From positions 868,001 through 932,000 of the forward strand of contig OZ237754.1 of the NCBI GenBank assembly GCA_965178125.1: a stretch of DNA of 64,000 nucleotides, written 5' to 3'. A model generated the notes under the pieces. It ran no database searches. It saw only the letters and a program-made list of their open reading frames with translations, and was not told the origin of the DNA. The DNA is from Bilabrum cf. latius (Eukaryota). How positions within the stretch are numbered: position 1 is the stretch's first letter; every line of letters begins with the position of its first letter. Positions 1 to 64,000 of this stretch are shown here, one piece after another. A program made the translations under genes and the position numbers.

Positions 1-2
1 AG

Positions 3-3000
3 GAGGGCGATCCTTCGCGCGACGCCGAGGCGTGGGAGGACGATGCGCTGGCTGTGCTGGACGCCATGGAGGCCGACGGGGAGCCGGAGTCGAGGGACTG
101 GGACAAGTGGGCTAGGTCTGCGCAGCGGATGGAGCGGCTGCTCGAGTCACTATCACACGCGCGCAACATCCGCGGCGATCAATGCAAGACGTGTGAGTGG
201 CAGCACCGGCATACGGTGGCCAGAGCCCTTCTACTGCGAGGCGATACGGAGCGGTCCGCATTGCTGGTGGCCAAAGATGTGCAGCACACACTTGCGGCTC
301 GCAAGCTGGTCGTTCGATCACTGCTTCGTTTGCTGCGGGACATCGCGCAGGAAGCCTTCGATGCCATGCATCCTGACGCCAGTCCCCTGGTGGAATGCTT
401 GGTGCGTGTTGGTGCAGCGGAGCCGCCACGCCCCACGCCGCCAATGGCGGATGCCCCTGCATCTGGTGGGGACAGATCTTCTGGTGCTCCTGATGGGGAC
501 AGAGCTGCTGGTGCCTCTAGTGGGGACAGCACTGCTGGTGGGGCGGCTGCACCAGGGCCCGCCTCAGGGGCAGGAGCGGACCCAACTCCGCCCTCTGCTT
601 CGACCGACCAATCGACTGCACACATGAAACCGCATGATTTAGCCGTGGAGTAGGCCAAGCAAGTAGCCACCTGTCTCCGGGGCTTGGTGGTTGGGCATGC
701 ACTTGGTGATGTCGGGGCACTGGCTCTTCGAGCTGCCGACGCAATCCTGAAATATGTGCGAGAGTCGGCGAGAGCAAAGCAGCGGCAGGAACTCAAGCTG
801 CTGTTCGACCGTGGACTGGGACGGGAGGATCACGCGGCCATGGGGAAGGGCATCTGCATGTTGGCAACACCTGCCGATCACGCAGTGCTACAAGAGGCAC
901 TCTTGCCTTACCTGCGCCGGGACGTGTATAATAGCCCTGCCATCTCCGCGACCAGACGAGCAGCCATCGACGTGGGCAGGGTGTCATGCGGCCTAGCTGG
1001 CCAGGAGTGGAGGATCGGGGCGCGCCCTAAAGCAGCAGCTGGAAAGGCAGCTGCTCCACAGGCTACGGCTGCCACAATCAGCGGGGCTGACGCCATGACC
1101 TTGCTCGGAGGCGCCATGCTACGCGTAGGACCTTTTCAGGATGCCAGGCCGGCGCTGGAACCAGCTGTTCATCTGCTGTGGGGCAAGGTGCTAGCTGCTT
1201 CTGGAGGCATGGATCAGGCGCTTCTGGATCAGGATTGGGGTGCCATCACGCAGCAGCTGACCCCTAGAGGTATGCTTTCCAGTTGGGACAAGGCAATGGA
1301 GAAAATGGCACGCATGGACTCCGTTGGAACTGACCATCCTGCTGACCTCACACAAGCTGGAGAGTGCAACAGCTAGCTCCTGCCAACCTGTGACGAGCTA
1401 GTGCCACCACTCGACACCAAAGCCAACCAGATGGGACTGCCCAAGCTCTCCTTCAAAGGAATCAGTATAAGGCAGGTGCGCCGAATCGAAAAGGTCATCC
1501 TGAGGCGCGTGAGCACTTCTGTTGGAGAGAGGACTGCTGCCGACGGTGGCGCTGCTACTGGTGGATGCAGTGCTGATGCTAGCAAGAGCAAGCCATCCGG
1601 CGGCACTAGGTCTAAAGCAAAAGCCGATGCCAGCACTTCACGCTGCTCTGCGTGCAGAGAGGAGTGGGGTAACCTTGAGGTGGCCTAGGCGCTGCTGGAC
1701 CTGACGATGGCCGCTAACAGCTTGGACGAGGTGGTCGGGGCTTACGTGAATGCAATGCTGTGGCTGTTACGGGAGCTATGTATCGCGTCTCAGGACGAGA
1801 GCTATGACCCGAGACGTAGGACTGGCTCGAGTGGGAGACCGAGTGGTGACGATGCCCCAGGACCGGTGGGTGCTGCCGGTAGTGCCGAGGGTAGCGCTGC
1901 ATCAGTCAAAGGGGCTCAAGCTCCAGGAAGCGATGGTGAATCTGGAGCAGCAGATGCTTCCGAACTCGCTGCTTCAGAAGGCTCCGATGAGGGCTGGTTC
2001 AACCCGATCGTTGATGCAGTCACGTCAATGTTTGGCGCAGGAGCTGGCACAAAATCGGAGGCTAGCGGGGGCGCTGAATCGGCAGGATTTGATGGTGTTG
2101 GCAGCTCTAGAGCGTAGACCGCCAGCCTTGCGGGTGGCGACAGCAGCCTGGCATTCCGCTTGGCAGCTATCAACTCGCTCCGCTTTGGCGTGATGCACCT
2201 GGCCGATGCAATCTGCGGCACAACAGCGCTCAACAGCCACCCCGGCCTGCAGATGTACGCTACCCGAGCAGCATTTGGCGCCTCAGTCGTAGCTTACCGC
2301 GCCATAGGAGGAGCTGATGGGGAAGAGGTCATCCAGCGACGGCTCAGGCAGCTCGTAGCGGCCGCTCGCCTGTGCCCCGTCTGGCGGATCCCTCCCCAGC
2401 CAGTGCATCGCATGACAGGACTTGGCGTGGCGCTATCTGCTACCATCAAGTCGTGGACTAAGGTGCTTATTGCATCTCCAGAAGAGTCCCTTCCGTGCCG
2501 ATGGGACCTGCCCCACTATCTCGCGTACTAGCTTGCTGTTTCTGGCCATTGGACTGACGAAGATGAGCCCAAGCTGCCGGGAGAAGCCTGGACCGATCAC
2601 ATCGTGCCCAGAGGAGCCAGCCGTCGGTCCGAGGGACGCCCCGACTCGACTCGTGCCATGTACACGCGTCGCCTCATCGCACTAGATGCCATGCTGTCTG
2701 CTCACAAAGACAACTTCGATGCCGTCCATGCCCGATTAGCATCTCCGTTGCTCAAGCCGCCGGCTGGGCTTGGCTACGCTGGGCCTGATGCGACTCCATT
2801 CGGCCGTCTTGCGTCTGAAGACGGGTGGTCATCCGTACGTGGTGCAGAGATCAACAAGACGACCGGCCAGATCACGATCTTTGGCACGCGTGAGGCGGGC
2901 GGCAACGTCGTGTCCACAGCAGACGTAAAGGAGGCCTTGCACATCACCTCAATGTCCGACAGCCCGCTGGTATTCTCACTAGACCAGCCAGGCGCAAGAG

Positions 3001-4964
3001 CGGCAGCACACGACCCGAAAGGCAACGCATGGTCGGACCTGCTGCTGCACCGCCACCCGTTCCACGAAATGTTCTTCATGCCGAGCGAGCTTGGTGGCAC
3101 AGGGATTTTGGATACACTATTCCAGTCGGACTACCTGCTGAAGCAATTCAGCACTGGTGTTGAAGTCAGTGCGCTGCCACCTTTTATGTGCAGACCCATG
3201 ACGTCCCTGCTGGAAGGGCTGCCTGACGATTTGCGCCACACCTTGCGCCCTTGTCACGAGCGAGGGGAGCGCAAGCACCGCACGTCCAGGTTCTGGCTTG
3301 AGCCGGGCAGCATGAATACAAAGGTCGTTGAAACGGAAGATACCGTGCGAATTTACGTGGAGGACGTCCCAATCTTGGTCAAGACACACGCGATGGCTTT
3401 CGGAAAGGACGGCGAGCTGGAGGATGCAGCGGACGGAGACGAGGACCCTGACTCACCAGAGAACACCTTCGCCAGGGATATGACGGCAAGCATGCCCCAG
3501 CTGCAGCAGTACTTCCTTCATCTCCGTCGCCTGCCGGAGGTGTTTAAGCTGTGGCTGCTGGCGAGGCAAATGGTTCGAATTGCTGCACAGTTCGACGGTG
3601 TCACGCCTGCAGAGCTGGACACGGCGGGCATCCGTGCGCGAGTGGAGACCAGCATCAGCGAGACCAACGGCCGGGTACGCTCGCAAGCCAACGAAATGGC
3701 GAGGAAAATTCGCGCTGACCCCCAGCTGCGCAAGTACCCGCGCTCGCAGGACGAGGCTGAGGTTAGCCGGGTGGTCGATGCACACCTGCAGCGGCATGCC
3801 CGCCATCAGTTCGTGCCGCAGAGCGTGCGAGATGAGCTCAAGCAGCAGGTTCGCACACAGCTTGAGGCGGCGGACGCGACAATGCTAGATGAGCTCGCTG
3901 CCGCGGTCGCTGGGATCGGAGGCAATGCTGCCAGTGCCGCTGACAAGGCTCGCGCTCGCCAATTGCTGCTGGACCTGATCACCTCCTGGCAGATTTACGC
4001 AGAGAGCAGGACCATGGCGCTGGCTGACTTCATCTACGATCGAATTAGGCCCAAACAGACCGTCGATGAAGTCGTCGCAGAAAGCACGACGCGCCTTGCC
4101 GGGGAATTGTAGCGCATCGGACAGAAGATAAACGAGTAGCTCGGGGCAGTGGGGGTGACGATATCCTCCAAAGCTGTGAGACAGAGTTCAGCAACCCCCC
4201 CGGTCACTGGTCTGTGGGTCCCTGCTGCAGTGGGCAAGACAGGGTCTGGAGTCGTCATCGGCGGGGTGAGAGGCGTCCCCGCGAGCGGACGAATTGGCTC
4301 CACCGCCGCAGCCGTCGGTGGAGCTACACAGTTCGGTCTCGGTGGCGGAGGCGCCCCTGCACTTAAAACTGCTTGCACCCGCACGCCTGCTAGCGGAGCC
4401 CTACCATCTGTCATGCGATCGGCCTATCGCCAGGTCATTGGTGGCGGCGGGGGAGGAGTTGGAGGTAGTGGCGGTGGTGGCGTTGGAGGTGGTAGTGGTG
4501 GTGGCGGTGGTACCAGGGGCCCCAACATACCGCTCAACTATGACTACTTTAGGCAGGCATACCCTGGATCCAGGGTGCTCTCAACAACCACCGATACTCA
4601 CCATCGCATGACATACGCCTAGGATACCGAGTCACGGTTCGCCAACGCCACTGTCTTCGAGACGCGAGTTGAATCCACTTCTCGGCACAGAGCATCTTAG
4701 ATGCGAGAGGCGACGAGGAGCCTTCGAGAACACATAGAAAATGTCGGATGGGATCGCTTCTAGCAGAATCATGGCGTTACTTTCTCTGCAGAGCAGCAGC
4801 GGGCGATCCAGAAGGGACAAGCGCAGATCACAGACTATACCTGGGACCACAGGCTTGGTGGGCAAAACATGCGGCTGCTCCCTCGAGATCTGCACTAGAG
4901 CAGGTCCCACCAGGGGTGGTGGGGGAAAAGGTGGGGAGTTCTTGGCACCAAGAACAACCCCTGA
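3..4964 (+). CDS. Giant protein (5'-truncated by window, >1,650 aa, TAG=Gln) with DUF1598-like domain, Gly-rich linker and C-terminal WHH/HNH-like nuclease
   Basis: ORFs 54, 684, 1401, 1707, 2160, 2604 and 4149 are all in one frame, separated only by TAG (11 TAGs: 651, 1374, 1686, 2115, 2529, 4110, 4137, 4620, 4698, 4761, 4896). First TAA/TGA is TGA 4962-4964. Motifs LFQSDYLLKQFSTG, RFWLEP, FARDMT..LRRLPEVFKL and WVPAA..GGV look DUF1598-like. C-terminus reads FSAEQQRAIQKGQAQITDYTWDH..MRLLPRDLHQSRSHQGWWGKRWG. Confidence 0.8.
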
Positions 4965-5119
4965 TCCACAGGATGCAGATGTAGACAGCGCACCCCAGGA
5001 CACGCACACCGAGCGACTTGCTGCGTCTGGCCCTCTTGATCTGCGGTTCAGCCACGGGCTCGCGGAGGCAGTCAGAAGAGTGACTAATTTGGGTTGTCAC
5101 CATTACTTGAGCTTGAGAA

Positions 5120-6315
5120 CAGACCTGAGAGGGGGGGGGGGGGACACTGTCCCCCCCCCTTCGGCGATGAGGGGGGGGGGGGACACGTGGAGCGGATTTC
5201 CGGATCCCCTGAGAAGGGGTGTCCCCCCCCCCCCCCCCCTGCCCTCCCAAGCCGGCCAGGCGGCCTCAGCAACGTACAGGCCCTGATGCACCCTCCTTAG
5301 ACCCTATGGCAGCACCTACGTGCATGCCATACCCTATTTAGGCTCGCTTGGATGCCTAGCAGTGCTAACCTAGCACCAACAGAGCCATACCGTGTGAGGC
5401 TTGCAAGTTGCAACCGCTCGTCTTCCGATGGCTGTCCCAGCTCATCGCTGACTACAAGCAGGCAGCGTTTGCTGCGGCTCTTGCTGCTGGTGCTGCTGCT
5501 ATGGATGAGACAGACGAGGCACGTCGAGGTGTAGGGTAAGTATGAGCTGCAAGTCATCACCGAGGTGCAGGTGGGGGCTGCCATCGCCGGTACCGAGTTC
5601 ATCCACGTCGCGAGGCTGTCGTCAGCGGAGGTGGAGCGGGTCTTCTCCGTGGCAAAGGCGGCGGGGGATTTGCGCAGGGTGAGCCTGAGCGTGACACAGC
5701 ACCAGTTTGAGACCAAGTGCCGCGTGGGGCGGCGACTGTGCCTGCGGCTGCTCGCAGTGCTCGGCAAGTACCTTCGGGAAGGAGGAGTACGTGACCCAGA
5801 GGCAACCGTGGCGTAGATTGCTGACGTGCTCGATCAGTGCCTGCCACGCCACGACCTGGCGATGCAAGGCGAAGCCTATGAGGGTGAAGAGATGCTGGAC
5901 GGGATGGAGGAGGGTGACGCAGACGGGGCTGCGGCTGGGGAGGGTGGTGGTGACGGCGAGCTCTGAGCGGTATGGTGGTGAATCGACTGTGCTGGGGCAG
6001 CTGGTTCCTGGAGTTCAACTAACTGAATGATTTTCCATCTTTTCTTTCTTCCATTTCACGGCTAGTAGCCGATGGCCAAGAAATCGAGTAATACAGATTT
6101 ATTGGTTACGTTACGTTTTGCGAACTCTCCGGCATCGGCCTGAAGAGAGTAGAAAATGGCACAATGTTACTCAAAATCATCTGAAAAGCACGAATATGCC
6201 CTTAGATTTTATAATTGATGAGTGGAAGTGCCTTTTCTTGGGGGGGGGGGGACCAGGGGGTCTCAGGGAGGTGTCCCCCCCCCTGTCCCCCCCCCCCCCC
6301 CCCCTCTCAGGTCTG
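5120..6315. mobile_element. Non-autonomous hAT-family DNA transposon (1,196 bp)
   Basis: Terminal inverted repeats CAGACCTGAGA(G)nACA at 5120 and its reverse complement ending at 6315. Exact 8-bp target-site duplication CTTGAGAA at 5112-5119 and 6316-6323. Internal hAT dimerisation motif remnant. Confidence 0.88.
5565..5730 (+). pseudogene. hAT transposase C-terminal dimerisation-domain remnant
   Basis: Translation contains SSAEVERVFS...RRVSLS, matching the hAT dimerisation consensus SS(A)xxER.FS..R..L. No catalytic domain is present. Confidence 0.7.
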
Positions 6316-6563
6316 CTTGAGAATATATCTACACGCGCGTTGCAATTTGCGACCAGCCGTATTGATAGTGCCAGCAAATCCACTAGTCTGTCGCGTTGCT
6401 AGCATCTAAACGTGCCTTGCACCATACCACAAGGAGTCAGCTTCCATCCTCACTGACCCGGCGGCTAGGGCGCCCCTAAACTGCTGCTGCACCACCCAAC
6501 CTACAGACAGCATTTGATGGCGTACATGTCGCGTATCGGTATATCCATACCAAAAAATGAGGT

Positions 6564-7382
6564 TCACGTGCTGCCGCCTCCCCGCTTGCGCTTGCCTCCG
6601 ATCGCCGCCGACTGCCGCGCTCCCGATCCTGCCCCTCCTCCGCTGCTGCTGCTGCTGCTGCTGCTTGCAGCCAATCTTGGCTTGGCCTTGGATCTAGAGG
6701 TGCTTTCTTTCTTTTTGGCACCGGCACCAGCACCGGTGCCCTTGCTGCCTTTTTCCTTCCCTTTGCCCTTGCCCTTGCCCTTTGCCGGTGCCGGCGGCGC
6801 CTCCTGCTCGCTCAGCCCGAGCACCTGCTCGAACTCCCCCTCCCGCAGCGGAACCACCGACAGCCTGGGAAACCGGAACAGCCCGCATTCGGGCATCTGC
6901 TCCCTCAGCTCGTCGATGGTGACCCGGCGCGCCAGGCGGGCCCCGAACCTGAGGTCCACGCAGGCCCACCGGGGCTTCTCCTCCGTACTCTTCGCGTCGT
7001 AGTACGAGTGCTTCGAGTCGAACTGCGTTGGGTCCGGATAGTCCTCTCGCTCCACCGTGCAGCGGCCCACCACGCCCGGTCTTGTTCCCCGGGCAGGGTT
7101 GCTCTCGTAGTAGAGCACTCGCTGGCCCTTGCGCATCTTGCGGAGGTTGTTCTTGGCCTGATGGTTCCGGACGCCGTCCCACTCCGTGATTGTATCTTTT
7201 TCAAAATCAAAAATGGAGTATTCGGCCGGCTCCGCCTTGACGAGCCAATCGGACGCTCCATCGAACGCGCTGACCGGAGCGCCCTTGGTCTTGCTCGGTT
7301 CGTCTTTTGCTTTACCGGCATCTCTAGCACTCTCAGTCTTGCTTGTTCTACGCTTTTTGGATGGGCTAGCGACGGCCGCCAT
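6564..7382 (-). CDS. EVE-domain protein (THYN1/Thy28-like) with basic, NLS-like tails
   Basis: WLVKAEP..WDGVRNHQAKNNLRKMRKG..YYESN..PGVVG..YPDPTQFD..YYDAKS..PRW..VD is the EVE-domain signature. ATG to TGA, 272 aa. Confidence 0.9.
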   Translation of the reverse strand: MAAVASPSKKRRTSKTESARDAGKAKDEPSKTKGAPVSAFDGASDWLVKAEPAEYSIFDFEKDTITEWDGVRNHQAKNNLRKMRKGQRVLYYESNPARGTRPGVVGRCTVEREDYPDPTQFDSKHSYYDAKSTEEKPRWACVDLRFGARLARRVTIDELREQMPECGLFRFPRLSVVPLREGEFEQVLGLSEQEAPPAPAKGKGKGKGKEKGSKGTGAGAGAKKKESTSRSKAKPRLAASSSSSSSSGGGAGSGARQSAAIGGKRKRGGGST

Positions 7383-8275
7383 GAGTCTCAGCTTCTGCGA
7401 TGCGCGTTTTCAGGATTGAGGTGGGGTTCGTCTGATATGAGAAAGCATCGCATGAGTGCAAGAGCGGTATTGTGGGATCTGAGCTGTCCATGCTATTTAT
7501 TTGTATCTACTTTCGAGAATGAAACCGAAATACTTGAACTTGCGGCGAGGTACTAGGTCCACTTACATTTTCAGGGCCGCGGAAACTTCGAAAAACGAGC
7601 AAGCGCTTTAGCTGATTGGCGATCTTAGTACCCAACGTAGTCAGCAGGTCAATAAATAGGAGCGCCCTTTCAGAAGAGATACTTGCAGCTTGGTCGAAGC
7701 CTACTAGTATGGTGAGCAGAAGGCCCTCGGCGCAGTGCAAAATTCCGAATGGATTGTTCGATGCATCACCAAAGGCTTATCACTTGGTTGCTACAGTAAG
7801 CGAAGACTATTATTGACTATATTGTCTCTGGAGAAGACCACCCATGCTGTGACAACATCAACTAGGCCAAACTATCGAAGCAAGATTTGGACCTAGATCG
7901 ATCATTAGTCCCGCGATACTGCCACTGCAGTGAAGACGAGGAGGATGAGAAGCTACTGCGTACTCGTTTTGGTGCGCTAACAAGCGGCAAGGCAATCATG
8001 GTGATTAGCCGTCATAGGTACATAGCATCAGTCCCACGTACTACACGAGGCGGCCAATGGCACAGGCGCACGCAAAGCATGATGGTGACCAACAGGATAG
8101 CGCGACAGGTCAGAGCCTGCTTGGCGGCAGCATGGCAACAAGCCATGGATGTAGACGCGCGTAGGCTGCTAAAGATACTGCGGGTGGGCAAACTCGCAGA
8201 TCCAATGGCACAAGTCAGCAGTATCGAGCCACAGGTGTGCAAACCTGACGCACGCTGCACGATGCTGCTGGCAGC

Positions 8276-8627
8276 GTGGAGATAGCCCGGGCGCTGCTGG
8301 CACCGGGCGAGGACCAACTGGTGAAGAATGCAGACGGGGCGACTGCACTGGAGTGGGCCGGTCGTGCCGGGGTTGGACCTGGCGTGCTTGGGGTGCTGCT
8401 GGAGGATGAGAGGAGGCGCGTGTGGTGTGGTGCTGCTCGGCCTGTTGTCAGAGGAGAGGGAGAGCGCCAGGCTGAAGGAAGCCAAGGCTCGGAATGAGGT
8501 GTCAAGAGTGATTGCCAGGTGCTTGGCACTTCGAGAGAGAGTCGAGCAGTCGAGCATTGCCGCTGAACAAGTCTTGGCACTTCGAGAGAGAGTCGAGCAG
8601 TCGAGCATTGCCGCTGAACAAGTCTAG
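8276..8627 (+). pseudogene. Ankyrin-like/coiled-coil gene fragment with a 51-bp tandem duplication
   Basis: ARALLAPGEDQLVKNADGATALEWA resembles one ankyrin repeat. A frame change follows, then LALRERVEQSSIAAEQV twice (8522-8572, 8573-8623). Confidence 0.35.
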
Positions 8628-9161
8628 CAGGCTAGAGTTCAGGCGCGAGGCTGAGAGTATGGCGGCGTGTCGTGTTGAGGGCTCTTTGGGAGGGAGCTGC
8701 TGCAAGCGGGCTAGCGGAACTTTATGTAGATTTTGGGTAATCCGGCTTGTGTATAGCTTGAAAGAGGGCGCGACAAAGCAGAGTTGCGCATATCGGCCTT
8801 GCGAATGGGTCCAGCTAGTGTTTGCCCTTCTTGAGTCATGGTGCTTGGCCACACAGCTACCCAATCCGTTCATTATTGCAGTAGATCGCCTGGCGTCGAC
8901 CACCACTGGACTCTTTAGCCTGCACAGCCGTGCAAGATGAATCCAGGGGCTAGAGCCAGCACGATAGCGGGAGATAGGCATGAATGCCGAATCCCAATGG
9001 CACATTCAGGAAGTGCAAACAGCCGAACTCAAGCAGCCGTGAATTCGTCTGCCCGCCAGGTCACCTCATCTGCACCTCCTCCTGTAACACATCAAGTCGT
9101 ACACACAAGCACGGCTTATAAACTTACACAATAGTGCTGGCAGCCCCGCCACCACCACACA

Positions 9162-12100
9162 TCACGCGCTGCCTGACGCGGCGTCGCTAGGCACGCTCGC
9201 ATCCTTGTCCTTGCTACGTGCGGCAGGTGCAGCAGCTGAGGTGCCAGCCGCGGCCTTGGCAGCCGGGTTCACTGCCTTGGCTGTAGCGATGGCGCCGGAC
9301 CTCGCACCATTGCTGCCCTTGCTGCCGGCGGACTGGCTCCTAGGCGAGATCGCGGCGACTCCTGCTCCGCGATAGATGGCGTTCTGCGAGCGGAAGTAAC
9401 CGGTTGCAGAGGCGCCTCCTCTGGTGTTGTTCCCTGCGGTGCGGCGCTCTGAAGGGCCGACTGCACTGCTAGGCCTCGTGGCTGCGGTAGCAGCCGAAGA
9501 ACTGGCGGGATTGCTCGTCTCACTGGCAGTTGATGATGCATCAAGGGCTGCTGCATCAGGCGTGAGTTCCGCCGGCCTCCGCAAGTAGATGTACGCGGCC
9601 ATGCCCGCCACTGCCACCGCCAGCGCCACGATCGCAGCCGAGAGCCCTCCCACGATAGCAGTGGATAGCCCATCCTCGTCACCATCGGAGCCGTTGTTGT
9701 TGTTGTTGTTGTTGGTGGTGTCGATCACCCCGGAGGTGGTGCCACCATCAGTTGCAGGAGATGCTGCGGGTGACGCAGCTGCGCTTGCCTGCGGGGTGGC
9801 CGACGGACTGGCTGCGGCGTCAGCACCAGATGCTCCACTGGATCCACCGGAGCTGGTGGTACCTCCAGTATTGCCCGAGCCAGTGGTGGAGCCTCCAGAG
9901 TCGCCGGCAGCTGTGGGAGTCTGCTGCTGCTGCAGGGGCACTAGCGTACCCGTGACGCCTTGCCTGGCCTCTAGGGACACAGTAGTTGGGTCCATGCGGC
10001 GGAGGTAGGTGCCTCGTGTCCGCAGCACGCTCGCAGGGTCCTGCACCTGCCGCTTGAGCTCAGCCGTTACGGTCTCCAGGCGCGCGCCTGCCTCGCTGCT
10101 GGAGTCGGTGTCGGAGCCGAACGTGGCACCGGAAATGGGAAGCAGGGTGAAGTTCAGCCTGGCGTGCTCGCTTCCATCCGCAGCCACGCCCTCCAGCTCG
10201 ATCGTGTCGATCCGCACACGGCGAGCTGACACGAAAAGTGCCCGGCTGAGATCGGACTGCAGGTCGTTGATGAGAGCATCGGTCGCGTCGCCGTCGCCCA
10301 GGCTCAGGCTCAGGGATCCAGCGGGCAGCTGCAGCACGGTGCTTCCATCCACGCGCGCCTCGTCCTCGCACGCGAACGCGTTGCAGGCCCTCTCCTCCGC
10401 TGGCATGGGGCCGGCGATGCTGGCTTGCTGGATGCACACGTCGACAGCCACCGCGGTAGCGTCAGCACGGCTTGTTCCCTGGGCCGAGGCCCAGCTGAGA
10501 CGGGCGCAGCCCACCTCACGCACCTGCCTGCCCCCATCACACTGCGCCGTGCACTGGCCCCACTCGCCCACGGTGTAGTAGTACACGGCATCTGGGTCGC
10601 GAGGAGGTGCCTCGCAGCCAGCACCAAAGTATCCGGGCTTGCAGTGGCACTGGCCCTGCACGCAGAGCCCGCCGTTCAGGCAGGAACGCGTAGAGCACTG
10701 GTCGCAGGTGTTGCAGTCGCGCGTCTGCATTGTCACCGGGCATGCGGAACCTTCTCCGCGCGGCGCCCGCAGCACCTGCCTCTGCCTACGCTGCACGCCG
10801 TCGGAGCAGACCGCGTCGCACTCGGACCAAGGGCCCCACGGGCCTACCTGGCAGTCGGCCATGTCCGAGAGGACCTTGATGGTGGTGTCGGGCACGGCGG
10901 TCTTTACGCCTGACCGCAGCATCAGCGCGGGGATGGCGATGTGCAGGTTCTCGTCACCGTTGGGGTTGTAGTCGGGTACGGGAGGCAGAGTCACCGTGGC
11001 TCTCGTCATGCCAAAGGAGAAGCGCACGAGATCGTCGGCAGCTTGTTCCCCGTACATGATGGCGGGCTGGGCCAGCGAGTTCCAGCCCCTCGATGAGGAC
11101 TCTCTGGCGTTGATGCCCAGCAGCAACATGTTGGGTGTCATGGTCCTCTGGTTCTTGAGCGCGTCCACGTCAGCGATCGTCAGGGTCCCGGCGTTCTTCC
11201 TCGCCTCGATCTCAGCCTCAGACACAATCGTCTCGTTCAGTCCGGCCTCGGCTCTCTGCTTGGCCGCCAGCTCGGCTGGGTCCACGAATAAGTCACAGGA
11301 CAGAGTCAGCTCCAGCTACAGACCACCGCTTCGGATCTGCTCGGCGGTCACAGTGCCGTCGCTGCCGCCGAGCAACGACCCAGATGCCTGCACGGGGAAA
11401 GCGGACAGCGCCTGCACCCGGATGGTCGCCCTGAGCGCTCCCTTGGGAGCAGCGAGCCCCACGAGAATCCTGTCTGCCTCTCTATCGTACCCATCCGTCT
11501 CCCAAATCATCATGCGCTGCTCGCCGGTCTTGTCGGGGCTGTGGGAGGCCCAGTCGGAGCTCGCCGGGCCCACTGGTGGCTCGAACCGAAGCACCGGGTC
11601 ATCGGGGGAACTCCCCGCCTTTGCCACGTGCAGGAGGAGCTCCCGGGCGGAGTCTTCCTCGTCCTGATCGGCAGTCGATGCCGCCACGGTGCACATGGGC
11701 TCTGCGTCGGTCCAGGTTGAGGTCGATGTGAGTTCCCCCAGGGCCTCCAACGTGGTCATGCAGCTCTCCTTGGCCGCTTCCACAACCGCCTCCACTCGAT
11801 CGTTGCAGATGTCATTCGACACGCACTGCAGGTGCTTGCCGTGGCACTGCGTGACCGCGTTCTTCAGCTCCGCGTACTGCGGCCTGGCACCGGTGGTGGC
11901 ACCCGGGTAGGCCTCCTTGGCAGTGTGCAGGCATCCTAGCAGCACGCTGTTGCAGGCGCCCACCCTCCTCTCCGCCTCGATGGAGCACTTCCTTCCTTCG
12001 GGCTCGAAGCTCTGTGCGCGGACGCACACACCCCGTGTGGCTGCGTTGGGCTTCTCGAAGGAGAAGAAGGCGTTCTGTCCCGGTGCCAGCGCGACCTGCT

Positions 12101-15100
12101 CCGACGTGCCGCTCACAAGGGCAACCGAATCGAAGTAGTTGAGATCGTACTCGAGTGCCCTGCAGTTGTCCGTGCCGCACGCCTCCTCCACTGCCGGCTT
12201 CTCGTTCCTGTCGCACAGGCCCTCGTCCACCACGTGCCAGTTCTCGCTTCTCTGCTCGGCGCAGAGCTCCGTGCGGCCGTCCTCCGTCTGGTAAGTGCAG
12301 GGGCCACGCTGGGCGCACAGCACCTCTCGGCTCCGCATGCCGCCGCCACATCGCTGGGTGCACGCCTACCACTCGCCCGCGTACCAGAATCTGGTCGAGC
12401 ACTCCTGCGTGTTGCACACACGAGCCCCGAGCGGAGGATCAGCGCAGTGGGCGTCCAGCACCAGCCGTCCATCCCCGTTCCTGTTCCGGCACTCCAGCAG
12501 GCGACTCTGCTCCCCGCCGCCGCAAGGCTCCGAGCAGGCGCCCCATCCCGAGCTGGACCAGGCGCACTCGCCCACGTCGCACGTCTCCGCCTCGGCGGGC
12601 TTGAGCGCCTTGCTGCACAGCGACGAGTCCACCACGGTGCCTCCGGTAGTCTGGCACCACACGGCCCTTCGCCTTGTGCCCTCCCCGCACTCGACGTCGC
12701 ACGCCCGCCAGGCAGTCGAGGCCCACTCGTAGCTCTCGCACACACCATTCACCGACAGAGTGCCAGCGAGCAGCACCTGGAACTGCACGTCCCTGCCCGA
12801 GTTCTGTCCCTCCACCGCGATGTAGAGCTCCTCCTCCTCGTACGCGCAGTTGGGCACGGTGAACGTCTGCGTGGCGGTGACCGCCTCCAGGTCGGTCATG
12901 CCTGCCGCCGGTGGCTGGCCCGCGCGAACCCGCATCGTGTAGGCCGCATCCGAGGCCTCTCCAGTCCTAGTCACAGTAGCCACACTGACCAGCATGTCTG
13001 ACCTGGCAGGAAGCATCAGCCTCAGGTGCGTGGTCTCCCTCTGGTCCGCCTGCACCAGGGCGCACTGCCTCGAGACAACGTCGCCCACCGTCACGCTGCA
13101 GTTAAGCACGCGCCGCCAGAAACCGCCCTGGAAGCGATCGAACGGCACCTGGAATTTCCAAGAATCGGAATCGCTGCTGCCACTGCTGCCCGAGTTGAGC
13201 CTGCGGAGCGCGCGAGTGGACGCATGCCTCTGCACCACGCTGTGGGGCGTCTCGGACTGCATGCTCACCCACCTGCTGGCAGTGCCCTGTTCCACCCTCG
13301 CGCCGTGGTCCGTGGGCATGAGCTCCCTGCCGCTGTGCACGGCCTCGGGCACCTTTGTGGAAGCCACGATCGACTCCACCATGCGCCTGGTGGCGATCGC
13401 CTGAGCCAGATTCCTCTGGTGGTGCTGCGCATCGGTCAATCCGGCCCCACGCGCCTCGAGTCGTCGGCCGGCTCCTCCCTCCACCTGCCCGGGGACGGGT
13501 GCCTCACCCAGCAGCGGCGCCCACTCGATGTCTGGGTAGGTCACCCGCAGGCCGCCTCCCTGGGTCGTCTTGCGGAAGAGCATCTCCTCCTCCTCCACGA
13601 AGCTGGGGCGCGCCAGGCCGTCGAATGCTTCCGATAGAGCCATGGCCCGGCGCACAGCCGCAGGTGATGCCATCGTGCGGTTGTAGGCATCGATCAGCAG
13701 CCGCCTGCGCTCTGCCTGCGAGTTCATGTCAGCGATGCTCGTGCCCTGCTGGTTGCCCGTGTCACCTGGCCGGGTAGAATCGTGGAAGTCCGACCTGGTA
13801 GCGATGATCATCTGCTGGGCTATCTCGGAGCCGGCCAGGTATGGCCTCTCCGCCGCCGCCACGTGCCCCTGACCGATCCCTTCCACCGAGATTCCCGAGA
13901 ATCCCTGCCCAACCACGGGAAAGAATGAGTCGTGGGAGCCTGCGTACATGCCCATGGTGGTGGGCGCGTCCGGTGGGGCATGCACCCTCAGGTTAAAGGA
14001 GCGCTCAGCACCGCTGCCGCCGCTCTCAGGGGCAGTGCCGACGAAGTAGTTGTACCCCTGGGACTCGAGACTCCTGCGGACCGTGTCTCCCTGCTCCAGT
14101 CTCTCGTACGCCTGCAGCGAGATCTCGAATTCGGCGCTGGACTGGGCGTACACGGCAATCCACAGCTCCTCGGAGTAGTACGTGTCGAGGCTCGACACGA
14201 CCACCTCGTCCACAATCCCGGCTCGCTCTTTGCTTCTCCACATCCAGTCGTTGCGGGGGAAGGTGCGGAACATGCGGTGGTGCACGTACAGGTTGGCATC
14301 ACCCACGGTCGACCGAAGAGAGATGCGGGCTGCAGAGGCGGTGGCAGACACCTTGGCGCGGAACAGCCTGTAGCCCAGCGCGGGCACGTTGTACTTGGCG
14401 GTCTCTCCGGGGTTCAGGTCGCTGATCTCCATGCCGATCACGCCAAGACCAAAGCCCATCTCGGAGACGACCGAAGAGCACGCGTAGGAGCCTGGCGTGT
14501 ACTCGTCCCCTGAGATGATGAGGCTGAGCACACCGGGCGCGTCGGCGGGTGACTGCACAGCAGACCACTTGCCCGGGTTTTCCTCGGATGGCCACCCACT
14601 TTCGTCCTTGTTATGGCACTGGAAATCAAACGGCAGGTCAAGAGGCGCCACGGAGCCATCGTCCCAGCGGGGCGGCTGCACCACCTCGACGATTGGGGCG
14701 TCGTCGAATTCAAGCTCGCCGTAGGCTGCCTCCGCGGTAGCTGCCAGAAAGAGGATCCCCGTTGTTCCCTCGCCGGAGTATAGCATGAAGTTGCGGGTCT
14801 GGTTGGCGCTTTGCCCCGCCATTTCCTCTGTCATCCGCTGGTTGTAGTTTGCTTCTGCTTGGGTCAGGTCAACAGATGCCGTGTTGCCGGTGGCGTAGGA
14901 CACTGCAGTTTCTGCACTCATGTCAAGCGTGCTAGAGTCGAAACCCATGGCTTCCAGCGTCCCGTCGTACAGCCATGGCTTGGTAAAATCGATGTCGGCG
15001 CACAGTCCGATGCTGAAGGGGAGATCAGCCTCTGCGATCCCCGGTGGCCATGCTTCCGGCGCGGTCCCGATCTGGTCCTTCTGCGGCACCGTGACCACCT

Positions 15101-17831
15101 GAACGGCCATGCCTGGCTGCAGCTGCGTGTAGGACGTGGCCTGCACCTTGAACTCCACTTCTCCGTTCGGGTCGATGTGCCTGGCAAACACGTACACTCG
15201 GCTAGACGGCGTCAGCCTATCGTTGGCCGAGGTGACCATGGCACTCAGCTGTGAGTCGTAGGACCTGGTGATGGCGAACGAGTTCCGCATGCCAGATGGA
15301 TCCGCCTTGTCCTCGCCCATGCCGTAGATCTCCAGGGACATCTGCGCGTTGCCCTCGGTCTTGAACAGCCTGGCGTCGACTGCGTTGTCTCCCTCTTGCA
15401 TCAGCAAGCAGCCGCGGTACCGGTTGGTCGAGTTGAGCCTGACGCCGTGGCCAGCCCCGGGGAAGATGACGTGGCGCATCCTGCGGCGTTCCGCCCTGTC
15501 TGACACGTGCGCGAACGGAGTGTTTCCGTTCGAGTCGAGGTTTAGGCAGGTGCTCGAGCAGTCCTGCTCTGCAGCCGGCCTGGCCACCGGGCTGCCGCTG
15601 GAGTCCGTCTCGCAGTGCCTGTCGTCCACAACTGTTCCGTCGCCGTTGTTCGTCTGGCATGTGATTTCACGGGTCCGCACGCCGATACCGCAGTCGGTGT
15701 TGCACTCGGACCAGTCGCTCGTGTGCAGCGCGCACCCGCGAGAGCCGCACACCTGCTCCGTGGTTGGCTCTTCATTCACCTGAAGCACCCTCACGCGCGC
15801 AGGAGCATCCTCGTCAAACGCATCCAGCAGATCCCAGTCGTTCTTGCGTTCATCGTATGCGTCCCACTCGTCAGCGTAGTCGAAGCCAGACAGCCGCCTA
15901 AGGCCTTTCGAAGACGAGCTCGATCCCCAGCCGGGGCGGCTTCCCTTCCGGTACCTCCTTGTCCTGCACCCGCTGATGCCGGGCCCGTAGATCTATTTCT
16001 TCCCCAGGATAGTAAAGTCGAACACAATCGGGAATATATCTCCCAAGTTCAGCTCCATTCGTTTCCCGTAGGGGCCAAGGCAGAGGCCTCCCAGGCACGT
16101 CCTCGGGATTTCCAGGTTCACAACAGGCGCCTCGATGCTGATCTGTCCGTCCACCCCGAGGTACGTGTCGATCTTGACGCGCCTCCAGCCCGTGCACCCA
16201 CTGGGTGTCAGGTCGACCTGAATGTAGGGGTGCACGGCGATGGCAAAGCCCCAGACGCCGTAGATGGAGAAGATGACCTTGTTCTCCAGTGCGACACGGA
16301 GCGACAGGTCATCGCGAAGGTCAATGTACGGCTTGCGGGTCTTCATCACTGCCGACCTCTCCTTGATCAGGCGCCAGCCCGACTCCACGTCGAAGGCCAC
16401 GCCCACGGTGATGGACTGGTCCACCCAGAAGCCAGGGCCGACCACCTTGCTGTCCTTGCTCCCCTTGAGCGAGGTGCCTACATCTACTTGGCCGTCGATG
16501 TCGATGGTGACTGGGACAACGCCTAGCACGTACTTGAGCCTCTTGTAGGTCTCCCGCTCCTTGACATTCATCCATTTGTAGCCCTCGATGATGCCGTCGG
16601 TCGTCTCCAGCGAGATATCGATGCCCAGCAAAATCCCGGCAAACGCGGACACTGCGGTTGAGCGAGAGTATCATATCATGTAGAAGAAAACGATGAAGGC
16701 TTTTGTTGCAGCGGCCAGGGAGGTGCGGCAGCTTGCTCCAGAAATCGCGGAACACGGGATGCGGAACTGCTCACGCTCCATGTTTTGCAGCTTCCACCAG
16801 TTCATGTTCATCTCGAACTTCATGTTGGCTCCGATGTACGCATAACAGTTATCGCATAGTAGCTCTCGCGAGAACGGCGTCGAAGTCTCCATCGGCTTGC
16901 GATTCCAGCTGTCGAAGTTCCACTTCACCAGGGCGTACTCCTCGAAATACGTAGCACCCCACTCGAAGTCGAAACCGTCCGCAATCTCTTCAGCAGCGCT
17001 CTTTACGACCTCTACGACGGTGGTGACGGCGTCTGCCACGGCACTCACCGCGTCGCTCACCCAGCCCCAGAGCCGTCGGCCACGGCGGCCGAGCTTCTGC
17101 AACCTGCGGGCCGCCTGCACCTGACCACCGGTGTCGTTGAGGTACTTGCTTCTCTCCAAATCAGACACAGCCGCAAAAATATCCTCTGCGTGGAAGTATA
17201 GATAGTCAATCACTACTTGGGACGCGAGCGGTCGGGCGAGGCATGACCATCAAAGCACGCAACGCGGAACGGAGGATATCGCTTGCTCGGCCAACTCACG
17301 TTCAAACTGCCCAGGGCTTCTCGACATGTGCGTGTTGATGTGAGTAAAGCACGAATCGAATGTTGTCGGCTTCGTCTTGACGATAATCTAGCCTTCGTAG
17401 GAGACTGGCGAGCTAATCACCTTGAAATAGAACGGCGCTGCATTCCCGCCCTTCTTCGAGATGCAGCCCCACTTCTCAGAACCGACCACAATGGAACCGT
17501 CAAAAATACGCTGTGCTAGATGCTTAGCGCTGCTGCCACGCATGACGAGCTCTCCATTTTCACGGCACTCGACCGAATCGAGGCCTGGCCACTCATCCAG
17601 CGTTTCGACGTGGTGCTGCACGGTGACATCGTAGTGAAATTTGATCACGCCACCCAATGGATCTACTTTCTCCATGGAATGCAGATACCTCTTACCATGT
17701 GGGTGGATCTCAGGGATAGGCGTTTCATGCCTAAGAGCATCGTTGATGAGGTCGGCTGTTCCGCGGGCTAGAAAAGCGGCAGCCGCTGCCACGAACAACG
17801 CCACCGGCAGCTTCGGTGATGCTGGAGACAT
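9162..17831 (-). CDS. Giant type I membrane protein with thrombospondin type-1 repeats, EGF domain and C-terminal TM helix (copy A, ~2,800 aa, TAG=Gln)
   Basis: Signal peptide MSPASPKLPVALFVAAAAAFLARG at 17831. Two probable GT-AG introns (17216-17299, 16652-16774). One continuous frame 16651 to 9162, interrupted only by TAG (15993, 12366, 11316). Multiple WSECxxxCGxGxxxR TSP1 motifs, EGF CLNGGLCVQGQCHC, TM IVGGLSAAIVALAVAVAGMAAYIYL, stop TGA. Confidence 0.88.
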
Positions 17832-18382
17832 AGGTGATACTATCCTCTTTCAAGGTGAAAGTCGAAGCCAAGGTGACAATTCACGCGATTTCAGAGGTCC
17901 TGAACCCGCCTTGGCAAAGTGGCTGAAATGAGCAGAGCCGGATGGGATGTGATCATCGTGTGCCATTGGTATACTACTAGTTCCGGGATAAGAGCTCCAA
18001 GACCAGTGATAGCGTGCCAATACTGGTATACGATCCGCGCACCACGAACGCGAAGAAGCGAGCATCACGAGTGGAATCCGAGAAGAAAGGAGAACAGAGA
18101 AAAATTTCGAGGCTTACCGGAATCAATGGGGAGTTACTGTTAAGCCAGCTTGTCAGGATGCCAGCTAAGCCTCAGGACAAACAAGTCAGAGGCCGGCGAC
18201 AAACTGCAAGCAGACCTTAAAGTGACACACGCGACAGCTAGCCTGCAAAACAGTAATAGTGGTACCGTATCCGAGGGACTTAAAAATTGCAATTATGATA
18301 CTGTTGAAATAGCGCCCACGGCGTGGTCTCCCTCCGTTAAGAATTCTCTCCTTGGGCGCGGACCTCGCGATCGGCAATAAAC

Positions 18383-21300
18383 ACTGAGCGGCGCGAGCTG
18401 CACCAGCATCTCTGCATTGTGCTGTTTGGTTTTGCTTGTGTGGCGCTCGCTGCCTGGGCTCCCTTCGTTGACCTTGTCCGCCTTGGGCGTGGGTCAGCGG
18501 GGAGGACTGAGCGGCGCGAGCTGCGCCAGCATCTCTGCATTTGTGCTGTTTGGTTTTGCTTGTGCGGCGCCCGCTGCCTGGTCTCCCTTCGTTGACCTTG
18601 TCCGCCTTGGGCGTGGGTCAGCGGGGAGGACTGAGCGGCGCGAGCTGCACCAGCATCTCTGCATTTGTGCTGTTTGGTTTTGCTTGTGCGGCGCTCGCTG
18701 CCTGGGCTTCCTTCGTTGACCTTGTCCGCCTTGGGCGTGGGTCAGCGGGGAGGACTGAGCGGCGCGAGCTGCACCAGCATCTCTGCATTTGTGCTGTTTG
18801 GTTTTGCTTGTGTGGCGCTCGCTGCCTGGGCTTCCTTTGTTGACCTTGTCCGCCTTGGGCGTGGGTCAGCGGGGAGGACTGAGCGGCGTGAGCTGCGCCA
18901 GCATCTCTGCATTGTGCTGTTTGGTTTTGCTTGTGCGGCGCTCGCTGCCTGGGCTTCCTTCGTTGACCTTGTCCGCCTTGGGCGTGGGTCAGCGGGGAGG
19001 ACTGAGCGGCGCGAGCTGCACCAGCATCTCTGCATTTGTGCTGTTTGGTTTTGCTTGTGCGGCGCTCGCTGCCTGGTCTCCCTTCGTTGACCTTGTCCGC
19101 CTTGGGCGTGGGTCAGCGGGGAGGACTGAGCGGCGCGAGCTGCACCAGCATCTCTGCATTGTGCTGTTTGGTTTTGCTTGTGCGGCGCTCGCTGCCTGGG
19201 CTTCCTTCGTTGACCTTGTCCGCCTTGGGCGTGGGTCAGCGTAGAGGACTAAGCGGCGCGAGCTGCACCAGCATCTCTGCATTTGTGCTGTTTGGTTTTG
19301 CTTGTGCGGCGCTCGCTGCCTGGGCTTCCTTCGTTGACCTTGTCCGCCTTGGGCGTGGGTCAGCGGGGAGGACTGAGCGGCGCGAGCTGCGCCAGCATCT
19401 CTGCATTTGTGCTGTTTGGTTTTGCTTGTGCGGCGCTCGCTGCCTGGGCTTCCTTCGTTGACCTTGTCCGCCTTGGGCGTGGGTCAGCGGGGAGGACTGA
19501 GCGGCGCGAGCTGCACCAGCATCTCTGCATTTGTGCTGTTTGGGCTGGCTTGTGTGGTACTCGCTGCCTGGGCTTCCTTCGTTGACCTTGTCCGCCTTGG
19601 GCGTGGGTCAGCGGGGAGGACTGCGCGGCGCGAGCTGCACCAGCATCTCTGCATTTGTGCTGTTTGGTTTTGCTTGTGCGGCGCTCGCTGCCTGGGCTTC
19701 CTTCGTTGACCTTGTCCGCCTTGGGCGTGGGTCAGCGGGGAGGACTGAGCGGCGCGAGCTGCACCAGCATCTCTGCATTTGTGCTGTTTGGTTTTGCTTG
19801 TGTGGCGCTCGCTGCCTGGGCTCCCTTCGTTGACCTTGTCCGCCTTGGGCGTGGGTCAGCGGGGAGGACTGAGCGGCGCGAGCTGCACCAGCATCTCTGC
19901 ATTGTTGCTGTTTGGTTTTGCTTGTGCGGCGCTCGCTGCCTGGGCTTCCTTCGTTGACCTTGTCCGCCTTGGGCGTGGGTCAGCGGGGAGGACTGAGCGG
20001 CGCGAGCTGCACCAGCATCTCTGCATTGTGCTGTTTGGTTTTGCTTGTGCGGCGCCCGCTGCCTGGGCTTCCTTCGTTGACCTTGTCCGCCTTGGGCGTG
20101 GGTCAGCGGGGAGGACTGAGCGGCGCGAGCTGCACCAGCATCTCTGCATTGTTGCTGTTTGGGCTGGCTTGTGCGGCGCTCGCTGCCTGGTCTCCCTTCG
20201 TTGACCTTGTCCGCCTTGGGCGTGGGTCAGCGGGGAGGACTGAGCGGCGCGAGCTGCACCAGCATCTCTGCATTGTGCTGTTTGGTTTTGCTTGTGCGGC
20301 GCTCGCTGCCTGGTCTCCCTTCGTTGACCTTGTCCGCCTTGGGCGTGGGTCAGCGGGGAGGACTGAGCGGCGCGAGCTGCACCAGCATCTCTGCATTGTG
20401 CTGTTTGGTTTTGCTTGTGCGGCGCTCGCTGCCTGGTCTCCCTTCGTTGACCTTGTCCGCCTTGGGCGTGGGTCAGCGGGGAGGACTGAGCGGCGCGAGC
20501 TGCGCCAGCATCTCTGCATTGTGCTGTTTGGTTTTGCTTGTGCGGCACTCGCTGCCTGGGCTTCCTTCGTTGACCTTGTCCGCCTTGGGCGTGGGTCAGC
20601 GGGGAGGACTGAGCGGCGCGAGCTGCACCAGCATCTCTGCATTGTGCTGTTTGGTTTTGCTTGTGCGGCGCTCGCTGCCTGGGCTTCCTTCGTTGACCTT
20701 GTCCGCCTTGGGCGTGGGTCAGCGGGGAGGACTGAGCGGCGCGAGCTGCGCCAGCATCTCTGCATTTGTGCTGTTTGGTTTTGCTTGTGCGGCGCTCGCT
20801 GCCTGGGCTTCCTTCGTTGACCTTGTCCGCCTTGGGCGTGGGTCAGCGGGGAGGACTGAGCGGCGCGAGCTGCACCAGCATCTCTGCATTGTTGCTGTTT
20901 GGGCTGGCTTGTGTGGTACTCGCTGCCTGGGCTTCCTTCGTTGACCTTGTCCGCCTTGGGCGTGGGTCAGCGGGGAGGACTGCGCGGCGCGAGCTGCACC
21001 AGCATCTCTGCATTTGTGCTGTTTGGTTTTGCTTGTGCGGCGCTCGCTGCCTGGGCTTCCTTCGTTGACCTTGTCCGCCTTGGGCGTGGGTCAGCGGGGA
21101 GGACTGAGCGGCGCGAGCTGCACCAGCATCTCTGCATTTGTGCTGTTTGGTTTTGCTTGTGTGGCGCTCGCTGCCTGGGCTCCCTTCGTTGACCTTGTCC
21201 GCCTTGGGCGTGGGTCAGCGGGGAGGACTGAGCGGCGCGAGCTGCACCAGCATCTCTGCATTTGTGCTGTTTGGTTTTGCTTGTGCGGCGCTCGCTGCCT

Positions 21301-24300
21301 GGGCTTCCTTCGTTGACCTTGTCCGCCTTGGGCGTGGGTCAGCGGGGAGGACTGAGCGGCGCGAGCTGCACCAGCATCTCTGCATTGTGCTGTTTGGTTT
21401 TGCTTGTGCGGCGCCCGCTGCCTGGGCTTCCTTCGTTGACCTTGTCCGCCTTGGGCGTGGGTCAGCGGGGAGGACTGAGCGGCGCGAGCTGCACCAGCAT
21501 CTCTGCATTGTTGCTGTTTGGGCTGGCTTGTGCGGCGCTCGCTGCCTGGTCTCCCTTCGTTGACCTTGTCCGCCTTGGGCGTGGGTCAGCGGGGAGGACT
21601 GAGCGGCGCGAGCTGCACCAGCATCTCTGCATTGTGCTGTTTGGTTTTGCTTGTGCGGCGCTCGCTGCCTGGGCTTCCTTCGTTGACCTTGTCCGCCTTG
21701 GGCGTGGGTCAGCGGGGAGGACTGAGCGGCGCGAGCTGCACCAGCATCTCTGCATTGTGCTGTTTGGTTTTGCTTGTGCGGCGCTCGCTGCCTGGGCTTC
21801 CTTCGTTGACCTTGTCCGCCTTGGGCGTGGGTCAGCGGGGAGGACTGAGCGGCGCGAGCTGCGCCAGCATCTCTGCATTGTGCTGTTTGGTTTTGCTTGT
21901 GCGGCGCTCGCTGCCTGGTCTCCCTTCGTTGACCTTGTCCGCCTTGGGCGTGGGTCAGCGGGGAGGACTGAGCGGCGCGAGCTGCACCAGCATCTCTGCA
22001 TTGTGCTGTTTGGTTTTGCTTGTGCGGCGCTCGCTGCCTGGGCTTCCTTCGTTGACCTTGTCCGCCTTGGGCGTGGGTCAGCGGGGAGGACTGAGCGGCG
22101 CGAGCTGCACCAGCATCTCTGCATTGTGCTGTTTGGTTTTGCTTGTGCGGCGCTCGCTGCCTGGGCTTCCTTCGTTGACCTTGTCCGCCTTGGGCGTGGG
22201 TCAGCGGGGAGGACTGAGCGGCGCGAGCTGCACCAGCATCTCTGCATTGTGCTGTCTGGTTTTGCTTGTGTGGCGTTCGCTGCCTGGTCTCCCTTCGTTG
22301 ACCTTGTCCGCCTTGGGCGTGGGTCAGCGGGGAGGACTGAGCGGCGCGAGCTGCACCAGCATCTCTGCATTGTGCTGTTTGGTTTTGCTTGTGCGGCGCT
22401 CGCTGCCTGGGCTTCCTTCGTTGACCTTGTCCGCCTTGGGCGTGGGTCAGCGGGGAGGACTGAGCGGCGCGAGCTGCACCAGCATCTCGGCATTTGTGCT
22501 GTTTGGTTTTGCTTGTGCGGCACTCGCTGCCTGGGCTTCCTTCGTTGACCTTGTCCGCCTTGGGCGTGGGTCAGCGGGGAGGACTGAGCGGCGCGAGCTG
22601 CACCAGCATCTCTGCATTTGTGCTGTTTGGGCTGGCTTGTGCGGCACTCGCTGCCTGGGCTTCCTTCGTTGACCTTGTCCGCCTTGGGCGTGGGTCAGCG
22701 GGGAGGACTGAGCGGCGCGAGCTGCACCAGCATCTCTGCATTGTGCTGTTTGGTTTTGCTTGTGCGGCGCTCGCTGCCTGGGCTTCCTTCGTTGACCTTG
22801 TCCGCCTTGGGCGTGGGTCAGCGGGGAGGACTGAGCGGCGCGAGCTGCACCAGCATCTCTGCATTGTGCTGTTTGGTTTTGCTTGTGCGGCGCTCGCTGC
22901 CTGGGCTTCCTTCGTTGACCTTGTCCGCCTTGGGCGTGGGTCAGCGGGGAGGACTGAGCGGCGCGAGCTGCACCAGCATCTCTGCATTGTGCTGTTTGGT
23001 TTTGCTTGTGCGGCGCTCGCTGCCTGGGCTTCCTTCGTTGACCTTGTCCGCCTTGGGCGTGGGTCAGCGGGGAGGACTGAGCGGCGCGAGCTGCACCAGC
23101 ATCTCTGCATTGTGCTGTTTGGTTTTGCTTGTGCGGCGCCCGCTGCCTGGGCTTCCTTCGTTGACCTTGTCCGCCTTGGGCGTGGGTCAGCGGGGAGGAC
23201 TGAGCGGCGCGAGCTGCGCCAGCATCTCTGCATTGTGCTGTTTGGTTTTGCTTGTGCGGCGCTCGCTGCCTGGGCTTCCTTCGTTGACCTTGTCCGCCTT
23301 GGGCGTGGGTCAGCGGGGAGGACTGAGCGGCGCGAGCTGCACCAGCATCTCTGCACTGTGCTGTTTGGTTTTGCTTGTGCGGCGCTCGCTGCCTGGGCTT
23401 CCTTCGTTGACCTTGTCCGCCTTGGGCGTGGGTCAGCGGGGAGGACTGAGCGGCGCGAGCTGCACCAGCATCTCTGCATTTGTGCTGTTTGGTTTTGCTT
23501 GTGCGGCGCTCGCTGCCTGGTCTCCCTTCGTTGACCTTGTCCGCCTTGGGCGTGGGTCAGCGGGGAGGACTGAGCGGCGCGAGCTGCACCAGCATCTCTG
23601 CATTTGTGCTGTTTGGGCTGGCTTGTGCGGCGCTCGCTGCCTGGGCTCCCTTCGTTGACCTTGTCCGCCTTGGGCGTGGGTCAGCGGGGAGGGCTGAGCG
23701 GCGCGAGCTGCACCAGCATCTCTGCATTGTGCTGTTTGGTTTTGCTTGTGCGGCGCTCGCTGCCTGGGCTTCCTTCGTTGACCTTGTCCGCCTTGGGCGT
23801 GGGTCAGCGGGGAGGACTGAGCGGCGCGAGCTGCACCAGCATCTCTGCATTGTGCTGTTTGGTTTTGCTTGTGCGGCGCCCGCTGCCTGGGCTTCCTTCG
23901 TTGACCTTGTCCGCCTTGGGCGTGGGTCAGCGGGGAGGACTGAGCGGCGCGAGCTGCACCAGCATCTCTGCATTGTGCTGTTTGGTTTTGCTTGTGCGGC
24001 GCCCGCTGCCTGGGCTTCCTTCGTTGACCTTGTCCGCCTTGGGCGTGGGTCAGCGGGGAGGACTGCGCGGCGCGAGCTGCGCCAGCATCTCTGCATTAGT
24101 GCTGTTTGGTTTTGCTTGTGCGGCGCTCGCTGCCTGGGCTTCCTTCGTTGACCTTGTCCGCCTTGGGCGTGGGTCAGCGGGGAGGACTGCGCGGCGCGAG
24201 CTGCACCAGCATCTCTGCATTGTGCTGTTTGGTTTTGCTTGTGCGGCGCCCGCTGCCTGGGCTTCCCTCGTTGACCTTGTCCGCCTTGGGCGTGGGTCAG

Positions 24301-24458
24301 CGGGGAGGACTGAGCGGCGCGAGCTGCACCAGCATCTCTGCATTGTGCTGTTTGGTTTTGCTTGTGCGGCGCTCGCTGCCTGGGCTTCCTTCGTTGACCT
24401 TGTCCGCCTTGGGCGTGGGTCAGCGGGGAGGACTGAGCGGCGCGAGCTGCACCAGCAT
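18383..24458. repeat. Tandem satellite, 123/124-bp unit, about 49 copies
   Basis: Unit ACTGAGCGGCGCGAGCTGCACCAGCATCTCTGCATT(T)GTGCTGTTTGGTTTTGCTTGTGCGGCGCTCGCTGCCTGGGCTTCCTTCGTTGACCTTGTCCGCCTTGGGCGTGGGTCAGCGGGGAGG is repeated head to tail. One-nt length variants break every reading frame. Confidence 0.97.
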
Positions 24459-25577
24459 GCATTCTCTGCTCTGTTGTAAAAGGGGAATGGACTGCATGAC
24501 CCGCTTGATTTTGATTTTGATTTCTATTATTGATATGCATCCTTTTATATTCATGTGGAGGTGCCATCTTGCATCTGTGGGATTTGGCACCCCACATGGG
24601 CCTCTTCCTAGCAATGGATGGACTGGCAATGCCAGGGGCTATTTCTGGGCCAATGGGTGTCCCTGCGGCGGTTCGATGGGCGAACCACCAAGGGGGGGCC
24701 CAGTGTTGTTCCCTGACCAAGTGGTAGGCCGTCCCCAAAGTGGCGTGAATGGTCCGATCCACCTACCCAGCGGCCAGGGCAACACCAGCCAATACCACAG
24801 CGCCACGGAAGGAGGAGAGAAGTAGGAGAATGACGACGACGTGCGACTGATACCGAGAACGAGGCGAGGCGAGCAGGAGACGAGAGCGAGGATGAACGGA
24901 GCACGGTCACGCGAGCCGGAGGGCAAGCGTGGCCGAGATGAGGGATGATTGCTACTAGTGACTGTGTCGGACGTAACCAGATAAGCGCCATCATGTGCCA
25001 TTGGTATACTACTAGTTCCGGGATAAGAGCTCCAAGACCAGTGATAGCGTGCCAATACTGGTATACGATCCGCGCACCACGAACGCGAAGAAGCGAGCAT
25101 CACGAGTGGAATCCGAGAAGAAAGGAGAACAGAGAAAAATTTCAAAAAATTCGATTCTCATGCGAGACCTCCTCCCCCCATGAAGTCCTGGGGGGCAGGG
25201 GGGGGAGAAGGGACGAGAGCGAGAGGCCAGCGTGACAGACGCGGTGGGACTTGGGCGCAGGACATGCGCGAGATACGACGGGCCATCTAGAGGAAACCGA
25301 CGAGTCAGGCCACCTGACTGCTGCCTTTCGATAGGCTGATAATTGGGAGCAATAGCGAAGTTATCCGGACGTGGCCCAAGTCTGGGCCAGGCAGCAAGTA
25401 AGTAGCAGGTACCCGCGATGACGCAGCGAGCACGAGCGCAGCGGGGTCCAACAATGGGAACTAACCTCTCCCCTGCCCCCACTACCTATGTAACCAACCC
25501 CTTCCACATCTCGCAAAATAGCGAGGCAGATTGTGCATTATCAGCTGACCAGGATCAGACGGGGACGAGGGCCGAGA

Positions 25578-26074
25578 CGTTGCGGACGGCAACGGAGCAG
25601 GGCCAGTAGGACCGTGCAGGAATGGATATCCAGGATTGCACGGACCCGCCGGTGAGGCAGGGAGCCTCCACCCTTCGTCATCAGCCAGGGTGTGACTACG
25701 TAGTCACCCCTGGTGCTTGTACTTCACTGTTCAGCACGGGTTTGCAAGCGGATGGCGTAGGGGGCCAGGGACTAGGCTTGAGTCCCCGTGGGACCATGAT
25801 GTGGGAACCAAAACATCATTCAAGAACAGGTTCCGGTGACCCGGGTCTGACTCCGTTAGGCGGAGCTGTCGTCGAGTCGTTGCGGAGGGCAACGGAACAG
25901 GGCCAGTAGGACCGTGCAGGAATGGCCATCCAGGATCGCACGGAGCTGCTGGTGAGGCAGGGAGCCTCCATCCTTCGTCATCAGCCAGGGTGTGACTCCG
26001 TGGTCACCCCTGGTGCTTGTACTTCACTGTTCAGCACGGGTTTGCAAGCGGATGGCGTAGGGGGCCAGGGACTG
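25578..26074. repeat. ~195-bp direct duplication at 300-bp spacing inside the Ngaro-like element
   Basis: CGTTGCGGA..GGCCAGTAGGACCGTGCAGGAATGG...GGGGGCCAGGGACT occurs at ~25578-25774 and ~25878-26074. Confidence 0.85.
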
Positions 26075-27382
26075 GCTGAGTCATGTGAGCGTGGGATACG
26101 GATAGGGGTCGGGGACCTGAAGTCCGAACTTCAGGCGACCGGCGACACACCAAGCGTGCGTCACCCTATTCGCCCGGTAGCGGCACAGCGTGGAACTGCA
26201 ATGTGGCAAGTGAGGACCTGTTGATCTTGACCACGGGACTGGAAGCATAGGTGTGGTCCGTGCCGCAAAATCCCCCATAGTGGAGCACCTTGTGGAAGGA
26301 AGTAGGAAAGCGCTGGCGGCAGGCACAGGGCACTCTCGTCCGTTGGATGGCTCCGTAGCCGAAGGGGGACGAGGTGGACCTGCACAGCCGAGAGGAGAGC
26401 CTGGATCTCGGACCGACCTTGGGACAGTCGCACCGGCGACACCCACCGAGAGAGCGGGGCGTTCCAGCACAGCGAATCGCTCGGGCGAGGACGCCCGTTT
26501 GCTGCAAGAGACACCGAAAGGCGTGGACGGCAGCCGGACCTCGGATCCTCACGAAGGGTAAGGCAAGGGTTGCCTGAATAGGAGCGAGCCGGATTGCGAC
26601 TGTGATGGGCAGTGGACGAGCATACAGGACCGCCCCGGGCGTGGTGGGCTGTGCGGGATGTGCGAGTCGACATGCCTATCTCGATCGAGAAAACTTCTTT
26701 TCTTTTTGCGTGGATGCCCCTCCTAGGCGGAGGCGGCGTGGGTGTCCCTGCGGCGGTTCGATGGGCGAACCACCAAGGGGGGGCCCAGTGTTGTTCCCTG
26801 ACCAAGTGGTAGGCCGTCCCCAAAGTGGCGTGAATGGTCCGATCCACCTACCCAGCGGCCAGGGCAACACCAGCCAATACCACAGCGCCACGGAAGGAGG
26901 AGAGAAGTAGGAGAATGACGACGACGTGCGACTGATACCGAGAACGAGGCGAGGCGAGCAGGAGACGAGAGCGAGGATGAACGGAGCACGGTCACGCGAG
27001 CCGGAGGGCAAGCGTGGCCGAGATGAGGGATGATTGCTACTAGTGACTGTGTCGGACGTAACCAGATAAGCGCCATCACCGAATGACGACTCGGATTCCG
27101 AACTTCGTTGAACGTTCCCTCAGGCTGCAAGGTAGAAAAAGCCCCAGTTGGGAAAGATACGCGTATTTGTGCATGCGATTTTGAGTCCGTGCTGCAACTT
27201 CCGCTAATGTCGAGCCACTAAAGAATTTGCGATAGAATGTAGGCTCCGCAAGGCCCCGAGCCACACAGCATCGCCAGGAAGCGATATCTCGTATCAAACA
27301 CCCAGCGACCGTGCTGTTCTAAACGAATGGAGCGTGTTGACAGCACTACCACAGTTCTGAAAAAATATATATATTTGCATTT

Positions 27383-29974
27383 TCACACCCTCCGCAAGAT
27401 CTCCTCCGCGGTCCTGCCCCCTCCCCCGCACCCTTGCACCACCACGTCCTTGGCTCGATACGACGGCGACACGCTCAGGCCCTGCACCACGCCCCCCGTG
27501 CATCGCGCCTGCACCACCGTGTTACCCGGCCCCCTCAGCTTGAACGAAACGTCCCACAGCTCGGGCACCCAAGCAGGGAACAGCGCCATCCTCTGCCCCT
27601 CGTCGTCCAGCGGCTGGAGCAGCATCATGTGCAGCGCCACACGGCTCCAGGCCCAGTGGTCCAGGCTCGGCTCGTAGTCCTGCATGTGCGAGGCAAAGCC
27701 GGGCCAGCCTCCGGGGAAGGCCTCGTTCTTCGAGTTGGCTCTTTCCAGCAGGTCAGCCGCCACCTCTGCACCCCTGCCCAGCGCGGCCGCGGCGAGGAGG
27801 TCCCAGCACCAGCCTTCGTTGCAGGGGAACCTGCGCACGTTGTAGGTGTTGTTGTTGATGGCCAGCAGGGCATCTGCATCTGGCAGGGCGGCAGCGGGCA
27901 GGTAGCCGCGGGCATTCTGCTGCTCCCTGGAATCAGCAGCGGCAGCAGCAGCGGCGGCAGCAGCAGCGTCTGCCTTTGGCTTGGTGCCGATGCGGTAGGG
28001 CATCAGAACCTGGGTCATCACGTTCTCAGAATTGCGCACTTGATCATCATACTATTTTCCTGGCAGCCAGACGGTCTGGTTAGTTGTCGAGCTCCGGCCT
28101 GACGGCAGCTGAGGAATGACTCGAGCCATGCGCGTCCACCTGGCCCGCTAGGCGGCAGATCCGATGCTGCTGGGCAGCTGCAGCAGACGGCCGAGCACGC
28201 TCGTGAGTCCAGCCACGTCGACTATGCCGTCGGTGGAGCAGTTCGTGCGATCGACCGGGATGTCTCGACACTGGTACGTCTCCAAGCTATTGGCGGGGAA
28301 CATGTCCAAAGGACCGTCATCCTCGGGTCCAGCCCCCAGGTCCCTGTTTGCGTACGTGTTCCAGTAGTGCCCCAGGACCCCGTCAGCCAGAGGGAGCGCC
28401 CACTCGTCATAGTAGGAGGAGTCGCCCGACCATGCGGCCTCGTCCAGCGCGATCAGGGCCAGCTCGAGAGTGCCCGAATAGTAGTACCGTACGTAGGGAT
28501 TCGAAGGCAGGCTCCAGTTGGCTGTGGCAGGCGGCACCCACCCGCAGCCCCAGCCTTCTCCGTTCTCATTGTAGGTCCCCCAGATCGTTGTGGTCTCCGG
28601 GAAGAAGAACGCGCCGGGCCACTGACCATACGGCCAGTATGCAGTGCCCCGGGCCTGCGCCACGGGGACAGCCCGCTGGTACATGCCGAAACCTGCTCGG
28701 ATCACGTCGTCGTCTCCGCTCGCGAGAGCCTCGTGGAAAGCCTGACGAGTGTTCTGCTGCCAGAAACTCCCGCCCCACTGGCGAAAATCTGGCGACTATC
28801 CGCCTAGGTCCGTGGGCACCGTCCACAGCTCCCCGTTGAACTTGAGCGGGGTCCACGACCGCCTGCCCCCCGCCAGCGACAGGAAACGCTGCCAGTAGTA
28901 GTGGGCCAGCACGTCCCCGGCCCCGGGGTCGGCCGACTCGGAGCCTTCTTCGTGTGACGAGCGCACCCCGGCTGTCTCCTGGATTGACACGAAGGACCGG
29001 TCCCACAGGCCCGCCCAGCCCTCTCGGGCCCGGGCTAGCCGCGCCTGGCACCCGTCCTTCGCCTGCGAGCAGCTGCTGCTCGAGGCCTCCTTCGCCAGCA
29101 ATGCCGCTGCCGGATCTTGGCCTTCGCCCGACCACGGCAGCACATCAACGGCAGTCAGCACCTCTGCGGCCGCCAGGCTGGACCCCTGTCCGCTCCGGAA
29201 CGTCAACCGGTTGGGCTGCTCCTCGTCGCGGGCCCCGTTGGTGGCCAGGACGGCAGCGGCTGCCACGCGAGAGGACAGCACGTCATGCTTGCGCAGCGGC
29301 TCTGGGTCAACGAGTTGCTGCGTGAGGGTGCGGACGAACACGGTTGTGTTCCCCGAGGGATCCCAGGGGCTGTTGCGGTGCCAGACAGCGGCGCCCGATG
29401 CCCCCAGCACGCCGGGAAGCGAGGCCGGGTCCGGGACGGTGTCCAGACGGACCGGATAGCTCGAGTTGCAAATGGAGGATTCAAACCACTCCTGCATGGA
29501 GGCACCATTGACGGTCTCTTTGCTTCGGATGGGCTCGAGCGTGATCGATCCAACGACCTCGGTGCTTGGTGCGGTTGCGATCACGCGGACGGCGTCATCG
29601 TCGAAATCTGCAAAGACCACCACCTTGACATGTCCGTCAGTGATGGTAACAGTTCCGTCCGCGATGGAGTGTGTGACATTCGTTTGGGAAACGTCGATCG
29701 TTGGTTGCGATAGTTGCACTGATGCTGCTGCCACCTTTAGCACCGATCCCACCTCGTTCCATGCATCGGAGCGAGAAACATACAGCTGGATGGTCCCGTG
29801 GTTATCAAGCCACACGTTTGCAGCCAAGTTACCGTTTCCAAGCGGTACTGACTGATTGGGCAGGGTGGATCCACTCTGAACGAAATCGAACATGGATAGA
29901 TCTGGTGGGCCTGAAGGGGCCTTTGACGCTAACGCTCCAGTCAAAATTGCAATGACACACAGGAGGGCACGCAT
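27383..29974 (-). CDS. Secreted glycoside hydrolase, GH95/DUF5703-like (copy A, TAG=Gln)
   Basis: Signal peptide MRALLCVIAILTGALA. Motifs PLGNGNLAANVW..SRSDAW, YYWQRF..LKFNG.LWTV, DFRQWGG.FW.QNTR, MMLLQP..LFPAW..WDVSFKL. The three ORFs join in frame through TAGs (28796, 28148, ~28052); stop is TGA. Confidence 0.8.
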
Positions 29975-31234
29975 CAGCTATTCTTGCTTTGGAAGTTTGA
30001 CGTAGAACGCTACGGCGGCGAATAGAATTTGTCGCAACTTGAAAGTAACGCGTGGTTTGGGGACCTCCGGCCTTCCGTATTCGTGTACCGAATCCAAGCA
30101 GTGCTCATTCAATTGGTTGGGTGCGACATCGCGCAGAGCGACGGAATGGAGCTGTGTGGCTGGGGCCCCAGTAGGGCGGTAGCCTTTGCCCTCACTGGCC
30201 GAGGGAGGCGTACTTCGTGCTGTGGTGTACATCGGAGACGATCATGAAAATGGCGGTGGAGGAGACGATACATCAGACGCTATACTTAAACTAATCCACC
30301 GACTACCTATTCTCCAACCATTGGCACCGCCTCAGAGAGCCCCCGGTCCCTCGGGCCGACTGGGCTTCACCCCGAACGACTGGCTCTTCACCAGCCCATC
30401 TGAGTGCGGTATTTCTCTGATACCGACCTGCCATGCATTCCATCCATCCACCCGCCTGTTGGCCTCTTCTGCGCGCTGCTGGCCGTGCGACCCGCTGCCA
30501 GTCGCGTCTCCCTTGTCCCTGGCACCTGGAAACCCTTTCGTGCGTGAGTGGCTAGCACCTCTATGGCTGAGGTCGTGCGCTGGGCACAGCGCTCGGGCGA
30601 GTCGACGAGTCGTGGGGCGTGATTGAGGTGAAGGGGAAGGGGGGTGGGTGGAATGGAGGATAGATGGACAAGGTGAACGGGGTGGATGAAGCGGGAGGCA
30701 CAGACAGGGCAGGGATGTGGGAAGGGGGCGGTGGGGCCCGAGGGGTTCCTTGTTCAGGGTCAGGGACGGAGAGGATACAATCCCCCCATCCAGATGCCGT
30801 CATCGGAAGGATAGGCAGTCACAGATAAGTCGGGCGCGGCGCTACGTCCGTAGGCAACAAGGCAGCGAGGTGGAGTACTCTATATTTATTTTCTCCTATC
30901 GACACCGCACTATCGTCGCCTGTGCCGATGTCCCCCTCTTGTTCATATCCACCTCTCTTGCCCATCGCCACCCACCTCGACCTTTTCCTTACGGAAGGAT
31001 CGGCTATGCTCACCATTGCTTTAAATCTGATGTCCGAGTACAAAATACAATATTCACACACGAGCACCAGGCCACATGTCCAAGGCGCTCCCCACCCGCG
31101 GCACAGCGAAGAGGCAGCCAGAGCTAGACCGACCTATCGGTGACCTCTCTCTTGCTATCGGGAGCCACACACTGCCTGTAGCCAGAGCAGCGAGCGCTCC
31201 CTCCCTTGCTTCACGCCACCCATCATCATTGCGC

Positions 31235-31640
31235 TCACACCGCCCGCAGTGGGTTCGTGCTCACGAACCCGCCCGCTTCACTCTTCCCTGCTTCTACAGC
31301 CGCCTGCTTGCCAGCGGACTCCTTGGCATCCGAGCGGCAGCAGCAGCAGTACAGCAGGGCAATCGCTACGATGAGCACCACAAGCCCGCCCACCGACCCG
31401 CCGATGATCCCACCGATCCCTGCGCCCTCCTCTCCGTCATCGAGAACACCAACCTCCGTTGTACTGGGGGTAGCCTGCACCACCGTCTGGTCCTCCGTCA
31501 GCACTTCTGTCTTGATCGTCACTGACGAAGCGTCCACAGCGAGGCTAGCGGCCAGGGCAGGAGCGGCGGCCTGCAGGTCCTGCAGCAGCCCGTTGCCGCC
31601 AACAGATGAGTCGCTGGAGACGTAGGCCTGGACAGAGGCC
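31235..31640 (-). pseudogene. C-terminal fragment of a single-pass membrane protein
   Basis: GIGGIIGGSVGGLVVLIVAIALLYCCCC is a TM helix followed by a Cys cluster and short tail. No intact 5' part was found upstream in the spacer. Confidence 0.45.
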
Positions 31641-32357
31641 TATGCTGCTGCCACGTCGGTGTTCTCCCGGAAGCAGAGAGAGGAATCAATCTCGATAGCG
31701 GAGTTAGACGCACCCCCGGCCTAAAGCTCCCGCAGGGACTGCTTGAGGCCAAGGCGGCGGCCACTGGCCACCTCCCTCACATCCGTGTGATGATGACCTC
31801 ATCCGCCCCCGTGCGCTCCGCCAGCTTGGCCTTGTATGCATCGGCCAGGGTGTCGCGGAACTAGGTGGGGGTGACCCCCTGGATCTTGAGGGCAGCCACC
31901 TCCACGTAGGCACCCTTAGGCTTGACGGCAGGAGAGCACGTGTTGCGGGCACTTGCGCACACCAGCTCGCCAGCACAGTTCTCGGCCGTCTGGCAGGCAC
32001 CCGAAGCGTCTGATTTGTACCCATTTTATCGTCTCCTCCACCGCCATTTTCATGATCGTCTCCGCTGTACAGTGTACACCCCGTGGCTCCACAAAGCACA
32101 CAGCACGAAGTACGCCTCCCTCGGCCAGTGAGGGCAAAGGCTACCGCCCTACTGGGGCCCCAGCCACACAGCTCCATTCCGTCGCTCTGCGCGATGTCGC
32201 ACCCAGCCAATTGAATGGGCACTGCTTGGATTCGGTACACGAATACGGAAGGCCGGAGGTCCCCAAACCACGCGTTACTTTGCAAGTAAAGCAGATTTTC
32301 CTTTCGTCCGACGCCGCCGTAGCGTTCTACGCCATACCTCCAAAGCAAGAATAGCTG

Positions 32358-34949
32358 ATGCGCGCCCTCCTGTGTGTCATTGCAATTTTGACTGGAGCGT
32401 TAGCGTCAAAGGCCCCTTCAGGCCCACCAGATCTATCCATGTTCGATTTCGTTCAGAGTGGATCCACCCTGCCCAATCAGTCAGTACCGCTTGGAAACGG
32501 TAACTTGGCTGCAAACGTGTGGCTTGATAACCACGGGACTATCCAGCTATATGTTTCTCGCTCCGATGCATGGAACGAGGTGGGATCGGTGCTAAAAGTG
32601 GCAGCAGCATCAGTGCAACTATCGCAACCAACGATCGACGTTTCCCAAACGAATGTCACACACTCCATCGCGGACGGAACTGTTACCATCACTGATGGGC
32701 ATGTCAACGTTATAGTCTTTGCAGATTTCGACGATGACGCCGTCCGCGTGATCGCAACCGCACCAAGCACCGAGGTCGTTGGATCGATCACGCTCGAGCC
32801 CATCCGAAGCAAAGAGACCGTCAATGGTGCCTCCATGCAGGAGTGGTTTGGCTCCTCCATTTGCAACTCGAGCTATCCGGTCCGTCTGGACACCGTCCCG
32901 GACCCGGCCTCGCTTCCCGGTGTGCTGGGGGCATCGGGCGCCGCTGTCTGGCACCGCAACAGCCCCTGGGATCCCTCGGGGAACACAACCGTGTTCGTCC
33001 GCACCCTGACGTAGCAACTCATTGACCCAGAGCCGCTGCGCAAGCATGACGCGCTGTCCTCTCGCGTGGCAGCCGCTGCCGTCCTGGCCACCAACGGCGC
33101 CCGCGACGAGGAGCAGCCCAACCGGGTGACGTTCCGGAGCGGACAGGGGTCCAGCCTGGCGGCCGCAGAGGTGCTGACTGCCGTTGATGTGCTGCCGTGG
33201 TCGGGCGAAGGCCAAGATCCGGCAGCGGCATTGCTGGCGAAGGAGGCCTCGAGCAGCAACTGCTCGCAGGCGAAGGACGGGTGCCAGGCTCGGCTGGCCC
33301 GGGCCCGAGAGGGCTGGGCGGGCCTGTGGGACCGGTCCTTCGTGTCCATCCAGGAGACAGCCGGGGCGCGCTCGTCACACGAAGAAGGCTCCGAGTCGGC
33401 CGACCCCGGGGCCGGGGACGTGCTGGCCCACTACTACTGGCAGCGGTTCCTGTCGCTGGCGGGGGGCAGGCGGTCGTGGACCCCGCTCAAGTTCAACGGG
33501 GAGCTGTGGACGGTTGTGACGAGCCAAAGCCACGGGTCGCCAGATTTTCGCCAGTGGGGCGGGGGCTTTTGGTCGCAGAACACTCGTCAGGCTTTCCATG
33601 AGGCTCTCGCGAGCGGAGACGACGACGTGATCCGAGCAGGTTTCGGCATGTACCAGCAGGCTGTCCCCGTGGCGCAGGCCCGGGGCACTGCATACTGGCC
33701 GCATGGTCAGTGGCCCGGCGCGTTCTTCTTCCCGGAGACCACAACGCTCTGGGGCAGCTACGACGAGAACAACCTAGGCTGGGACTGCGGGTGGGTGCCG
33801 CCTGCCACAGCCAACTGGAGCCTGCCTTCGAATACGTATCTGCGTTACTACTATTCGGGCACGCTCGAGCTGGCCCTGATCGCGCTGGACGAAGCCGCAT
33901 GGTCGGGCGACTCCTCCTACTATGACGAGTGGGCGCTCCCTCTGGCTGACGGGGTCCTGGGGCACTACTGGAACACGTACGCAAACAGGGACCTGGGAGC
34001 CGGACCCGAGGATGACGGTCCTTTGGACATGTTCCCCGCCAACGGCTTGGAGACATACCAGTGCAAGTCGCTGCCACCGACTCGCGAGGACTGCTCCACG
34101 AACGCCGTGAACGACGTGGCCGGACTCACGAGCGTGCTCGGCCGTCTGCTCCAGCTGCCCAGCAGCATCGGATCTGCAGCCCAGCGGGCCAGGTGGACGC
34201 GCATGGCTCACCTCCTGCCCGAGCTAGCCACCGAGGAGAGCTCGGCCAGTAACCAGACCGTCTGGGCCCCGGGCAAGACCTATCCCACGAAGACAGACAA
34301 CAAGGAGAACGTGATGACCCAGGTTCTGATGCCCTACCGCATCGGCACCAAGCCAAAAGCAGACGCTGCTGCCGCCACCGCTGCTGCTGGCACTGCTAAT
34401 TCCAGGGAGCAGCGGAATGCCCGCGGCTGCCTGCCCGCTGCCGCCCTGCCAGACGCAGATGCCCTGCTGGCCATCAACAACAACACCTACAACGTGCGCA
34501 GGTTCCCCTGCAACGACGGCTGGTGCTGGGACCTCCTCGCCGCGGCCGCGCTGGGCAGGGGTGCAGAGGTGGCGGCTGACCTGCTGGAAAGAGCCAACTC
34601 GAAGAACGAGGCTTTCCCCGGAGGCTGGCCCGGATTTGCCTCGCACATGCAGGATTACGAGCCGAGCCTGGACCACTGGGCCTGGAGCCGTGTGGCGCTG
34701 CACATGATGCTGCTCCAGCCACTGGACGACGAGGGGCAGAGGATGGCGCTGTTCCCTGCGTGGGTGCCCGAGCTGTGGGACGTTTCGTTCAAGCTGAGGG
34801 GGCCGGGAAACACGGTGGTGCAGGCGCGATGCACGGGGGGCGTGGTGCAGGGCCTGAGCGTGTCGCCATCGTATCGAGCCAAGGACGTGGTGGTGCAGGG
34901 GTGCGGGGGAGGAGGCAGGACCGCGGAGGAGATCTTGCGGAGGGTGTGA
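32358..34949 (+). CDS. Secreted glycoside hydrolase, GH95/DUF5703-like (copy B, TAG=Gln)
   Basis: Near-identical to copy A. The single in-frame TAG at 33012-33014 aligns with CAG (Gln) in copy A (VRTLTQQL). Stop is TGA. Confidence 0.82.
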
Positions 34950-35812
34950 GCTCTCCATCCACTCGCATCTACTCGGCCCGAGGCAGAACTACCATGACGA
35001 TCCGTTGAACGCGGCGCGTGGAGTCTTCCTCCCCCGCTGGGATGCGTAAGCGTAGAGGAGGGCATCGGATTGGGGAAGCAATGAAGGCCGATCTGGGAAG
35101 ATGCGGGCCATGTTTAAAGTCATATCGTTACATGCAATTATCATCATCTTCGAGATCTCACAATGGACCCTGGTCCACAGCTTAATCTCTGTGGCACTCA
35201 TCCATCCTGATCGAGACTTCCAAGTTCACGTAGATGGTCCAGCAACACCTATGCCCTGCCATGGTGAGGTCGTGGTGCAGCTGGAGCTCCTGCATCCTCG
35301 AGCTCGATGTCTTGAGGAGGTGCTTCGCCAGGGCCAGCAGCTGCGACTGCTCCTCACTGGACTCCACTCTGCGCGTTGAGTGCGACCGGCATTACTCCCT
35401 GCTGCTATGTGGCTATGAGGCCCAATCCAAGCTTCCGGAATTAGAATCTAAAGATCAGACCGGGATTCCAGAATCCGATCTGATCTGGACGCAGTCGGGG
35501 GTCGTGAACTCATTCAGGTCGCATTCGATTCATTGCGACACAAACACTTAGACCACAATGCCTGGTTCCTCTTGCCTACCCAATGTATCCAGTAGATCGG
35601 CTGGCACCGACCACTCATGCGCAAGACGGCTGCTGGGCCAAGAGACAGCACGATCCAGGGAAAGACTCCTAGACACTAAATCCAGACTAACGCCGAAGGA
35701 AACCCGACTGCCCTTATGACTACGCCACCCAGGCAAGTGGCGCACAAGAGTTCGGCTTATATGATGCCGTCACAATGCTGCAGGCGTCGCAATCGTCCGG
35801 AATAAGGATGCT

Positions 35813-38800
35813 TCACGCACTCCCAGACGCAGCTTCACCAGGCGCAATTACTTCCTTGTCCTCACCGCCGCCGCTGCTGGTTGACCTCCTCTTGGGCGAG
35901 ATTGAGGCGGCTCCTGCTCCGCGATAGATGGCGTTCTGCGAGCGGAACTCACCGGCGGGAGAGGCGCCTCCAGCGGTAGCCCCCTCGATGGAGGCGGCAC
36001 CCCGACGGTTCAAGGGGTCCACAGATTCATCAGGCGAAATCGGTGCAAGTTTAGCCGAGGCGCCTACTTGCGTGCTCGCAGCATCAGTTGACAATTCATT
36101 AGTGGCGGCAGAGTCAGGCGTGGGTTCCGCCTGCCTCTGCTAGTAGATGTACACGGCCATGGCTGCGACTGCCACCGCCAGCGCCACGATCGCAGCCGAG
36201 AGCCCTCCCACAACAGCAGAGCTCATACCGTCATTACCATTGGAGCCGTCGTCGGTGCTGTTGTCGTCGATGATGCCAGAGGTTGTGCCACCATCAGTAG
36301 CAGGAGCAACTTCGGGTGATGTGGCAGCGGCTGCCTGCGGGCTGGGCTGCGGGCTGGCTGCGGTGCCTGCATCGGACGACCCAGGAGATCCACCGGAGCT
36401 GGTGGAGCCGGTGCTGCCCGAGCTAGTCCCTGATCCACCGGTGGATGGTGAGGTCTGCTGCTGCTGCTGCAAGGTCACGATTGTCCCTGTGACGCCTTGC
36501 CTGGCTTCGAGGGACACAGTAGTTGGGTCCATGCGGCGGAGGTAGGTGCCGTAGGTACGCAGCACGCTCTCAGGGTCCTGCAGCTGGTTCTCGAAGTGGG
36601 ACACCACGGTCGCCATGCGTGCCCCGTCGGCAGTCTCCACGGTCTCGCTGTTGTCGTAGTCCCCGGTGTCAGTCGCAGAGATGGGCAGGATCGTGAAGTT
36701 CAGCCGAGCGTGCTCGGCGCCATCACCGACTGAATCCACGCCCTCCAGCTGAAGGCTGTCTACGCGCACGCGCCGCCCAGCGATAAAGAGGGTCCTGCTG
36801 AGGTCGCCCCTGATGTTGCTGATCATCGCATCAATCACGTTGGCGTCGCCCACGCTGTGAGTTAGGGTGTCCAGCGGCAGCTTCAGCACCACGGTGCCTT
36901 CCACGCGCGGCTCGCCAGCGCACGCAAACGCGTTGCATGCCCGATCCTGCAGAGGTGTAGACCCGATCACGTCCTCCTGCCTGTAGCATTCACCCAGTGG
37001 CACGGTTGTAGTATCCGCCTGCGTGGCGCCAGGAGCTGCCGTGGGACCGAGGGAAGCGCACTGCACCCGACGCACCTGCCTGCCTCCTCCGCACTCAGCG
37101 GTGCACTGGCTCCACTCGCCCACGGTGTAGAACAGCACATCGTCGGGGTCGCGAGGAGGCGCATCGCAGCCAGCGCCAAAAAAGCCGGGCTTGCAGTGGC
37201 ACTGGCCCTAGATGCAGATGCCGTCGTTCTTGCACGACACAGCCGAGCACTGGTCGCAGGTGTTGCAGTCGCGCGTCTCGAGAAGCACCGGACATGCCGC
37301 ACCCTCCCCCCTTGGAGCTCGAAGCACCTGCCTCTGCCGGGTTTGTGTTCCCTCGGCGCACACTTCATCGCAGTCGGACCATGGGCCCCACGGGCCAACC
37401 TGGCAGTCGGCCATGTCTGACAGCACGGACACATGAACGTCGGGTACCGATGTGTCAACGCCTGACCGCAACATGAGACCAGGGATGCGGATCTGCAGGT
37501 TCTCGTCCCCGTTGGGGTTGTAGTCAGGCACGGGAGGCAGGGTCACCGTAGCTCTCGTCATGCCGAAGGAGAAGCGCACAAAAGGAGATGCGCCAGGCGC
37601 GCTGTCTCGAAGCAAGATCGATGGTTGCGCCAAGGAGTTCCATCCGCTGGTTGACGTCTCCCTTGCCTGAATGCCCTTGATGAGCATGTTGGGCGAGATG
37701 GTGCGCGAGTTGACCATAGTGTCGATGTCAGCGATGGTGACGTTGCCGCTGTCAATGAGCCGTTCGAACTCTTCGCCCGTCATGGCCGCGCTGGGAGGCA
37801 AGCCAAGCTCTTGGCGGCGCCTCTCCTTCAGCTCCTTGGGGTCAACGAACTGGTCGCAAGATAGGTCCAGCTGCAGCTCCAGCCCGCCCGTCCTGACTTG
37901 CTCGGCGAGCACAGTGCCACCATCCCCACCCAGCATGCTACCACTAGCAAACACAGGGAAGGCAGAGAGCGCCTGCACCTGCAGAGTGGCTTGCACTGCG
38001 GCGGCTGGCGCCGTCAGACCGATCAGAATCCTGTCAGCCTCATCGTCATACCCGTCACTCTCCCATATCAGCATTCGCTATTCTCCGGTTCTATCAGGAG
38101 TTTGTGAGGCCCAGTCGGACGTCTCGGGACTGACAGGGGGCGAGAACCGGAGCACTGGGTCATCGGCGGACCGCCCCGCACGCGCTACGTGCAGCAGCAC
38201 CTCCCGCTTAGACACCATGGCATCACTCGCATCCACGCTCGACATGGTCACGTTTGCCGTGCACTGGGACTCGGCGTCTTCCCACGTGGCGTTGAGCGGC
38301 AGCGCACCGAGGGCCACAAGCGTCTGCCTGCACTCGTCTTTCGCAGCCTCAACAGCCGCACTCACGCGCTCGTTGCACACGTTCTTCTACACGCATGCGA
38401 TGTGTTCCGCGTGGCAGCCGGAGGCTGTGCGCGTGAGATTGGCCAGCGCCTCTCCCCCCGCTGCCACAGCACCTTCGTTTTCAGCCCTTGCCACGTGCAG
38501 ACAGCCCAGCATCCCGCTGTTGCAGGCACTCACCTCGCGCTCGGCTTCGATGGAGCATTTAATCTCTGTCGGAGCACGGCTTCTCGCGACTAGGCAAACG
38601 CCCTTGGTGGCTGCGTTGGGCTTCTCAAAGGAGAAGAAGGCGTTCTCGCCATGCTCCAGGTGCACCTCGGATTCCATCCCGCTGCGAAGCGCCTTAGAGT
38701 CAAAGTAGTTGATGTCGTACACGGTCTCCCTGCACATGTCCATGCCGCACACCTCCTGGCTGGCTGGCCTCAGCGTGCGATCGCAGAACCCCTCGTCCAC

Positions 38801-41800
38801 GGCGTGCCACTTCTGGCTGCGCTGGTCCGGGCACAGCTGCACGCGCCCGCTCTCTGTCTGCTCGAGACACGGCCCGCGCTGGGCACACAGCACCTCTCTT
38901 GACCTGACGCCGCCGCCGCAGCGGCGGCTACATGCCCGCCACTCATCAGCGTACCAGAACAGATCAGGGCATTCCTGCGTGTTGCATGGTTGGGTGGATA
39001 CGGGCGGGTCAGTGCAGTGAGCGTCCAGCACCAGCCTGCCTTTGCCTCCTCTGTTCCGGCACTCCAGCAGGCGACTCTGCTCGCCGCCGTCGCAAGGTTC
39101 ACTGCACGCGCCCCAACCAGAATCAGACCACTCGCACGTGCCCACATCGCACGCCTGCATTTCAGCGGGTCTGAGTGCCTCGTTGCACAGCGCCGAGTCC
39201 ACCACCAGCCCGCTCTGGGTCTGGCACCATACCGCTCTGGTCTGCTCCCCAGTGCCGCACTGCACGCTGCACTCTTTCCAAGCAGTGGAAGCCCACTCGT
39301 ACGTGTCGCAGACCCCTTCCACTGATAGACTACCTGCAAGCATGATCTGGAAATGAGCATCATCCCCAATCTTGTTCTGGCCGTCCACCGCAATGTAAAG
39401 CTCTTCCTCGTTGTACGCGCAGTTGGGCACGCTGAATGTGCGGGTGGCTGACGTGTCTTCAGCGTCCGCCATGCCGGGTGCGGCGGGTGCATCGGCACGA
39501 ACGCGCACTTTGTACGCAGCATCGCTAGGCTGGCCCATGGTGGTGATAGCAGCCACTGTGATGAGCATGTCTGACCTGGCAGGGAGCACCAGCCTCAGGT
39601 GCGTTGTGTCCTGCCCATCCGTGCTGACCACGCCGCACTCGCGCGATGCAACGTCACCAACAGCTACGCTACAGTTGACCATCCGCTGCCAGCGGCCCTG
39701 GTCAAAGCGGTCGAGTGGCACGTCGAAGATCCACGAGGCGTCTGCGTCCTGCAAGCGCCGTCCTTCGTGCCTATCAAGATGCAGCTGCTGCAACTCGCGA
39801 TGAATCTTTGTCAACTCCGGGTGGGTCTGCGCTGCCCGCCTCTGCTTCCAGCGCTCGCCGGTACCTGGCTGCACCCGCACCCTGTGATCAGTGGGCATGA
39901 GGGAGCGTCCGCTCTTGAGAGCCTCGGGCTCTTGGAGCATCTGCTTGATGGAATTGAGGGCGTGCAGGACCCCTTGCATGATAGCTTCCTCGCGGGCCAC
40001 TTCGAGATCGGTATCGTTGACTGCGGCCTCCGCTCGGCGCCCGCCGCTCGGCGCCTCTTCAAGCCCAGTGCTCTAGCGATCGGCGCTGCTGGACCACTGG
40101 ATCGCGTCATCATACGACACCTCCAGCCCGCCTCCCCGTGTTCCCTGTCGGAAGAGAAGCTCCCCGTCCTCCACGAGGCCAGTGGCCTCCATGGAGTCAA
40201 AGGCCTGCTCCAGGGCCTGCAGCTCAGCCAGCTCCTCCGCAGACGATCGCAGGGGCTCCTCGACCACATTGGATGCCCGGCGGCCCCCCTGCGTACTTGC
40301 ATCTATGCTCAGATCTGCCGTGCTGGTTCCCGACTGCTGCTCCCGGTCGCCTGGCCGGGTAGAGTCGTGGAAGTCCGACCTCGTGCCAATGATCATCTGC
40401 CGGGCCACGTCGGAGCCGGCCAGGTATGGCCTCTCCGCCGCCGCCACGTGCCCAGGTTCGATACCCTCCACTGAGATGCCAGCCAGCCCCTGCTCCACCA
40501 CAGGGAAGTACGTGTCTCTGGCGCCTGCGTACATGCCCATCGTGGATGGGGCATCCTTGGGCGACTGCACGCGGACGTTGAAAGACTGCTCTCCGCCCTC
40601 CGACGAAGAAAACACGGACTCGGCTGCGCCCACGAAATAGTTGTACTGCTCTGAGGCAATGCTCCGCTAAGTAGTCTTGCCCTGCTCCAGGCGCTCGTAC
40701 GCCTGCAGCGAGATCTCGAATTCGGCGCTGGCCTGAGCGTACACGGCGATCCACAGCTCCTCGGTGTAGTAGGTGTCGAGGCTGGAGATCACCACCTCGT
40801 CCAAGACCCCGGCGCGCTCTTTGCTCCTCCACATCCAGTCGTTGCGCGGGAAGCTCCGAAATACGCGGTGGTGCACGTACAGGTTGGCATCCCCCACGGT
40901 GGACCGAAGAGAGATGCGGGCTGCAGACGCGGTCGATGACACATGACCACGGAAGAGGTGGTAGCCCAGTGCCGGCACTTTTCCTGCGGCAGTGCGCCCG
41001 GGGAACAAGTCGCTGATTTCCATGCCGATGACGCCCATGCTGGAGCCCATGATTGCAAGCTTGGAGGAACATGCAAACGCGCCGGGGGAATATTCCCTGC
41101 CGGTAATGAGGAGGCTCAGCACGCCGGGAGCAGTAGCGGGGTGTTGTATGGCGTCCCACAGCCCGGGATTGTCGGCTGTGGGCCACCCTTCCTCTTCCTT
41201 GCGGTTGCATCGGAGGTCGAACCCTAGATTAAGGTCCTGCTCCACGCCGTCCTCCCAGTGGGGCTCCTTCTCCACCTCGGGTACGGGCGCGTCATCGAAC
41301 TCCAGCTCGCCATACGCCTCGTCTGCCGATGCAGCCAGGAAGAGCACACCGGTGGATTCCTCTGACGTCAGCAGCATAAAGTATCTCCGCTGCCCGTCGG
41401 TTACGTCGGTCTGGTTGCCCGCCAGTAGCGCGATGGCGTTGTAGTCCAGGATCTCCCTGGCACCCGTGGAGACCTTGATGGCGGAGCGGGCGGTGGCATC
41501 GAGCGTGCTCGAGTCATATCCCATGGACTCCAGAGTGCCGTCGTACAGCCATGGCTTGGTAAAATCGATGTCGGCGCACAGCCCCACGCTGAACGGAAGA
41601 TCAGCCTCGGCGATCCCCGGTGGCCAGTCGTAGGGCTCGACCCCTCTTTGCGACTCGATGGGATTGGCCCTGACCTGCGCGGCCTTCCCTGCCACTAGCT
41701 GCCTGAATGATGTGGCCTTGACCACGAACTCGACCTCTGCCTCGGGGTCCAAGTGCCTGGCGAACACGTACACCCGGGTGCTGGGCGTCAACCGATCGTC

Positions 41801-42961
41801 CTACCCAGTGACCATGGCGCTCATCTAAGAGTCGTAGGACCTGGTGATGGCGTACACCGATCGCATTCCCGACGGATCCGTGATGTCCTCGCCCTCTCCA
41901 TAGATTTCCAGGGACATCTTGCTGTTGCCCTGGGTCTTGGTCAGCCCCGCGTCCACCGCGTTATCTCCCTCTCGCATCAGCAGACAGCCGCGGTACCGGT
42001 TGGTGGTGTTGAGTCTGACACCGTGCCCTGGACCCGCGAAGAGGACGTGCCTCATCTGCCTGCGCACGGATCGGTCGAAGACGTGCGCGAACGGAGTCTC
42101 CCCACTGGCCTTGAGGTTGAGGCAGCTGCTCGAGCAGTCCTCTTCCAGCCGGGGCAGCTGCACGGGATCGCCAGTCGTTGGGTCGGTCTGGCACAGCTCC
42201 TCGGCTGCCAGAGTGCCGTTGCCTCCATGCGTGCGGCACTCGGCAACGCGGGTCCTCTTGCCCACGCCGCAGTCCACGCTGCACTCGGACCAGTCGCTGA
42301 TGGAGTACGCGCAGCCCTCCGTACCGCAGCTGAGCGAGATGGTGTTGGATTGAGAGCCTTGCAAGAATCGCAGCACCTTGATGTCTGCATCCTCGCTCAT
42401 GGCCTTGGAGCTTGCACCGGACAGCCGCCTGAAGCCGATCGACGAAGAGCTCGAGCCGTATCCAAGCTTAGGCGACACCGCGATGCCCATGAGCACACAG
42501 CCGATGAATCCAGCCCCATGCACTTTAAACTGAGGCACGATGGGGAACGAATAGGTGTACGGGAGTAATCCGCCGGACGGCAGCTCGAGAGGCTTGGTAA
42601 ATGGGCCAAAGCAAATGCCTTTGCATACCCGCGGGATGCCTAGCTACAGGACAATCTAGTTGATTGTGAGATGTCCATCGACCCCCATGTAGTAGTGGAT
42701 GTTCGTGTGACCATTTGCACACTCCGAAGGCCGCAGCGACATTGAAAGGTAGGGGTCAATGCTAGCGTCGAACTCCCAGTAGCCATACAGAGAAAACGTG
42801 GCCACCATGTACAGCTGGACCTTCAAATCCAGCGGGCCGGTCAAGTCAAAGCTTGGCTTGCGGGTCATGATGGTCATCGTGCGGTCTCGGATCATGCTCC
42901 ACCCAGTCCACCTTGAGTACTTCACGCCAACCGTCACGGAGTTGTCGAACCAGAAGCCAGG
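35813..42961 (-). CDS. TSP1/EGF membrane protein paralog (copy B), 5' part cut off by the virophage insertion
   Basis: Nine ORF fragments share one frame and are joined only by TAG. Collinear with copy A from PGFW.D.S.TVGV to the C-terminal ASGSA-TGA. Homology stops abruptly at 42961/42962. Confidence 0.85.
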
Positions 42962-43026
42962 TCTCACACACCACATACCAGGGGGACCTCCAAATTGGAG
43001 GTCCCCCTGGTATGTGGTGTGTGAGA
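42962..43026. repeat. Perfect terminal palindrome (32-bp arms, 1-nt loop) at the virophage left end
   Basis: TCTCACACACCACATACCAGGGGGACCTCCAA-A-TTGGAGGTCCCCCTGGTATGTGGTGTGTGAGA. Confidence 0.95.
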
Positions 43027-43317
43027 GTAGGGTATTTTTTATGTACATTTTTCTTTTGTTATAAGTAATTCTTTCCATAAAACGGGTAGAGGGTGGAAAT
43101 TTAAGTTGCTGAAAAATCATTTTTTTTGCAGGTGAAATTTTCAACTGCCAAAAATTACGCACTGAGTTACACTGCTACGTTTCACATCTCGGGTTCTATT
43201 CCTCTTGCAGAGGAGAGAAATTTGGGGGTCTCCATATTATTCTGCGGGGTCCCCCACGCGGGGGATGTTCAAAAATTCATTTAATATTGCATTGAGAAAT
43301 CACAGGGATTCTCATTT

Positions 43318-43983
43318 TCATTTTCCATTTTTCACTTTCATTGATTTTAATTTAATTCGCTGTTTCAACGCAGGTGCTGGTTCAGGTGCTGGTGCTGGTT
43401 CAGGTGCTGGTGCTGGTGCTGGTGCTGGTTCAGGTGCTGGTTCAGGTGCTGGTTCAGGTTCTGGTGCTGGTGCCGATCCAGATTCAGGTGCTGGTGCTCC
43501 TTCACTATCTACGGTGCCTAGCATTCGTGGTTTAGAAGCATAAGGCTATGCAAAACTATGCAAGTGTTTCATAATGCTCAGCATTTCCGAACGCTACTTC
43601 TTATCCTCCTTCTGCATCTACACCATTGCATCATACTATTTCTATTGCATCTACATCATTGCAAACATCAGTTGCGTTACCTAATTAGGTTCTTGTGGTG
43701 CTGGTGCTGGTGCTGGTGCTGGTGCTGGTGCTGGTGCTGGTGCTGGTGCTTGATCAGGTTCTGCAGTTCCACCAGATTCACAAAGTGGTGATGTGCCTTC
43801 CGGCTACTTCACCACCGCATGAAATGCTCTGATTATGCTATCCGATTTCTTCCCCTCATGCCACCAATCCGTGCCAATATTGGTTTGCATCCATTTCTTC
43901 ATATCATACTCCGAAACAAGTGATTTGTAACCTTTTCCAAAGTGTTTTTGTAAATATTCTCGTGCTTTCTGTGGGTATCTCAT
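43318..43983 (-). CDS. Virophage protein: N-terminal 'MxYP..HFG..YK.LVSE..W..DWW' domain, PA/EPA repeats, Gln/Met-rich segment (TAG=Gln)
   Basis: ATG at 43983 to TGA at 43318, one frame via TAG. Reads MMQMQQKQYDAMVQMQKEDKKQ with TAG as Gln. N-terminus is paralogous to that of the 45128 ORF. Confidence 0.7.
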
Positions 43984-44369
43984 ACTGATATCCTCTCCCT
44001 TACATGCGCACACGAAATAGGTTCAGGGGAATTCATTTTGTTACCTAAAAGGTTCTGTATACATCTTACTGCCCAATCAAAAAAAAAGTTATTTGGATGT
44101 TGTTCAGAAAAATCTCATGTTGTTCAAAATACTCGGTTTCATAAAAATTTTCAGAACTCAGCCAACTGAAAAAAATATTGATTTTCAATTTTTTTCTAAG
44201 AATGAAAAAATCTCATTTCCTTTGTTTTGAACAACATCCCTACCTTTTCCGACAACAAAACCTTTATTTTGAACAACATTTTGAACAACATAATTATTCG
44301 TAACCAATTATTTTGAACAACATTTTGAACAACAACAAATAAATTGATTAATGCAGTTACTGATATCTT

Positions 44370-44420
44370 ATTTATATTAGATTATAGGATTTTTAAAAAA
44401 TCCTATAATCTAATATAAAT
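44370..44420. promoter_or_regulatory. 25-bp-arm AT-rich palindrome overlapping a TCTA motif and the ATG of the repeat protein
   Basis: ATTTATATTAGATTATAGGATTTTT-A-AAAAATCCTATAATCTAATATAAAT. Confidence 0.6.
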
Positions 44421-45042
44421 GAATTCGAATTTTAATACATGTCCTTGTTGCCAAAAACCGGTCTCAAATGAAGATCTAATTATTCAACCAGATGGTACTC
44501 ACTTTTGGTATAAGAATGGTCAAATACACAGAGATGGTGATCTACCTGCAGTAGTTGGTATGAAGGGTAACTACTGGTACAAGAATGGTAAAATACACAG
44601 AGATGGTGATCAGCCCGCAGAAATTACATTAAATGTACGCGGATACTACAAGAATGGTCAATTACACAGAGATGGCGATCAGCCCGCGTACATGTACAAT
44701 TCAGAAAATAGAAAATATTGGTATAAGAATGGCGTATTGCACAGAGATGGTGATAAACCCGCAATAATTGAAATAGATGGAGATACAAAATGGTACAAGA
44801 ATGGCAAATTACATAGAGATGGTGATAAATACGCAGTAATTAATGAATATGGAAATGAATGGTACAAGAATGGCGAATTGCACAGAGATGGTGATAAACC
44901 CGCAATAATTGAAATAGATGGAGATACAAAATGGTACAAAAATGGTAAATTACACAGAGATGATGATAAACCCGCAGTAATTGAAGCATATGGACGAAAT
45001 GAATGGTACAAAAATGGTGTACAATACCATCCATCCATTTAA
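44419..45042 (+). CDS. Repeat protein with ~7 WYKNGxLHRDGDxPA units (MORN/YwqK-like beta-hairpin repeats)
   Basis: Repeats are directly visible, with an N-terminal CPCC. Ends TAA. Confidence 0.85.
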   Translation: MNSNFNTCPCCQKPVSNEDLIIQPDGTHFWYKNGQIHRDGDLPAVVGMKGNYWYKNGKIHRDGDQPAEITLNVRGYYKNGQLHRDGDQPAYMYNSENRKYWYKNGVLHRDGDKPAIIEIDGDTKWYKNGKLHRDGDKYAVINEYGNEWYKNGELHRDGDKPAIIEIDGDTKWYKNGKLHRDDDKPAVIEAYGRNEWYKNGVQYHPSI

Positions 45043-45127
45043 ACTAGATTGCTTTATAAAAGCTTGGAGCGGAAAAATGAACCGCGTTCACCCTATTTCT
45101 CGCAGGTATAGGAGGGGGAGTATCACA

Positions 45128-47044
45128 ATGATATACCCTACTAAAGCACATGAATACCTATCAACACACTTTGGAACTGATTACAAAACATTAGTTTCAG
45201 AGGCTACTATAAAGCAGTGGATGCGAACACATATTGGTGCAGATTGGTGGCTTGATTACTTGAAAGCAGATAGCATTATAAAAGCGTATCATGCGGTGTT
45301 GAAAAAGCCTACAAGCACTTCAACACTAGATGAACCCAAAACTGCTGCTACTGGTGAAGGTGCAAACCCCAAGATCAAGATCAAGATCAAGATCAACCCC
45401 AAAACCAAAATCTCACTCAAAAAGAAAAAAGGTAAATCTATAATGAGCTCCGCAAAATCGAAACCTCAAGAAATACTAGTTAAACCTATAATAACCGATC
45501 AAACCGCACAGAAAATGGTTGGTGAATTTGTTAATGCAGATCACTACCAGCAGGTAATTGATCATGATTGTGATTGCTACTACTATGATAAATCTGGCAA
45601 GCGCCGTGCTTTGTTTTACTTTCGCCGCAAGGTAATCCCCCAAGCGCATCTGGATACAGCACTAGATAGTTTAAAAACAGAAGCCAAAAGTGCCTCCAAT
45701 ACACGATCCATTGCTGGTGGCGGAATTGGCAAAGGCAAAGTACACAGCATGATTGTTGGCTACTACGATAAACCCCGAATCAGAGATAAACGAGAAATCT
45801 TAGCCAAGAAACTCGTACCCTGCAGAACTACCAGCTATACCAGCAAATACCAAGCCAAATGGAACAACTTAAAACCATTAATTAATTAGGTTGATAAGGC
45901 ATACAGCGAGTTCGAACCAGAACGCCATCACGAACAGCACGGCATGGCTAAAAAAACTCCCGATTACCAAATCAACGATACTGCATTTTCTACCATCACC
46001 GTAAATTACAACTGGCGAACCGCTTGCCACAAGGATTCAGGTGATTATCACAATGGATACAGTGCTGTAGTAGTTGCCGAGGATGGCAAGAATTCTTACA
46101 AGGGCGGATACCTGGGTTTTCCTAAGTTCGGCGTTTGTGTTGATGTTCGCCACGGCGATTTTATCTTAATAGATCCTCACCAGTTGCACTGTAATACAGA
46201 AATAGTGCCAGATGGATCAGATTGGTGCAGATTATCAATGGTTTACTACTACCGAGAAAACATGCAAAAATGTACCCAATCCAAACCTTCTAGTAAAGCC
46301 GCCTCACAAGAATTAATTGATGTAGTTTTACCCAAACGAAAACTCGATCTTAAACTCTGGGTTCGCCCCAAAACCACAGATCAAACTGTAATTGGTGAGG
46401 TGCTTACCAGGAACTCTTACGATAAACCAAAAGTTTAGTTCGAAGTGGGATCTGATCCAAAGGAACGATGGCTAGATCTTGGTGCCAATATCGGCACATT
46501 CGCCTTACTTGCCTTATCGCGGGGGTGCTCTGTTACCTGCTATGAACCAGAACGGGATAACCTTGAAATACTACAAAAAAACCTGGAACTCAACTTTCCT
46601 AAACCTAGGGGTGGATGGAAAATTGTTGAATCAGGGGTTTCTACAAAACCCACTGGAACTCAAAAACTCTACCTGTGCAAAGGAGATTACAACAAATACA
46701 GGCATACCTTGCATCCCGTAAGAGGGCGTACAACTGTTGATATCCCTGTAGAAAATATTTTTGAGGCTTTGGAACGGGCTGATTGCAACTGCATTAAAAT
46801 GGATATCGAGGGTGCTGAAATCGAGATCCTCGAAACACTTAAACCAGCAACTTACCAACACCATGGCATCCAAAAACTGGTGTTAGAATATAGTTTTGAT
46901 GTAGATAGGAGCATCCCCCGTTTCCTACGCATCATCGAAACCTTAAAACAAGCCTTCAAAACCGTGTTTTACACCAAAGTAAAGCCAGATCAGGCTACCT
47001 ATGATTACTTTCCAGCAGCCTGTATGGTATACTGCCAGAATTAA
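45128..47044 (+). CDS. TET/JBP-like 2OG-Fe(II) oxygenase fused to an FkbM-like SAM methyltransferase (638 aa, TAG=Gln)
   Basis: Three ORFs in one frame joined by TAG (45887, 46436). Oxygenase motifs FSTITVNYNWRTACHKDSGD, GGYLGFP, HQLHCNT, RLSMVYYYRE. Methyltransferase motifs WLDLGANIGTF, YEPE, IKMDIEGAE. Confidence 0.8.
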
Positions 47045-47154
47045 ATCCCATGAAAATTAAAATATTAGTGAAATGCCTAGGCATCTACTCAGAGAAATAC
47101 ACATTTTGCTTTTAATCCGTATCAATTTAGTACGGGATTAAAAGGAAAATTACA

Positions 47155-48366
47155 TTACTTTTTCCACGTAAACGTCCATTTGTTTGTACGTGGATTCTTT
47201 TTCCATTCTACTTTGTGCTTCTTTTCAAATGCCTAAACCAGTTTGGGCACATCTTCGATCATGTTTTCATAGCTGTTCCACTCTGGAACCTTGTATCCAA
47301 CCCATCGAACCACAAATCCACGCTCCCCATTAACCACACTAGGGCGCACAATACTCGAAATAATATACTAATCTGGCAAAGTAATTGGATTTTCAACCTC
47401 ATCCACCTTCTGCAATTCCTCTGTAAAATATCTGGTTGGCAATCCTTCTACCTAATAGGACCACGGACTCCACGGCATACGCGGTTTTAACACCTATCTT
47501 ATAGTATACACATCCTTAGACCAGTTTTCACCCCTTTTCTCATTAGATCCCCATCGCAATCGAACCCTTACTTGATCGCCCACTTTGAACCGCTACTCAT
47601 TGGCACGTTCACCTGCATTTTTCTTTATTCTTTTTCTAACTGCATCCACTCCAGAACTCTGTTTGTTCTCCAGATACTCCCTCTCTAAATTATCTGGCGA
47701 TTGCTTGGTTGTATTTTGTGGCGTTTGATTGTATACCCTCAAATAGGCTGCCAAACTATTATCCCAGTTATTCACACCCGAATCCAAGCGATCCGCCTTA
47801 ATCATTCTCTTAATTGTTCCATTAAATCTCTCAACCAATCCATTGGTTTGCGGTTTACCCGCTGTACTCAAGATCTATTTAATTTTCTTGCTTTTTAAAA
47901 ATGCTTTAAATGCTCGATTTACGAACTCACTGCCATTATCACTCTACAACACACTGGGTGGTTGGGGCATCTACTCTAAGATTTGTTTCAAAGCATTCAA
48001 TACGGTTTGCTCTCGCTTATCGGGCATGGCAATTGCGTAAGCTTTCTTACTAAAACCATCGATGGCTGTTAGCAACCATTTCATGCCTCGTGGGGTTTCC
48101 GATGAACTCAAATCCACCAAATCTATTTGCAACTTTTTAAAAGGAGCACTAATTACCTAGCGTTTAATTGAACGAACTTTCTTGGTTGGTTTCATCATTT
48201 GCCATGTTTCTTGCTTTTGCAACCAATCTCTAACCACACGCCGTGGCAAATCAATGCCGTTCTGAATCGCAAACTTGTATAATTTTTCCTCACCTACAAA
48301 GGCTTTTGAACCATAATATAACTCTTTCAACTTCTATAATTCACGTTGCTGATGCTTTGTATCCAT
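47155..48366 (-). CDS. rve (retroviral-type) integrase with C-terminal chromodomain (403 aa, TAG=Gln)
   Basis: DDE triad QIDLVD, L(Q=TAG)SDNGSEF, NGLVERFNGTIK. Followed by FKVGDQVRV. Chromodomain-like YIISSI..FVVRWVGY..W. Ends TAA. Confidence 0.92.
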
Positions 48367-48415
48367 TTATAGATATAATAAACCACATAAAATATTCTTA
48401 TCTAATCTAGTATAT

Positions 48416-49276
48416 ATGCTTAAGCGAAAGCAAATTTTACAATTACTGAAGATAGCCAAGAAACGCAACCCAAGGATCAAAAAATGTGTTAAGGGGTACG
48501 GAAAGTTTACCAAATCGCAATTACAAGCCGTTCTTGAGGCTCCTATGGTATTAGAAACTCTTGAACCTGAAGTTACCAGAATGGGTGGCTCACTGTTTGG
48601 CAAGTTTCGCCAAGGTTTTAACCAAGTTGTTGATAAGGCTAAGAACTTCTTTGGAGTTGATACTAAGAACTTTAATAAAACTAGTTAGCGAACACTAAAA
48701 GAATACGGTAACCGAGTTATTACCCAGATGAAAGTAGCACGAACACCCTTAAGTTCAAGTTTAAATCGATTGCTAAACGTTCTTTCACTAGGGGCAACTA
48801 AGCGAGCCAAACAAAGCTTATAGTACCATTCATTCTACCATCTTGCAATAGCAGTAAAATTACAAGGCGTTGCTACCCCCCTTGTGGTTGAGAAAAACGA
48901 GGCTGTTAACGTTGATAAAACATTCCCCGTAAATAATCTTACTCAATTCCTAAACGTTGATCTAAATGGCAAACAAATCACTTTGAATCAACTGGTACAA
49001 CAAACACTCAAATCCGTGGGCAATAATCGATTTTTCTTGTATCGTGCTTTCAATGATCGCTCAGATGCAGGTAATTGTTAGCGATTTGTTACTGATGTAC
49101 TTCGATCCAATGGTTTATTAACCAGCCAATTGGATCAATTCATCAATTAGAATGTTGAACAGGCAGCATCTACCATACCGCAGTTGTTCAAAAGGGTGGC
49201 GAATGTTGCAACCGATGTTGGTGCATTCGCTAATCGAGTAGTTGGTAGAGGTAAGAAGAAAAAGAAATAGCATTAA
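48416..49276 (+). CDS. Virophage protein with permuted papain-like (His...NCQ) motif (TAG=Gln)
   Basis: One frame via TAG, ending at TAA 49274-49276. Motifs FYHL..VVEKN..Y.AF..NC(Q=TAG)RFV. Basic N-terminus followed by RMGG/SLFG. Confidence 0.6.
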
Positions 49277-49524
49277 GGCATGCTTGCTGCCAACAGTTCA
49301 CATATACTCTGCTTGTTCAGTGAATCCCAAGTCATAGTAACCACTACCTTGTAAGCGGGTTCATCACCACCTGCACCTGAATGCGGCACTTGCTCAATCT
49401 TAACATCAGTACGATAGTTTGATGTGGGATCGGATTCTGGTTCAGGTTCAGGTTGAGAATTACAAATAATCTCTATTTTTGGTTGAGTTGGAGTTGGTTT
49501 AGTTGGGCTAGATTTTTCAGACAT
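49273..49524 (-). CDS. Small hypothetical protein
   Basis: ATG to TAA, 83 aa, Pro/Glu-rich, AT-rich upstream. Confidence 0.55.
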   Translation of the reverse strand: MSEKSSPTKPTPTQPKIEIICNSQPEPEPESDPTSNYRTDVKIEQVPHSGAGGDEPAYKVVVTMTWDSLNKQSICELLAASMP

Positions 49525-49589
49525 CTATAACTATCTGGAGGATTTTTTTAAGTTAACTTTGTTTCGTTATTACCACCAAATAAAGTTAA

Positions 49590-50894
49590 TTAGTATCCAC
49601 GCAAACGCCTAATACGATCCTATTGAAACTACCTTTCTTGGGCTTCTTTGCCTTGTAACCCGGCACGGCGTTCAGATTTATTGATTCTCCGATGTGATTT
49701 TGGTGCAATTGCTTTCAATCCTTTATCACCGATTACCTTGCGCAATGGAGCTCCAACCAATCCATCAAACAAAAATCGCCCAGCATCCTCAATGATTCCT
49801 TTGCCTTTCATATTCGATTGTTTCACAGCCTTAAATGCCTGTTTCATTGCTTCTCCACGGCTCAATTTAGGATTCTAGCGCCTCATCTATCCAGCTAAAC
49901 GCAATGCCTAGGATTGTAATGTACGATTCCATTTACCCGATTTCGGTGCACCCATACCCTATGTACCCTCCGCTGAACCTAAGTTACCCATTGTGTTTGC
50001 GGTTAACCTATCTGGTTCTGTGGTTTGCCTACTTGATCTGCGTCGTGCAGGAGCTGGTGCAGGAGCAGGAGCAGGAGCTGGTGCAGGTGCAGGAGCAGGA
50101 GCAGGTGCAGGAGCTGGTGTAGGATCATTATCGGAATCACCGCCAGGTCCTGGTCCGCCAGGAGCAACATCAGCAGCCCGAGCACGAGGAGCACGAGCAG
50201 GAGATCCTGCAAAACCTTGTTCCATCTATTCTGCGAGATCAGCTGCTGGTACCAACTATGGCACTGGTATTCGTGCTCCTCGTCTTCGTGCCCGTGCCCG
50301 TGCAGGTGCAGGTGCCGGTTCAGGTACTGAATCAATAATCCAAGGTTCGATATCTACTCTTCGTGGACGCTCTCCCACAGGATTTGAACCCTCTTCTGGT
50401 ATTTCTCTCATTGGATCACGATCCACACGATTGGGATTACGCTTGATTGCATACTACAATGCATCTCGAACTCCATTTTCAATTAGTAACCTTCGTATTG
50501 CCTAATTGCTTCCTCTATTAACATTTAAACGCTTAAACTAGGCTTCTATCTCTTTAAGGCTCTTGGGCAAAATAATATCACCACTATACAAACTCACTTC
50601 TAAGGCATCTATTACTCTCTGCCTACTAGTTGCCGTTCTTGCCCTCTATAACTAGCCCAATAATGCTTTAACCCGCCCAGTTGCCTAATCATTTCTGGTA
50701 CGTTCAAGTTCACTCACCACACCTGCCTTTCTCAATCTCTCTTGATCTTGTTGCTCTTTACGTGCTCGGTTTTCCTGCCTCACACGGCGGTTGTTTTCCT
50801 CCATGTTTTCTCTTCTTTGTTCTGCTAAACCGGAGTATCTCTCAATTGTTAGCTCTTTAAGAATCTTTCGCAACTTTTCATCGCTTTTTGCCAT
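49590..50894 (-). CDS. Arg-rich protein with coiled-coil and PA repeats, possible virion core protein (434 aa, TAG=Gln)
   Basis: ORFs 50685, 49959 and 49629 share one frame joined only by TAG. ATG 50894, TAA 49590. Confidence 0.7.
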
Positions 50895-50932
50895 ATATAA
50901 TAACATTGAAAATATTTTATATACCTATAGTA

Positions 50933-51955
50933 ATGATTTCCACTCGACATACAAAAGATGGTGTTCCTGTTGCACTTGATATGAATCGCAATGATCCAGA
51001 TGTTATATACTACAACCGCAAACCACCTGAAAATGATTCTGATTCTGATGATGATTCTGGTGATGAATCCGATATCAGTGAATCTGATCTAAGGTTGAGA
51101 TACGGTGTTCGTGCCACCAGATACCAGCGACAACTACCAGAACTAAAGAAAAAGTTTAAATAGGAAATGCGGGAAGGAAAGATCCTACATGGAAAATATA
51201 AAAGTAAAAAAGGAACGATTATTCCGTATCCCGATCGAGATGCACGCGATTGCCGAACTGCGTACCATATAATGGGTAAAGCAGGTTCAGGTAAAACTAC
51301 CTGGGTGCTAGAACAAGCCAAAATTATTAGGAAACTATTTAATAAAAAGGTGTATGTGATCAACGGCAAGGATGATGAAAAGCGATTCAAAGAAGCCAAG
51401 TTTCATACCCTCGATATCGATGATCTTATCATTGGCGATAGTTCCGAACGAAAATATCAAGAGGCTAAACTGCGCTACAAAATGCTGGATAAGAGCGAAC
51501 TAGATCCTGAGGAGGTTATTGAAATGAAACTTGCGGTTGAATCCTTGAAGCCAAAGAAAAAGATCAACTATTCGGTAACCGAAGGATTTTTGAAGCTGAT
51601 CAAGAATTCTGTATGGATATTTGATGATGTGGAAGGCGGTGAACTGCAAAACAAAGCCCTGTTCTTGATCAATTATATTCTTACCAAGGGTAGAAGTACC
51701 GAAACCGATATCTTTGTAATTACACACTTACCATCTTGGGGTTAGAATACCCGCACTCTACACAATGAAATTAACATCTATGTAATTTTCTAGCGCAACA
51801 AACCTCGTTAGAATTAGTTTCTAATGGAAAACTATCTGAAATTTAAAGCTAAGGAGATAAAAAAGGTGAAAAGCCTGTTAAGCCGAAACGATTGGGTAGC
51901 CATAAACCAGCAACGCAATTGCTTGATATCACCTCATCAAGTTTGTTTGATATGA
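50933..51955 (+). CDS. FtsK/HerA (A32-like) genome-packaging ATPase
   Basis: Walker A GKAGSGKT, Walker B WIFDD, and ILTKGRS..ITH..G(Q)NTRTLHNE typical of virophage ATPases. Read through TAG to TGA. Confidence 0.9.
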
Positions 51956-51981
51956 TTTTCTAGCATACTACTATAATCATA

Positions 51982-52524
51982 ATGGATCAGTTACTTGATA
52001 AAATTAAATCGGGGCTCAGCCCACAACAGTTGCAACACTTGAAAGCCAATGTGCCTGTTTTTACCAACGATCAAATTGAATAGCACGGATTACCCACTGG
52101 CAAGGATCAGGATTTCGTTTTGTTTTTCCCTTTGATACGGCAAGGCAAAAACGAATCTGGGCATTACTGTGCCGTTATTCAAAGCCTCGATCCCAATCGT
52201 ATCCACTATTATGATCCATACGGATTTTTACCCCATGCAATCACTAAAACCAGCCCACAGCGAGAAGCCCTTGGCTACCTAGATCGATAGAAAGGCATCT
52301 TAGGCAAACTAATAAATGATCATCGAACCATAGATTATTCACCATTCCCTCACCAAATCGATGATCCACAAATCTCAACCTGTGGTAGGCACTGCTTGCT
52401 ACGATTAAGTAATCGGCATTTAAATCATGAACAGTACAATAAGCGATTATTACAAAAGTGTAAGCAACACAAAGTTAAGCCCGATGTGTTTGTTACCTTG
52501 TTTGAACAATTCAGACCCATGTGA
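51982..52524 (+). CDS. Adenain/Ulp1-like maturation cysteine protease
   Basis: Catalytic GHYCAV, YYDPYG and HQ....STCGRHC. Missed by the ORF track because of in-frame TAGs. Confidence 0.9.
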
Positions 52525-52552
52525 TTTATTTCTCATTTAAACTATATCTCAA

Positions 52553-53461
52553 ATGAGCAATAAAACCTACCAGTATGTAAATCTACGCTACTTCAACCCA
52601 GAAACTACCACTGCCACTCGAACTTTGTTAGAGGAACAGCGTTCTGGCAACATTTTAGATGATAAAATGTATAAACTCAGTGTGGATCGATGGAATATCG
52701 AACAAGCTGTATTTCCAGTATTTGAACCTAATCCTAAGCTAACTTATACTGTTAACATTCGTGATCAGGCTTCAAGCACTGTGAGTTCAGCCAATGTTAA
52801 CTTTGGCAGCAACAAGTTTGTTTACAATATGGCAGAAGTGGTGGCGGCTATAAACATTGCTATAGCGACCGCTTGTGCTGCTCACTCATCTCCAGTTTCA
52901 CCCGCGGATTTTCCTGAGTTAACTTACGATGGCATTCTATTTTTTATCGAAAGCACCAGCAACTTTCGGGATTTAACCACAGGATACGATTTGGGATTCA
53001 ATGAGCACTTGTTTGCCATGTTCCATACCTTTCCCAGAATTCCTTAGGATACATTGGAGAATCCCTATTTTTTCTTGGATGTTGATGTAGTGCAACAGCC
53101 TGAATCCACTCTTGAGGCAATAGTTCCTGTGAAACGAATTGAAATTGAGGGTACGTTACCCATGATCAGCGAGTTGTTGCCAAATTCAGTTGAATCAGCC
53201 GAAGGCTAGTTTTCTACTCGGGTCGAAAACATTATTACCGATTTCAATTTCTTTCCAAGTAACGGCAGCCACCTTCAATCAATTACTTATAGTGCTGGTG
53301 GCAACCACCGATGGGCAACAGTAACTGGAAACCAGTTCAACAACATTCAACTCAGGTTTTACTGGTTGGATAGTAAAGGTGTTAAGTACGATGTGAAGCC
53401 TCGTGCCCGAACCTCTGTTTCGGCAAAATTAGCATTTGTGGAGGTGAGTGAGCTAAATTAA
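52553..53461 (+). CDS. Minor capsid (penton) protein
   Basis: Lies between protease and MCP. C-terminal IITDF..YS..RW..NNIQLRFYWLDSKG..SAKLAF resembles virophage pentons. Read through TAG to TAA. Confidence 0.82.
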
Positions 53462-53492
53462 GAAATAATTATTTTATCAGTTTAAATCATAA

Positions 53493-55220
53493 ATGTCTCA
53501 AACCTTAAGACAAAGTTTACCAGTAAGTGTGGCAGTTGATCCAAAGTACAACTTCCTCGATCCTTCCAGAGTAAAACAACAGGTAGAAGCAGGTAACACC
53601 AAGATTGGTTACAACCGCTTAACCTTTACTGATCCTGTTGCAAATGGTGCAACCTTGAATATGACTATAAATCCAGTAAAAGGTAATTTCAATCAACCTA
53701 CTTTAAGATACATTCAACGAGTTCGAGTGGCTAAGGCAAATGCTGCTGCCCTTGCTCTAGCAGATTTAAAGAGCAGAGTTGGTGTTAAACCTTTCCCCTT
53801 GGCTAGAATGTTTGATCGTACCATTGTGGATCACAATGGTTCTACTTGGGTGAGTGAGAGTTACTAGGAAAGCAAAGAGTTTGCTCATAACCACGATCCA
53901 GAGATTGGTTACCGAATGAGCCCTGCTCCTGTTCCTGATAAAAACACTGCATATAGCCGTGATTATCTCAGTGATCCACTCCGCGTTTCATTAGATACAA
54001 TTGATTAGAACGAATCCCGTGGTTTCGGCAACCGTTACTCTGTATACTATGTTGGTCCAGCTGCTGGCAACTCACACGAATTCCTCATTATTCTGGAGGA
54101 GCGCCTATGGAACAAGTTTTTCCCTTTCAAGGATGCCTATCCTAATCCTTACAAGAACCTGCAACCGTTCGATCTCAAACTTGAGATTGGTTCTAATGGA
54201 TTATAGCGCATATGGTCTGCCTCAACTGTCGGCGGACAGGATTTAGCATTTACCCAAGTTGGTAACCCATCCCTGTTTCTGGATTTCACTATCGATACAC
54301 CTGCGCTTGAAGTTCCTCAACCAAACAGAATTGTGCTAAACTCAGTACATCGCCAAAAGCGTTAGGAACGCCCTAACCAGGCTATTCCAGCCGCTGCAAA
54401 CGGTGTGCCAGGCAGCATTGAGCACCAGATGTAGTCTTATGATTTCGCATACACACCAGAAATGTTGCTGTGTTACGTGGAACGCGATCCTGTGGCTGGA
54501 AGCAACTAGCCTGATTAGTTTTTACCCATTTCTGCCATCAACCTAACCATCAATGGTGAACAAGATATTGGCAGGTTGATTTCCCAGTATGAACTCTGGC
54601 AAATGAGCACCAAAAACGGATATAACGGCAGATTCGGGCATTTCGCTGGTTTAATCTAGGATTTCTCAGTTGGTGCCAACCGAATTTACGGCAACGGTTG
54701 CATGTTGGCAATAAAACCATCCCAATTGCCTCTGCCTCAGGAAACCCAAGGTGGTGTGAATGCTAGATTCTCTATCTAGGCTACTGTTACTATCCAGAAC
54801 CCCACTGGTGCTGCAGTGGCAGCTGGTAGTTACCGCTTATGGATGATTCTAGCCAACTCCGAAGCCAATTACCTCAAAGACGGTTTGATGGAGAGCCGTG
54901 TGTTACTTGCCGATCCAGTTAAGAGCCTAACCGCTACTAATGTTACTTACAAAGATGATGGAGTATCTGCCTCAATCGTGGGTGGAAGGCGTGGTTTCTT
55001 CGGTCGACTGTGGAACGGAATCAAGAAAGCAGCCCCAGTGCTTAAAGAGGTTTCTAAAGTTGCCCGTAACCTACCTATTGTAAAGAATTATGTTGGTGAT
55101 AATACCGCTGTGGGTAAAGTTGCCAAAGCAGTGGGTGCTGGAAAAAGGGGTAAAGGCGTAAATCGGGTGGCTGGTAAGAGCGTTTCTACTCAAGCACTTT
55201 TAAGCAAACTTGGAATGTAA
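53493..55220 (+). CDS. Major capsid protein (double jelly-roll, virophage type; 575 aa, about nine TAG=Gln)
   Basis: One frame from ATG to TAA. Motif FLPISAINLTING...QYELWQMSTKNG. C-terminal IVGG followed by a basic, amphipathic extension. Confidence 0.9.
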
Positions 55221-55243
55221 ATAAATCTAAGATCTAATAGTAT

Positions 55244-56137
55244 ATGAACAACAAATCTTATTAGAACTTAAGTGCACTTAAGTACCTGGGGCAACCAATT
55301 AATATCACTGGTTACAATTTTGCACGACCCGTACTTAAACTGTTTAACGATATCAAATTTCCCGATCGAACCTTGAGATTAGCAGGAACTGCTCGGTTCA
55401 AGGTTCTTTCGTTGTTTGCCTCTGATATTGATTTATTTCAACTGCTTAACAAAAAGGATATCCCGCACTTTGCCACACACATTTCCAACTTGGCAAAAAA
55501 AATGGCACCATCCAAACAAGCCAACCATGCCACCTTTGTTGAATTTAAATCAGGTGGAAGGCATTACACCAGAAAAGAAATGGCAAACCTCTCAACTAAC
55601 CAGAAACTAAAGCAGGAAATCGAGCACAACATCCATCATGATCCGTTCAACAAGGTAGATTTGATTTTTTATGATGGCAAAACTTACGAGGAAATCACCA
55701 TCGTGTACCAATTTGAGGAACTTGCCGATGTAGCAACCATTCTACAAAGCCTTGTTAAGGATGCCAACAAGTATATTAGTTCAGGCAATTTATACAAAGC
55801 CACCAAACGATTGCACAACATCTCCCGTTTGCAAGGCAAACAACCCAACTCACCCGGTCTCAAATCTCTGGAACAGATTATTACCAATCCTATTCTTTCC
55901 ACTCTCAACCTTGCTAAGAGCTAGTTGGAGGCTTACTTGCGAGTACCTACTGGATTTCGCCACAGCACTGCACTCGAATACCTTAAGCAAAGAGTGGGTA
56001 AGGTGATGAAACCCAGATCACTGCGGACACTTGCCAAGCATTTCAAGAATAACACCAACAAATCAATTAAACTAGCCATTACTTAGCTTAAGCGATATTT
56101 GAATCAACTAAGCAGATCCATGATTTAGCAAAAATAA
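55244..56137 (+). CDS. Pol-beta nucleotidyltransferase-like protein
   Basis: LAGTA......ASDIDLF resembles the GS..DxD motif. Directly downstream of MCP. Read through TAG to TAA. Confidence 0.55.
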
Positions 56138-56156
56138 AATCATGCGAAATACTATA

Positions 56157-56435
56157 ATGCTAAGTAACTGGAGCAAATTTATGAAACAACTGTGGTCCAA
56201 AGTTAAGGGCTAGATGAAGTATATCGATGCCGTAAGAATGGCTAAAGAACAAGGATTGTATGATGCTTGGCTATCTAAGCATGGATTATCACGTGCCCCC
56301 AAGAAACGCACTTACAAACGCAAACGCAAGGGTGGGCAAATGGTTTAGGATTAGATGGGCATGGGGTTAGTTGAAGATTAGATGGGTATGGGCTTAGTTG
56401 AAGGCGGTGCTAGCACTCTTAATGATCTATTCTGA
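56157..56435 (+). CDS. Small basic protein (92 aa), candidate DNA-binding core protein with GG sites
   Basis: MLSNWSKFMKQLWSKVKGQMKYIDAVRMAK..KKRTYKRKRKGG..QMGMGLVE (x2)..EGG. Requires TAG=Gln; ends TGA. Confidence 0.65.
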
Positions 56436-57017
56436 TTCATTACAATTCTTCCCAAGCCATTGTTTGTGTTTTTGGCTTTTCCTGTGCCTTGATAAACAAT
56501 AACGAGAAATAACTGATCCGCATTCACACGTAACTTTTTCCTTTCTTTTATTCATAATCTTGGATTTATTCATTTCACGGTATTTCTTACCGTATTCCTA
56601 TCTCTCATCTCGGTTTTTAAAGTAGTATTGTTGACTATATTTCAACCTTTTTGTTCTGTTCTATTCGCGATAAGCCTGTTGGTACTCACCGCAATCATCC
56701 GTTGGAATTCCTGTTGGAATATAAATATTCAAACAGGGGTAGTTTTGAATGTAAAAGCGTTCCTTTGATTGAAGTTCATGTTTCGATTCACATGGAAAAT
56801 GCTCAACAATTTGAATTTTTACCTTACTTTGATCACGTTCAAACAGATTAAATGAGGAACACTTGTTACGTTTTCTCTATAGATAGTGTTTGAAGTGGGC
56901 TCTATGGCTACGTAATCGTTGTTCTAAGCTCGTGGTGGTGCTTCCATAATATGGCAACAGTACTGGGCTCTCCGTAGAGTAGAGCATATAAATCTTTCCT
57001 TTTCTGTAATTAGGCAT
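56394..57017 (-). CDS. GIY-YIG endonuclease with C-terminal zinc finger
   Basis: MPNYRKGKIY..YYGSTT..LEQRLRSH..KERFYI..CLN, and C-terminal CECG..RHRKSQKH. Absent from the ORF track because of TAGs. Confidence 0.85.
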
Positions 57018-57063
57018 TTACTGTTATTGTTGATTTTCAATTTTTTTATTACCGATAAGATAT

Positions 57064-57711
57064 ATGTCTTGCGATAAACAAGAATTGTATGAATAGTTTA
57101 AGAAAATCGGGCAGCAAAAGTTTAGTGCTCCCCACCAACAGCAAATCTATCTACAATATATACGCTCAGTATTGTTTCCTGCTGGTGATCCTGAACCTGA
57201 TTCGGAATCTGATAGCGATACTGATAGTGATAGTGATAGCGAGAGTGATTCCAATTTGATTATCGAATCAAAACCTGCTACTCCTCCGGCAGTACCCGCT
57301 TCACCACAACCCAAACCTAAACCTGAGCCAAAATCAAAACCCGAACCCGAACCCGAACCCGAACCTGAGATTGATCCCGAACCTGTGAAAGTTGATCCTG
57401 CTGTTGATCTCAGCCCACCTAAACTGGAACGCCAAAAAAGGGTTGTTATTGTGCCCGGTTTTGGTGATCCTGATCCTGAACCCGAACCAGTGGTTCAAAA
57501 GAGTGATCGTGAGGATTTCAGATTCATGGTTCGAGATGGATCTGAAAAAGTGTATTTCGGCACTCCCACCATTCTAACCCTAAAAGAAGCAATTGATGGC
57601 AAGGTTTGTAGCCAACGCAAAGCGGTTTCTAGGGTTAATCGATATTTAGCCTAGTTCAACTAGGCAACACCAAGAGGCAAATGGGAGCACCAATACTATC
57701 TCAATCAATAA
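57064..57711 (+). CDS. Acidic Asp/Ser- and Pro/Glu-rich hypothetical protein
   Basis: ATG 57064 to TAA 57711 in one frame via TAG. Low-complexity DS and PE tracts. Confidence 0.65.
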
Positions 57712-57743
57712 AATAATTATCCATACTTAAGTTATAACAAAGT

Positions 57744-58118
57744 ATGCACAATTATGAATATATTGAAATTAAACCATCTCAAATCCATGGACATGGCGTG
57801 TTTGCTCGATGCAAGATTGCCAAGGGCACTAAATTAGCCTATTTTTACGGCATACCCATGAAACCCAAAGATATCATGCTCAAATACGGCAACTACCGTT
57901 TTACATATCGGCGCCCATTTCAAAGCACATGGATTTGCAGCAGAGAAACACCCAATCTAATCAATTTTGTTAACTCTGTGGGCTTTGGTAAATCCAAAGG
58001 AATGAAAGCAAATGTTATTCTCAAAAACAGATGGCTAGTTCCCATCCGAGATATCCAAGCTGGTGAAGAATTACTGCTCGAATATCCTAAGGGATACTGG
58101 AAGCACGGCGATGATTAA
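57744..58118 (+). CDS. Stand-alone SET-domain lysine methyltransferase (vSET-like)
   Basis: IKPSQIHGHGVFA..IAKG, FVNS (for NHS), RDIQAGEELLLEY. 124 aa. Confidence 0.85.
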   Translation: MHNYEYIEIKPSQIHGHGVFARCKIAKGTKLAYFYGIPMKPKDIMLKYGNYRFTYRRPFQSTWICSRETPNLINFVNSVGFGKSKGMKANVILKNRWLVPIRDIQAGEELLLEYPKGYWKHGDD

Positions 58119-58158
58119 ATTTAGTGAAATTAAAAAACAATAAATTTAATTAATCCGT

Positions 58159-58809
58159 TTAGGCTGTTGGTGGGTACATCATCCAGTTAAACTGGAAATC
58201 GTTGCCTCCATGTGCGCCTGTAAGATGCACTGTAAATTCACCATCACCCGCAGTTACGTGGGTAAAATCAACTCCGCCTGTGGGTACACTTGTGGGTGTT
58301 AGATGCACGTGATGATCAGATGTGCAGCCTGCTGCAGCCACAACTAGTGTTTGACCACCTCCGCTCCAGGTTTCCTATCCTCTTAGTGCAGGTACGTTGT
58401 TTGCAGTTACATCGCCCTAAACTATGATGTTACCAGATCCAGATCCACCTGTAATGCGAACACCTGCACCGGCTGAATTGGCTCCAAATCTTACCTCGCC
58501 CGGGCTAAAGAACATCTATCCTGTGCCCTGATCGCCCCATCCTATGATACCGAAGTTACCCTCACTGAAACTTGAATCGCCCTCGATGCTTCTGGCAACC
58601 ACATTTCCACCTAATTCCATATTACCTGTTGAACTTACTGCAAGAAGTTGAGTGGTTACATCGGATGCCACATTCTCAGAGTTAATTATAAAATTTCCAC
58701 CTTTAGCTGAAAAGGAAGCCCCTGAAGTAGAGCCTGATGTTTCAGTGCAAAGTAGTTTGTTTACGTAGATTTGTTCATCGTTTGGTTCGTTAAAAGTACT
58801 AGCTGACAT
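58159..58809 (-). CDS. Gly/Ser/Thr-rich beta protein, possible fibre or spike
   Basis: Two ORFs in one frame joined via TAG. Composition suggests a beta-rich fibre. Confidence 0.5.
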
Positions 58810-58856
58810 AGCTTATAACTTAAACTACAAAAAAATAATTTAATTCTTAATCCTAT

Positions 58857-59477
58857 ATGGTAGAACCCAACACCGTAATTATAGGGGCATCTGTTGCCCC
58901 ATGGATTTACAAAGCAGGTTGCATGATCTTAGATTGGCTCTAGAAGCCCCGCTCACAACGCCGAAAGTTAGTGCTTCTTCTTCCTTAGAAAGCACTTAAA
59001 AGCACTATATGCAAACGCTTAACCAGTAGCAACCCCAATGTTCGTTTATATGATTTAGATGAAGTTGTATTAGCCCGAGCATCTGCCGAAGATGTAGTTA
59101 AACTTAAGTTAGCTGAGCACTGCGATAACAACGCTTCCGAGTTACTCAGGTATAAATACGTTTAGAGTGCCATTGATGAAATTAAAGCAACTTGGTTAAA
59201 GGATCGCAATCACCGTGCTATTTTTGTTACCAGTGATGCTTCTGTAGTTGCCTCCATCTTCAAACCCACCTCGATTGGTGTTGCTATGCCGAGCGAACAA
59301 TTTCACCAGCAACTTATCCAAAAATTAAGCCCTGAGGAGCAAACTGTTGCCAACCGATCACATGCCCAGTTTAGAGATTTATTTTATCGCACTGATGATC
59401 CATGTTCGGTCTACGATTCACTGCAAGATCTAGCAAATATCATCATTGCTCACTATGGCTTGAACTACAGACCTTAA
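58857..59477 (+). CDS. Hypothetical protein, possibly a degenerate P-loop kinase fold
   Basis: One frame via TAG. LLLPQKALKSTICKRL..YDLDE weakly resembles a P-loop kinase. Confidence 0.5.
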
Positions 59478-59528
59478 GCCTTTAAGCCTTTAAGAATAAT
59501 TATTTTCTCCACCAGGATTATAGCAAAT

Positions 59529-59948
59529 ATGCCAAAACCACTCAAAGTAGTAATAAAGAAAAGAGAACCCGCTCCTAGCCACAACCCAATCGCCTTGATT
59601 CACCCCGAAACCTCGAATACCGTTCAGGAACTGCACCAGTAGTACACCGAATCGTTCGAGCAGAACCAGCAGGAAATCAAGAACCTCAAACTAGAAGCCC
59701 GTCGGTTGCTACGCAAGGTACGCAAATAGTGCCCTGAAATTCATGAACAGATTAGAGAACTTCGAACTAACCTCAAATAGCAAAAACACAACCTAGAACA
59801 ACTACAACAGGAAATCAAAGCGCAATCTGATTTGCTTCGATCGAGCGCACCCGAGGAATACCAAAGGCTGGATAAGATTCGAGAAGAATCCAAAAAGTTA
59901 CAAAAGCAACTCCAATACGATCAAAATGTTGCCGATTTTCTAAATTAA
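59529..59948 (+). CDS. Coiled-coil protein
   Basis: Q/E/L/K-rich heptads in one frame via TAG, ending TAA. Confidence 0.65.
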
Positions 59949-59961
59949 TTTCTATTTTTAC

Positions 59962-60523
59962 TTTTAATCCTGTACTAAATTGATACGGATTAAATGCAAA
60001 ATATTCTCTGTCTAGATACTCACCCAGAGAAAATCCTGTTTTCATTAATTAGATAGTTTGGTTTTATACCGCCCCCGATCAGTTTGTAAACATCTACGTG
60101 ATCTAAATGCGGTTTCTGCAAATGACCCCTAACTCCCAACACAATTAGATTTTCCACCAATCGAATGCGAATGCTAAAAGCACCCGATTTGTGAGTTTGT
60201 CGCTTTGCAATCCAGATATCATTATCAATATGCTGTTGGTTCAACGGAGATGAGTACACTGTTTCATAAACAGTATTTCCAGCCTCGTGCTACACCTTTT
60301 TCCCATTTCGTGCTATTTCAACAAACAAATCCTAGATTTGTTCCATTCGAATGCTTTCAATTCCTTTACTACTATCGCTATTGTTCATTTATATTTTACC
60401 ATAGATAATTTCAAATCATATTATTCCATTCCCATTTCCATTCCCATTTACCTTTAATCCCGTACTAAATTGATACGGATTAAATGCAAAATATTCTCTG
60501 TCTAGATACTCACCCAGAGAAAA
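59962..60523. terminator. Repeated ~70-bp hairpin element (59962-60032, 60453-60523; inverted partial copy ~47085-47142)
   Basis: TTTAATCC(T/C)GTACTAAATTGATACGGATTAAATGCAAAAT.. is an imperfect stem-loop located at gene 3' ends, including between convergent genes. Confidence 0.55.
60020..60388 (-). CDS. Hypothetical protein
   Basis: ATG 60388 extends ORF 60020-60259 through two TAGs. TCTA upstream. Confidence 0.55.
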
Positions 60524-60524
60524 C

Positions 60525-60812
60525 TCAATTTGAATCAACTTTCAGCCATTCCCATGGTTTCCTCATGGGTAGCCAATCTACTGGTACCTCCTCCACCTTG
60601 TAGTGCTTTGATACACCTTCTTCAGCATTCTTAACCTTATAAGTTCCTTTCTTGATTAGGTTAACTGTTAACCTACTGATTGGATGCAATTTAAACAAAT
60701 CCGAATGCATTTCTGCCAACAGCTTTAGTACCGTATTGCAGTTTCTAACCTAATACACATGCTAACTTTTATCTAGTTCTATCACCTTTAACTTTACATT
60801 ATGTTTACTCAT
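60525..60812 (-). CDS. Hypothetical protein
   Basis: ATG 60812 extends ORF 60525-60719 through two TAGs. Confidence 0.55.
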
Positions 60813-60887
60813 TTCTATAATATATCCTATATTTTTTAATTCATTTTTTTAAAAAATAGTTTAAGAACTTTCCTAACTCTATACTAT

Positions 60888-61175
60888 ATGGTAAATAAAT
60901 GCACTCACACCTCTCAAACCTCAATCGTTCTTGAAAACAGTGTTCATTATGGAAAACAAGTATGTTCCCATTGTGGCAAATGGCTAAAATGGCTACCCAA
61001 TCCTAAAACTGCTATCCTACTCTCAAGGCAAAAACAATGCATCCAAGATTTACTACTCCTGGATTCTCTACCTGATCACTATTGTAAATTTATCTAGGGC
61101 ATATCCCAATCCAAACGCCTCTCTCCTAAACAGCAAAAATATCTTTTCGCTCTACATTCTTAGTTCATTAAGTAA
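60888..61175 (+). CDS. Zn-ribbon protein
   Basis: C..H..HYGKQVCSHCGKWLKWLP, and C-terminal LSPKQ. Read through TAG to TAA. Confidence 0.65.
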
Positions 61176-61577
61176 ACCAAATAATATTTGGTTTAGTTCA
61201 GAGGGATCGAACATTTATGAACATTTATGAACATTAAAATGTTCCTTACTTTAATTCGGATTTTATTTGTTTTTATAGGGGTAGAACGTTTTGAACATTA
61301 AAAAAATATAAATATAAAAAAAAACGTTTTTCACACATTTTTGAAATTAAAAAATGGTGAAAATAAGGTTTTTTACAAATCAAACCCACCCTCAAAAACG
61401 CTCATTTTTTTTACTTGATCATCGTAGGGAATTTCTGTACGAAATCCGAGGAACGTTAAAATGAGCGTTTTTAGAGTTAATTGCAATGATCAGGCTTCCG
61501 ATCTAAACACAAGTTAATTTGATTATAATCAACTTTTTAAAAAACTGATTTAAAAAAATTTAGTGGAATATAATATA

Positions 61578-64000
61578 ATGCAAATTTCGATAACCGATTT
61601 AGTAAAACCTCTACCTGTGGGATCAACAGTACAAACAAAAATTGTAGTGGATGTAAAGCGCTCCAAAATGGTGGAAAAGCATCTCAACCGTATTTTGTTT
61701 TCTTTAATGGCAGGATCAGATCTGGTAGATATTCGAGCCGAAATTACCAAAACCCAGAATATCTTGAAACGGCATATCGGGCGATCAAAAAAAGCAACCA
61801 TCAATCGAAAGGTGGATTTTACATGCACTAGAGGATTCGGGCGGTTTTACAGTGATGATGGGTTTGTAAATATTACACGACCGATTAGGCATTTCTTATG
61901 CCAAGATAATTACATTGATCTTGATGTTTGTAACTGCCACCCTGTTATTGCTGAACAGTTGTACCCGGTTTTAACTAACAAACCTTCAGTTGCCATTAAG
62001 AGGCTAAACAATGAACGCAAGCGCATATTTGCCGAATTCTTAGAGGATCACAAATTACCCAAGGATAGCATCAAGAAACTAGGATTTGCTTGTTTATACG
62101 ATGGTAGCATTTAGGGTACTGCAAAACAAATTGGAATCGAGGATCTTCAAGAGCTCACTCACAGATGCAAACAAAACTACGATTTATTTGTTAAAGCCAA
62201 ACGGGAGTTTGCTGAAATCATGCAGCATGTAAAACAAATAATGGGTTCTGATTGGGAGTTGTTACCTTGTAATCCCGGTAAAGAAAATACTGATAGAGCC
62301 GATGTAGGCAAACTTTCAAGTTTCTTTCAGCACATTGAACGGTAGATAACCGAGCATATTGCTTTCATTCTGAATGGTAAGTTTAAGTGCAAGGTGGCTG
62401 ATTATTAGTACGATGGCGTGTTTTTGCGTGATGTTTAGAGCAAAACGGTAAACACATGGATTCCAGCTATCGAACAGTTCATCTATGAAAAGACAGGTTT
62501 CCGAGTAAAACTGGAAACAAAACGAATGGAAAACTATCAAGTGGATGCTATTTTAGAATCCGATCAAGAAGCACCTGTACCCAAAGAGGTTTAGGATTAC
62601 TTGGATGAAAAAGAACAGCAGGTAATTAAGCATATTGAAAGTAACAATCCTTTTGATCCGTTCTTTCATAATTCGATGGATACAGAACGTGTTCCGATAA
62701 AACTACATAGCATCATGGATTACAGTAAATTAAACAAGTTACGATAGTAGTATTTCGAGAACTTTTGTGTAAAGATAGAAAATCCTGCGATGTTTGTACG
62801 TGTTTTTCCAGAATCAGGAGATGCTGTAACTATCAATCGCCAAAATCTGTTAGTTAGTTTTGAGAACTTACGGCATGGCAATAAAAACCAACCTTGGATT
62901 ACCGAATGCTGGTTAAAATCAGCCTCTATCAAAACCTACACGAAAACTACGTTTGTACCATACACTATCAATCCGCCACCTAACCACATGGTAGAAAACA
63001 AATTCAACATGTTTAAGGGATTCATGCATTCAGTAACACCACCTGATAACTTCAAGATGGATCAAACCAAAATCCAGCCGATTCTAGATCACTTGCACGA
63101 TATTTGGTGTGGTGGTGATTAGATGTGTTACAAGTATATTCTTGATTGGATGGCATCGATTGCTCAAACACCATGGAAAAAATCCTTGGTGGCTGTTGTT
63201 TTGGTTTCAATCAGAGAGGGTGCAGGTAAGAATTCAATCATGGAGTTTTTGAAAGAACATGTGTTTGGCAATTAGTACATTCGTGATGTGAGTAACATTA
63301 ATGATTTAACCAGATAGTTTAACATGGACGGAATGAAAACCATCTTTACAGTTTGCAATGAGATTGGATCACAGGGTGGTGCTTACCGAAATGCAGATTC
63401 CTTAAAGGATATGATTACTCGCAAAACGCAGCGGATTGAAACCAAAGGAGTAGATCCAATTCAAATGAGCTGTTTTAATAATTTTATGCTCACATCACAG
63501 TATTGGAAATGGGTCGCCAAGATTTCCAGTAGTGATCGCAGGTACTTTTGTTTAGATGCAGATAACAAACGATGTAACGATGTTGATTATTTCACTAATC
63601 TGTTTAAGTTTTTAACTCCTGAATCAGGCAAACATTTTTGGTATTACCTGTTATCCCGTGATCTTTCAACAGTAAACCTAAGAAATATTCCAATGACTGA
63701 TTTAAAGCGTGATATGGCATCCTTGAGCTATGATCCATTCATTAAAACGCTGATTGAATTAGAAAATTAGAGAGTTGATGGAGAAGATCGATATACGGCT
63801 CAAGAGTTAATGCTGCTATACAATCATGTAAATGAAAAGGATAGCATAAAATCTACCAGATCGTTTAGTAAACAATTCAAGAAATGGAGCAACGATTTCT
63901 TTAAGGTTTGCTAGATTGGTAAAACACGAACTAGGGGGTTCTTAATTACACCCGAGGGCAACCTTGAATTGATCAGGTAGGTGTTAAAAGATCCTGTTTG
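61578..64000 (+). CDS. TVpol (PolA-like primase-polymerase) fused to D5/SF3 helicase, 3'-truncated by window
   Basis: GRFY..RPIRHFL..YIDLDVCNCHP (motif A), FQHIERQI, DY(Q=TAG)YDGVFL (motif C). Helicase EGAGKNS, VCNE, LKDMIT, DRRYF. One frame via TAG. Confidence 0.85.

Follow-up and report, generated by a model that had tools for sequence, protein, structure and literature searches.

The 64,000-nucleotide stretch of DNA analysed here (the 64-kb window) very probably follows a code in which UAG means glutamine and UAA and UGA are terminators (NCBI table 15 type), used both by the genes of a GT-AG-intron eukaryote and by a virophage integrated beside them. We found that host and virophage genes alike use TAG as a sense codon and that TAA and TGA act as terminators. 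Across both gene sets, 14,532 codons contained 129 in-frame TAGs, no TAA and no TGA, and of the window's 27 ORFs with an inspectable end, a small sample, not one needed TAG as its terminator. Judged from sequence comparison, the best-fitting meaning of TAG is glutamine. The first-pass annotation had proposed this code for the host, and the stop counts, paralogues, outside homologues, virophage ORFs and codon inference support it. A code of this kind is rare and already described; what is new is a virophage adapted to it.

Stop triplets in the host genes

Five long host frames were identified with TAG read as sense (Table 1). The frames were trimmed to their likely coding parts (8,266 codons), which contained 28 in-frame TAGs, 0 TAA and 0 TGA, and the other five frames of the same DNA contained 577 TGA, 277 TAG and 84 TAA. 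The probability of all 28 in-frame host stop triplets being TAG by chance was 1.5e-15 given the off-frame proportions, and that of the TAG-only pattern was 3.5e-7 under a one-step nonsense-mutation model. The GC content of the host genes at codon positions 1, 2 and 3 was 0.63, 0.52 and 0.75, which fits the expectation for real coding sequence. TAGs 29978 and 32352, two codons upstream of the ATG and signal peptide predicted for genes C and D, were left uncounted. Past ~42,990, frame E runs into virophage-end sequence, where its two 5'-most TAGs are located.

The first-pass claim that TAG, and never TAA or TGA, interrupts the long host frames held for the exons (28/0/0) but not for the introns. 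Each putative intron of gene B, upstream of its long frame, holds one in-frame TGA (17250 and 16671), so "never TGA" is true of exons only. The host genes had also been said to end in TGA, which was the case for all six terminators (genes A-E and the EVE-domain gene); TAA as a terminator was seen on virophage genes only.

The GC-rich host part (~61% GC) has a low coding density and a 6-kb satellite with a unit of 123-124 bp. It encodes predicted secreted TSP1/EGF membrane adhesins of ~2,800 aa with putative GT-AG introns, and the C-terminus of the gene A product shows a weak HNH/WHH nuclease-like resemblance. The 5' part of gene E has been removed by the virophage insertion, and 10 of the 28 host TAGs come from this truncated gene.

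Table 1. Features of the 64-kb window, with in-frame TAG positions or counts and terminators
Feature	Coordinates	Strand	Long frame with TAG as sense	Description	In-frame TAG	Terminator
Host gene A	3-4964	+	3-4964	1,653 codons; open at window 5' end	11: 651, 1374, 1686, 2115, 2529, 4110, 4137, 4620, 4698, 4761, 4896	TGA
Host EVE-domain gene	6564-7409	-		PF01878, E 2.2e-40	0	TGA
Host gene B	9162-17831	-	9162-16670	Predicted secreted TSP1/EGF-repeat membrane protein	17388, 15993, 12366, 11316	TGA
Gene B putative exon	17831-17300	-		ATG and signal peptide		
Gene B putative intron	17299-17186	-		GT-AG, 114 nt		
Gene B putative exon	17185-16775	-				
Gene B putative intron	16774-16652	-		GT-AG, 123 nt		
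Gene B putative exon	16651-9162	-				
Host gene C	27383-29974	-	27383-30241	Hydrolase-like, DUF5703_N family	28796, 28148, 28052	TGA
Host gene D	32358-34949	+	31926-34949	Hydrolase-like; inverted duplicate of C, 91% amino-acid identity	33012	TGA
Host gene E	35813-42988	-	35813-43276	Paralogue of B, 58% amino-acid identity	10: 36140, 37208, 38078, 38387, 40073, 40667, 41801, 41825, 42644, 42656	TGA
Mavirus-like virophage, integrated	~42,990-64000			AT-rich, ~40% GC; extends past window end		
Virophage rve integrase	47155-48366	-		rve, 1.7e-19	10	TAA
Virophage minor capsid (penton) protein	52553-53461	+		PDB 6g41, E 5e-15	2	TAA
Virophage major capsid protein	53493-55220	+			9	TAA
Virophage primase-helicase	61578-63998	+		DUF5906, 5e-12; open at window end	13	

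The integrated virophage

The 22 virophage ORFs (6,266 codons) contained 101 in-frame TAGs, 0 TAA and 0 TGA. The 21 complete ORFs ended in TAA (15) or TGA (6), and one was open at the window end, indicating that TAA, but not TAG, serves as a stop. The probability of this TAG-only pattern was 3e-65 given the off-frame proportions and about 5e-53 under the nonsense-mutation model. CAA was the commonest glutamine codon of the virophage (179), and TAG had a 29% share. Under the standard code, TAG interrupts every core gene of the element.

The major capsid protein (MCP) matched Pfam MCP_V20_C (3.8e-15), PDB 6g45 (1.1e-33) and PDB 3j26 (capsid protein V20, 1.8e-9); the 6g4x entries we take to be mavirus proteins. 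A candidate packaging ATPase gave sub-threshold matches (ATPase_2 9.6e-5, Pox_A32 0.0047), and the name of a candidate cysteine protease, which had no family match, rests on its position. One junction, the left one near 42,990, falls inside the window, where a GC step and a depth step mark it.

TAG sites in paralogues, homologues and short-read contigs

We aligned 17 coding TAGs to residues of the paralogous proteins. The results showed Q (CAG) at five of them, A at three, R at two, and S, K, E, N, L, G and T at one each; in the ten cases where 14 or more of 20 neighbours were identical, glutamine stood opposite TAG five times. The first-pass annotation had named 33012, 28148, 37208, 38078 and 41825 as sites where TAG faces glutamine in the other copy, and each was confirmed as an in-frame TAG opposite CAG. 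Among outside homologues at hydrolase C site 28148, Q was present in 7 of 12 database homologues and was the commonest residue among metagenome homologues, mostly of 25-31% identity (34 of 80), and the 80 distant homologues at hydrolase D site 33012 carried L (26), H (16), E (10) and Q (5). At integrase TAG column 70, 14 of 20 homologues had T. The homologue alignments run past the TAGs as far as the C-termini.

The dN/dS values were 0.39 for C/D and 0.34 for B/E, indicating that these genes are under constraint. In DNA-type short-read contigs from four runs in three studies, the TAGs were unchanged wherever covered, among the differences listed: of the 126 contig-window differences, 40 were listed, and none fell on a TAG. 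Runs X1 and X4 covered eight of the ten gene E TAGs with no differences, X5 covered four of them, and contigs of run X6 covered TAGs 28052 and 28148.

Codon inference from protein profiles

We performed a Codetta-style profile test on 27 TAG match columns (MCP 9, integrase 10, hydrolase C 3, hydrolase D 1, helicase 4), leaving out nine helicase TAGs in insert states. Glutamine gave the best log-odds over the 27 columns (19.43 nats), followed by K (9.85), N (7.76), R (7.20) and E (7.13). It was the top assignment in four of the five protein sets; taken by itself, the helicase set placed N and E slightly above it. As a control, the standard meaning was recovered for 58 of 61 sense codons. The score per column was 0.70 nat for TAG, 0.72 for CAA and 0.79 for CAG. 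True lysine codons scored 45-57 nats for K and 20-28 for Q, so a lysine meaning of TAG would have shown. On the profile inference and the sense-codon control, TAG as Lys, Glu or Leu was rejected. Two near-identical database proteins, P0028 (98%) and P0004 (80%), were kept out of the profiles and of the glutamine evidence; the translation of P0028 seems to have followed a convention of placing Q at TAG, and that of P0004 possibly did likewise. Some residual circularity may come from database homologues translated in this way.

Possible decoding mechanism

By analogy with PMC5304391, a tRNA-Gln with anticodon CUA would decode UAG, and eRF1 would have lost efficient UAG recognition while retaining that of UAA and UGA; the available text of that paper states that a CUA anticodon pairs with UAG and not with UAA. 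The virophage, integrated beside gene E, would share the host translation machinery and be adapted to its code. Within the 64-kb window, ARAGORN and Rfam detected no tRNA genes, including no suppressor tRNA gene in the virophage part, and Rfam detected no other RNA families. That TAG reading is due solely to a suppressor tRNA supplied by the virus was rejected because the host genes carry TAG too.

Comparison with known codes and virophages

The rarity of UAG-only reassignment, which the first-pass annotation had described as known in Iotanema and some ciliates, agrees with the available text of PMC11687900 and PMC5304391. The nuclear code of Iotanema spirale (Fornicata) has UAG as glutamine and UAA as the main stop; common to it and the present DNA are the change of UAG alone to glutamine, with UAA and UGA terminating, and the predicted mechanism of a tRNA-Gln(CUA) and an eRF1 with weakened UAG recognition (PMC5304391, available text). 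The same text presents Iotanema as an anaerobic endobiotic metamonad with transcriptome data. Unlike Iotanema, the present DNA has ~61% GC, GT-AG introns, TSP1/EGF adhesin genes and a mavirus-like virophage.

In ciliates, the macronuclear genome is typically rich in AT and its introns are very short. The present DNA is GC-rich, and its 64 kb form one contiguous stretch that includes a satellite, long genes and putative introns of 114-123 nt; nothing points to a ciliate affinity. The ciliates Hartmannula sinica, Trochilia petrani and Protocruzia tuzeti share its codon table, reading UAG as glutamine and UAA as a stop (table 15), on evidence of a similar sort, namely internal UAG at Gln-conserved columns (PMC11687900, available text). 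Codes of table 6 type, in which UAR means glutamine, are listed there for many ciliates, Hexamita, Ulvophyceae, Streblomastix and Amoeboaphelidium (PMC11687900). These codes read TAA as glutamine, whereas here TAA never occurs in frame and ends 15 of the 21 complete virophage ORFs; code 6 was rejected on these counts.

Endogenous mavirus-like virophages (EMALEs) have been described in Cafeteria burkhardae (PMC8547959), and virophages in Halocafeteria seosinensis, whose genome has 47% GC (bioRxiv 10.64898/2026.07.28.741278), compared with 61% here. Like those elements, as far as the available portions of the two reports describe them, the present one is lower in GC than the protist genome around it and encodes an rve integrase, together with an MCP and penton resembling PDB 6g45 and 6g41. 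In-frame TAG goes unmentioned in these portions, and "genetic code", "stop codon" and "UAG" occur 0 times in the available Halocafeteria text. Viral genes full of in-frame TAG as glutamine are also found in TAG-recoded crAss-like phages (code 15; PMC9523058, available text). The code of those phages departs from that of their host, whereas here the host's own genes carry in-frame TAG.

Alternative explanations

TAG might mean something other than plain glutamine, either as another residue or with a terminator role, but we consider this unlikely. Lysine was the second-best assignment, the helicase set on its own slightly favoured N or E, and TAGs 49268, 56126 and 61161 sit within a few codons of a stop; against this, glutamine led by 9.6 nats overall and was best in four of five sets, the lysine control separated the two residues, and no ORF required TAG as its terminator. 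The inspectable terminators number only 27 (6 host and 21 viral), so TAG may have a context-dependent dual use. Another reading concerns the source of the GC-rich 43 kb. Giant virus genomes can receive virophage insertions, and there are giant viruses with high GC and introns; instead of cellular nuclear DNA, the 43 kb could be part of a GC-rich giant virus genome hosting the virophage. In that case the code would belong to a virus-host system and would not be demonstrated for nuclear genes of a host. This is very improbable, as no giant-virus hallmark families were found among the host-side proteins, and the host side is sparse in coding, carries the satellite, and has the intron-bearing TSP1/EGF adhesins, an EVE-domain gene and a GC3 of 0.75.

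It is hardly conceivable that the code is standard and the TAGs arose by nonsense mutation as the genes decayed, or through errors of sequencing or assembly, although TAG and CAG are one transition apart and the virophage-truncated gene E is among the genes richest in TAG. Decay or error would leave all virophage core genes broken and would have to produce TAG alone at every in-frame stop (nonsense-model P: host 3.5e-7, virus 4.8e-53). There were no frameshifts, dN/dS was 0.34-0.39, and the TAGs recurred in contigs of three studies, among the differences listed. The counts refute pseudogene decay and sequencing error, and the dN/dS values and the short-read contigs also argue against them.

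Significance of the code

A change of meaning nearly always affects UAG and UAA jointly. Few lineages treat the two differently, and every such lineage offers a natural experiment in how eRF1 and a CUA-anticodon tRNA can separate near-identical stops (PMC5304391 and PMC11687900, available text). We think it possible, though somewhat short of probable, that the glutamine reading of UAG with UAA as a stop arose here independently and is so far unreported, the organism being a free-living protist with GC-rich DNA and introns that belongs to neither the ciliates nor the fornicates, and its virophage the first shown in a variant nuclear code. If true, this implies that the helper giant virus is likewise translated in the UAG=Gln/UAA-stop code. 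The integrated virophage shows that mobile viruses follow the code of their host, and for the virophage, as for any giant virus that it parasitises, the code serves at once as barrier and as host marker. The case is useful because a genome sequence exists, beyond transcripts, and because gene models are wrong under the standard code; a standard-code annotation would call every long gene here in pieces.

Relatives of the host and virophage proteins

The 64-kb window contains no marker gene for the stramenopile-like lineage that the first-pass annotation had suggested. The nearest ESM Atlas clusters to the central part of protein B were of unnamed eukaryotic proteins, with Haptophyta and Oomycota labels and a recognition value below the reliability mark. 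The only named eukaryotic homologue of the hydrolases was a choanoflagellate transcript with 33% identity, which carries no lineage signal. A literature search, to which supplementary files did not belong, returned no report tying UAG as glutamine to a virophage-bearing or stramenopile host. No relatives of the virophage MCP, integrase or helicase were confirmed in viral_contigs, and an exact 35-mer of the MCP gene had 0 matches in metagenome_contigs. The protein database contains fragments of 80-84 residues from related capsid genes.

TAG codons in host and virophage reading frames

Our results showed that TAG is read as sense in both cellular and virophage genes, with glutamine as the residue that fits best, and that TAA and TGA are terminators. 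All inference was based on the 64-kb window together with outside homologues. Under the standard code the long host frames were fragmented, and reading TAG as sense opened five multi-kb frames, genes A to E (table below). When these were trimmed to their likely coding parts (8,266 codons), 28 TAG, 0 TAA and 0 TGA triplets were found in frame, in line with the claim of the first-pass annotation that only TAG interrupts these frames; its statement that host genes end in TGA was borne out in all six (A to E and the EVE-domain gene). The GC content at codon positions 1, 2 and 3 of the coding parts was 0.63, 0.52 and 0.75, which is the signature of real coding sequence. The dN/dS values were 0.39 for C versus D and 0.34 for B versus E, indicating that the genes are constrained.

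Coordinates of features in the window
Feature	Position	Strand	Remarks
Frame A	3-4964	+	open with TAG as sense
EVE-domain host gene	6564-7409		PF01878, E 2.2e-40
Frame B	9162-16670	-	open with TAG as sense
Putative intron 2, gene B	16774-16652		123 nt, phase 1, multiple of three, in-frame TGA
Putative intron 1, gene B	17299-17186		114 nt, phase 1, multiple of three, in-frame TGA
Tandem satellite	18,383-24,458		period 123-124 bp, ~49 copies, 97% matches
Frame C	27383-30241	-	open with TAG as sense
Frame D	31926-34949	+	open with TAG as sense
Frame E	35813-43276	-	open with TAG as sense
Fused virophage ORF	44,990-47,044		684 residues; TAGs 45887 and 46436 join three standard-code ORFs

We compared these counts with two expectations. 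The five other frames of the same host DNA contained 577 TGA, 277 TAG and 84 TAA, and given these proportions the probability that 28 of 28 in-frame stops are TAG was 1.5e-15. A one-step nonsense-mutation model, the appropriate null if the genes were decaying, was built from one-step paths weighted by the genes' own codon counts with a transition:transversion ratio of 4:1 per path. It expected 59% TAG in the host, so that the observed all-TAG outcome had P = 3.5e-7. For the virophage, read with TAG as sense, the corresponding value was P = 4.8e-53: its 22 ORFs (6,266 codons) contained 101 TAG, 0 TAA and 0 TGA in frame, and they ended in TAA (15) or TGA (6), with one running off the window edge. 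These ends agree with the earlier proposal that TAA and TGA remain stops. A code in which TAA also means glutamine was refuted by the virophage, where CAA was the commonest glutamine codon (CAA 179, TAG 101, CAG 73), so that a glutamine TAA would be expected frequently in frame; TAA was instead absent in frame and the main terminator. On this point the AT-rich virophage part is decisive and the GC-rich host genes cannot be. The share of TAG among glutamine codons was 28.6% in the AT-rich virophage, against 7.8% in the GC-rich host genes; the high virophage share fits long residence in hosts in which TAG is glutamine.

Presence of the TAGs in public sequencing runs

Gene E was partly present in six public runs, with 98% of sampled words in four. 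Short-read contigs from runs X1 and X4 (one study) covered 8 of the 10 gene E TAGs with 0 differences; those from X5 (a second study) covered four gene E TAGs as well as the virophage's left part, and those from X6 (a third study) covered the TAGs at 28052 and 28148. The first-pass annotation had proposed a check for CAG at the TAG sites, and none of the 40 base differences listed, of 126, altered a TAG. As the best-matching runs may be the window's own source, this agreement mainly excludes assembly artefacts. At position 46,534, in the methyltransferase part of a virophage ORF and off any TAG, the window has T and X1, X4 and X5 have A.

The residue encoded by TAG

In the paralogue alignments, 17 coding TAGs faced a residue, and five of them (33012, 28148, 37208, 38078 and 41825, the in-frame sites named in the first-pass annotation) faced CAG (Gln). 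The other 12 faced A (three), R (two) and S, K, E, N, L, G and T (one each); in well-conserved surroundings, glutamine was faced at 5 of 10 sites. Outside homologues were then aligned to queries in which every TAG was masked as X. Among the integrase homologues (24 matches, 20 aligned), column 164 showed Q in 11 of 20, column 141 R in 14 and Q in 5, and column 70 T in 14. Among 12 hydrolase homologues, Q stood in 7 at 28148, and at 33012 Q stood in 5 and L in 4; in 80 further metagenome homologues, most at 25-31% identity, column 28148 held Q in 34 and R in 22, and column 33012 varied, with L in 26, H in 16, E in 10 and Q in 5.

We then performed a Codetta-style test, in which profile HMMs were built from homologues only and match-state emission log-odds were summed over 27 TAG columns (MCP 9, integrase 10, hydrolase C 3, hydrolase D 1, helicase 4). 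A further nine TAGs of the helicase lay in insert states and were not scored. The sums were 19.43 nats for Q, 9.85 for K, 7.76 for N, 7.20 for R and 7.13 for E, supporting the reading of TAG as glutamine made in the first-pass annotation. Q ranked highest in four of the five protein sets, and in the helicase set N and E stood marginally above it. As a control, the same profiles recovered the standard meaning of 58 of 61 sense codons, failing for CAT (n=9), CGA and TCG. TAG scored 0.70 nats per column, CAA 0.72 and CAG 0.79. A database helicase (P0028, 98% identical) has Q at all TAG positions, most simply by the gene caller's convention, and an integrase (P0004, 80% identical) has Q at 7 of 10, which may come partly from the same convention. 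Both proteins were left out of the profiles, and neither was counted as evidence.

Relation to known codes and possible mechanism

The code itself is already known as NCBI table 15. PMC11687900 gives UAG-only reassignment to glutamine in Iotanema spirale, in Protocruzia tuzeti and twice in phyllopharyngean ciliates, matching the precedents cited in the first-pass annotation (Iotanema and some ciliates), as well as UAG to leucine in a rhizarian and UAG to serine in Scotinosphaera. A new facet is a virophage sharing the UAG=Gln code with its host: a literature search by topic found no report of such a code in a virophage or endogenous-virophage host. The text of a Halocafeteria virophage preprint (2026, bioRxiv 10.64898/2026.07.28.741278) has no mention of genetic codes and gives a host GC of 47%.

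The decoding tRNA would have glutamine identity and the anticodon CUA, since UAA must stay unread. eRF1 would have lost efficient recognition of UAG and kept that of UAA and UGA. The same tRNA/eRF1 argument was made for Iotanema, with an eRF1 change in the GTS motif (PMC5304391). A helper giant virus, if any, would meet the same code.

Host genes and probable nuclear origin

GC content was 55-67% over bases 1 to ~43,000 and 34-44% over 44,000-64,000. Within the 64-kb window, ARAGORN found 0 tRNA genes and Rfam 0 matching RNA families. Putative introns, a 6-kb satellite and low gene density argue for the GC-rich part being eukaryote nuclear DNA, not virus or bacterium. The two introns lie in gene B, where an ATG at 17831 with a signal-peptide-like start was found 5' of the long frame; the segments are bordered by GTGAGT...CAG and GTGAGC...CAG, respectively, their removal keeps the frame, and from sequence we read them as putative GT-AG spliceosomal introns. 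The satellite has a strong T-over-A skew on the + strand and gives rise to spurious long ORFs on both strands.

B and E are paralogues, 57-58% identical across ~2,400 residues, and contain TSP1 and EGF-like repeats; a hydrophobic C-terminal stretch was read by eye as a putative transmembrane segment. C and D are inverted duplicates (27,383-34,949; 91% amino acid identity, dS 0.12); the protein they encode is hydrolase-like (DUF5703_N) and carries a signal peptide at its N-terminus. The C-terminus of A had weak, sub-threshold HNH/WHH nuclease-like matches. Summed depth was very high at 30,007-31,318, in the spacer between C and D (up to 1,054 in X4), and in a second patch at 35,255-35,910; both are probably dispersed repeats.

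The integrated virophage

The AT-rich part is an integrated, mavirus-like virophage. Its MCP matched Pfam MCP_V20_C (3.8e-15), PDB 6g45 (1.1e-33) and 3j26 'capsid protein V20' (1.8e-9), and the adjoining ORF matched the minor capsid protein PDB 6g41 (5e-15); we take the PDB 6g4x entries to be mavirus proteins. The rve integrase, the DUF5906 primase-helicase and the Tet_JBP plus FkbM-methyltransferase ORF, as well as one GIY-YIG and one SET protein, reached the curated Pfam cut-offs. The packaging ATPase gave sub-threshold matches only, and the putative protease was named by position alone. Every core gene was fragmented under the standard code. With TAG as sense, all virophage ORFs within the window were open, and the virophage (42,990-64,000) is apparently intact, its right end lying outside the window. 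The fused ORF encodes a Tet/JBP dioxygenase domain (8e-25) and an FkbM-type methyltransferase (1.7e-7), and its N-terminal module has a diverged copy at 43,318-43,983 (-).

The similarity of E to B ends near 42,960-42,990, coinciding with the GC drop and with breaks in the short-read contigs. The virophage thus seems to have inserted into E, removing or displacing the exons at the 5' end, which would have encoded a signal peptide and ~300 residues. An open frame of 2,390 codons is left. Relative to the host gene next to it, the virophage had a summed contig depth of ~2-3x (X4) to 5-8x (X1), pointing to multiple copies or to a free form. Two public capsid fragments of 80-84 residues (P0046 and P0060) were 91% and 68% identical to capsid stretches outside TAG codons; together with the database helicase carrying Q at TAG positions, they suggest related virophages miscalled under the standard code.

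What the first reader, a model, noticed from the sequence alone, without database searches (positions are those of the whole stretch)
42962..64000. Endogenous virophage recoded to its host's TAG=Gln code
Seen: MCP (about nine TAGs), penton, protease, ATPase, integrase, GIY-YIG and TVpol-helicase are intact only if TAG is read as Gln. TAG sits at conserved Gln-type positions (integrase LQSDNG, NCQ.F). Despite abundant CAA codons, no in-frame TAA occurs, which argues against random decay. Inference: the virus is adapted and restricted to recoded hosts, and its giant helper virus must also work in a TAG=Gln cytoplasm. Standard gene callers would dismiss such elements as pseudogenised.
Basis: partly seen in the sequence, partly recalled or inferred. 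Interest (0 to 1): 0.9.

Follow-up and report, generated by a model that had tools for sequence, protein, structure and literature searches.

The report
Virophage that reads TAG as glutamine
A mavirus-like virophage sits inside a protist chromosome, and its genes make sense only if the stop codon TAG is read as glutamine, the same unusual reading that the host's own genes need.

Summary
From 42962 to the window end, a ~40% GC block sits in 62% GC eukaryotic DNA. With TAG read as sense, ORFs of 100 aa or more cover 85.5% of it, against 28% under the standard code. The 22 ORFs carry 101 in-frame TAGs and end in TAA (15) or TGA (6), never TAG.

The MCP matches mavirus MCP over its full length (E 1e-33) and the penton matches the mavirus penton (E 5e-15). 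An rve integrase, an A32-like ATPase, a GIY-YIG nuclease and a D5-type helicase are also present.

TAG means Gln. An 82%-identical integrase homolog has Q at 7 of the 10 TAG positions. Column log-odds over 19 TAG columns give Q +16.6 and the runner-up K -1.0.

The host uses the same reading. Five large host ORFs hold 30 in-frame TAGs, which align to CAG in a paralog wherever the context is conserved.

Contigs from public runs suggest several slightly different copies. The differences listed between them are mostly synonymous (22 of 29), and one variant lacks the GIY-YIG gene.

The helper giant virus, the right end of the element, the protease and the 'TVpol' domain remain untested. Nonstandard-code endogenous viruses are known, so this is a new variant of a known kind.

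The parts
35813..42961 (-). Host gene for a TSP1-repeat giant protein, cut at its 5' side by the insertion. It holds 10 in-frame TAGs.
   Evidence: Its paralog 9162-16670 has Pfam TSP1 domains. Paralog DNA homology stops at 42961.
42962..43026 (.). Perfect 65-nt palindrome (32-nt arms, 1 central base) at the very start of the inserted DNA.
   Evidence: I4. Fold energy -71.8 kcal/mol, z -12.4. Short-read contigs of three runs stop inside it, at 42989 or 42991.
43027..43317 (.). AT-rich non-coding left terminal region. Part of it (up to about 43261) is also joined to GC-rich DNA elsewhere.
   Evidence: Sequence. Loose end at 43254 in X1 and X2, and higher depth in the bin 42669-43335.
43318..43983 (-). 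ORF of 221 aa with 8 TAGs. Its N-terminal domain is a paralog of the N-terminus of the Tet/JBP gene, and it contains Pro-Ala repeats.
   Evidence: Inverted repeat I1 43777-43990 / 45121-45334.
44099..44333 (.). Cluster of 7 copies of TTTGAACAAC (2 on the - strand, 5 on the + strand). Possibly origin iterons or regulator binding sites.
   Evidence: 14 matches in the window against 3.7 expected, 7 of them in this stretch.
44419..45042 (+). MORN-like repeat protein, 207 aa, no TAG.
   Evidence: Weak Pfam MORN_2 match, below the curated cut-off.
45128..47044 (+). Tet/JBP 2OG-Fe dioxygenase fused to an FkbM-type methyltransferase, with 2 TAGs. The ORF is open from 44990; the start at 45128 is chosen by paralogy with the ORF at 43318.
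   Evidence: Pfam PF12851 8e-25 and PF05050 1.7e-7. Start choice.
47103..47152 (.). Conserved hairpin, with further copies at 59953-60033 and 60447-60523. Each copy lies just 3' of a gene, as a terminator or polyadenylation signal would.
   Evidence: (I2, I3, D6).
47155..48366 (-). rve (retroviral-type) integrase with a chromodomain-like C-terminus, 10 TAGs.
   Evidence: Pfam PF00665 1.7e-19. 168 homologs, many of which carry PF00385. Alignment.
48416..49276 (+). ORF of 286 aa, unknown function, with a 'GNCqRF' motif. 5 TAGs.
   Evidence: No family match.
49590..50906 (-). ORF of 438 aa, basic, with Pro-Ala repeats. 14 TAGs.
   Evidence: No family match.
50933..51955 (+). Packaging ATPase (A32/FtsK-HerA-like; the GKAGSGKT Walker A motif is seen in the translation). 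5 TAGs.
   Evidence: PHROG 2666 (terminase large subunit) 6e-8. Pfam Pox_A32 and ATPase_2 matches fall below their curated cut-offs.
51952..52524 (+). Putative maturation cysteine protease, inferred from its position between the ATPase and the penton and from His/Cys motifs. 3 TAGs.
   Evidence: No sequence match. Translation.
52553..53461 (+). Penton (minor capsid) protein, 2 TAGs.
   Evidence: PDB 6g41, the mavirus minor capsid protein, E 5e-15, query residues 28-297 against chain residues 36-305 of 307.
53493..55220 (+). Major capsid protein, virophage type, 9 TAGs.
   Evidence: Pfam PF22031 3.8e-15. PDB mavirus MCP 6g45 E 1.1e-33 over residues 38-558; Sputnik V20 E 1.8e-9. 243 homologs in 1.84 billion representatives.
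55244..56435 (+). Two ORFs of unknown function: 55244-56137 (297 aa, 4 TAGs) and 56142-56435 (97 aa, 4 TAGs).
   Evidence: For the 297-aa ORF, no family match above cut-off; the 97-aa ORF was not scanned.
56394..57017 (-). GIY-YIG endonuclease, 4 TAGs. It is absent from a variant copy, as expected of a free-standing homing-type insertion.
   Evidence: Pfam PF01541 6.7e-9. Joint 56436->57056 in X1 and X2. GIY-YIG genes lie beside related integrases in 8 metagenome loci.
57064..57711 (+). ORF of 215 aa with acidic Asp/Ser and Pro/Glu repeats. 3 TAGs.
57744..58118 (+). SET-domain protein, 124 aa, no TAG.
   Evidence: Pfam PF00856 6.2e-5, 23.8 bits against a cut-off of 22.4.
58159..61175 (.). Six small ORFs of unknown function: 58159-58809 (-), 58857-59477 (+), 59529-59948 (+), 60020-60388 (-), 60525-60812 (-) and 60888-61175 (+). 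Each has 2-3 TAGs.
   Evidence: For the five that were scanned, no family match above cut-off; 60525-60812 was not scanned.
61578..64000 (+). Replication protein with a D5-type (DUF5906) helicase C-terminal half and an unassigned N-terminal half. 13 TAGs. It runs off the end of the window.
   Evidence: Pfam PF19263 5.1e-12. PHROG 1156 (DNA primase) 1.9e-16. N-terminal half unresolved.

Best explanation
The block from 42962 to beyond 64000 is an integrated virophage (provirophage) of the mavirus branch. It carries a capsid morphogenesis module (ATPase, putative protease, penton, MCP), a retroviral-type integrase, a helicase-based replication protein, and accessory genes (Tet/JBP-methyltransferase, SET, GIY-YIG). 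It lies in the chromosome of a GC-rich protist whose translation system reads UAG as glutamine and keeps UAA and UGA as stops.

Shown here: the virophage genes use TAG as an ordinary Gln codon (29% of all Gln codons). The host genes do so too (8%).

Inferred mechanism: the integrase put the element into a host exon. The element is translated by the host's UAG-decoding tRNA-Gln. Because about 100 sense TAGs are spread over 20 of 22 genes, it can make its proteins only in cells with this code. CAG-to-TAG changes are silent in this host, so TAG accumulated by ordinary synonymous drift in an AT-rich genome.

The element appears to be present in several slightly different copies that diverged under purifying selection. 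This points to a working virus lineage rather than a fossil.

Whether it is reactivated by, and parasitises, a giant virus is inferred from its family and was not tested.
For: - Identity. MCP: Pfam MCP_V20_C 3.8e-15, mavirus MCP 6g45 E 1.1e-33 over residues 38-558 of 575, Sputnik V20 E 1.8e-9. Penton: mavirus 6g41 E 5e-15. Integrase, GIY-YIG, helicase and ATPase.
- Open frames. Cover by ORFs of 100 aa or more is 85.5% with TAG as sense, 28% under the standard code, 47% with TAA as sense and 39% with TGA as sense. There are 101 in-frame TAGs, and stops are TAA 15 and TGA 6.
- TAG=Gln, integrase. At the 10 integrase TAG positions, homolog P0151 (82% identical) has Q 7, E 2 and H 1.
- TAG=Gln, MCP. 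At the 9 MCP TAG columns, Q makes up 9.1% of residues in 54 homologs. This is like columns where the query has CAA or CAG (9.8%) and unlike all columns (3.8%).
- TAG=Gln, combined. Summed column log-odds over 19 TAG columns: Q +16.6, next best K -1.0.
- Control. Of 39 metagenomic integrase relatives with an unbroken frame, 38 have no in-frame TAG.
- Host code. Five host ORFs hold 30 TAG, 291 CAG and 53 CAA, and all five end in TGA. In paralog alignments, 18 columns hold a TAG. One has TAG on both sides. At the other 17, the partner is CAG in 5, all in conserved contexts; the other 12 show varied residues in diverged contexts.
- Integration. Host homology ends at 42961. Host-side contigs of X1, X2 and X5 run 28-30 nt into the palindrome.
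- Activity. Element contigs are 2.2-4.5 times deeper than host-flank contigs in X1, X2 and X5. Of 29 listed coding differences between copies, 22 are synonymous and 7 are not. A variant copy lacks the GIY-YIG gene.
Against: - No contig from the public runs bridges the palindrome, so the continuity of host and element rests on the source assembly plus the shared 32-nt arm.
- The right end lies outside the window, so terminal inverted repeats, target-site duplication and completeness could not be checked.
- Part of the left terminal region (up to about 43261) is joined to other GC-rich DNA in X1 and X2. The true left boundary of the virophage could therefore be about 300 nt further in.
- The protease is not confirmed by any sequence search.
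- The ATPase Pfam matches are below the curated cut-offs.
- No tRNA gene lies in the window, so no CUA-anticodon tRNA-Gln was seen there.
- Contig depth is only a rough guide to copy number (caveat printed).
- Only 34 variant sites in the element were listed, and 89 more rows were not shown.
- The TCTA motif, recalled as the CroV/mavirus late promoter core, is not enriched upstream of the genes: 6 of 22 against a 14% background. Nothing here points to a particular helper virus.
Confidence: 0.85

Rival explanations
1. The element is a dead, pseudogenised virophage insertion. Its TAGs are nonsense mutations that accumulated after insertion, for example by C-to-T deamination of CAG.
For: Under the standard code every core gene is broken. 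A close integrase homolog carries Q, not TAG, at 7 of the 10 positions, so those TAGs could be derived from CAG or CAA. Among variant sites, C>T plus G>A (41) outnumber T>C plus A>G (27) of 124 changes in X2.
Against: The same process would turn CAA into TAA and CGA into TGA. Yet 179 CAA codons remain and no TAA or TGA interrupts frames that match homologs end to end. There are no frameshifts. Only TAG-as-sense restores dense coding. Host genes in the same window also need TAG as sense. Differences between copies are 22 synonymous to 7 non-synonymous.
Confidence: 0.03
2. The virophage is not integrated. The contig is an assembly chimera that joins host DNA to a free or episomal linear virophage genome at a palindrome, a fold-back artefact.
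For: The junction is a perfect 65-nt palindrome. No public-run contig crosses it, and element depth is 2.2-4.5 times host depth, as an episome might give.
Against: Host-side contigs of three runs from two coded organisms carry 28-30 nt of non-host sequence directly after 42961. That sequence is the exact reverse complement of the element's first bases, so element-derived DNA is physically attached to the truncated host gene. An rve integrase is encoded. De Bruijn contigs are expected to break at a palindrome longer than the word size (inference).
Confidence: 0.07
3. The element is a domesticated or defence-only provirophage. The host keeps it intact by selection, but it no longer forms virions or spreads horizontally.
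For: The frames are intact and there is an excess of synonymous differences. The same junction is present in two coded organisms, A and B.
Against: Several diverged copies and a presence/absence polymorphism of a homing-type GIY-YIG gene look like ongoing mobility. The insertion destroys a host exon. The full capsid module is retained. None of these points excludes the rival.
Confidence: 0.15

Closest known systems
Mavirus and the endogenous mavirus-like elements (EMALEs) of Cafeteria.
   Same: MCP and penton are homologous over their full length. The gene order ATPase-protease-penton-MCP is the same. There is an rve integrase with a chromodomain-like tail. It is a low-GC element in a high-GC protist genome, apparently in several copies.
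   Different: It uses the TAG=Gln code. The closest full-length MCP among 1.84 billion representatives is only 30% identical. No protein-primed PolB was found among the 20 of 22 ORFs scanned in the 21 kb seen; a helicase-based replication protein is present instead. Its cargo is a Tet/JBP-methyltransferase and a SET gene.
Endogenous Polinton-like/Maverick viral elements of Streblomastix strix that use the host's TAA/TAG=Gln code (Bellas et al. 2023, PMC10120064; passages read).
   Same: An integrated small DNA virus shares the non-standard code of its protist host. The authors read this as a sign of long association.
   Different: Those MCPs cluster with parabasalid Polinton-like elements, not with virophages, and both TAA and TAG are reassigned. 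Here the MCP is of the virophage type and only TAG is reassigned, with TAA as the main stop.
The UAG=Gln, UAA=stop nuclear code of Iotanema spirale (Panek et al. 2017, PMC5304391; abstract read); NCBI table 15.
   Same: The same codon table is inferred here: TAG=Gln, with TAA and TGA as stops.
   Different: The host here is a 62% GC organism with TSP1-repeat proteins. Its identity was not determined. TAA as a stop is shown only for the element; all five host ORFs end in TGA.
Code-15 (TAG=Gln) crAss-like phages (PMC9523058; abstract seen in a search listing only).
   Same: A virus whose genes carry in-frame TAG read as Gln.
   Different: By that abstract, those phages can use a code different from that of their bacterial hosts. 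Here virus and host share the code.
Virophages that carry suppressor-type tRNAs (Paez-Espino et al. 2019, PMC6905037; passage read), and giant-virus MAGs that annotate better under alternative codes, code 15 among those tested (PMC13524828; passages read).
   Same: Both hint that virophage and giant-virus systems exist in hosts with reassigned stop codons.
   Different: Those are indirect signals: an ochre tRNA, or gene-calling scores. Here the sense TAGs are seen directly in virophage core genes next to recoded host genes. No tRNA is encoded in the 21 kb seen.

Membership tests
Virophage (Maveriviricetes, mavirus branch) | Virophage-type double jelly-roll major capsid protein | tested here: met
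   Pfam PF22031 at 56.2 bits against a cut-off of 27. Mavirus MCP 6g45 E 1.1e-33 over nearly the full length; Sputnik V20 E 1.8e-9.
Virophage (Maveriviricetes, mavirus branch) | Penton (minor capsid) protein | tested here: met
   Mavirus minor capsid protein 6g41 E 5e-15, residues 28-297 against 36-305 of 307.
Virophage (Maveriviricetes, mavirus branch) | FtsK-HerA/A32-type packaging ATPase | tested here: inconclusive
   PHROG 2666 (terminase large subunit) 6e-8. Pfam Pox_A32 at 16.9 bits and ATPase_2 at 22.7 bits are both below their cut-offs. A Walker A motif, GKAGSGKT, is visible in the translation.
Virophage (Maveriviricetes, mavirus branch) | Adenain-like maturation cysteine protease | tested here: inconclusive
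   The ORF 51952-52524 sits between the ATPase and the penton and has His and Cys motifs, but it has no Pfam, PDB or PHROG match.
Virophage (Maveriviricetes, mavirus branch) | Replication depends on a co-infecting giant virus | not testable with these tools
   No giant-virus sequence lies in the window. The recalled TCTA late-promoter core is not enriched: 6 of 22 upstream regions against a 14% background.
Endogenous provirophage (EMALE-like) | rve integrase and host DNA flanking the element | tested here: met
   PF00665 1.7e-19. The left junction lies at 42961/42962 inside a host exon. The right junction is outside the window.
Endogenous provirophage (EMALE-like) | Terminal inverted repeats and target-site duplication | not testable with these tools
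   The right end lies beyond 64000, and no inverted copy of the left end is in the window.
Endogenous provirophage (EMALE-like) | Protein-primed family B DNA polymerase (as in mavirus, recalled) | tested here: not met
   No PolB family was found among the 20 of 22 ORFs scanned with Pfam. The replication gene is a DUF5906/D5-type helicase protein. The unseen right part could still hold a PolB.
Polinton/Maverick or Polinton-like virus | Polinton-type MCP (not virophage-type) with PolB | tested here: not met
   The MCP and penton match the virophage (mavirus, Sputnik) proteins specifically.
Genetic code with TAG=Gln only (table 15 type) | TAG is a sense codon read as Gln | tested here: met
   Integrase: Q at 7 of 10 positions in the 82%-identical homolog. 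Log-odds Q +16.6 against K -1.0 over 19 columns. Host paralogs: of the 17 TAG columns with a non-TAG partner, 5 have CAG, all in conserved contexts.
Genetic code with TAG=Gln only (table 15 type) | TAA and TGA remain stops | tested here: met
   Element: 15 TAA and 6 TGA stops, with C-termini that coincide with those of homologs. Reading TAA or TGA as sense does not restore dense coding. Host: 5 of 5 ORFs end in TGA, and TAA was not observed either way.
Genetic code with TAG=Gln only (table 15 type) | A tRNA-Gln with anticodon CUA and an altered eRF1 in the host | not testable with these tools
   No tRNA lies in the window, and no genome is held for it.

The most novel reading that the evidence does not exclude
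This may be an active, multi-copy virophage lineage that lives entirely behind a UAG=Gln 'code wall' in a protist with the rare UAG-only reassignment. Four things would follow.

1. A giant virus that also tolerates this code must circulate in the same host.
2. The lineage crossed from standard-code hosts fairly recently. Its closest integrase relative, 82% identical, has 36 Gln and no TAG.
3. It is now trapped, because about 100 codons would have to revert together for it to leave.
4. TAG density works as a residence clock. It marks the Tet/JBP-methyltransferase/MORN cargo (TAG is 2 of 31 Gln codons, against 99 of 322 elsewhere, p 0.003) as a recent import.

The perfect 65-nt palindrome at the terminus could be the footprint of a hairpin-ended linear genome.
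Probability: 0.3. Interest if true: 0.8.

Novelty: new variant of a known kind. Interest (0 to 1): 0.64.

Why it matters
Virophages and their integrated forms are seen as a heritable defence of protists against giant viruses. Surveys call their genes with the standard code and count interrupted capsid genes as decayed or misassembled.

This element shows that a complete virophage can look fully broken and still be intact under another code. Two fragmentary MCP hits elsewhere in public data may be related elements of the same kind.

It also gives a natural test of whether a code change isolates a host from viruses. Here a virus has followed its host across the change, and a close relative without TAG gives a handle on how and when.

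Finally, it flags a GC-rich eukaryote with the rare UAG-only reassignment. It predicts that a giant virus compatible with that code exists.

Tried and rejected
- Close relatives of the MCP: word-based protein search, none at near length; at shorter lengths only two fragments, P0002 and P0017. IMG/VR scans with the MCP, with P0001 and with P0151 found nothing.
- JGI metagenome scans: the integrase alone found nothing. The MCP alignment A2 was too diverged to give search patterns. The integrase alignment gave 80 loci, all at 41% identity or less and all short. None carried an MCP, so there was no synteny to compare.
- No whole genome is held for this window. Earlier scan notes held nothing.
- tRNA and Rfam scans of the window found nothing.
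- Promoter motif: the recalled TCTA core is not enriched, and no other strong upstream k-mer was found.
- N-terminal half of the replication protein: no Pfam hit at E up to 5, no PDB sequence hit, and a single-sequence AlphaFold model with pLDDT 38.5 that was too poor to search with. 'TVpol' stays unconfirmed.
- Protease: no Pfam, PDB or PHROG match.
- Expression: no RNA holder was listed among the runs. Expression is therefore untested.
- Junction bridging: none of the listed contig pieces crosses 42989-43000.
- The host organism was not identified; names in the run table are coded.
- Literature: five searches found no report of a virophage with reassigned TAG. The terms were virophage with genetic code and UAG; stop codon reassignment; alternative genetic code; polinton, ciliate and genetic code; and non-canonical genetic code. 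Supplements could not be opened. Those of PMC10120064, PMC6905037 and PMC13524828 may list such elements or code-15 giant viruses.

Full report
**1. What is there**

The window is 62% GC eukaryotic DNA up to about 42.9 kb. From there to its end it is about 40% GC.

Under the standard code the low-GC block holds only short ORFs, the longest 302 aa. With TAG read as Gln it resolves into 22 closely packed ORFs on both strands.

ORFs of 100 aa or more that start at ATG cover the block as follows:

| Reading | Cover |
|---|---|
| Standard code | 28% |
| TAG as sense | 85.5% |
| TAA as sense | 47% |
| TGA as sense | 39% |
| Shuffled sequence, any of the four readings | 2-19% |

The 22 ORFs (6265 codons) hold 101 in-frame TAG, 73 CAG and 179 CAA. 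The 21 closed ORFs end in TAA (15) or TGA (6), and none ends in TAG.

**2. What it is**

- The 575-aa protein at 53493-55220 matches Pfam MCP_V20_C. It matches the solved mavirus major capsid protein 6g45 at E 1.1e-33 over residues 38-558, including the C-terminal tail. It matches Sputnik V20 at E 1.8e-9.
- The protein at 52553-53461 matches the mavirus penton 6g41 at E 5e-15, almost end to end.
- Upstream lie an A32/terminase-like ATPase and a 190-aa ORF in the place where virophages keep their maturation protease. That ORF has no sequence match, so the protease call is an inference from gene order.
- Also present are an rve integrase (PF00665 1.7e-19), a GIY-YIG nuclease, a SET-domain protein, a Tet/JBP dioxygenase fused to an FkbM methyltransferase, and a replication protein that is still open at the window end (807 aa within the window). 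Its C-terminal half is a D5-type helicase: DUF5906 5.1e-12 and PHROG 'DNA primase' 1.9e-16.
- No family B polymerase was found among the 20 of 22 ORFs scanned.

A full HMMER scan of 1.84 billion representative proteins gave 243 MCP homologs. The best full-length one is only 30% identical. This is therefore a deep branch on the mavirus side of the virophages.

**3. TAG means glutamine in the element**

The integrase has a homolog, P0151, that is 82% identical, 406 aa long and called without any stop. At the ten TAG positions P0151 has Q seven times, E twice and H once. At the H position most other homologs have Q.

In an alignment with 54 full-length MCP homologs, Q makes up 9.1% of residues at the nine TAG columns. 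The figure is 9.8% at columns where the query has CAA or CAG, and 3.8% over all columns.

Summed column log-odds over all 19 TAG columns rank Q first at +16.6 nats and K second at -1.0.

As a control, 45 of the 80 metagenomic integrase loci were examined. Of these, 39 have an unbroken frame, and 38 of the 39 have no in-frame TAG.

TAA is a true stop in the element. The MCP, integrase and penton all end at TAA where their homologs end.

**4. The host uses the same reading**

Five large host ORFs in the window are open only with TAG as sense. Together they hold 30 TAG, 291 CAG and 53 CAA, and all five end in TGA.

Two pairs of these ORFs are paralogs. Their alignments have 18 columns that hold a TAG:

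- One column has TAG on both sides.
- Of the other 17, five have CAG on the other side. These are the ones in conserved contexts, such as RSYDSQ, TGEQR, CVQGQC, TLTQQ and SAAQR.
- The remaining 12 lie in diverged stretches and align to varied residues.

TAG is 8% of Gln codons in the host genes and 29% in the element. This is what mutation pressure would give in an AT-rich genome where CAG-to-TAG is silent (inference).

**5. Decay is excluded**

If C-to-T damage had turned CAG into TAG without selection, it would also have turned CAA into TAA and CGA into TGA. No TAA or TGA interrupts any frame, and 179 CAA codons remain. There are no frameshifts, since the proteins match their homologs end to end.

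Public-run contigs carry slightly different versions of the element. Of the 34 variant sites listed inside it, 5 are intergenic, 22 are synonymous and 7 are non-synonymous. Another 89 rows were not shown. That ratio indicates purifying selection.

**6. Integration and copies**

DNA homology between the host TSP1-repeat gene and its paralog ends exactly at 42961. The next 65 nt (42962-43026) form a perfect palindrome, followed by AT-rich element DNA. The host exon is therefore truncated.

Host-side contigs of runs X1, X2 and X5 (two coded organisms) extend 28-30 nt into the palindrome and stop there, and none of the listed pieces crosses it. Stopping at a palindrome longer than the word size is expected of word-based assembly, so the continuity itself rests on the source assembly.

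Depths, as the tool's contig figures (a rough measure of copy number at best):

| Run | Element contigs | Host flank |
|---|---|---|
| X2 | 105-134 | about 48 |
| X1 | 90-98 | 17-22 |
| X5 | about 7 | 2 |

One joint (56436 to 57056, with 17 other letters in between) describes a variant that lacks exactly the GIY-YIG gene between its two neighbours. This fits a free-standing homing-type endonuclease. GIY-YIG genes also sit beside related integrases in 8 metagenome loci.

A loose end at 43254 shows that the leftmost ~300 nt are also joined to other GC-rich DNA. I cannot explain this. The stretch may be a terminal repeat shared with other elements, or a separate repeat.

**7. How it most likely works**

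Shown: this is a mavirus-type virophage genome attached to host DNA. TAG is decoded as Gln in both the element and the host. TAA and TGA act as stops in the element. The frames are intact and the copy differences are biased toward synonymous changes.

Inferred:

- The rve integrase inserted the genome.
- Its proteins are made by host ribosomes with a host UAG-reading tRNA-Gln, since the 21 kb seen encodes no tRNA.
- The lineage can express its capsid only in cells with this code.
- Like its relatives, it is mobilised during infection by a giant virus, which must itself tolerate UAG read-through.

Nothing in the window identifies that helper. The recalled TCTA late-promoter core is not enriched.

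Three copies of a conserved hairpin lie just 3' of genes. They could be transcript-end signals of the kind recalled for mimivirus and Sputnik. That is only a lead.

**8. Comparison with what is known**

Endogenous virophages are known. Endogenous Polinton-like elements that share the TAA/TAG=Gln code of Streblomastix strix were reported by Bellas et al. 2023 (passages read).

A virophage survey noted an ochre-suppressor tRNA as a hint of recoded hosts (passage read). A 2026 giant-virus catalogue found MAGs that annotate better under alternative codes, with code 15 among those tested (passages read).

The UAG=Gln code with UAA kept as a stop is documented for Iotanema spirale (abstract read).

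Five full-text searches found no report of a virophage with sense TAG. Supplements could not be read.

The finding is therefore a new variant of a known kind. It is a bona fide virophage, with all its core genes seeded with sense TAG, in a host with the rare UAG-only reassignment.

**9. Extra leads**

- P0151 has 36 Gln and no TAG. At the element's TAG share of 29%, chance would give this with a probability of about 4e-6 (my arithmetic). A closely related lineage therefore probably lives under the standard code. The DNA of P0151 could not be fetched, so this stays an inference.
- Two short MCP fragments in other data sets look like pieces of related MCP genes. P0002 is 91% identical and starts at the first Met after the last TAG. 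P0017 is 68-69% identical and covers the N-terminal 81-84 aa. The cause of their truncation is unknown.
- TAG is rare in the MORN and Tet/JBP-methyltransferase genes: 2 of 31 Gln codons, against 99 of 322 in the rest (Fisher p 0.003). This suggests a more recent acquisition of that cargo.

**10. Verdict**

Confidence in the main explanation is 0.85. Interest is 0.64.

Noticed in passing
window 18383-24458: A 6-kb tandem satellite of about 123-124-bp units (49 copies, 97% matches) with a strong T-over-A skew lies in the host part of the window.
   Followed up: partly
window 9162-16670 (-) and 35813-42961 (-); 27383-30241 (-) and 31926-34949 (+): The host region holds two pairs of large paralogous genes. 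One pair encodes TSP1-repeat giant proteins (1415 of 2392 aligned residues identical). The other encodes DUF5703-domain proteins (870 of 946 identical) in head-to-head orientation. All appear free of introns over thousands of codons.
   Followed up: partly
window 3-4964 (+): A host ORF of 1653 aa with 11 sense TAGs has weak C-terminal matches to WHH/colicin-DNase type nuclease domains. Both are below the Pfam cut-offs.
   Followed up: no
window 42962-43026 and 43027-43261: A perfect 65-nt palindrome lies at the host/element junction. The ~300 nt after the junction reach higher depth, and in other contigs they are joined to different GC-rich DNA at about 43261. The cause is unexplained. It may be a terminal repeat, a hairpin-end footprint or a separate repeat.
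   Followed up: partly
window 47103-47152, 59953-60033, 60447-60523: Three copies of a conserved hairpin (stem AATCCGTA / TACGGGATT) each lie just downstream of a gene's stop codon. They may be transcript-end signals.
   Followed up: partly
window 44099-44333 and 44370-44420: Seven copies of TTTGAACAAC, in two orientations, fall within 235 nt. They are followed by a perfect 25-nt-arm palindrome that ends at the ATG of the MORN-like gene (I6). This may be an origin or a control region.
   Followed up: partly
window 56394-57017: The GIY-YIG gene is missing, cleanly between its neighbours, in a variant copy seen in runs X1 and X2 (joint 56436->57056). This is a presence/absence polymorphism typical of homing endonuclease genes.
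   Followed up: partly
window 44419-47044: The MORN-like and Tet/JBP-methyltransferase genes use TAG far less than the rest of the element: 2 of 31 Gln codons against 99 of 322, p 0.003. This is what a more recent acquisition would look like.
   Followed up: partly
window 43318-43983 (-) and 45128-45334 (+): The first ~66 residues of two divergently placed genes are paralogous, through an inverted duplication that is 72% identical at the DNA level (I1). Several element proteins carry GC-rich Pro-Ala or Pro-Glu repeat inserts.
   Followed up: no

Follow-up and report, generated by a model that had tools for sequence, protein, structure and literature searches.

The gene at positions 45128-47044 (+ strand) of the 64,000-nt stretch of DNA analyzed here (hereafter, the window) encodes what is, by its sequence, a true oxygenase of the TET/JBP type joined to a true methyltransferase of the FkbM type, and it belongs to a low-GC, multicopy endogenous virophage. 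The fusion had been proposed in a first-pass annotation of the same DNA, and it was borne out in that both halves passed the cut-offs of curated profiles. We see an even chance that the product acts as a single bifunctional DNA-base-modifying enzyme of this virophage, which would oxidize a 5-methylpyrimidine and then O-methylate it.

The gene, its reading frame and the virophage element

Under translation table 11, the locus is split into three ORFs (44990-45889, 45944-46438 and 46445-47044, the last one with a GTG start). When TAG is read as a residue, a single frame of 638 aa runs from 45128 to 47044 (+) and ends at a TAA stop, which confirms the frame previously traced through two TAGs, at codons 254 and 437. 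On the basis of Pfam and NCBIfam matches, the whole gene comprises an N-terminal domain, a Lys-rich linker, a TET/JBP dioxygenase and an FkbM-type methyltransferase. The TAG at codon 254 (45887..45889, +) lies within the TET domain and is crossed by the Pfam match to aa 231-377, and that at codon 437 (46436..46438, +) lies in a conserved block on the N-terminal side of the methyltransferase domain and immediately precedes the invariant F438.

TAG is a sense codon in this element. In-frame TAGs amount to 101 per 6219 codons and are spread over 20 of the 22 ORFs, and the stops of the 21 complete ORFs are TAA (15) or TGA (6) and in no case TAG. The 10 TAG sites of the integrase correspond to Q (7), E (2) and H (1) in the 79%-identical homologue P0094, and one conserved integrase TAG site is Q in 11 of 15 homologues; judging from these alignments, TAG is most likely decoded as Gln. 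The host reads TAG as a sense codon, as the virophage does, so that standard gene callers break the target gene and most other genes of the element. A sister copy, present in two public assemblies, carries AGT (Ser) instead of TAG at codon 437, with five synonymous and three further non-synonymous codon changes in the vicinity. The reading as a single protein thus follows from the use of TAG as a sense codon, from the position of TAG437 in a conserved block and from Ser437 in the sister copy amid mostly synonymous changes, and also from the homologues, since 45 of the 91 homologue clusters have both domains in one ORF. A paralogue on the minus strand (43318-43983) with identical opening residues backs the start at 45128.

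The label of virophage given by the first-pass annotation held, as the element encodes a major capsid protein (MCP; 53493..55220, +) with an MCP_V20_C domain (E 3.8e-15). An rve-type integrase gene (47155..48366, -; PF00665, E 1.7e-19) adjoins the target gene; the integrase has 24 homologues, several of them with precomputed chromodomain (PF00385) matches. The candidate FtsK/HerA-type packaging ATPase gave sub-threshold matches only (Pox_A32, E 0.0047), the putative cysteine protease matched the virophage contig L002 with 29.5% identity (E 2.3e-9), the putative penton was assigned by position alone, and a SET-domain gene is present. A search for MCP relatives in IMG/VR returned 21 pattern matches, none of which was confirmed, and with the MCP as query a word-index search of proteins returned no match at E <= 1e-10, an overly strict threshold.

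The N-terminal domain and the Lys-rich linker are specific to this element. The former (aa 1-60; 45128..45307, +) is an orphan helical domain common only to the neighbouring ORF 43318-43983, with 59% identity over 69 aa, and missing in all 22 aligned homologues; its AF2 model depicts helices with pLDDT values of 50-75. In a full HMMER scan against 1.84 billion representatives, this domain had two weak matches, both Ig-repeat proteins, which were judged spurious. The linker (aa 61-110, KIKIKIKINPKTKISLKKKKGK; 45308..45457, +) is disordered, with a pLDDT of 30-42. Its Lys-rich stretch is possibly a nuclear-localization signal and, speculatively, both regions may act in nuclear or DNA targeting of the enzyme. 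The paralogous ORF (43318..43983, -) encodes 221 aa, includes 8 TAG, and continues from the shared N-terminal domain into Pro-Ala repeats. An inverted duplication with 214-nt arms that are 72% complementary (left arm 43777..43990, -; right arm 45121-45334) spans the coding start of the target gene and of its paralogue, and about 55 nt of upstream leader align too. Among upstream k-mers, no convincing shared promoter motif was found; the leaders of these two genes are GC-richer, whereas those of other element genes are AT-rich.

Oxygenase and methyltransferase domains

The TET/JBP (5-methylpyrimidine dioxygenase) domain was delimited to aa 111-385 (45458..46282, +) by PF12851, Foldseek and phrog_24024. 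The Tet_JBP profile (PF12851) matched aa 231-377 with 87.5 bits against a cut-off of 34.9 (E 7.2e-25), phrog_24024 matched the domain with an E value of 3.7e-59, and the profile of our homologue alignment (A1) matched TET2 with E 9.3e-5. Foldseek, a structural check put forward in the first-pass annotation, gave nucleic-acid TET enzymes as the best matches of the double-stranded beta-helix fold, and not the prolyl or sugar hydroxylases that would have spoken against the annotation: the top ones were TET2 (7ne3_A, E 1.5e-10), CcTet, NgTET1 and CMD1, with E values from 1.5e-10 to 8e-9, and ranks 1-24 among the matches listed were taken exclusively by these four. The first other oxygenase in the list was FTO (E 4e-6), itself a nucleic-acid demethylase.

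The motifs reported earlier in the two halves of the protein (HKDSGD, HCNT, RLS, DLGANIG and KMDIEGAE) were all present, on columns invariant in 23 of 23 aligned homologues. In the oxygenase, H301-K-D303-S-G-D306 (46028..46045, +), also invariant in 23/23, includes the predicted His and Asp iron ligands plus a further Asp, and is aligned to TET2 H-R-D-L-H-N. The predicted third iron ligand, H354 of HCNT (46187..46189, +), is invariant and aligned to the distal His of TET2. The segment R368-L-S-M-V-Y-Y374-Y-R376 (46229..46255, +), aligned to TET2 R-I-S-L-V-F-Y-Q-H, contains the putative 2-oxoglutarate Arg, the stacking Tyr and an Arg replacing the TET2 His, and R368, Y374 and R376 are invariant. 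The pair C232-R233 is invariant in the forms of eukaryotic viruses and missing in the phage forms; its Arg is a possible counterpart of TET2 R1261 / NgTet1 R224, which is named as a conserved Arg in the accessible part of a previous work (PMC8256090).

The methyltransferase domain (aa 395-638; 46310..47041, +) was assigned to a subfamily of FkbM SAM methyltransferases through TIGR01444, PF05050, phrog_28597 and Foldseek. Scores were 60.1 bits against a cut-off of 37.7 for TIGR01444 fkbM_fam (E 3.2e-16) and 32.1 bits against 22.7 for PF05050 Methyltransf_21 (E 1.5e-7), and phrog_28597 matched with E 2.8e-25. In the SAM motif D450-L-G-A-N-I-G456 (46475..46495, +), D, G, N, I and G are invariant, and D450, G452 and G456 are so across the phage partners as well. 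The FkbM signature K557-M-D-I-E-G-A-E564 (46796..46819, +) has invariant K, D, I, E, G and E and is aligned to IKMDIEGSE of 2py6; D-x-G-x-x-x-G plus K-x-D-x-E-G-x-E are the motifs that we take to define the FkbM family. The subfamily is marked by the blocks R..T.D.K...EV.....Y, N..[YW]R[HN][ST] and FE[YW]SFD.D.S..R.

The model of the methyltransferase domain, a class I Rossmann fold, has a pLDDT of 94.1, and its top Foldseek match was the FkbM protein 2py6 (E 1.2e-6). In VIA, 2py6 (Z 12.9, rmsd 2.9) was tied with tRNA, rRNA and cobalamin-pathway class I methyltransferases with Z of 12-13, so that fold searches give no substrate clue. With a pTM of 0.49, the full-length model does not predict the mutual arrangement of the TET and methyltransferase domains. 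A role for Cys636, conserved and C-terminal, as the catalytic residue of a C5-methyl transfer was considered and set aside on grounds of topology only, namely that of class I methyltransferases. Enzymes of the FkbM type are described as O-methyltransferases acting on hydroxyl groups in the accessible part of PMC12085832.

Homologues, gene neighbourhood and candidate substrate

The first-pass annotation had placed the oxygenase and the methyltransferase in one pathway. Fusion, together with the widespread adjacency of both genes in other viruses, supports such a shared, putatively two-step pathway. Beside the clusters in which both domains form one ORF, stand-alone TET proteins account for 45 of the 91 homologue clusters. 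The rarity implied earlier did not stand, since the same fusion was found in a second virophage contig, L002, and viral TET-like genes are already in preprints (polinton-like viruses and an endogenous giant virus). The hosts of the module include virophage L002, contigs with NCLDV-type capsids, giant-virus MAGs and tailed phages. The 80 IMG/VR loci kept from 167 relatives, whose ranking by the whole-fusion query biases them towards loci with both genes, comprised two fusions, 61 pairs less than 300 nt apart and seven pairs within 3 kb, and in ten of them (7 of 27 clusters) the methyltransferase was without a TET gene in the stretch covered; at 70% identity, the pair was kept in 20 of the 27 clusters. 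The TET gene followed the methyltransferase gene in 56 of these 61 adjacent pairs, and the methyltransferase partner belonged to one orthologous subfamily across all hosts.

In the phage cassettes, a ParB-like gene was present in 51 of the 80 loci and adjoined the methyltransferase in 43; its profile (A5) matched ParB 4umk with E 2.1e-7. ParB-dependent DNA T-dioxygenases of phages have been characterized experimentally, according to the accessible part of PMC13229309, and the ParB-like gene beside the phage pair, as in those systems, places the module on DNA. The top shared neighbours of the pair were ParB-like, terminase and small unknown ORFs. No glycosyltransferase was found among its conserved neighbours or among the element ORFs scanned with Pfam, and no ParB-like ORF was found in the six frames of the window (A5 profile, E <= 1). 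When metagenomes were scanned with the A1 alignment, the matches listed were for the most part generic FkbM genes, with a best identity of 34% among them, and added no context for the fused forms. In BFVD, viral TET and FkbM proteins occurred only separately, with no full-length match to the fusion.

Thymine had been regarded in the first-pass annotation as a plausible substrate, and this is weakened by D306. This invariant residue, the third after H-x-D, is aligned to TET2 N1387, the position of NgTet1 D234. In the accessible part of a study of NgTet1 (PMC4678852), D234 contacts the N4 amino group and makes modified cytosine the preferred substrate, and the activity of a D234N mutant shifts towards thymine. 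Given the NgTet1-like Asp306 and an Arg376 that is able only to donate hydrogen bonds, 5mC is the more probable substrate; 5mC rather than thymine is thus weakly favoured by these predicted base contacts, in a rule that is not absolute, as TET2 carries Asn yet acts on 5mC. At the base-contact position, the forms of eukaryotic viruses have Asp and those of phages have Asn, and this difference between groups would fit a methyltransferase that recognizes the common 5-CH2OH group and not the base.

As a further exception to the Asp/Asn rule, a C5-methylase was encoded nearby in 5 of the 80 loci, each of which has the phage type with Asn. None was found in the six frames of the window with one phage C5-methylase sequence as query, PF00145 gave no match in three searchable viral records, and a Pfam scan that covered 20 other ORFs of the element revealed no DNA methylase. 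The element extends past the end of the window, and a methylase further on is possible. The observed/expected CpG ratio was 0.75 in the element and 0.87 in the host, a mild depletion that is not decisive.

Proposed function and comparison with known systems

In the pathway that we propose, the TET/JBP domain would act after replication, as an Fe(II)- and 2-oxoglutarate-dependent enzyme that hydroxylates a pyrimidine of finished DNA at its 5-methyl group, a step well supported by homology. The FkbM-subfamily methyltransferase, with SAM, would then O-methylate the new hydroxymethyl group to produce a 5-methoxymethyl-pyrimidine, and the methyl cap would protect the base from further oxidation, glycosylation and repair. 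The 5mC would be supplied by host methylation of the integrated element or by a methylase encoded outside the window, and the pay-off would be the conversion of a silencing mark into one that is recognized neither by host readers nor by host or giant-virus nucleases. A bolder version, which we offer tentatively and hold to be rather doubtful, is that the fusion makes 5-methoxymethylcytosine (or 5-methoxymethyluracil), an unreported natural base, to cap the host 5mC mark on the integrated virophage, in a pathway that is cross-realm. The capped mark could not be processed by readers of the host, by its demethylation and repair pathways or by nucleases, and the same two-enzyme chemistry would be common to virophages, giant viruses and tailed phages.

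It is unlikely, in our opinion, that the TET domain is an eraser only, oxidizing host-deposited 5mC to start demethylation, with the methyltransferase being directed at a protein or a small molecule. This role has been proposed for viral TET-like genes in the accessible parts of two preprints (10.64898/2026.10.09.758095; 10.64898/2026.06.19.733378), and it would suit an element that is integrated in a eukaryotic genome, is multicopy and carries a SET-domain gene suggestive of an interest in chromatin, as well as the 45 of 91 clusters with stand-alone TET proteins. However, two unrelated activities would not be kept fused or side by side in virophages, giant viruses and phages alike, and lytic phages, which are free of 5mC gene silencing, retain the same pair. 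We find it improbable that the FkbM-like domain works before the oxygenase, as an unrecognized DNA methyltransferase making the 5-methyl substrate for TET and replacing the C5-methylase that accompanies phage 5mC dioxygenases, even if phage TETs pair with a substrate-supplying methylase in the accessible part of PMC8256090. The gene order in 56 of 61 adjacent pairs agrees with it, as does a canonical C5-methylase in only 5 of 80 loci, with none found in the window. Yet FkbM-family members are O-methyltransferases, those five loci hold a normal C5-methylase plus the pair, and the ParB-associated phage forms resemble thymine dioxygenases, for which no methylase is required. Moreover, giant viruses expressing FkbM proteins, perhaps of another subfamily, were without methylated DNA sites by SMRT in the accessible part of 10.1101/2019.12.21.884833.

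The chances that RNA is the target are slim. On that model, taken from the cellular hm5Cm/f5Cm or the ALKBH8-type tRNA pathways, m5C (or m5U) would be oxidized and the ribose 2'-OH or the oxidized base methylated, and ALKBH8 is indeed a known tRNA-acting fusion of an oxygenase with a methyltransferase. The near folds of the methyltransferase include tRNA/rRNA enzymes such as Trm5a (Z 13.3), TYW2, RlmLK, fibrillarin and TrmR, but they tie with unrelated class I methyltransferases; the oxidase is nearest to DNA-acting TETs, and the phage versions adjoin ParB-like and terminase genes, a class shown to act on DNA. Slimmer still are the chances that another enzyme glycosylates the oxidized base and that the FkbM domain O-methylates the sugar. 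Phage 5mYOX is most often partnered by glycosyltransferases (31% of pathways in the accessible part of PMC13229309), FkbM relatives often methylate sugars, and the domain matched Pfam V_cholerae_RfbT (E 4e-4, below the cut-off) and WbdD. This is at odds with the lack of a glycosyltransferase among the conserved neighbours of the pair and the scanned element ORFs.

If, as we propose, the methyltransferase caps the TET product, this would be a one-protein pathway to an unreported DNA base, and O-methylation would join glycosylation and phosphorylation with amino-acid transfer as a tailoring of 5-hydroxymethyl-pyrimidines, of which carbamoylation is another known example. Since phages share the module with giant viruses and virophages, any one result would be relevant to each of these groups. 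As regards endogenous viruses, it would suggest in concrete terms how a virophage integrated in its host could evade or rewrite the cytosine methylation of that host.

Part of this is known already, as TET-like genes in small eukaryotic viruses are the subject of preprints and the co-occurrence of O-methyltransferases has been tallied; in the accessible text of PMC13229309, they are listed among the domains co-occurring with phage 5mYOX. The fusion and the biochemistry of O-methylation were not found in print, and the supplements of PMC13229309 (Dataset S10) and PMC8256090 may list PF05050 beside 5mYOX. We found no literature joining JBP with FkbM and, among the titles listed, none on methoxymethyl DNA bases, and the giant-virus literature, in its accessible parts, lists FkbM genes as of unknown function.

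In the phage 5mYOX/TET hypermodification clusters (accessible parts of PMC8256090 and PMC13229309), as proposed for the target, a post-replicative TET/JBP oxidase makes a hydroxymethyl handle for a tailoring enzyme. In contrast to those clusters, oxidase and tailoring enzyme are here one polypeptide in a virus of eukaryotes, no ParB-like gene or C5-methylase was found in the window, and the base-contact residue is Asp and not Asn; the target gene is a relative of the ParB-dependent phage T-dioxygenase cassettes, not a member. A TET-like dioxygenase in a host-integrating eukaryotic virus is likewise found in polinton-like viruses and in the endogenous giant virus punuivirus, whose genes are proposed to counter host 5mC silencing (10.64898/2026.06.19.733378; 10.64898/2026.10.09.758095), and a start of demethylation is the role proposed for polinton-like viruses and for the endogenous giant virus of Chlamydomonas, all in the accessible parts of these preprints. 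The polinton-like virus and punuivirus genes stand alone there, with FkbM unmentioned in those parts, whereas the target is fused and lies in a virophage with a Sputnik-type capsid.

With NgTet1 and human TET2, the target shares the H-x-D...H triad, the 2-oxoglutarate Arg and the stacking Tyr, and its Asp is that of NgTet1 D234. However, identity is only 11-13%, an Arg stands for the TET2 His, there is only a very short variable insert (aa 189-205, with low pLDDT), and a methyltransferase is fused C-terminally. Like FkbM-family O-methyltransferases (TIGR01444 / PF05050; 2py6), the second half passes the family cut-offs and has the SAM and K-x-D-x-E-G-x-E motifs, but its subfamily (phrog_28597) is distinct, with conserved blocks of its own, and almost always TET-linked. 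To our knowledge, ALKBH8 has no homology to the target beyond the superfamily level; it joins an AlkB-type oxygenase to a Trm9-type methyltransferase and modifies the wobble uridine of tRNA, with methylation before hydroxylation. As is proposed here for DNA, it is one protein in which a 2OG/Fe(II) oxygenase and a SAM methyltransferase act successively on the same nucleobase side chain.

The virophage element and its genetic code

Base composition divides the window into a part of ~62% GC (bases 1 to ~43200) and one of ~40% GC that runs from ~43200 to the window end. The low-GC segment is a virophage-like element that extends past the window end. Its major capsid protein (53493-55220, +; MCP_V20_C, E 3.8e-15) is of the V20 type, and the capsid gene is preceded upstream by putative genes for a penton, a cysteine protease and a packaging ATPase. 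The element also encodes an rve integrase (47155-48366, -; E 1.7e-19), a GIY-YIG nuclease and a DUF5906 primase-helicase-like ORF. A small SET-domain gene (57744-58118, +; PF00856, E 6.2e-5, just above the cut-off) without TAG codons is possibly, by its domain match, a second candidate chromatin-directed function alongside the TET fusion. In the assembled contigs of two public sequencing studies (X1 and X5), the depth of the element over the stretch compared (42855-47100) was 4-5x that of the host flank (~95 vs 22 in X1, and 5-8 vs 2 in X5), and the element is therefore multicopy. These contigs also contained at least one diverged second copy of the fused gene, with 14 differences within 46383-46465.

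Under translation table 11 the element shows few long ORFs, while nearly all its genes open when TAG is read as a residue. There were 101 in-frame TAGs in 6219 codons, distributed over 20 of the 22 defined ORFs, and the 21 complete ORFs ended in TAA (15) or TGA (6), never in TAG. At the ten TAG sites of the integrase, the 79%-identical homologue P0094 carries Q (7), E (2) or H (1), and the best-conserved site is Q in 11 of 15 homologues. Since these homologues mostly have Q at such sites, glutamine is the best reading of TAG in the element. The host nuclear code likewise has TAG as a sense codon, with TAA and TGA remaining as stops, because a host gene (35813-43120, -) for a large TSP1/EGF-repeat membrane protein (2435-aa frame, domains at aa 270-1987) holds ten in-frame TAGs, one of them within an EGF-like match.

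A perfect palindrome (42962-43026; 32-nt arms, 1-nt loop) lies at the host/element border, and the X1 and X5 contigs are broken at 43369-43503 and 43687-43761. Two virophage ORFs (43318-43983, -, and 49590-50906, -) contain long GC-rich Pro-Ala/Pro-Glu repeat tracts despite the 40% GC of the element. On the host side, the AT skew is strong and sustained over 18000-24000 (-0.36 to -0.56) with a positive GC skew, which suggests a strand-biased repeat block.

The fused gene and its domains

The gene at 45128-47044 (+) is a frame of 638 aa that includes two TAGs, codons 254 and 437. The first lies within the Pfam TET match (aa 231-377), and the second in a conserved block, immediately N-terminal of the invariant F438. 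In the second copy found in the assemblies of both studies, codon 437 is AGT (Ser), and the neighbouring sequence shows five synonymous and three more non-synonymous codon changes and no indels. On this sequence evidence both TAGs are read through, and the possibility that the two domains are made as separate proteins, which the first-pass annotation had named as refuting its proposal, thus falls for this gene. At the left end of the element, a paralogue (43318-43983, -) opens with the same residues (59% identity over 69 aa), which supports the start at 45128. The gene and its paralogue are arranged as an inverted duplication (43777-44040 / 45075-45334) that includes a leader of ~55 nt; the other genes have AT-rich leaders, whereas this one is higher in GC and carries an upstream ATG and GTA[AT][GA]G strings resembling splice donors. 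Between the two genes lies one for a MORN-like repeat protein (44419-45042, +; YKNGxLHRDGDxPA repeats) that lacks TAG codons and whose start codon is reached by another perfect palindrome (44370-44420, 25-nt arms). A related MORN-like gene occurs near the methyltransferase/TET pair in phage locus L022.

The identities first proposed for the two halves, TET/JBP oxygenase and FkbM-type methyltransferase, were borne out by profile searches (Tet_JBP, E 7.2e-25, and Methyltransf_21, E 1.5e-7, in Pfam; fkbM_fam, E 3.2e-16, in NCBIfam). The full-length AlphaFold model, built on an alignment of 23 sequences, had a mean pLDDT of 82, with aa 58-109 disordered, and a pTM of 0.49, so that it does not predict how the domains are placed relative to one another. 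In Foldseek against the PDB its top matches were human TET2, Coprinopsis CcTet, Naegleria NgTET1 and Chlamydomonas CMD1 (E 1.5e-10 to 8e-9), followed by FkbM 2py6 (E 2.2e-6), and the first non-TET oxygenase was FTO. The family profile matched TET2 at E 9.3e-5, placing H301-x-D303-x-x-D306 on TET2 H-R-D-L-H-N and R368-L-S-M-V-Y-Y-Y-R376 on TET2 R-I-S-L-V-F-Y-Q-H. Modelled alone, the methyltransferase domain (pLDDT 94) was a class I Rossmann methyltransferase with FkbM 2py6 as best Foldseek match; since VIA tied 2py6 at Z 12-13 with several others, among them Trm5a, CbiT and TYW2, the fold gave no clue to the substrate, and it is the sequence profiles and motifs, not the fold, that establish FkbM membership.

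The N-terminal 105 aa were present in none of the homologues of the 91-cluster protein search and alignment. In most fused homologues an insert of ~30-40 aa separates the N-terminal lobe from the core; it is missing here (aa 189-205, 45692-45742) and in homologues P0002, P0005 and P0007, and may be the region of the "variable insertion" that PMC13229309 links to ParB dependence in the phage TET-like enzymes (5mYOX).

Distribution of the oxygenase/methyltransferase pair

The protein search yielded 91 clusters, 45 with PF12851 and PF05050 in one ORF (503-655 aa, query aa ~110-638), 45 with PF12851 alone and one with PF05050 plus another domain. In IMG/VR, 167 stretches encoded a relative. Among the best 80 of these, counted with HMMs built from those loci, there were two fusions, 61 pairs less than 300 nt apart, seven within 3 kb and ten methyltransferases alone; at 70% identity the pair was kept in 20 of 27 clusters, and these fractions lean high because loci were ranked with the whole fusion as query. 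The methyltransferase preceded the TET gene in 56 of the 61 close pairs and followed it in five.

The pair occurs in varied carriers. One is L002, a virophage contig of 15.5 kb (Sputnik_MCP_1st, E 1.1e-12; MCP_V20_C, E 5.5e-9) in which the fusion directly follows the capsid gene and precedes a GNAT gene; L001 lies on a 260-kb contig beside XRN, DEAD-helicase and cadherin/SH2 genes; L003-L005 and L012 belong to giant-virus MAGs, and the records behind L006 and L010 contain NCLDV-type capsid genes. About 50 of the best 80 loci are tailed-phage contigs, with the large terminase as a conserved neighbour and, immediately upstream of the methyltransferase, a third gene that is ParB-like (profile vs ParB 4umk, E 2.1e-7). 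It was found in 51 of the best 80 of 167 loci, adjoining the methyltransferase in 43, and phage loci among L018-L080 (e.g. L036:8439-10469) present a tight cassette of overlapping ORFs, ParB-like, FkbM-type methyltransferase and TET-like dioxygenase in this order. In all carriers the methyltransferase belongs to one orthologous subfamily, with common blocks well beyond the SAM site.

Proposed chemistry and relation to known systems

According to PMC13229309, 5mYOX include DNA thymine dioxygenases, and one subclass requires a ParB-like activator. This ParB-like/dioxygenase arrangement recurs in the phage relatives of the pair studied here, which argues that the module acts on DNA; RNA as the target is very improbable. 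The oxidases fall into a eukaryotic-virus type (H-x-D-x-G-D and ...Y-[YL]-R), to which the window enzyme belongs, and a phage type (H-x-D-x-[GA]-N and ...Y-[PS]-L). As described in PMC4678852, the equivalent D234 of NgTet1 contacts the N4 amino group and sets the preference for modified cytosine, while TET2 has Asn there and the D234N mutant shows ~2x thymine activity. We infer that the window enzyme prefers 5mC, and that thymine, or both bases, may be the substrate of the phage partners; in five of the best 80 of 167 loci, all phage-type, a C5-cytosine methylase also lies no more than a few kb away. The suggestion of thymine as a plausible substrate is thus weakened, as Asp306 points, if weakly, to modified cytosine.

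The TET-type domain is predicted to oxidise a 5-methylpyrimidine in DNA to the 5-CH2OH form. The methyltransferase would then recognise 5-CH2OH, common to both oxidised bases, which is the simplest reading because it is constant while the base contact of the oxidase changes. As FkbM enzymes O-methylate hydroxyls (PMC12085832), the predicted product is a 5-methoxymethyl-pyrimidine. Sugar capping is the least probable alternative. In all, the original proposal is supported in part: the two domains and their fusion hold, and the widespread pairing favours two successive steps on DNA as the probable pathway.

Some observations count against this chemistry. A source of 5mC was not found: single-sequence and small-profile queries gave neither a C5-methylase nor a ParB-like ORF in the six frames of the window, and no C5-methylase turned up in the three viral records searched. 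CpG depletion in the element is mild, and the lack of a substrate clue in the methyltransferase fold also weighs against the proposal. An anti-silencing eraser, in which the TET domain would oxidise 5mC and the methyltransferase would be unrelated, is unlikely. The TET gene is missing at ten of the best 80 of 167 methyltransferase loci, which also speaks against oxidation followed by methylation. A methyltransferase acting first is improbable.

Concerning known systems, we found no published account of a TET/FkbM fusion or pair in the article texts searched, nor any report of a natural methoxymethyl DNA base. For polinton-like viruses (10.64898/2026.06.19.733378) and an endogenous giant virus in which gene loss accompanies 5mC gain (10.64898/2026.10.09.758095), TET-like genes have been described, and the text of these reports that was searched makes no mention of FkbM. 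FkbM genes of giant and polinton-like viruses are listed in 10.1101/2019.12.21.884833 and PMC12085832 with no function assigned there, and O-methyltransferases are listed, not studied, among the 5mYOX co-occurring domains in PMC13229309. New from the window are the virophage setting, with L002 as a second virophage example, the Asp/Asn split of the oxidase, the N-terminal domain specific to the element, and the presence of the element as endogenous multiple copies in a host that itself reads TAG as sense.
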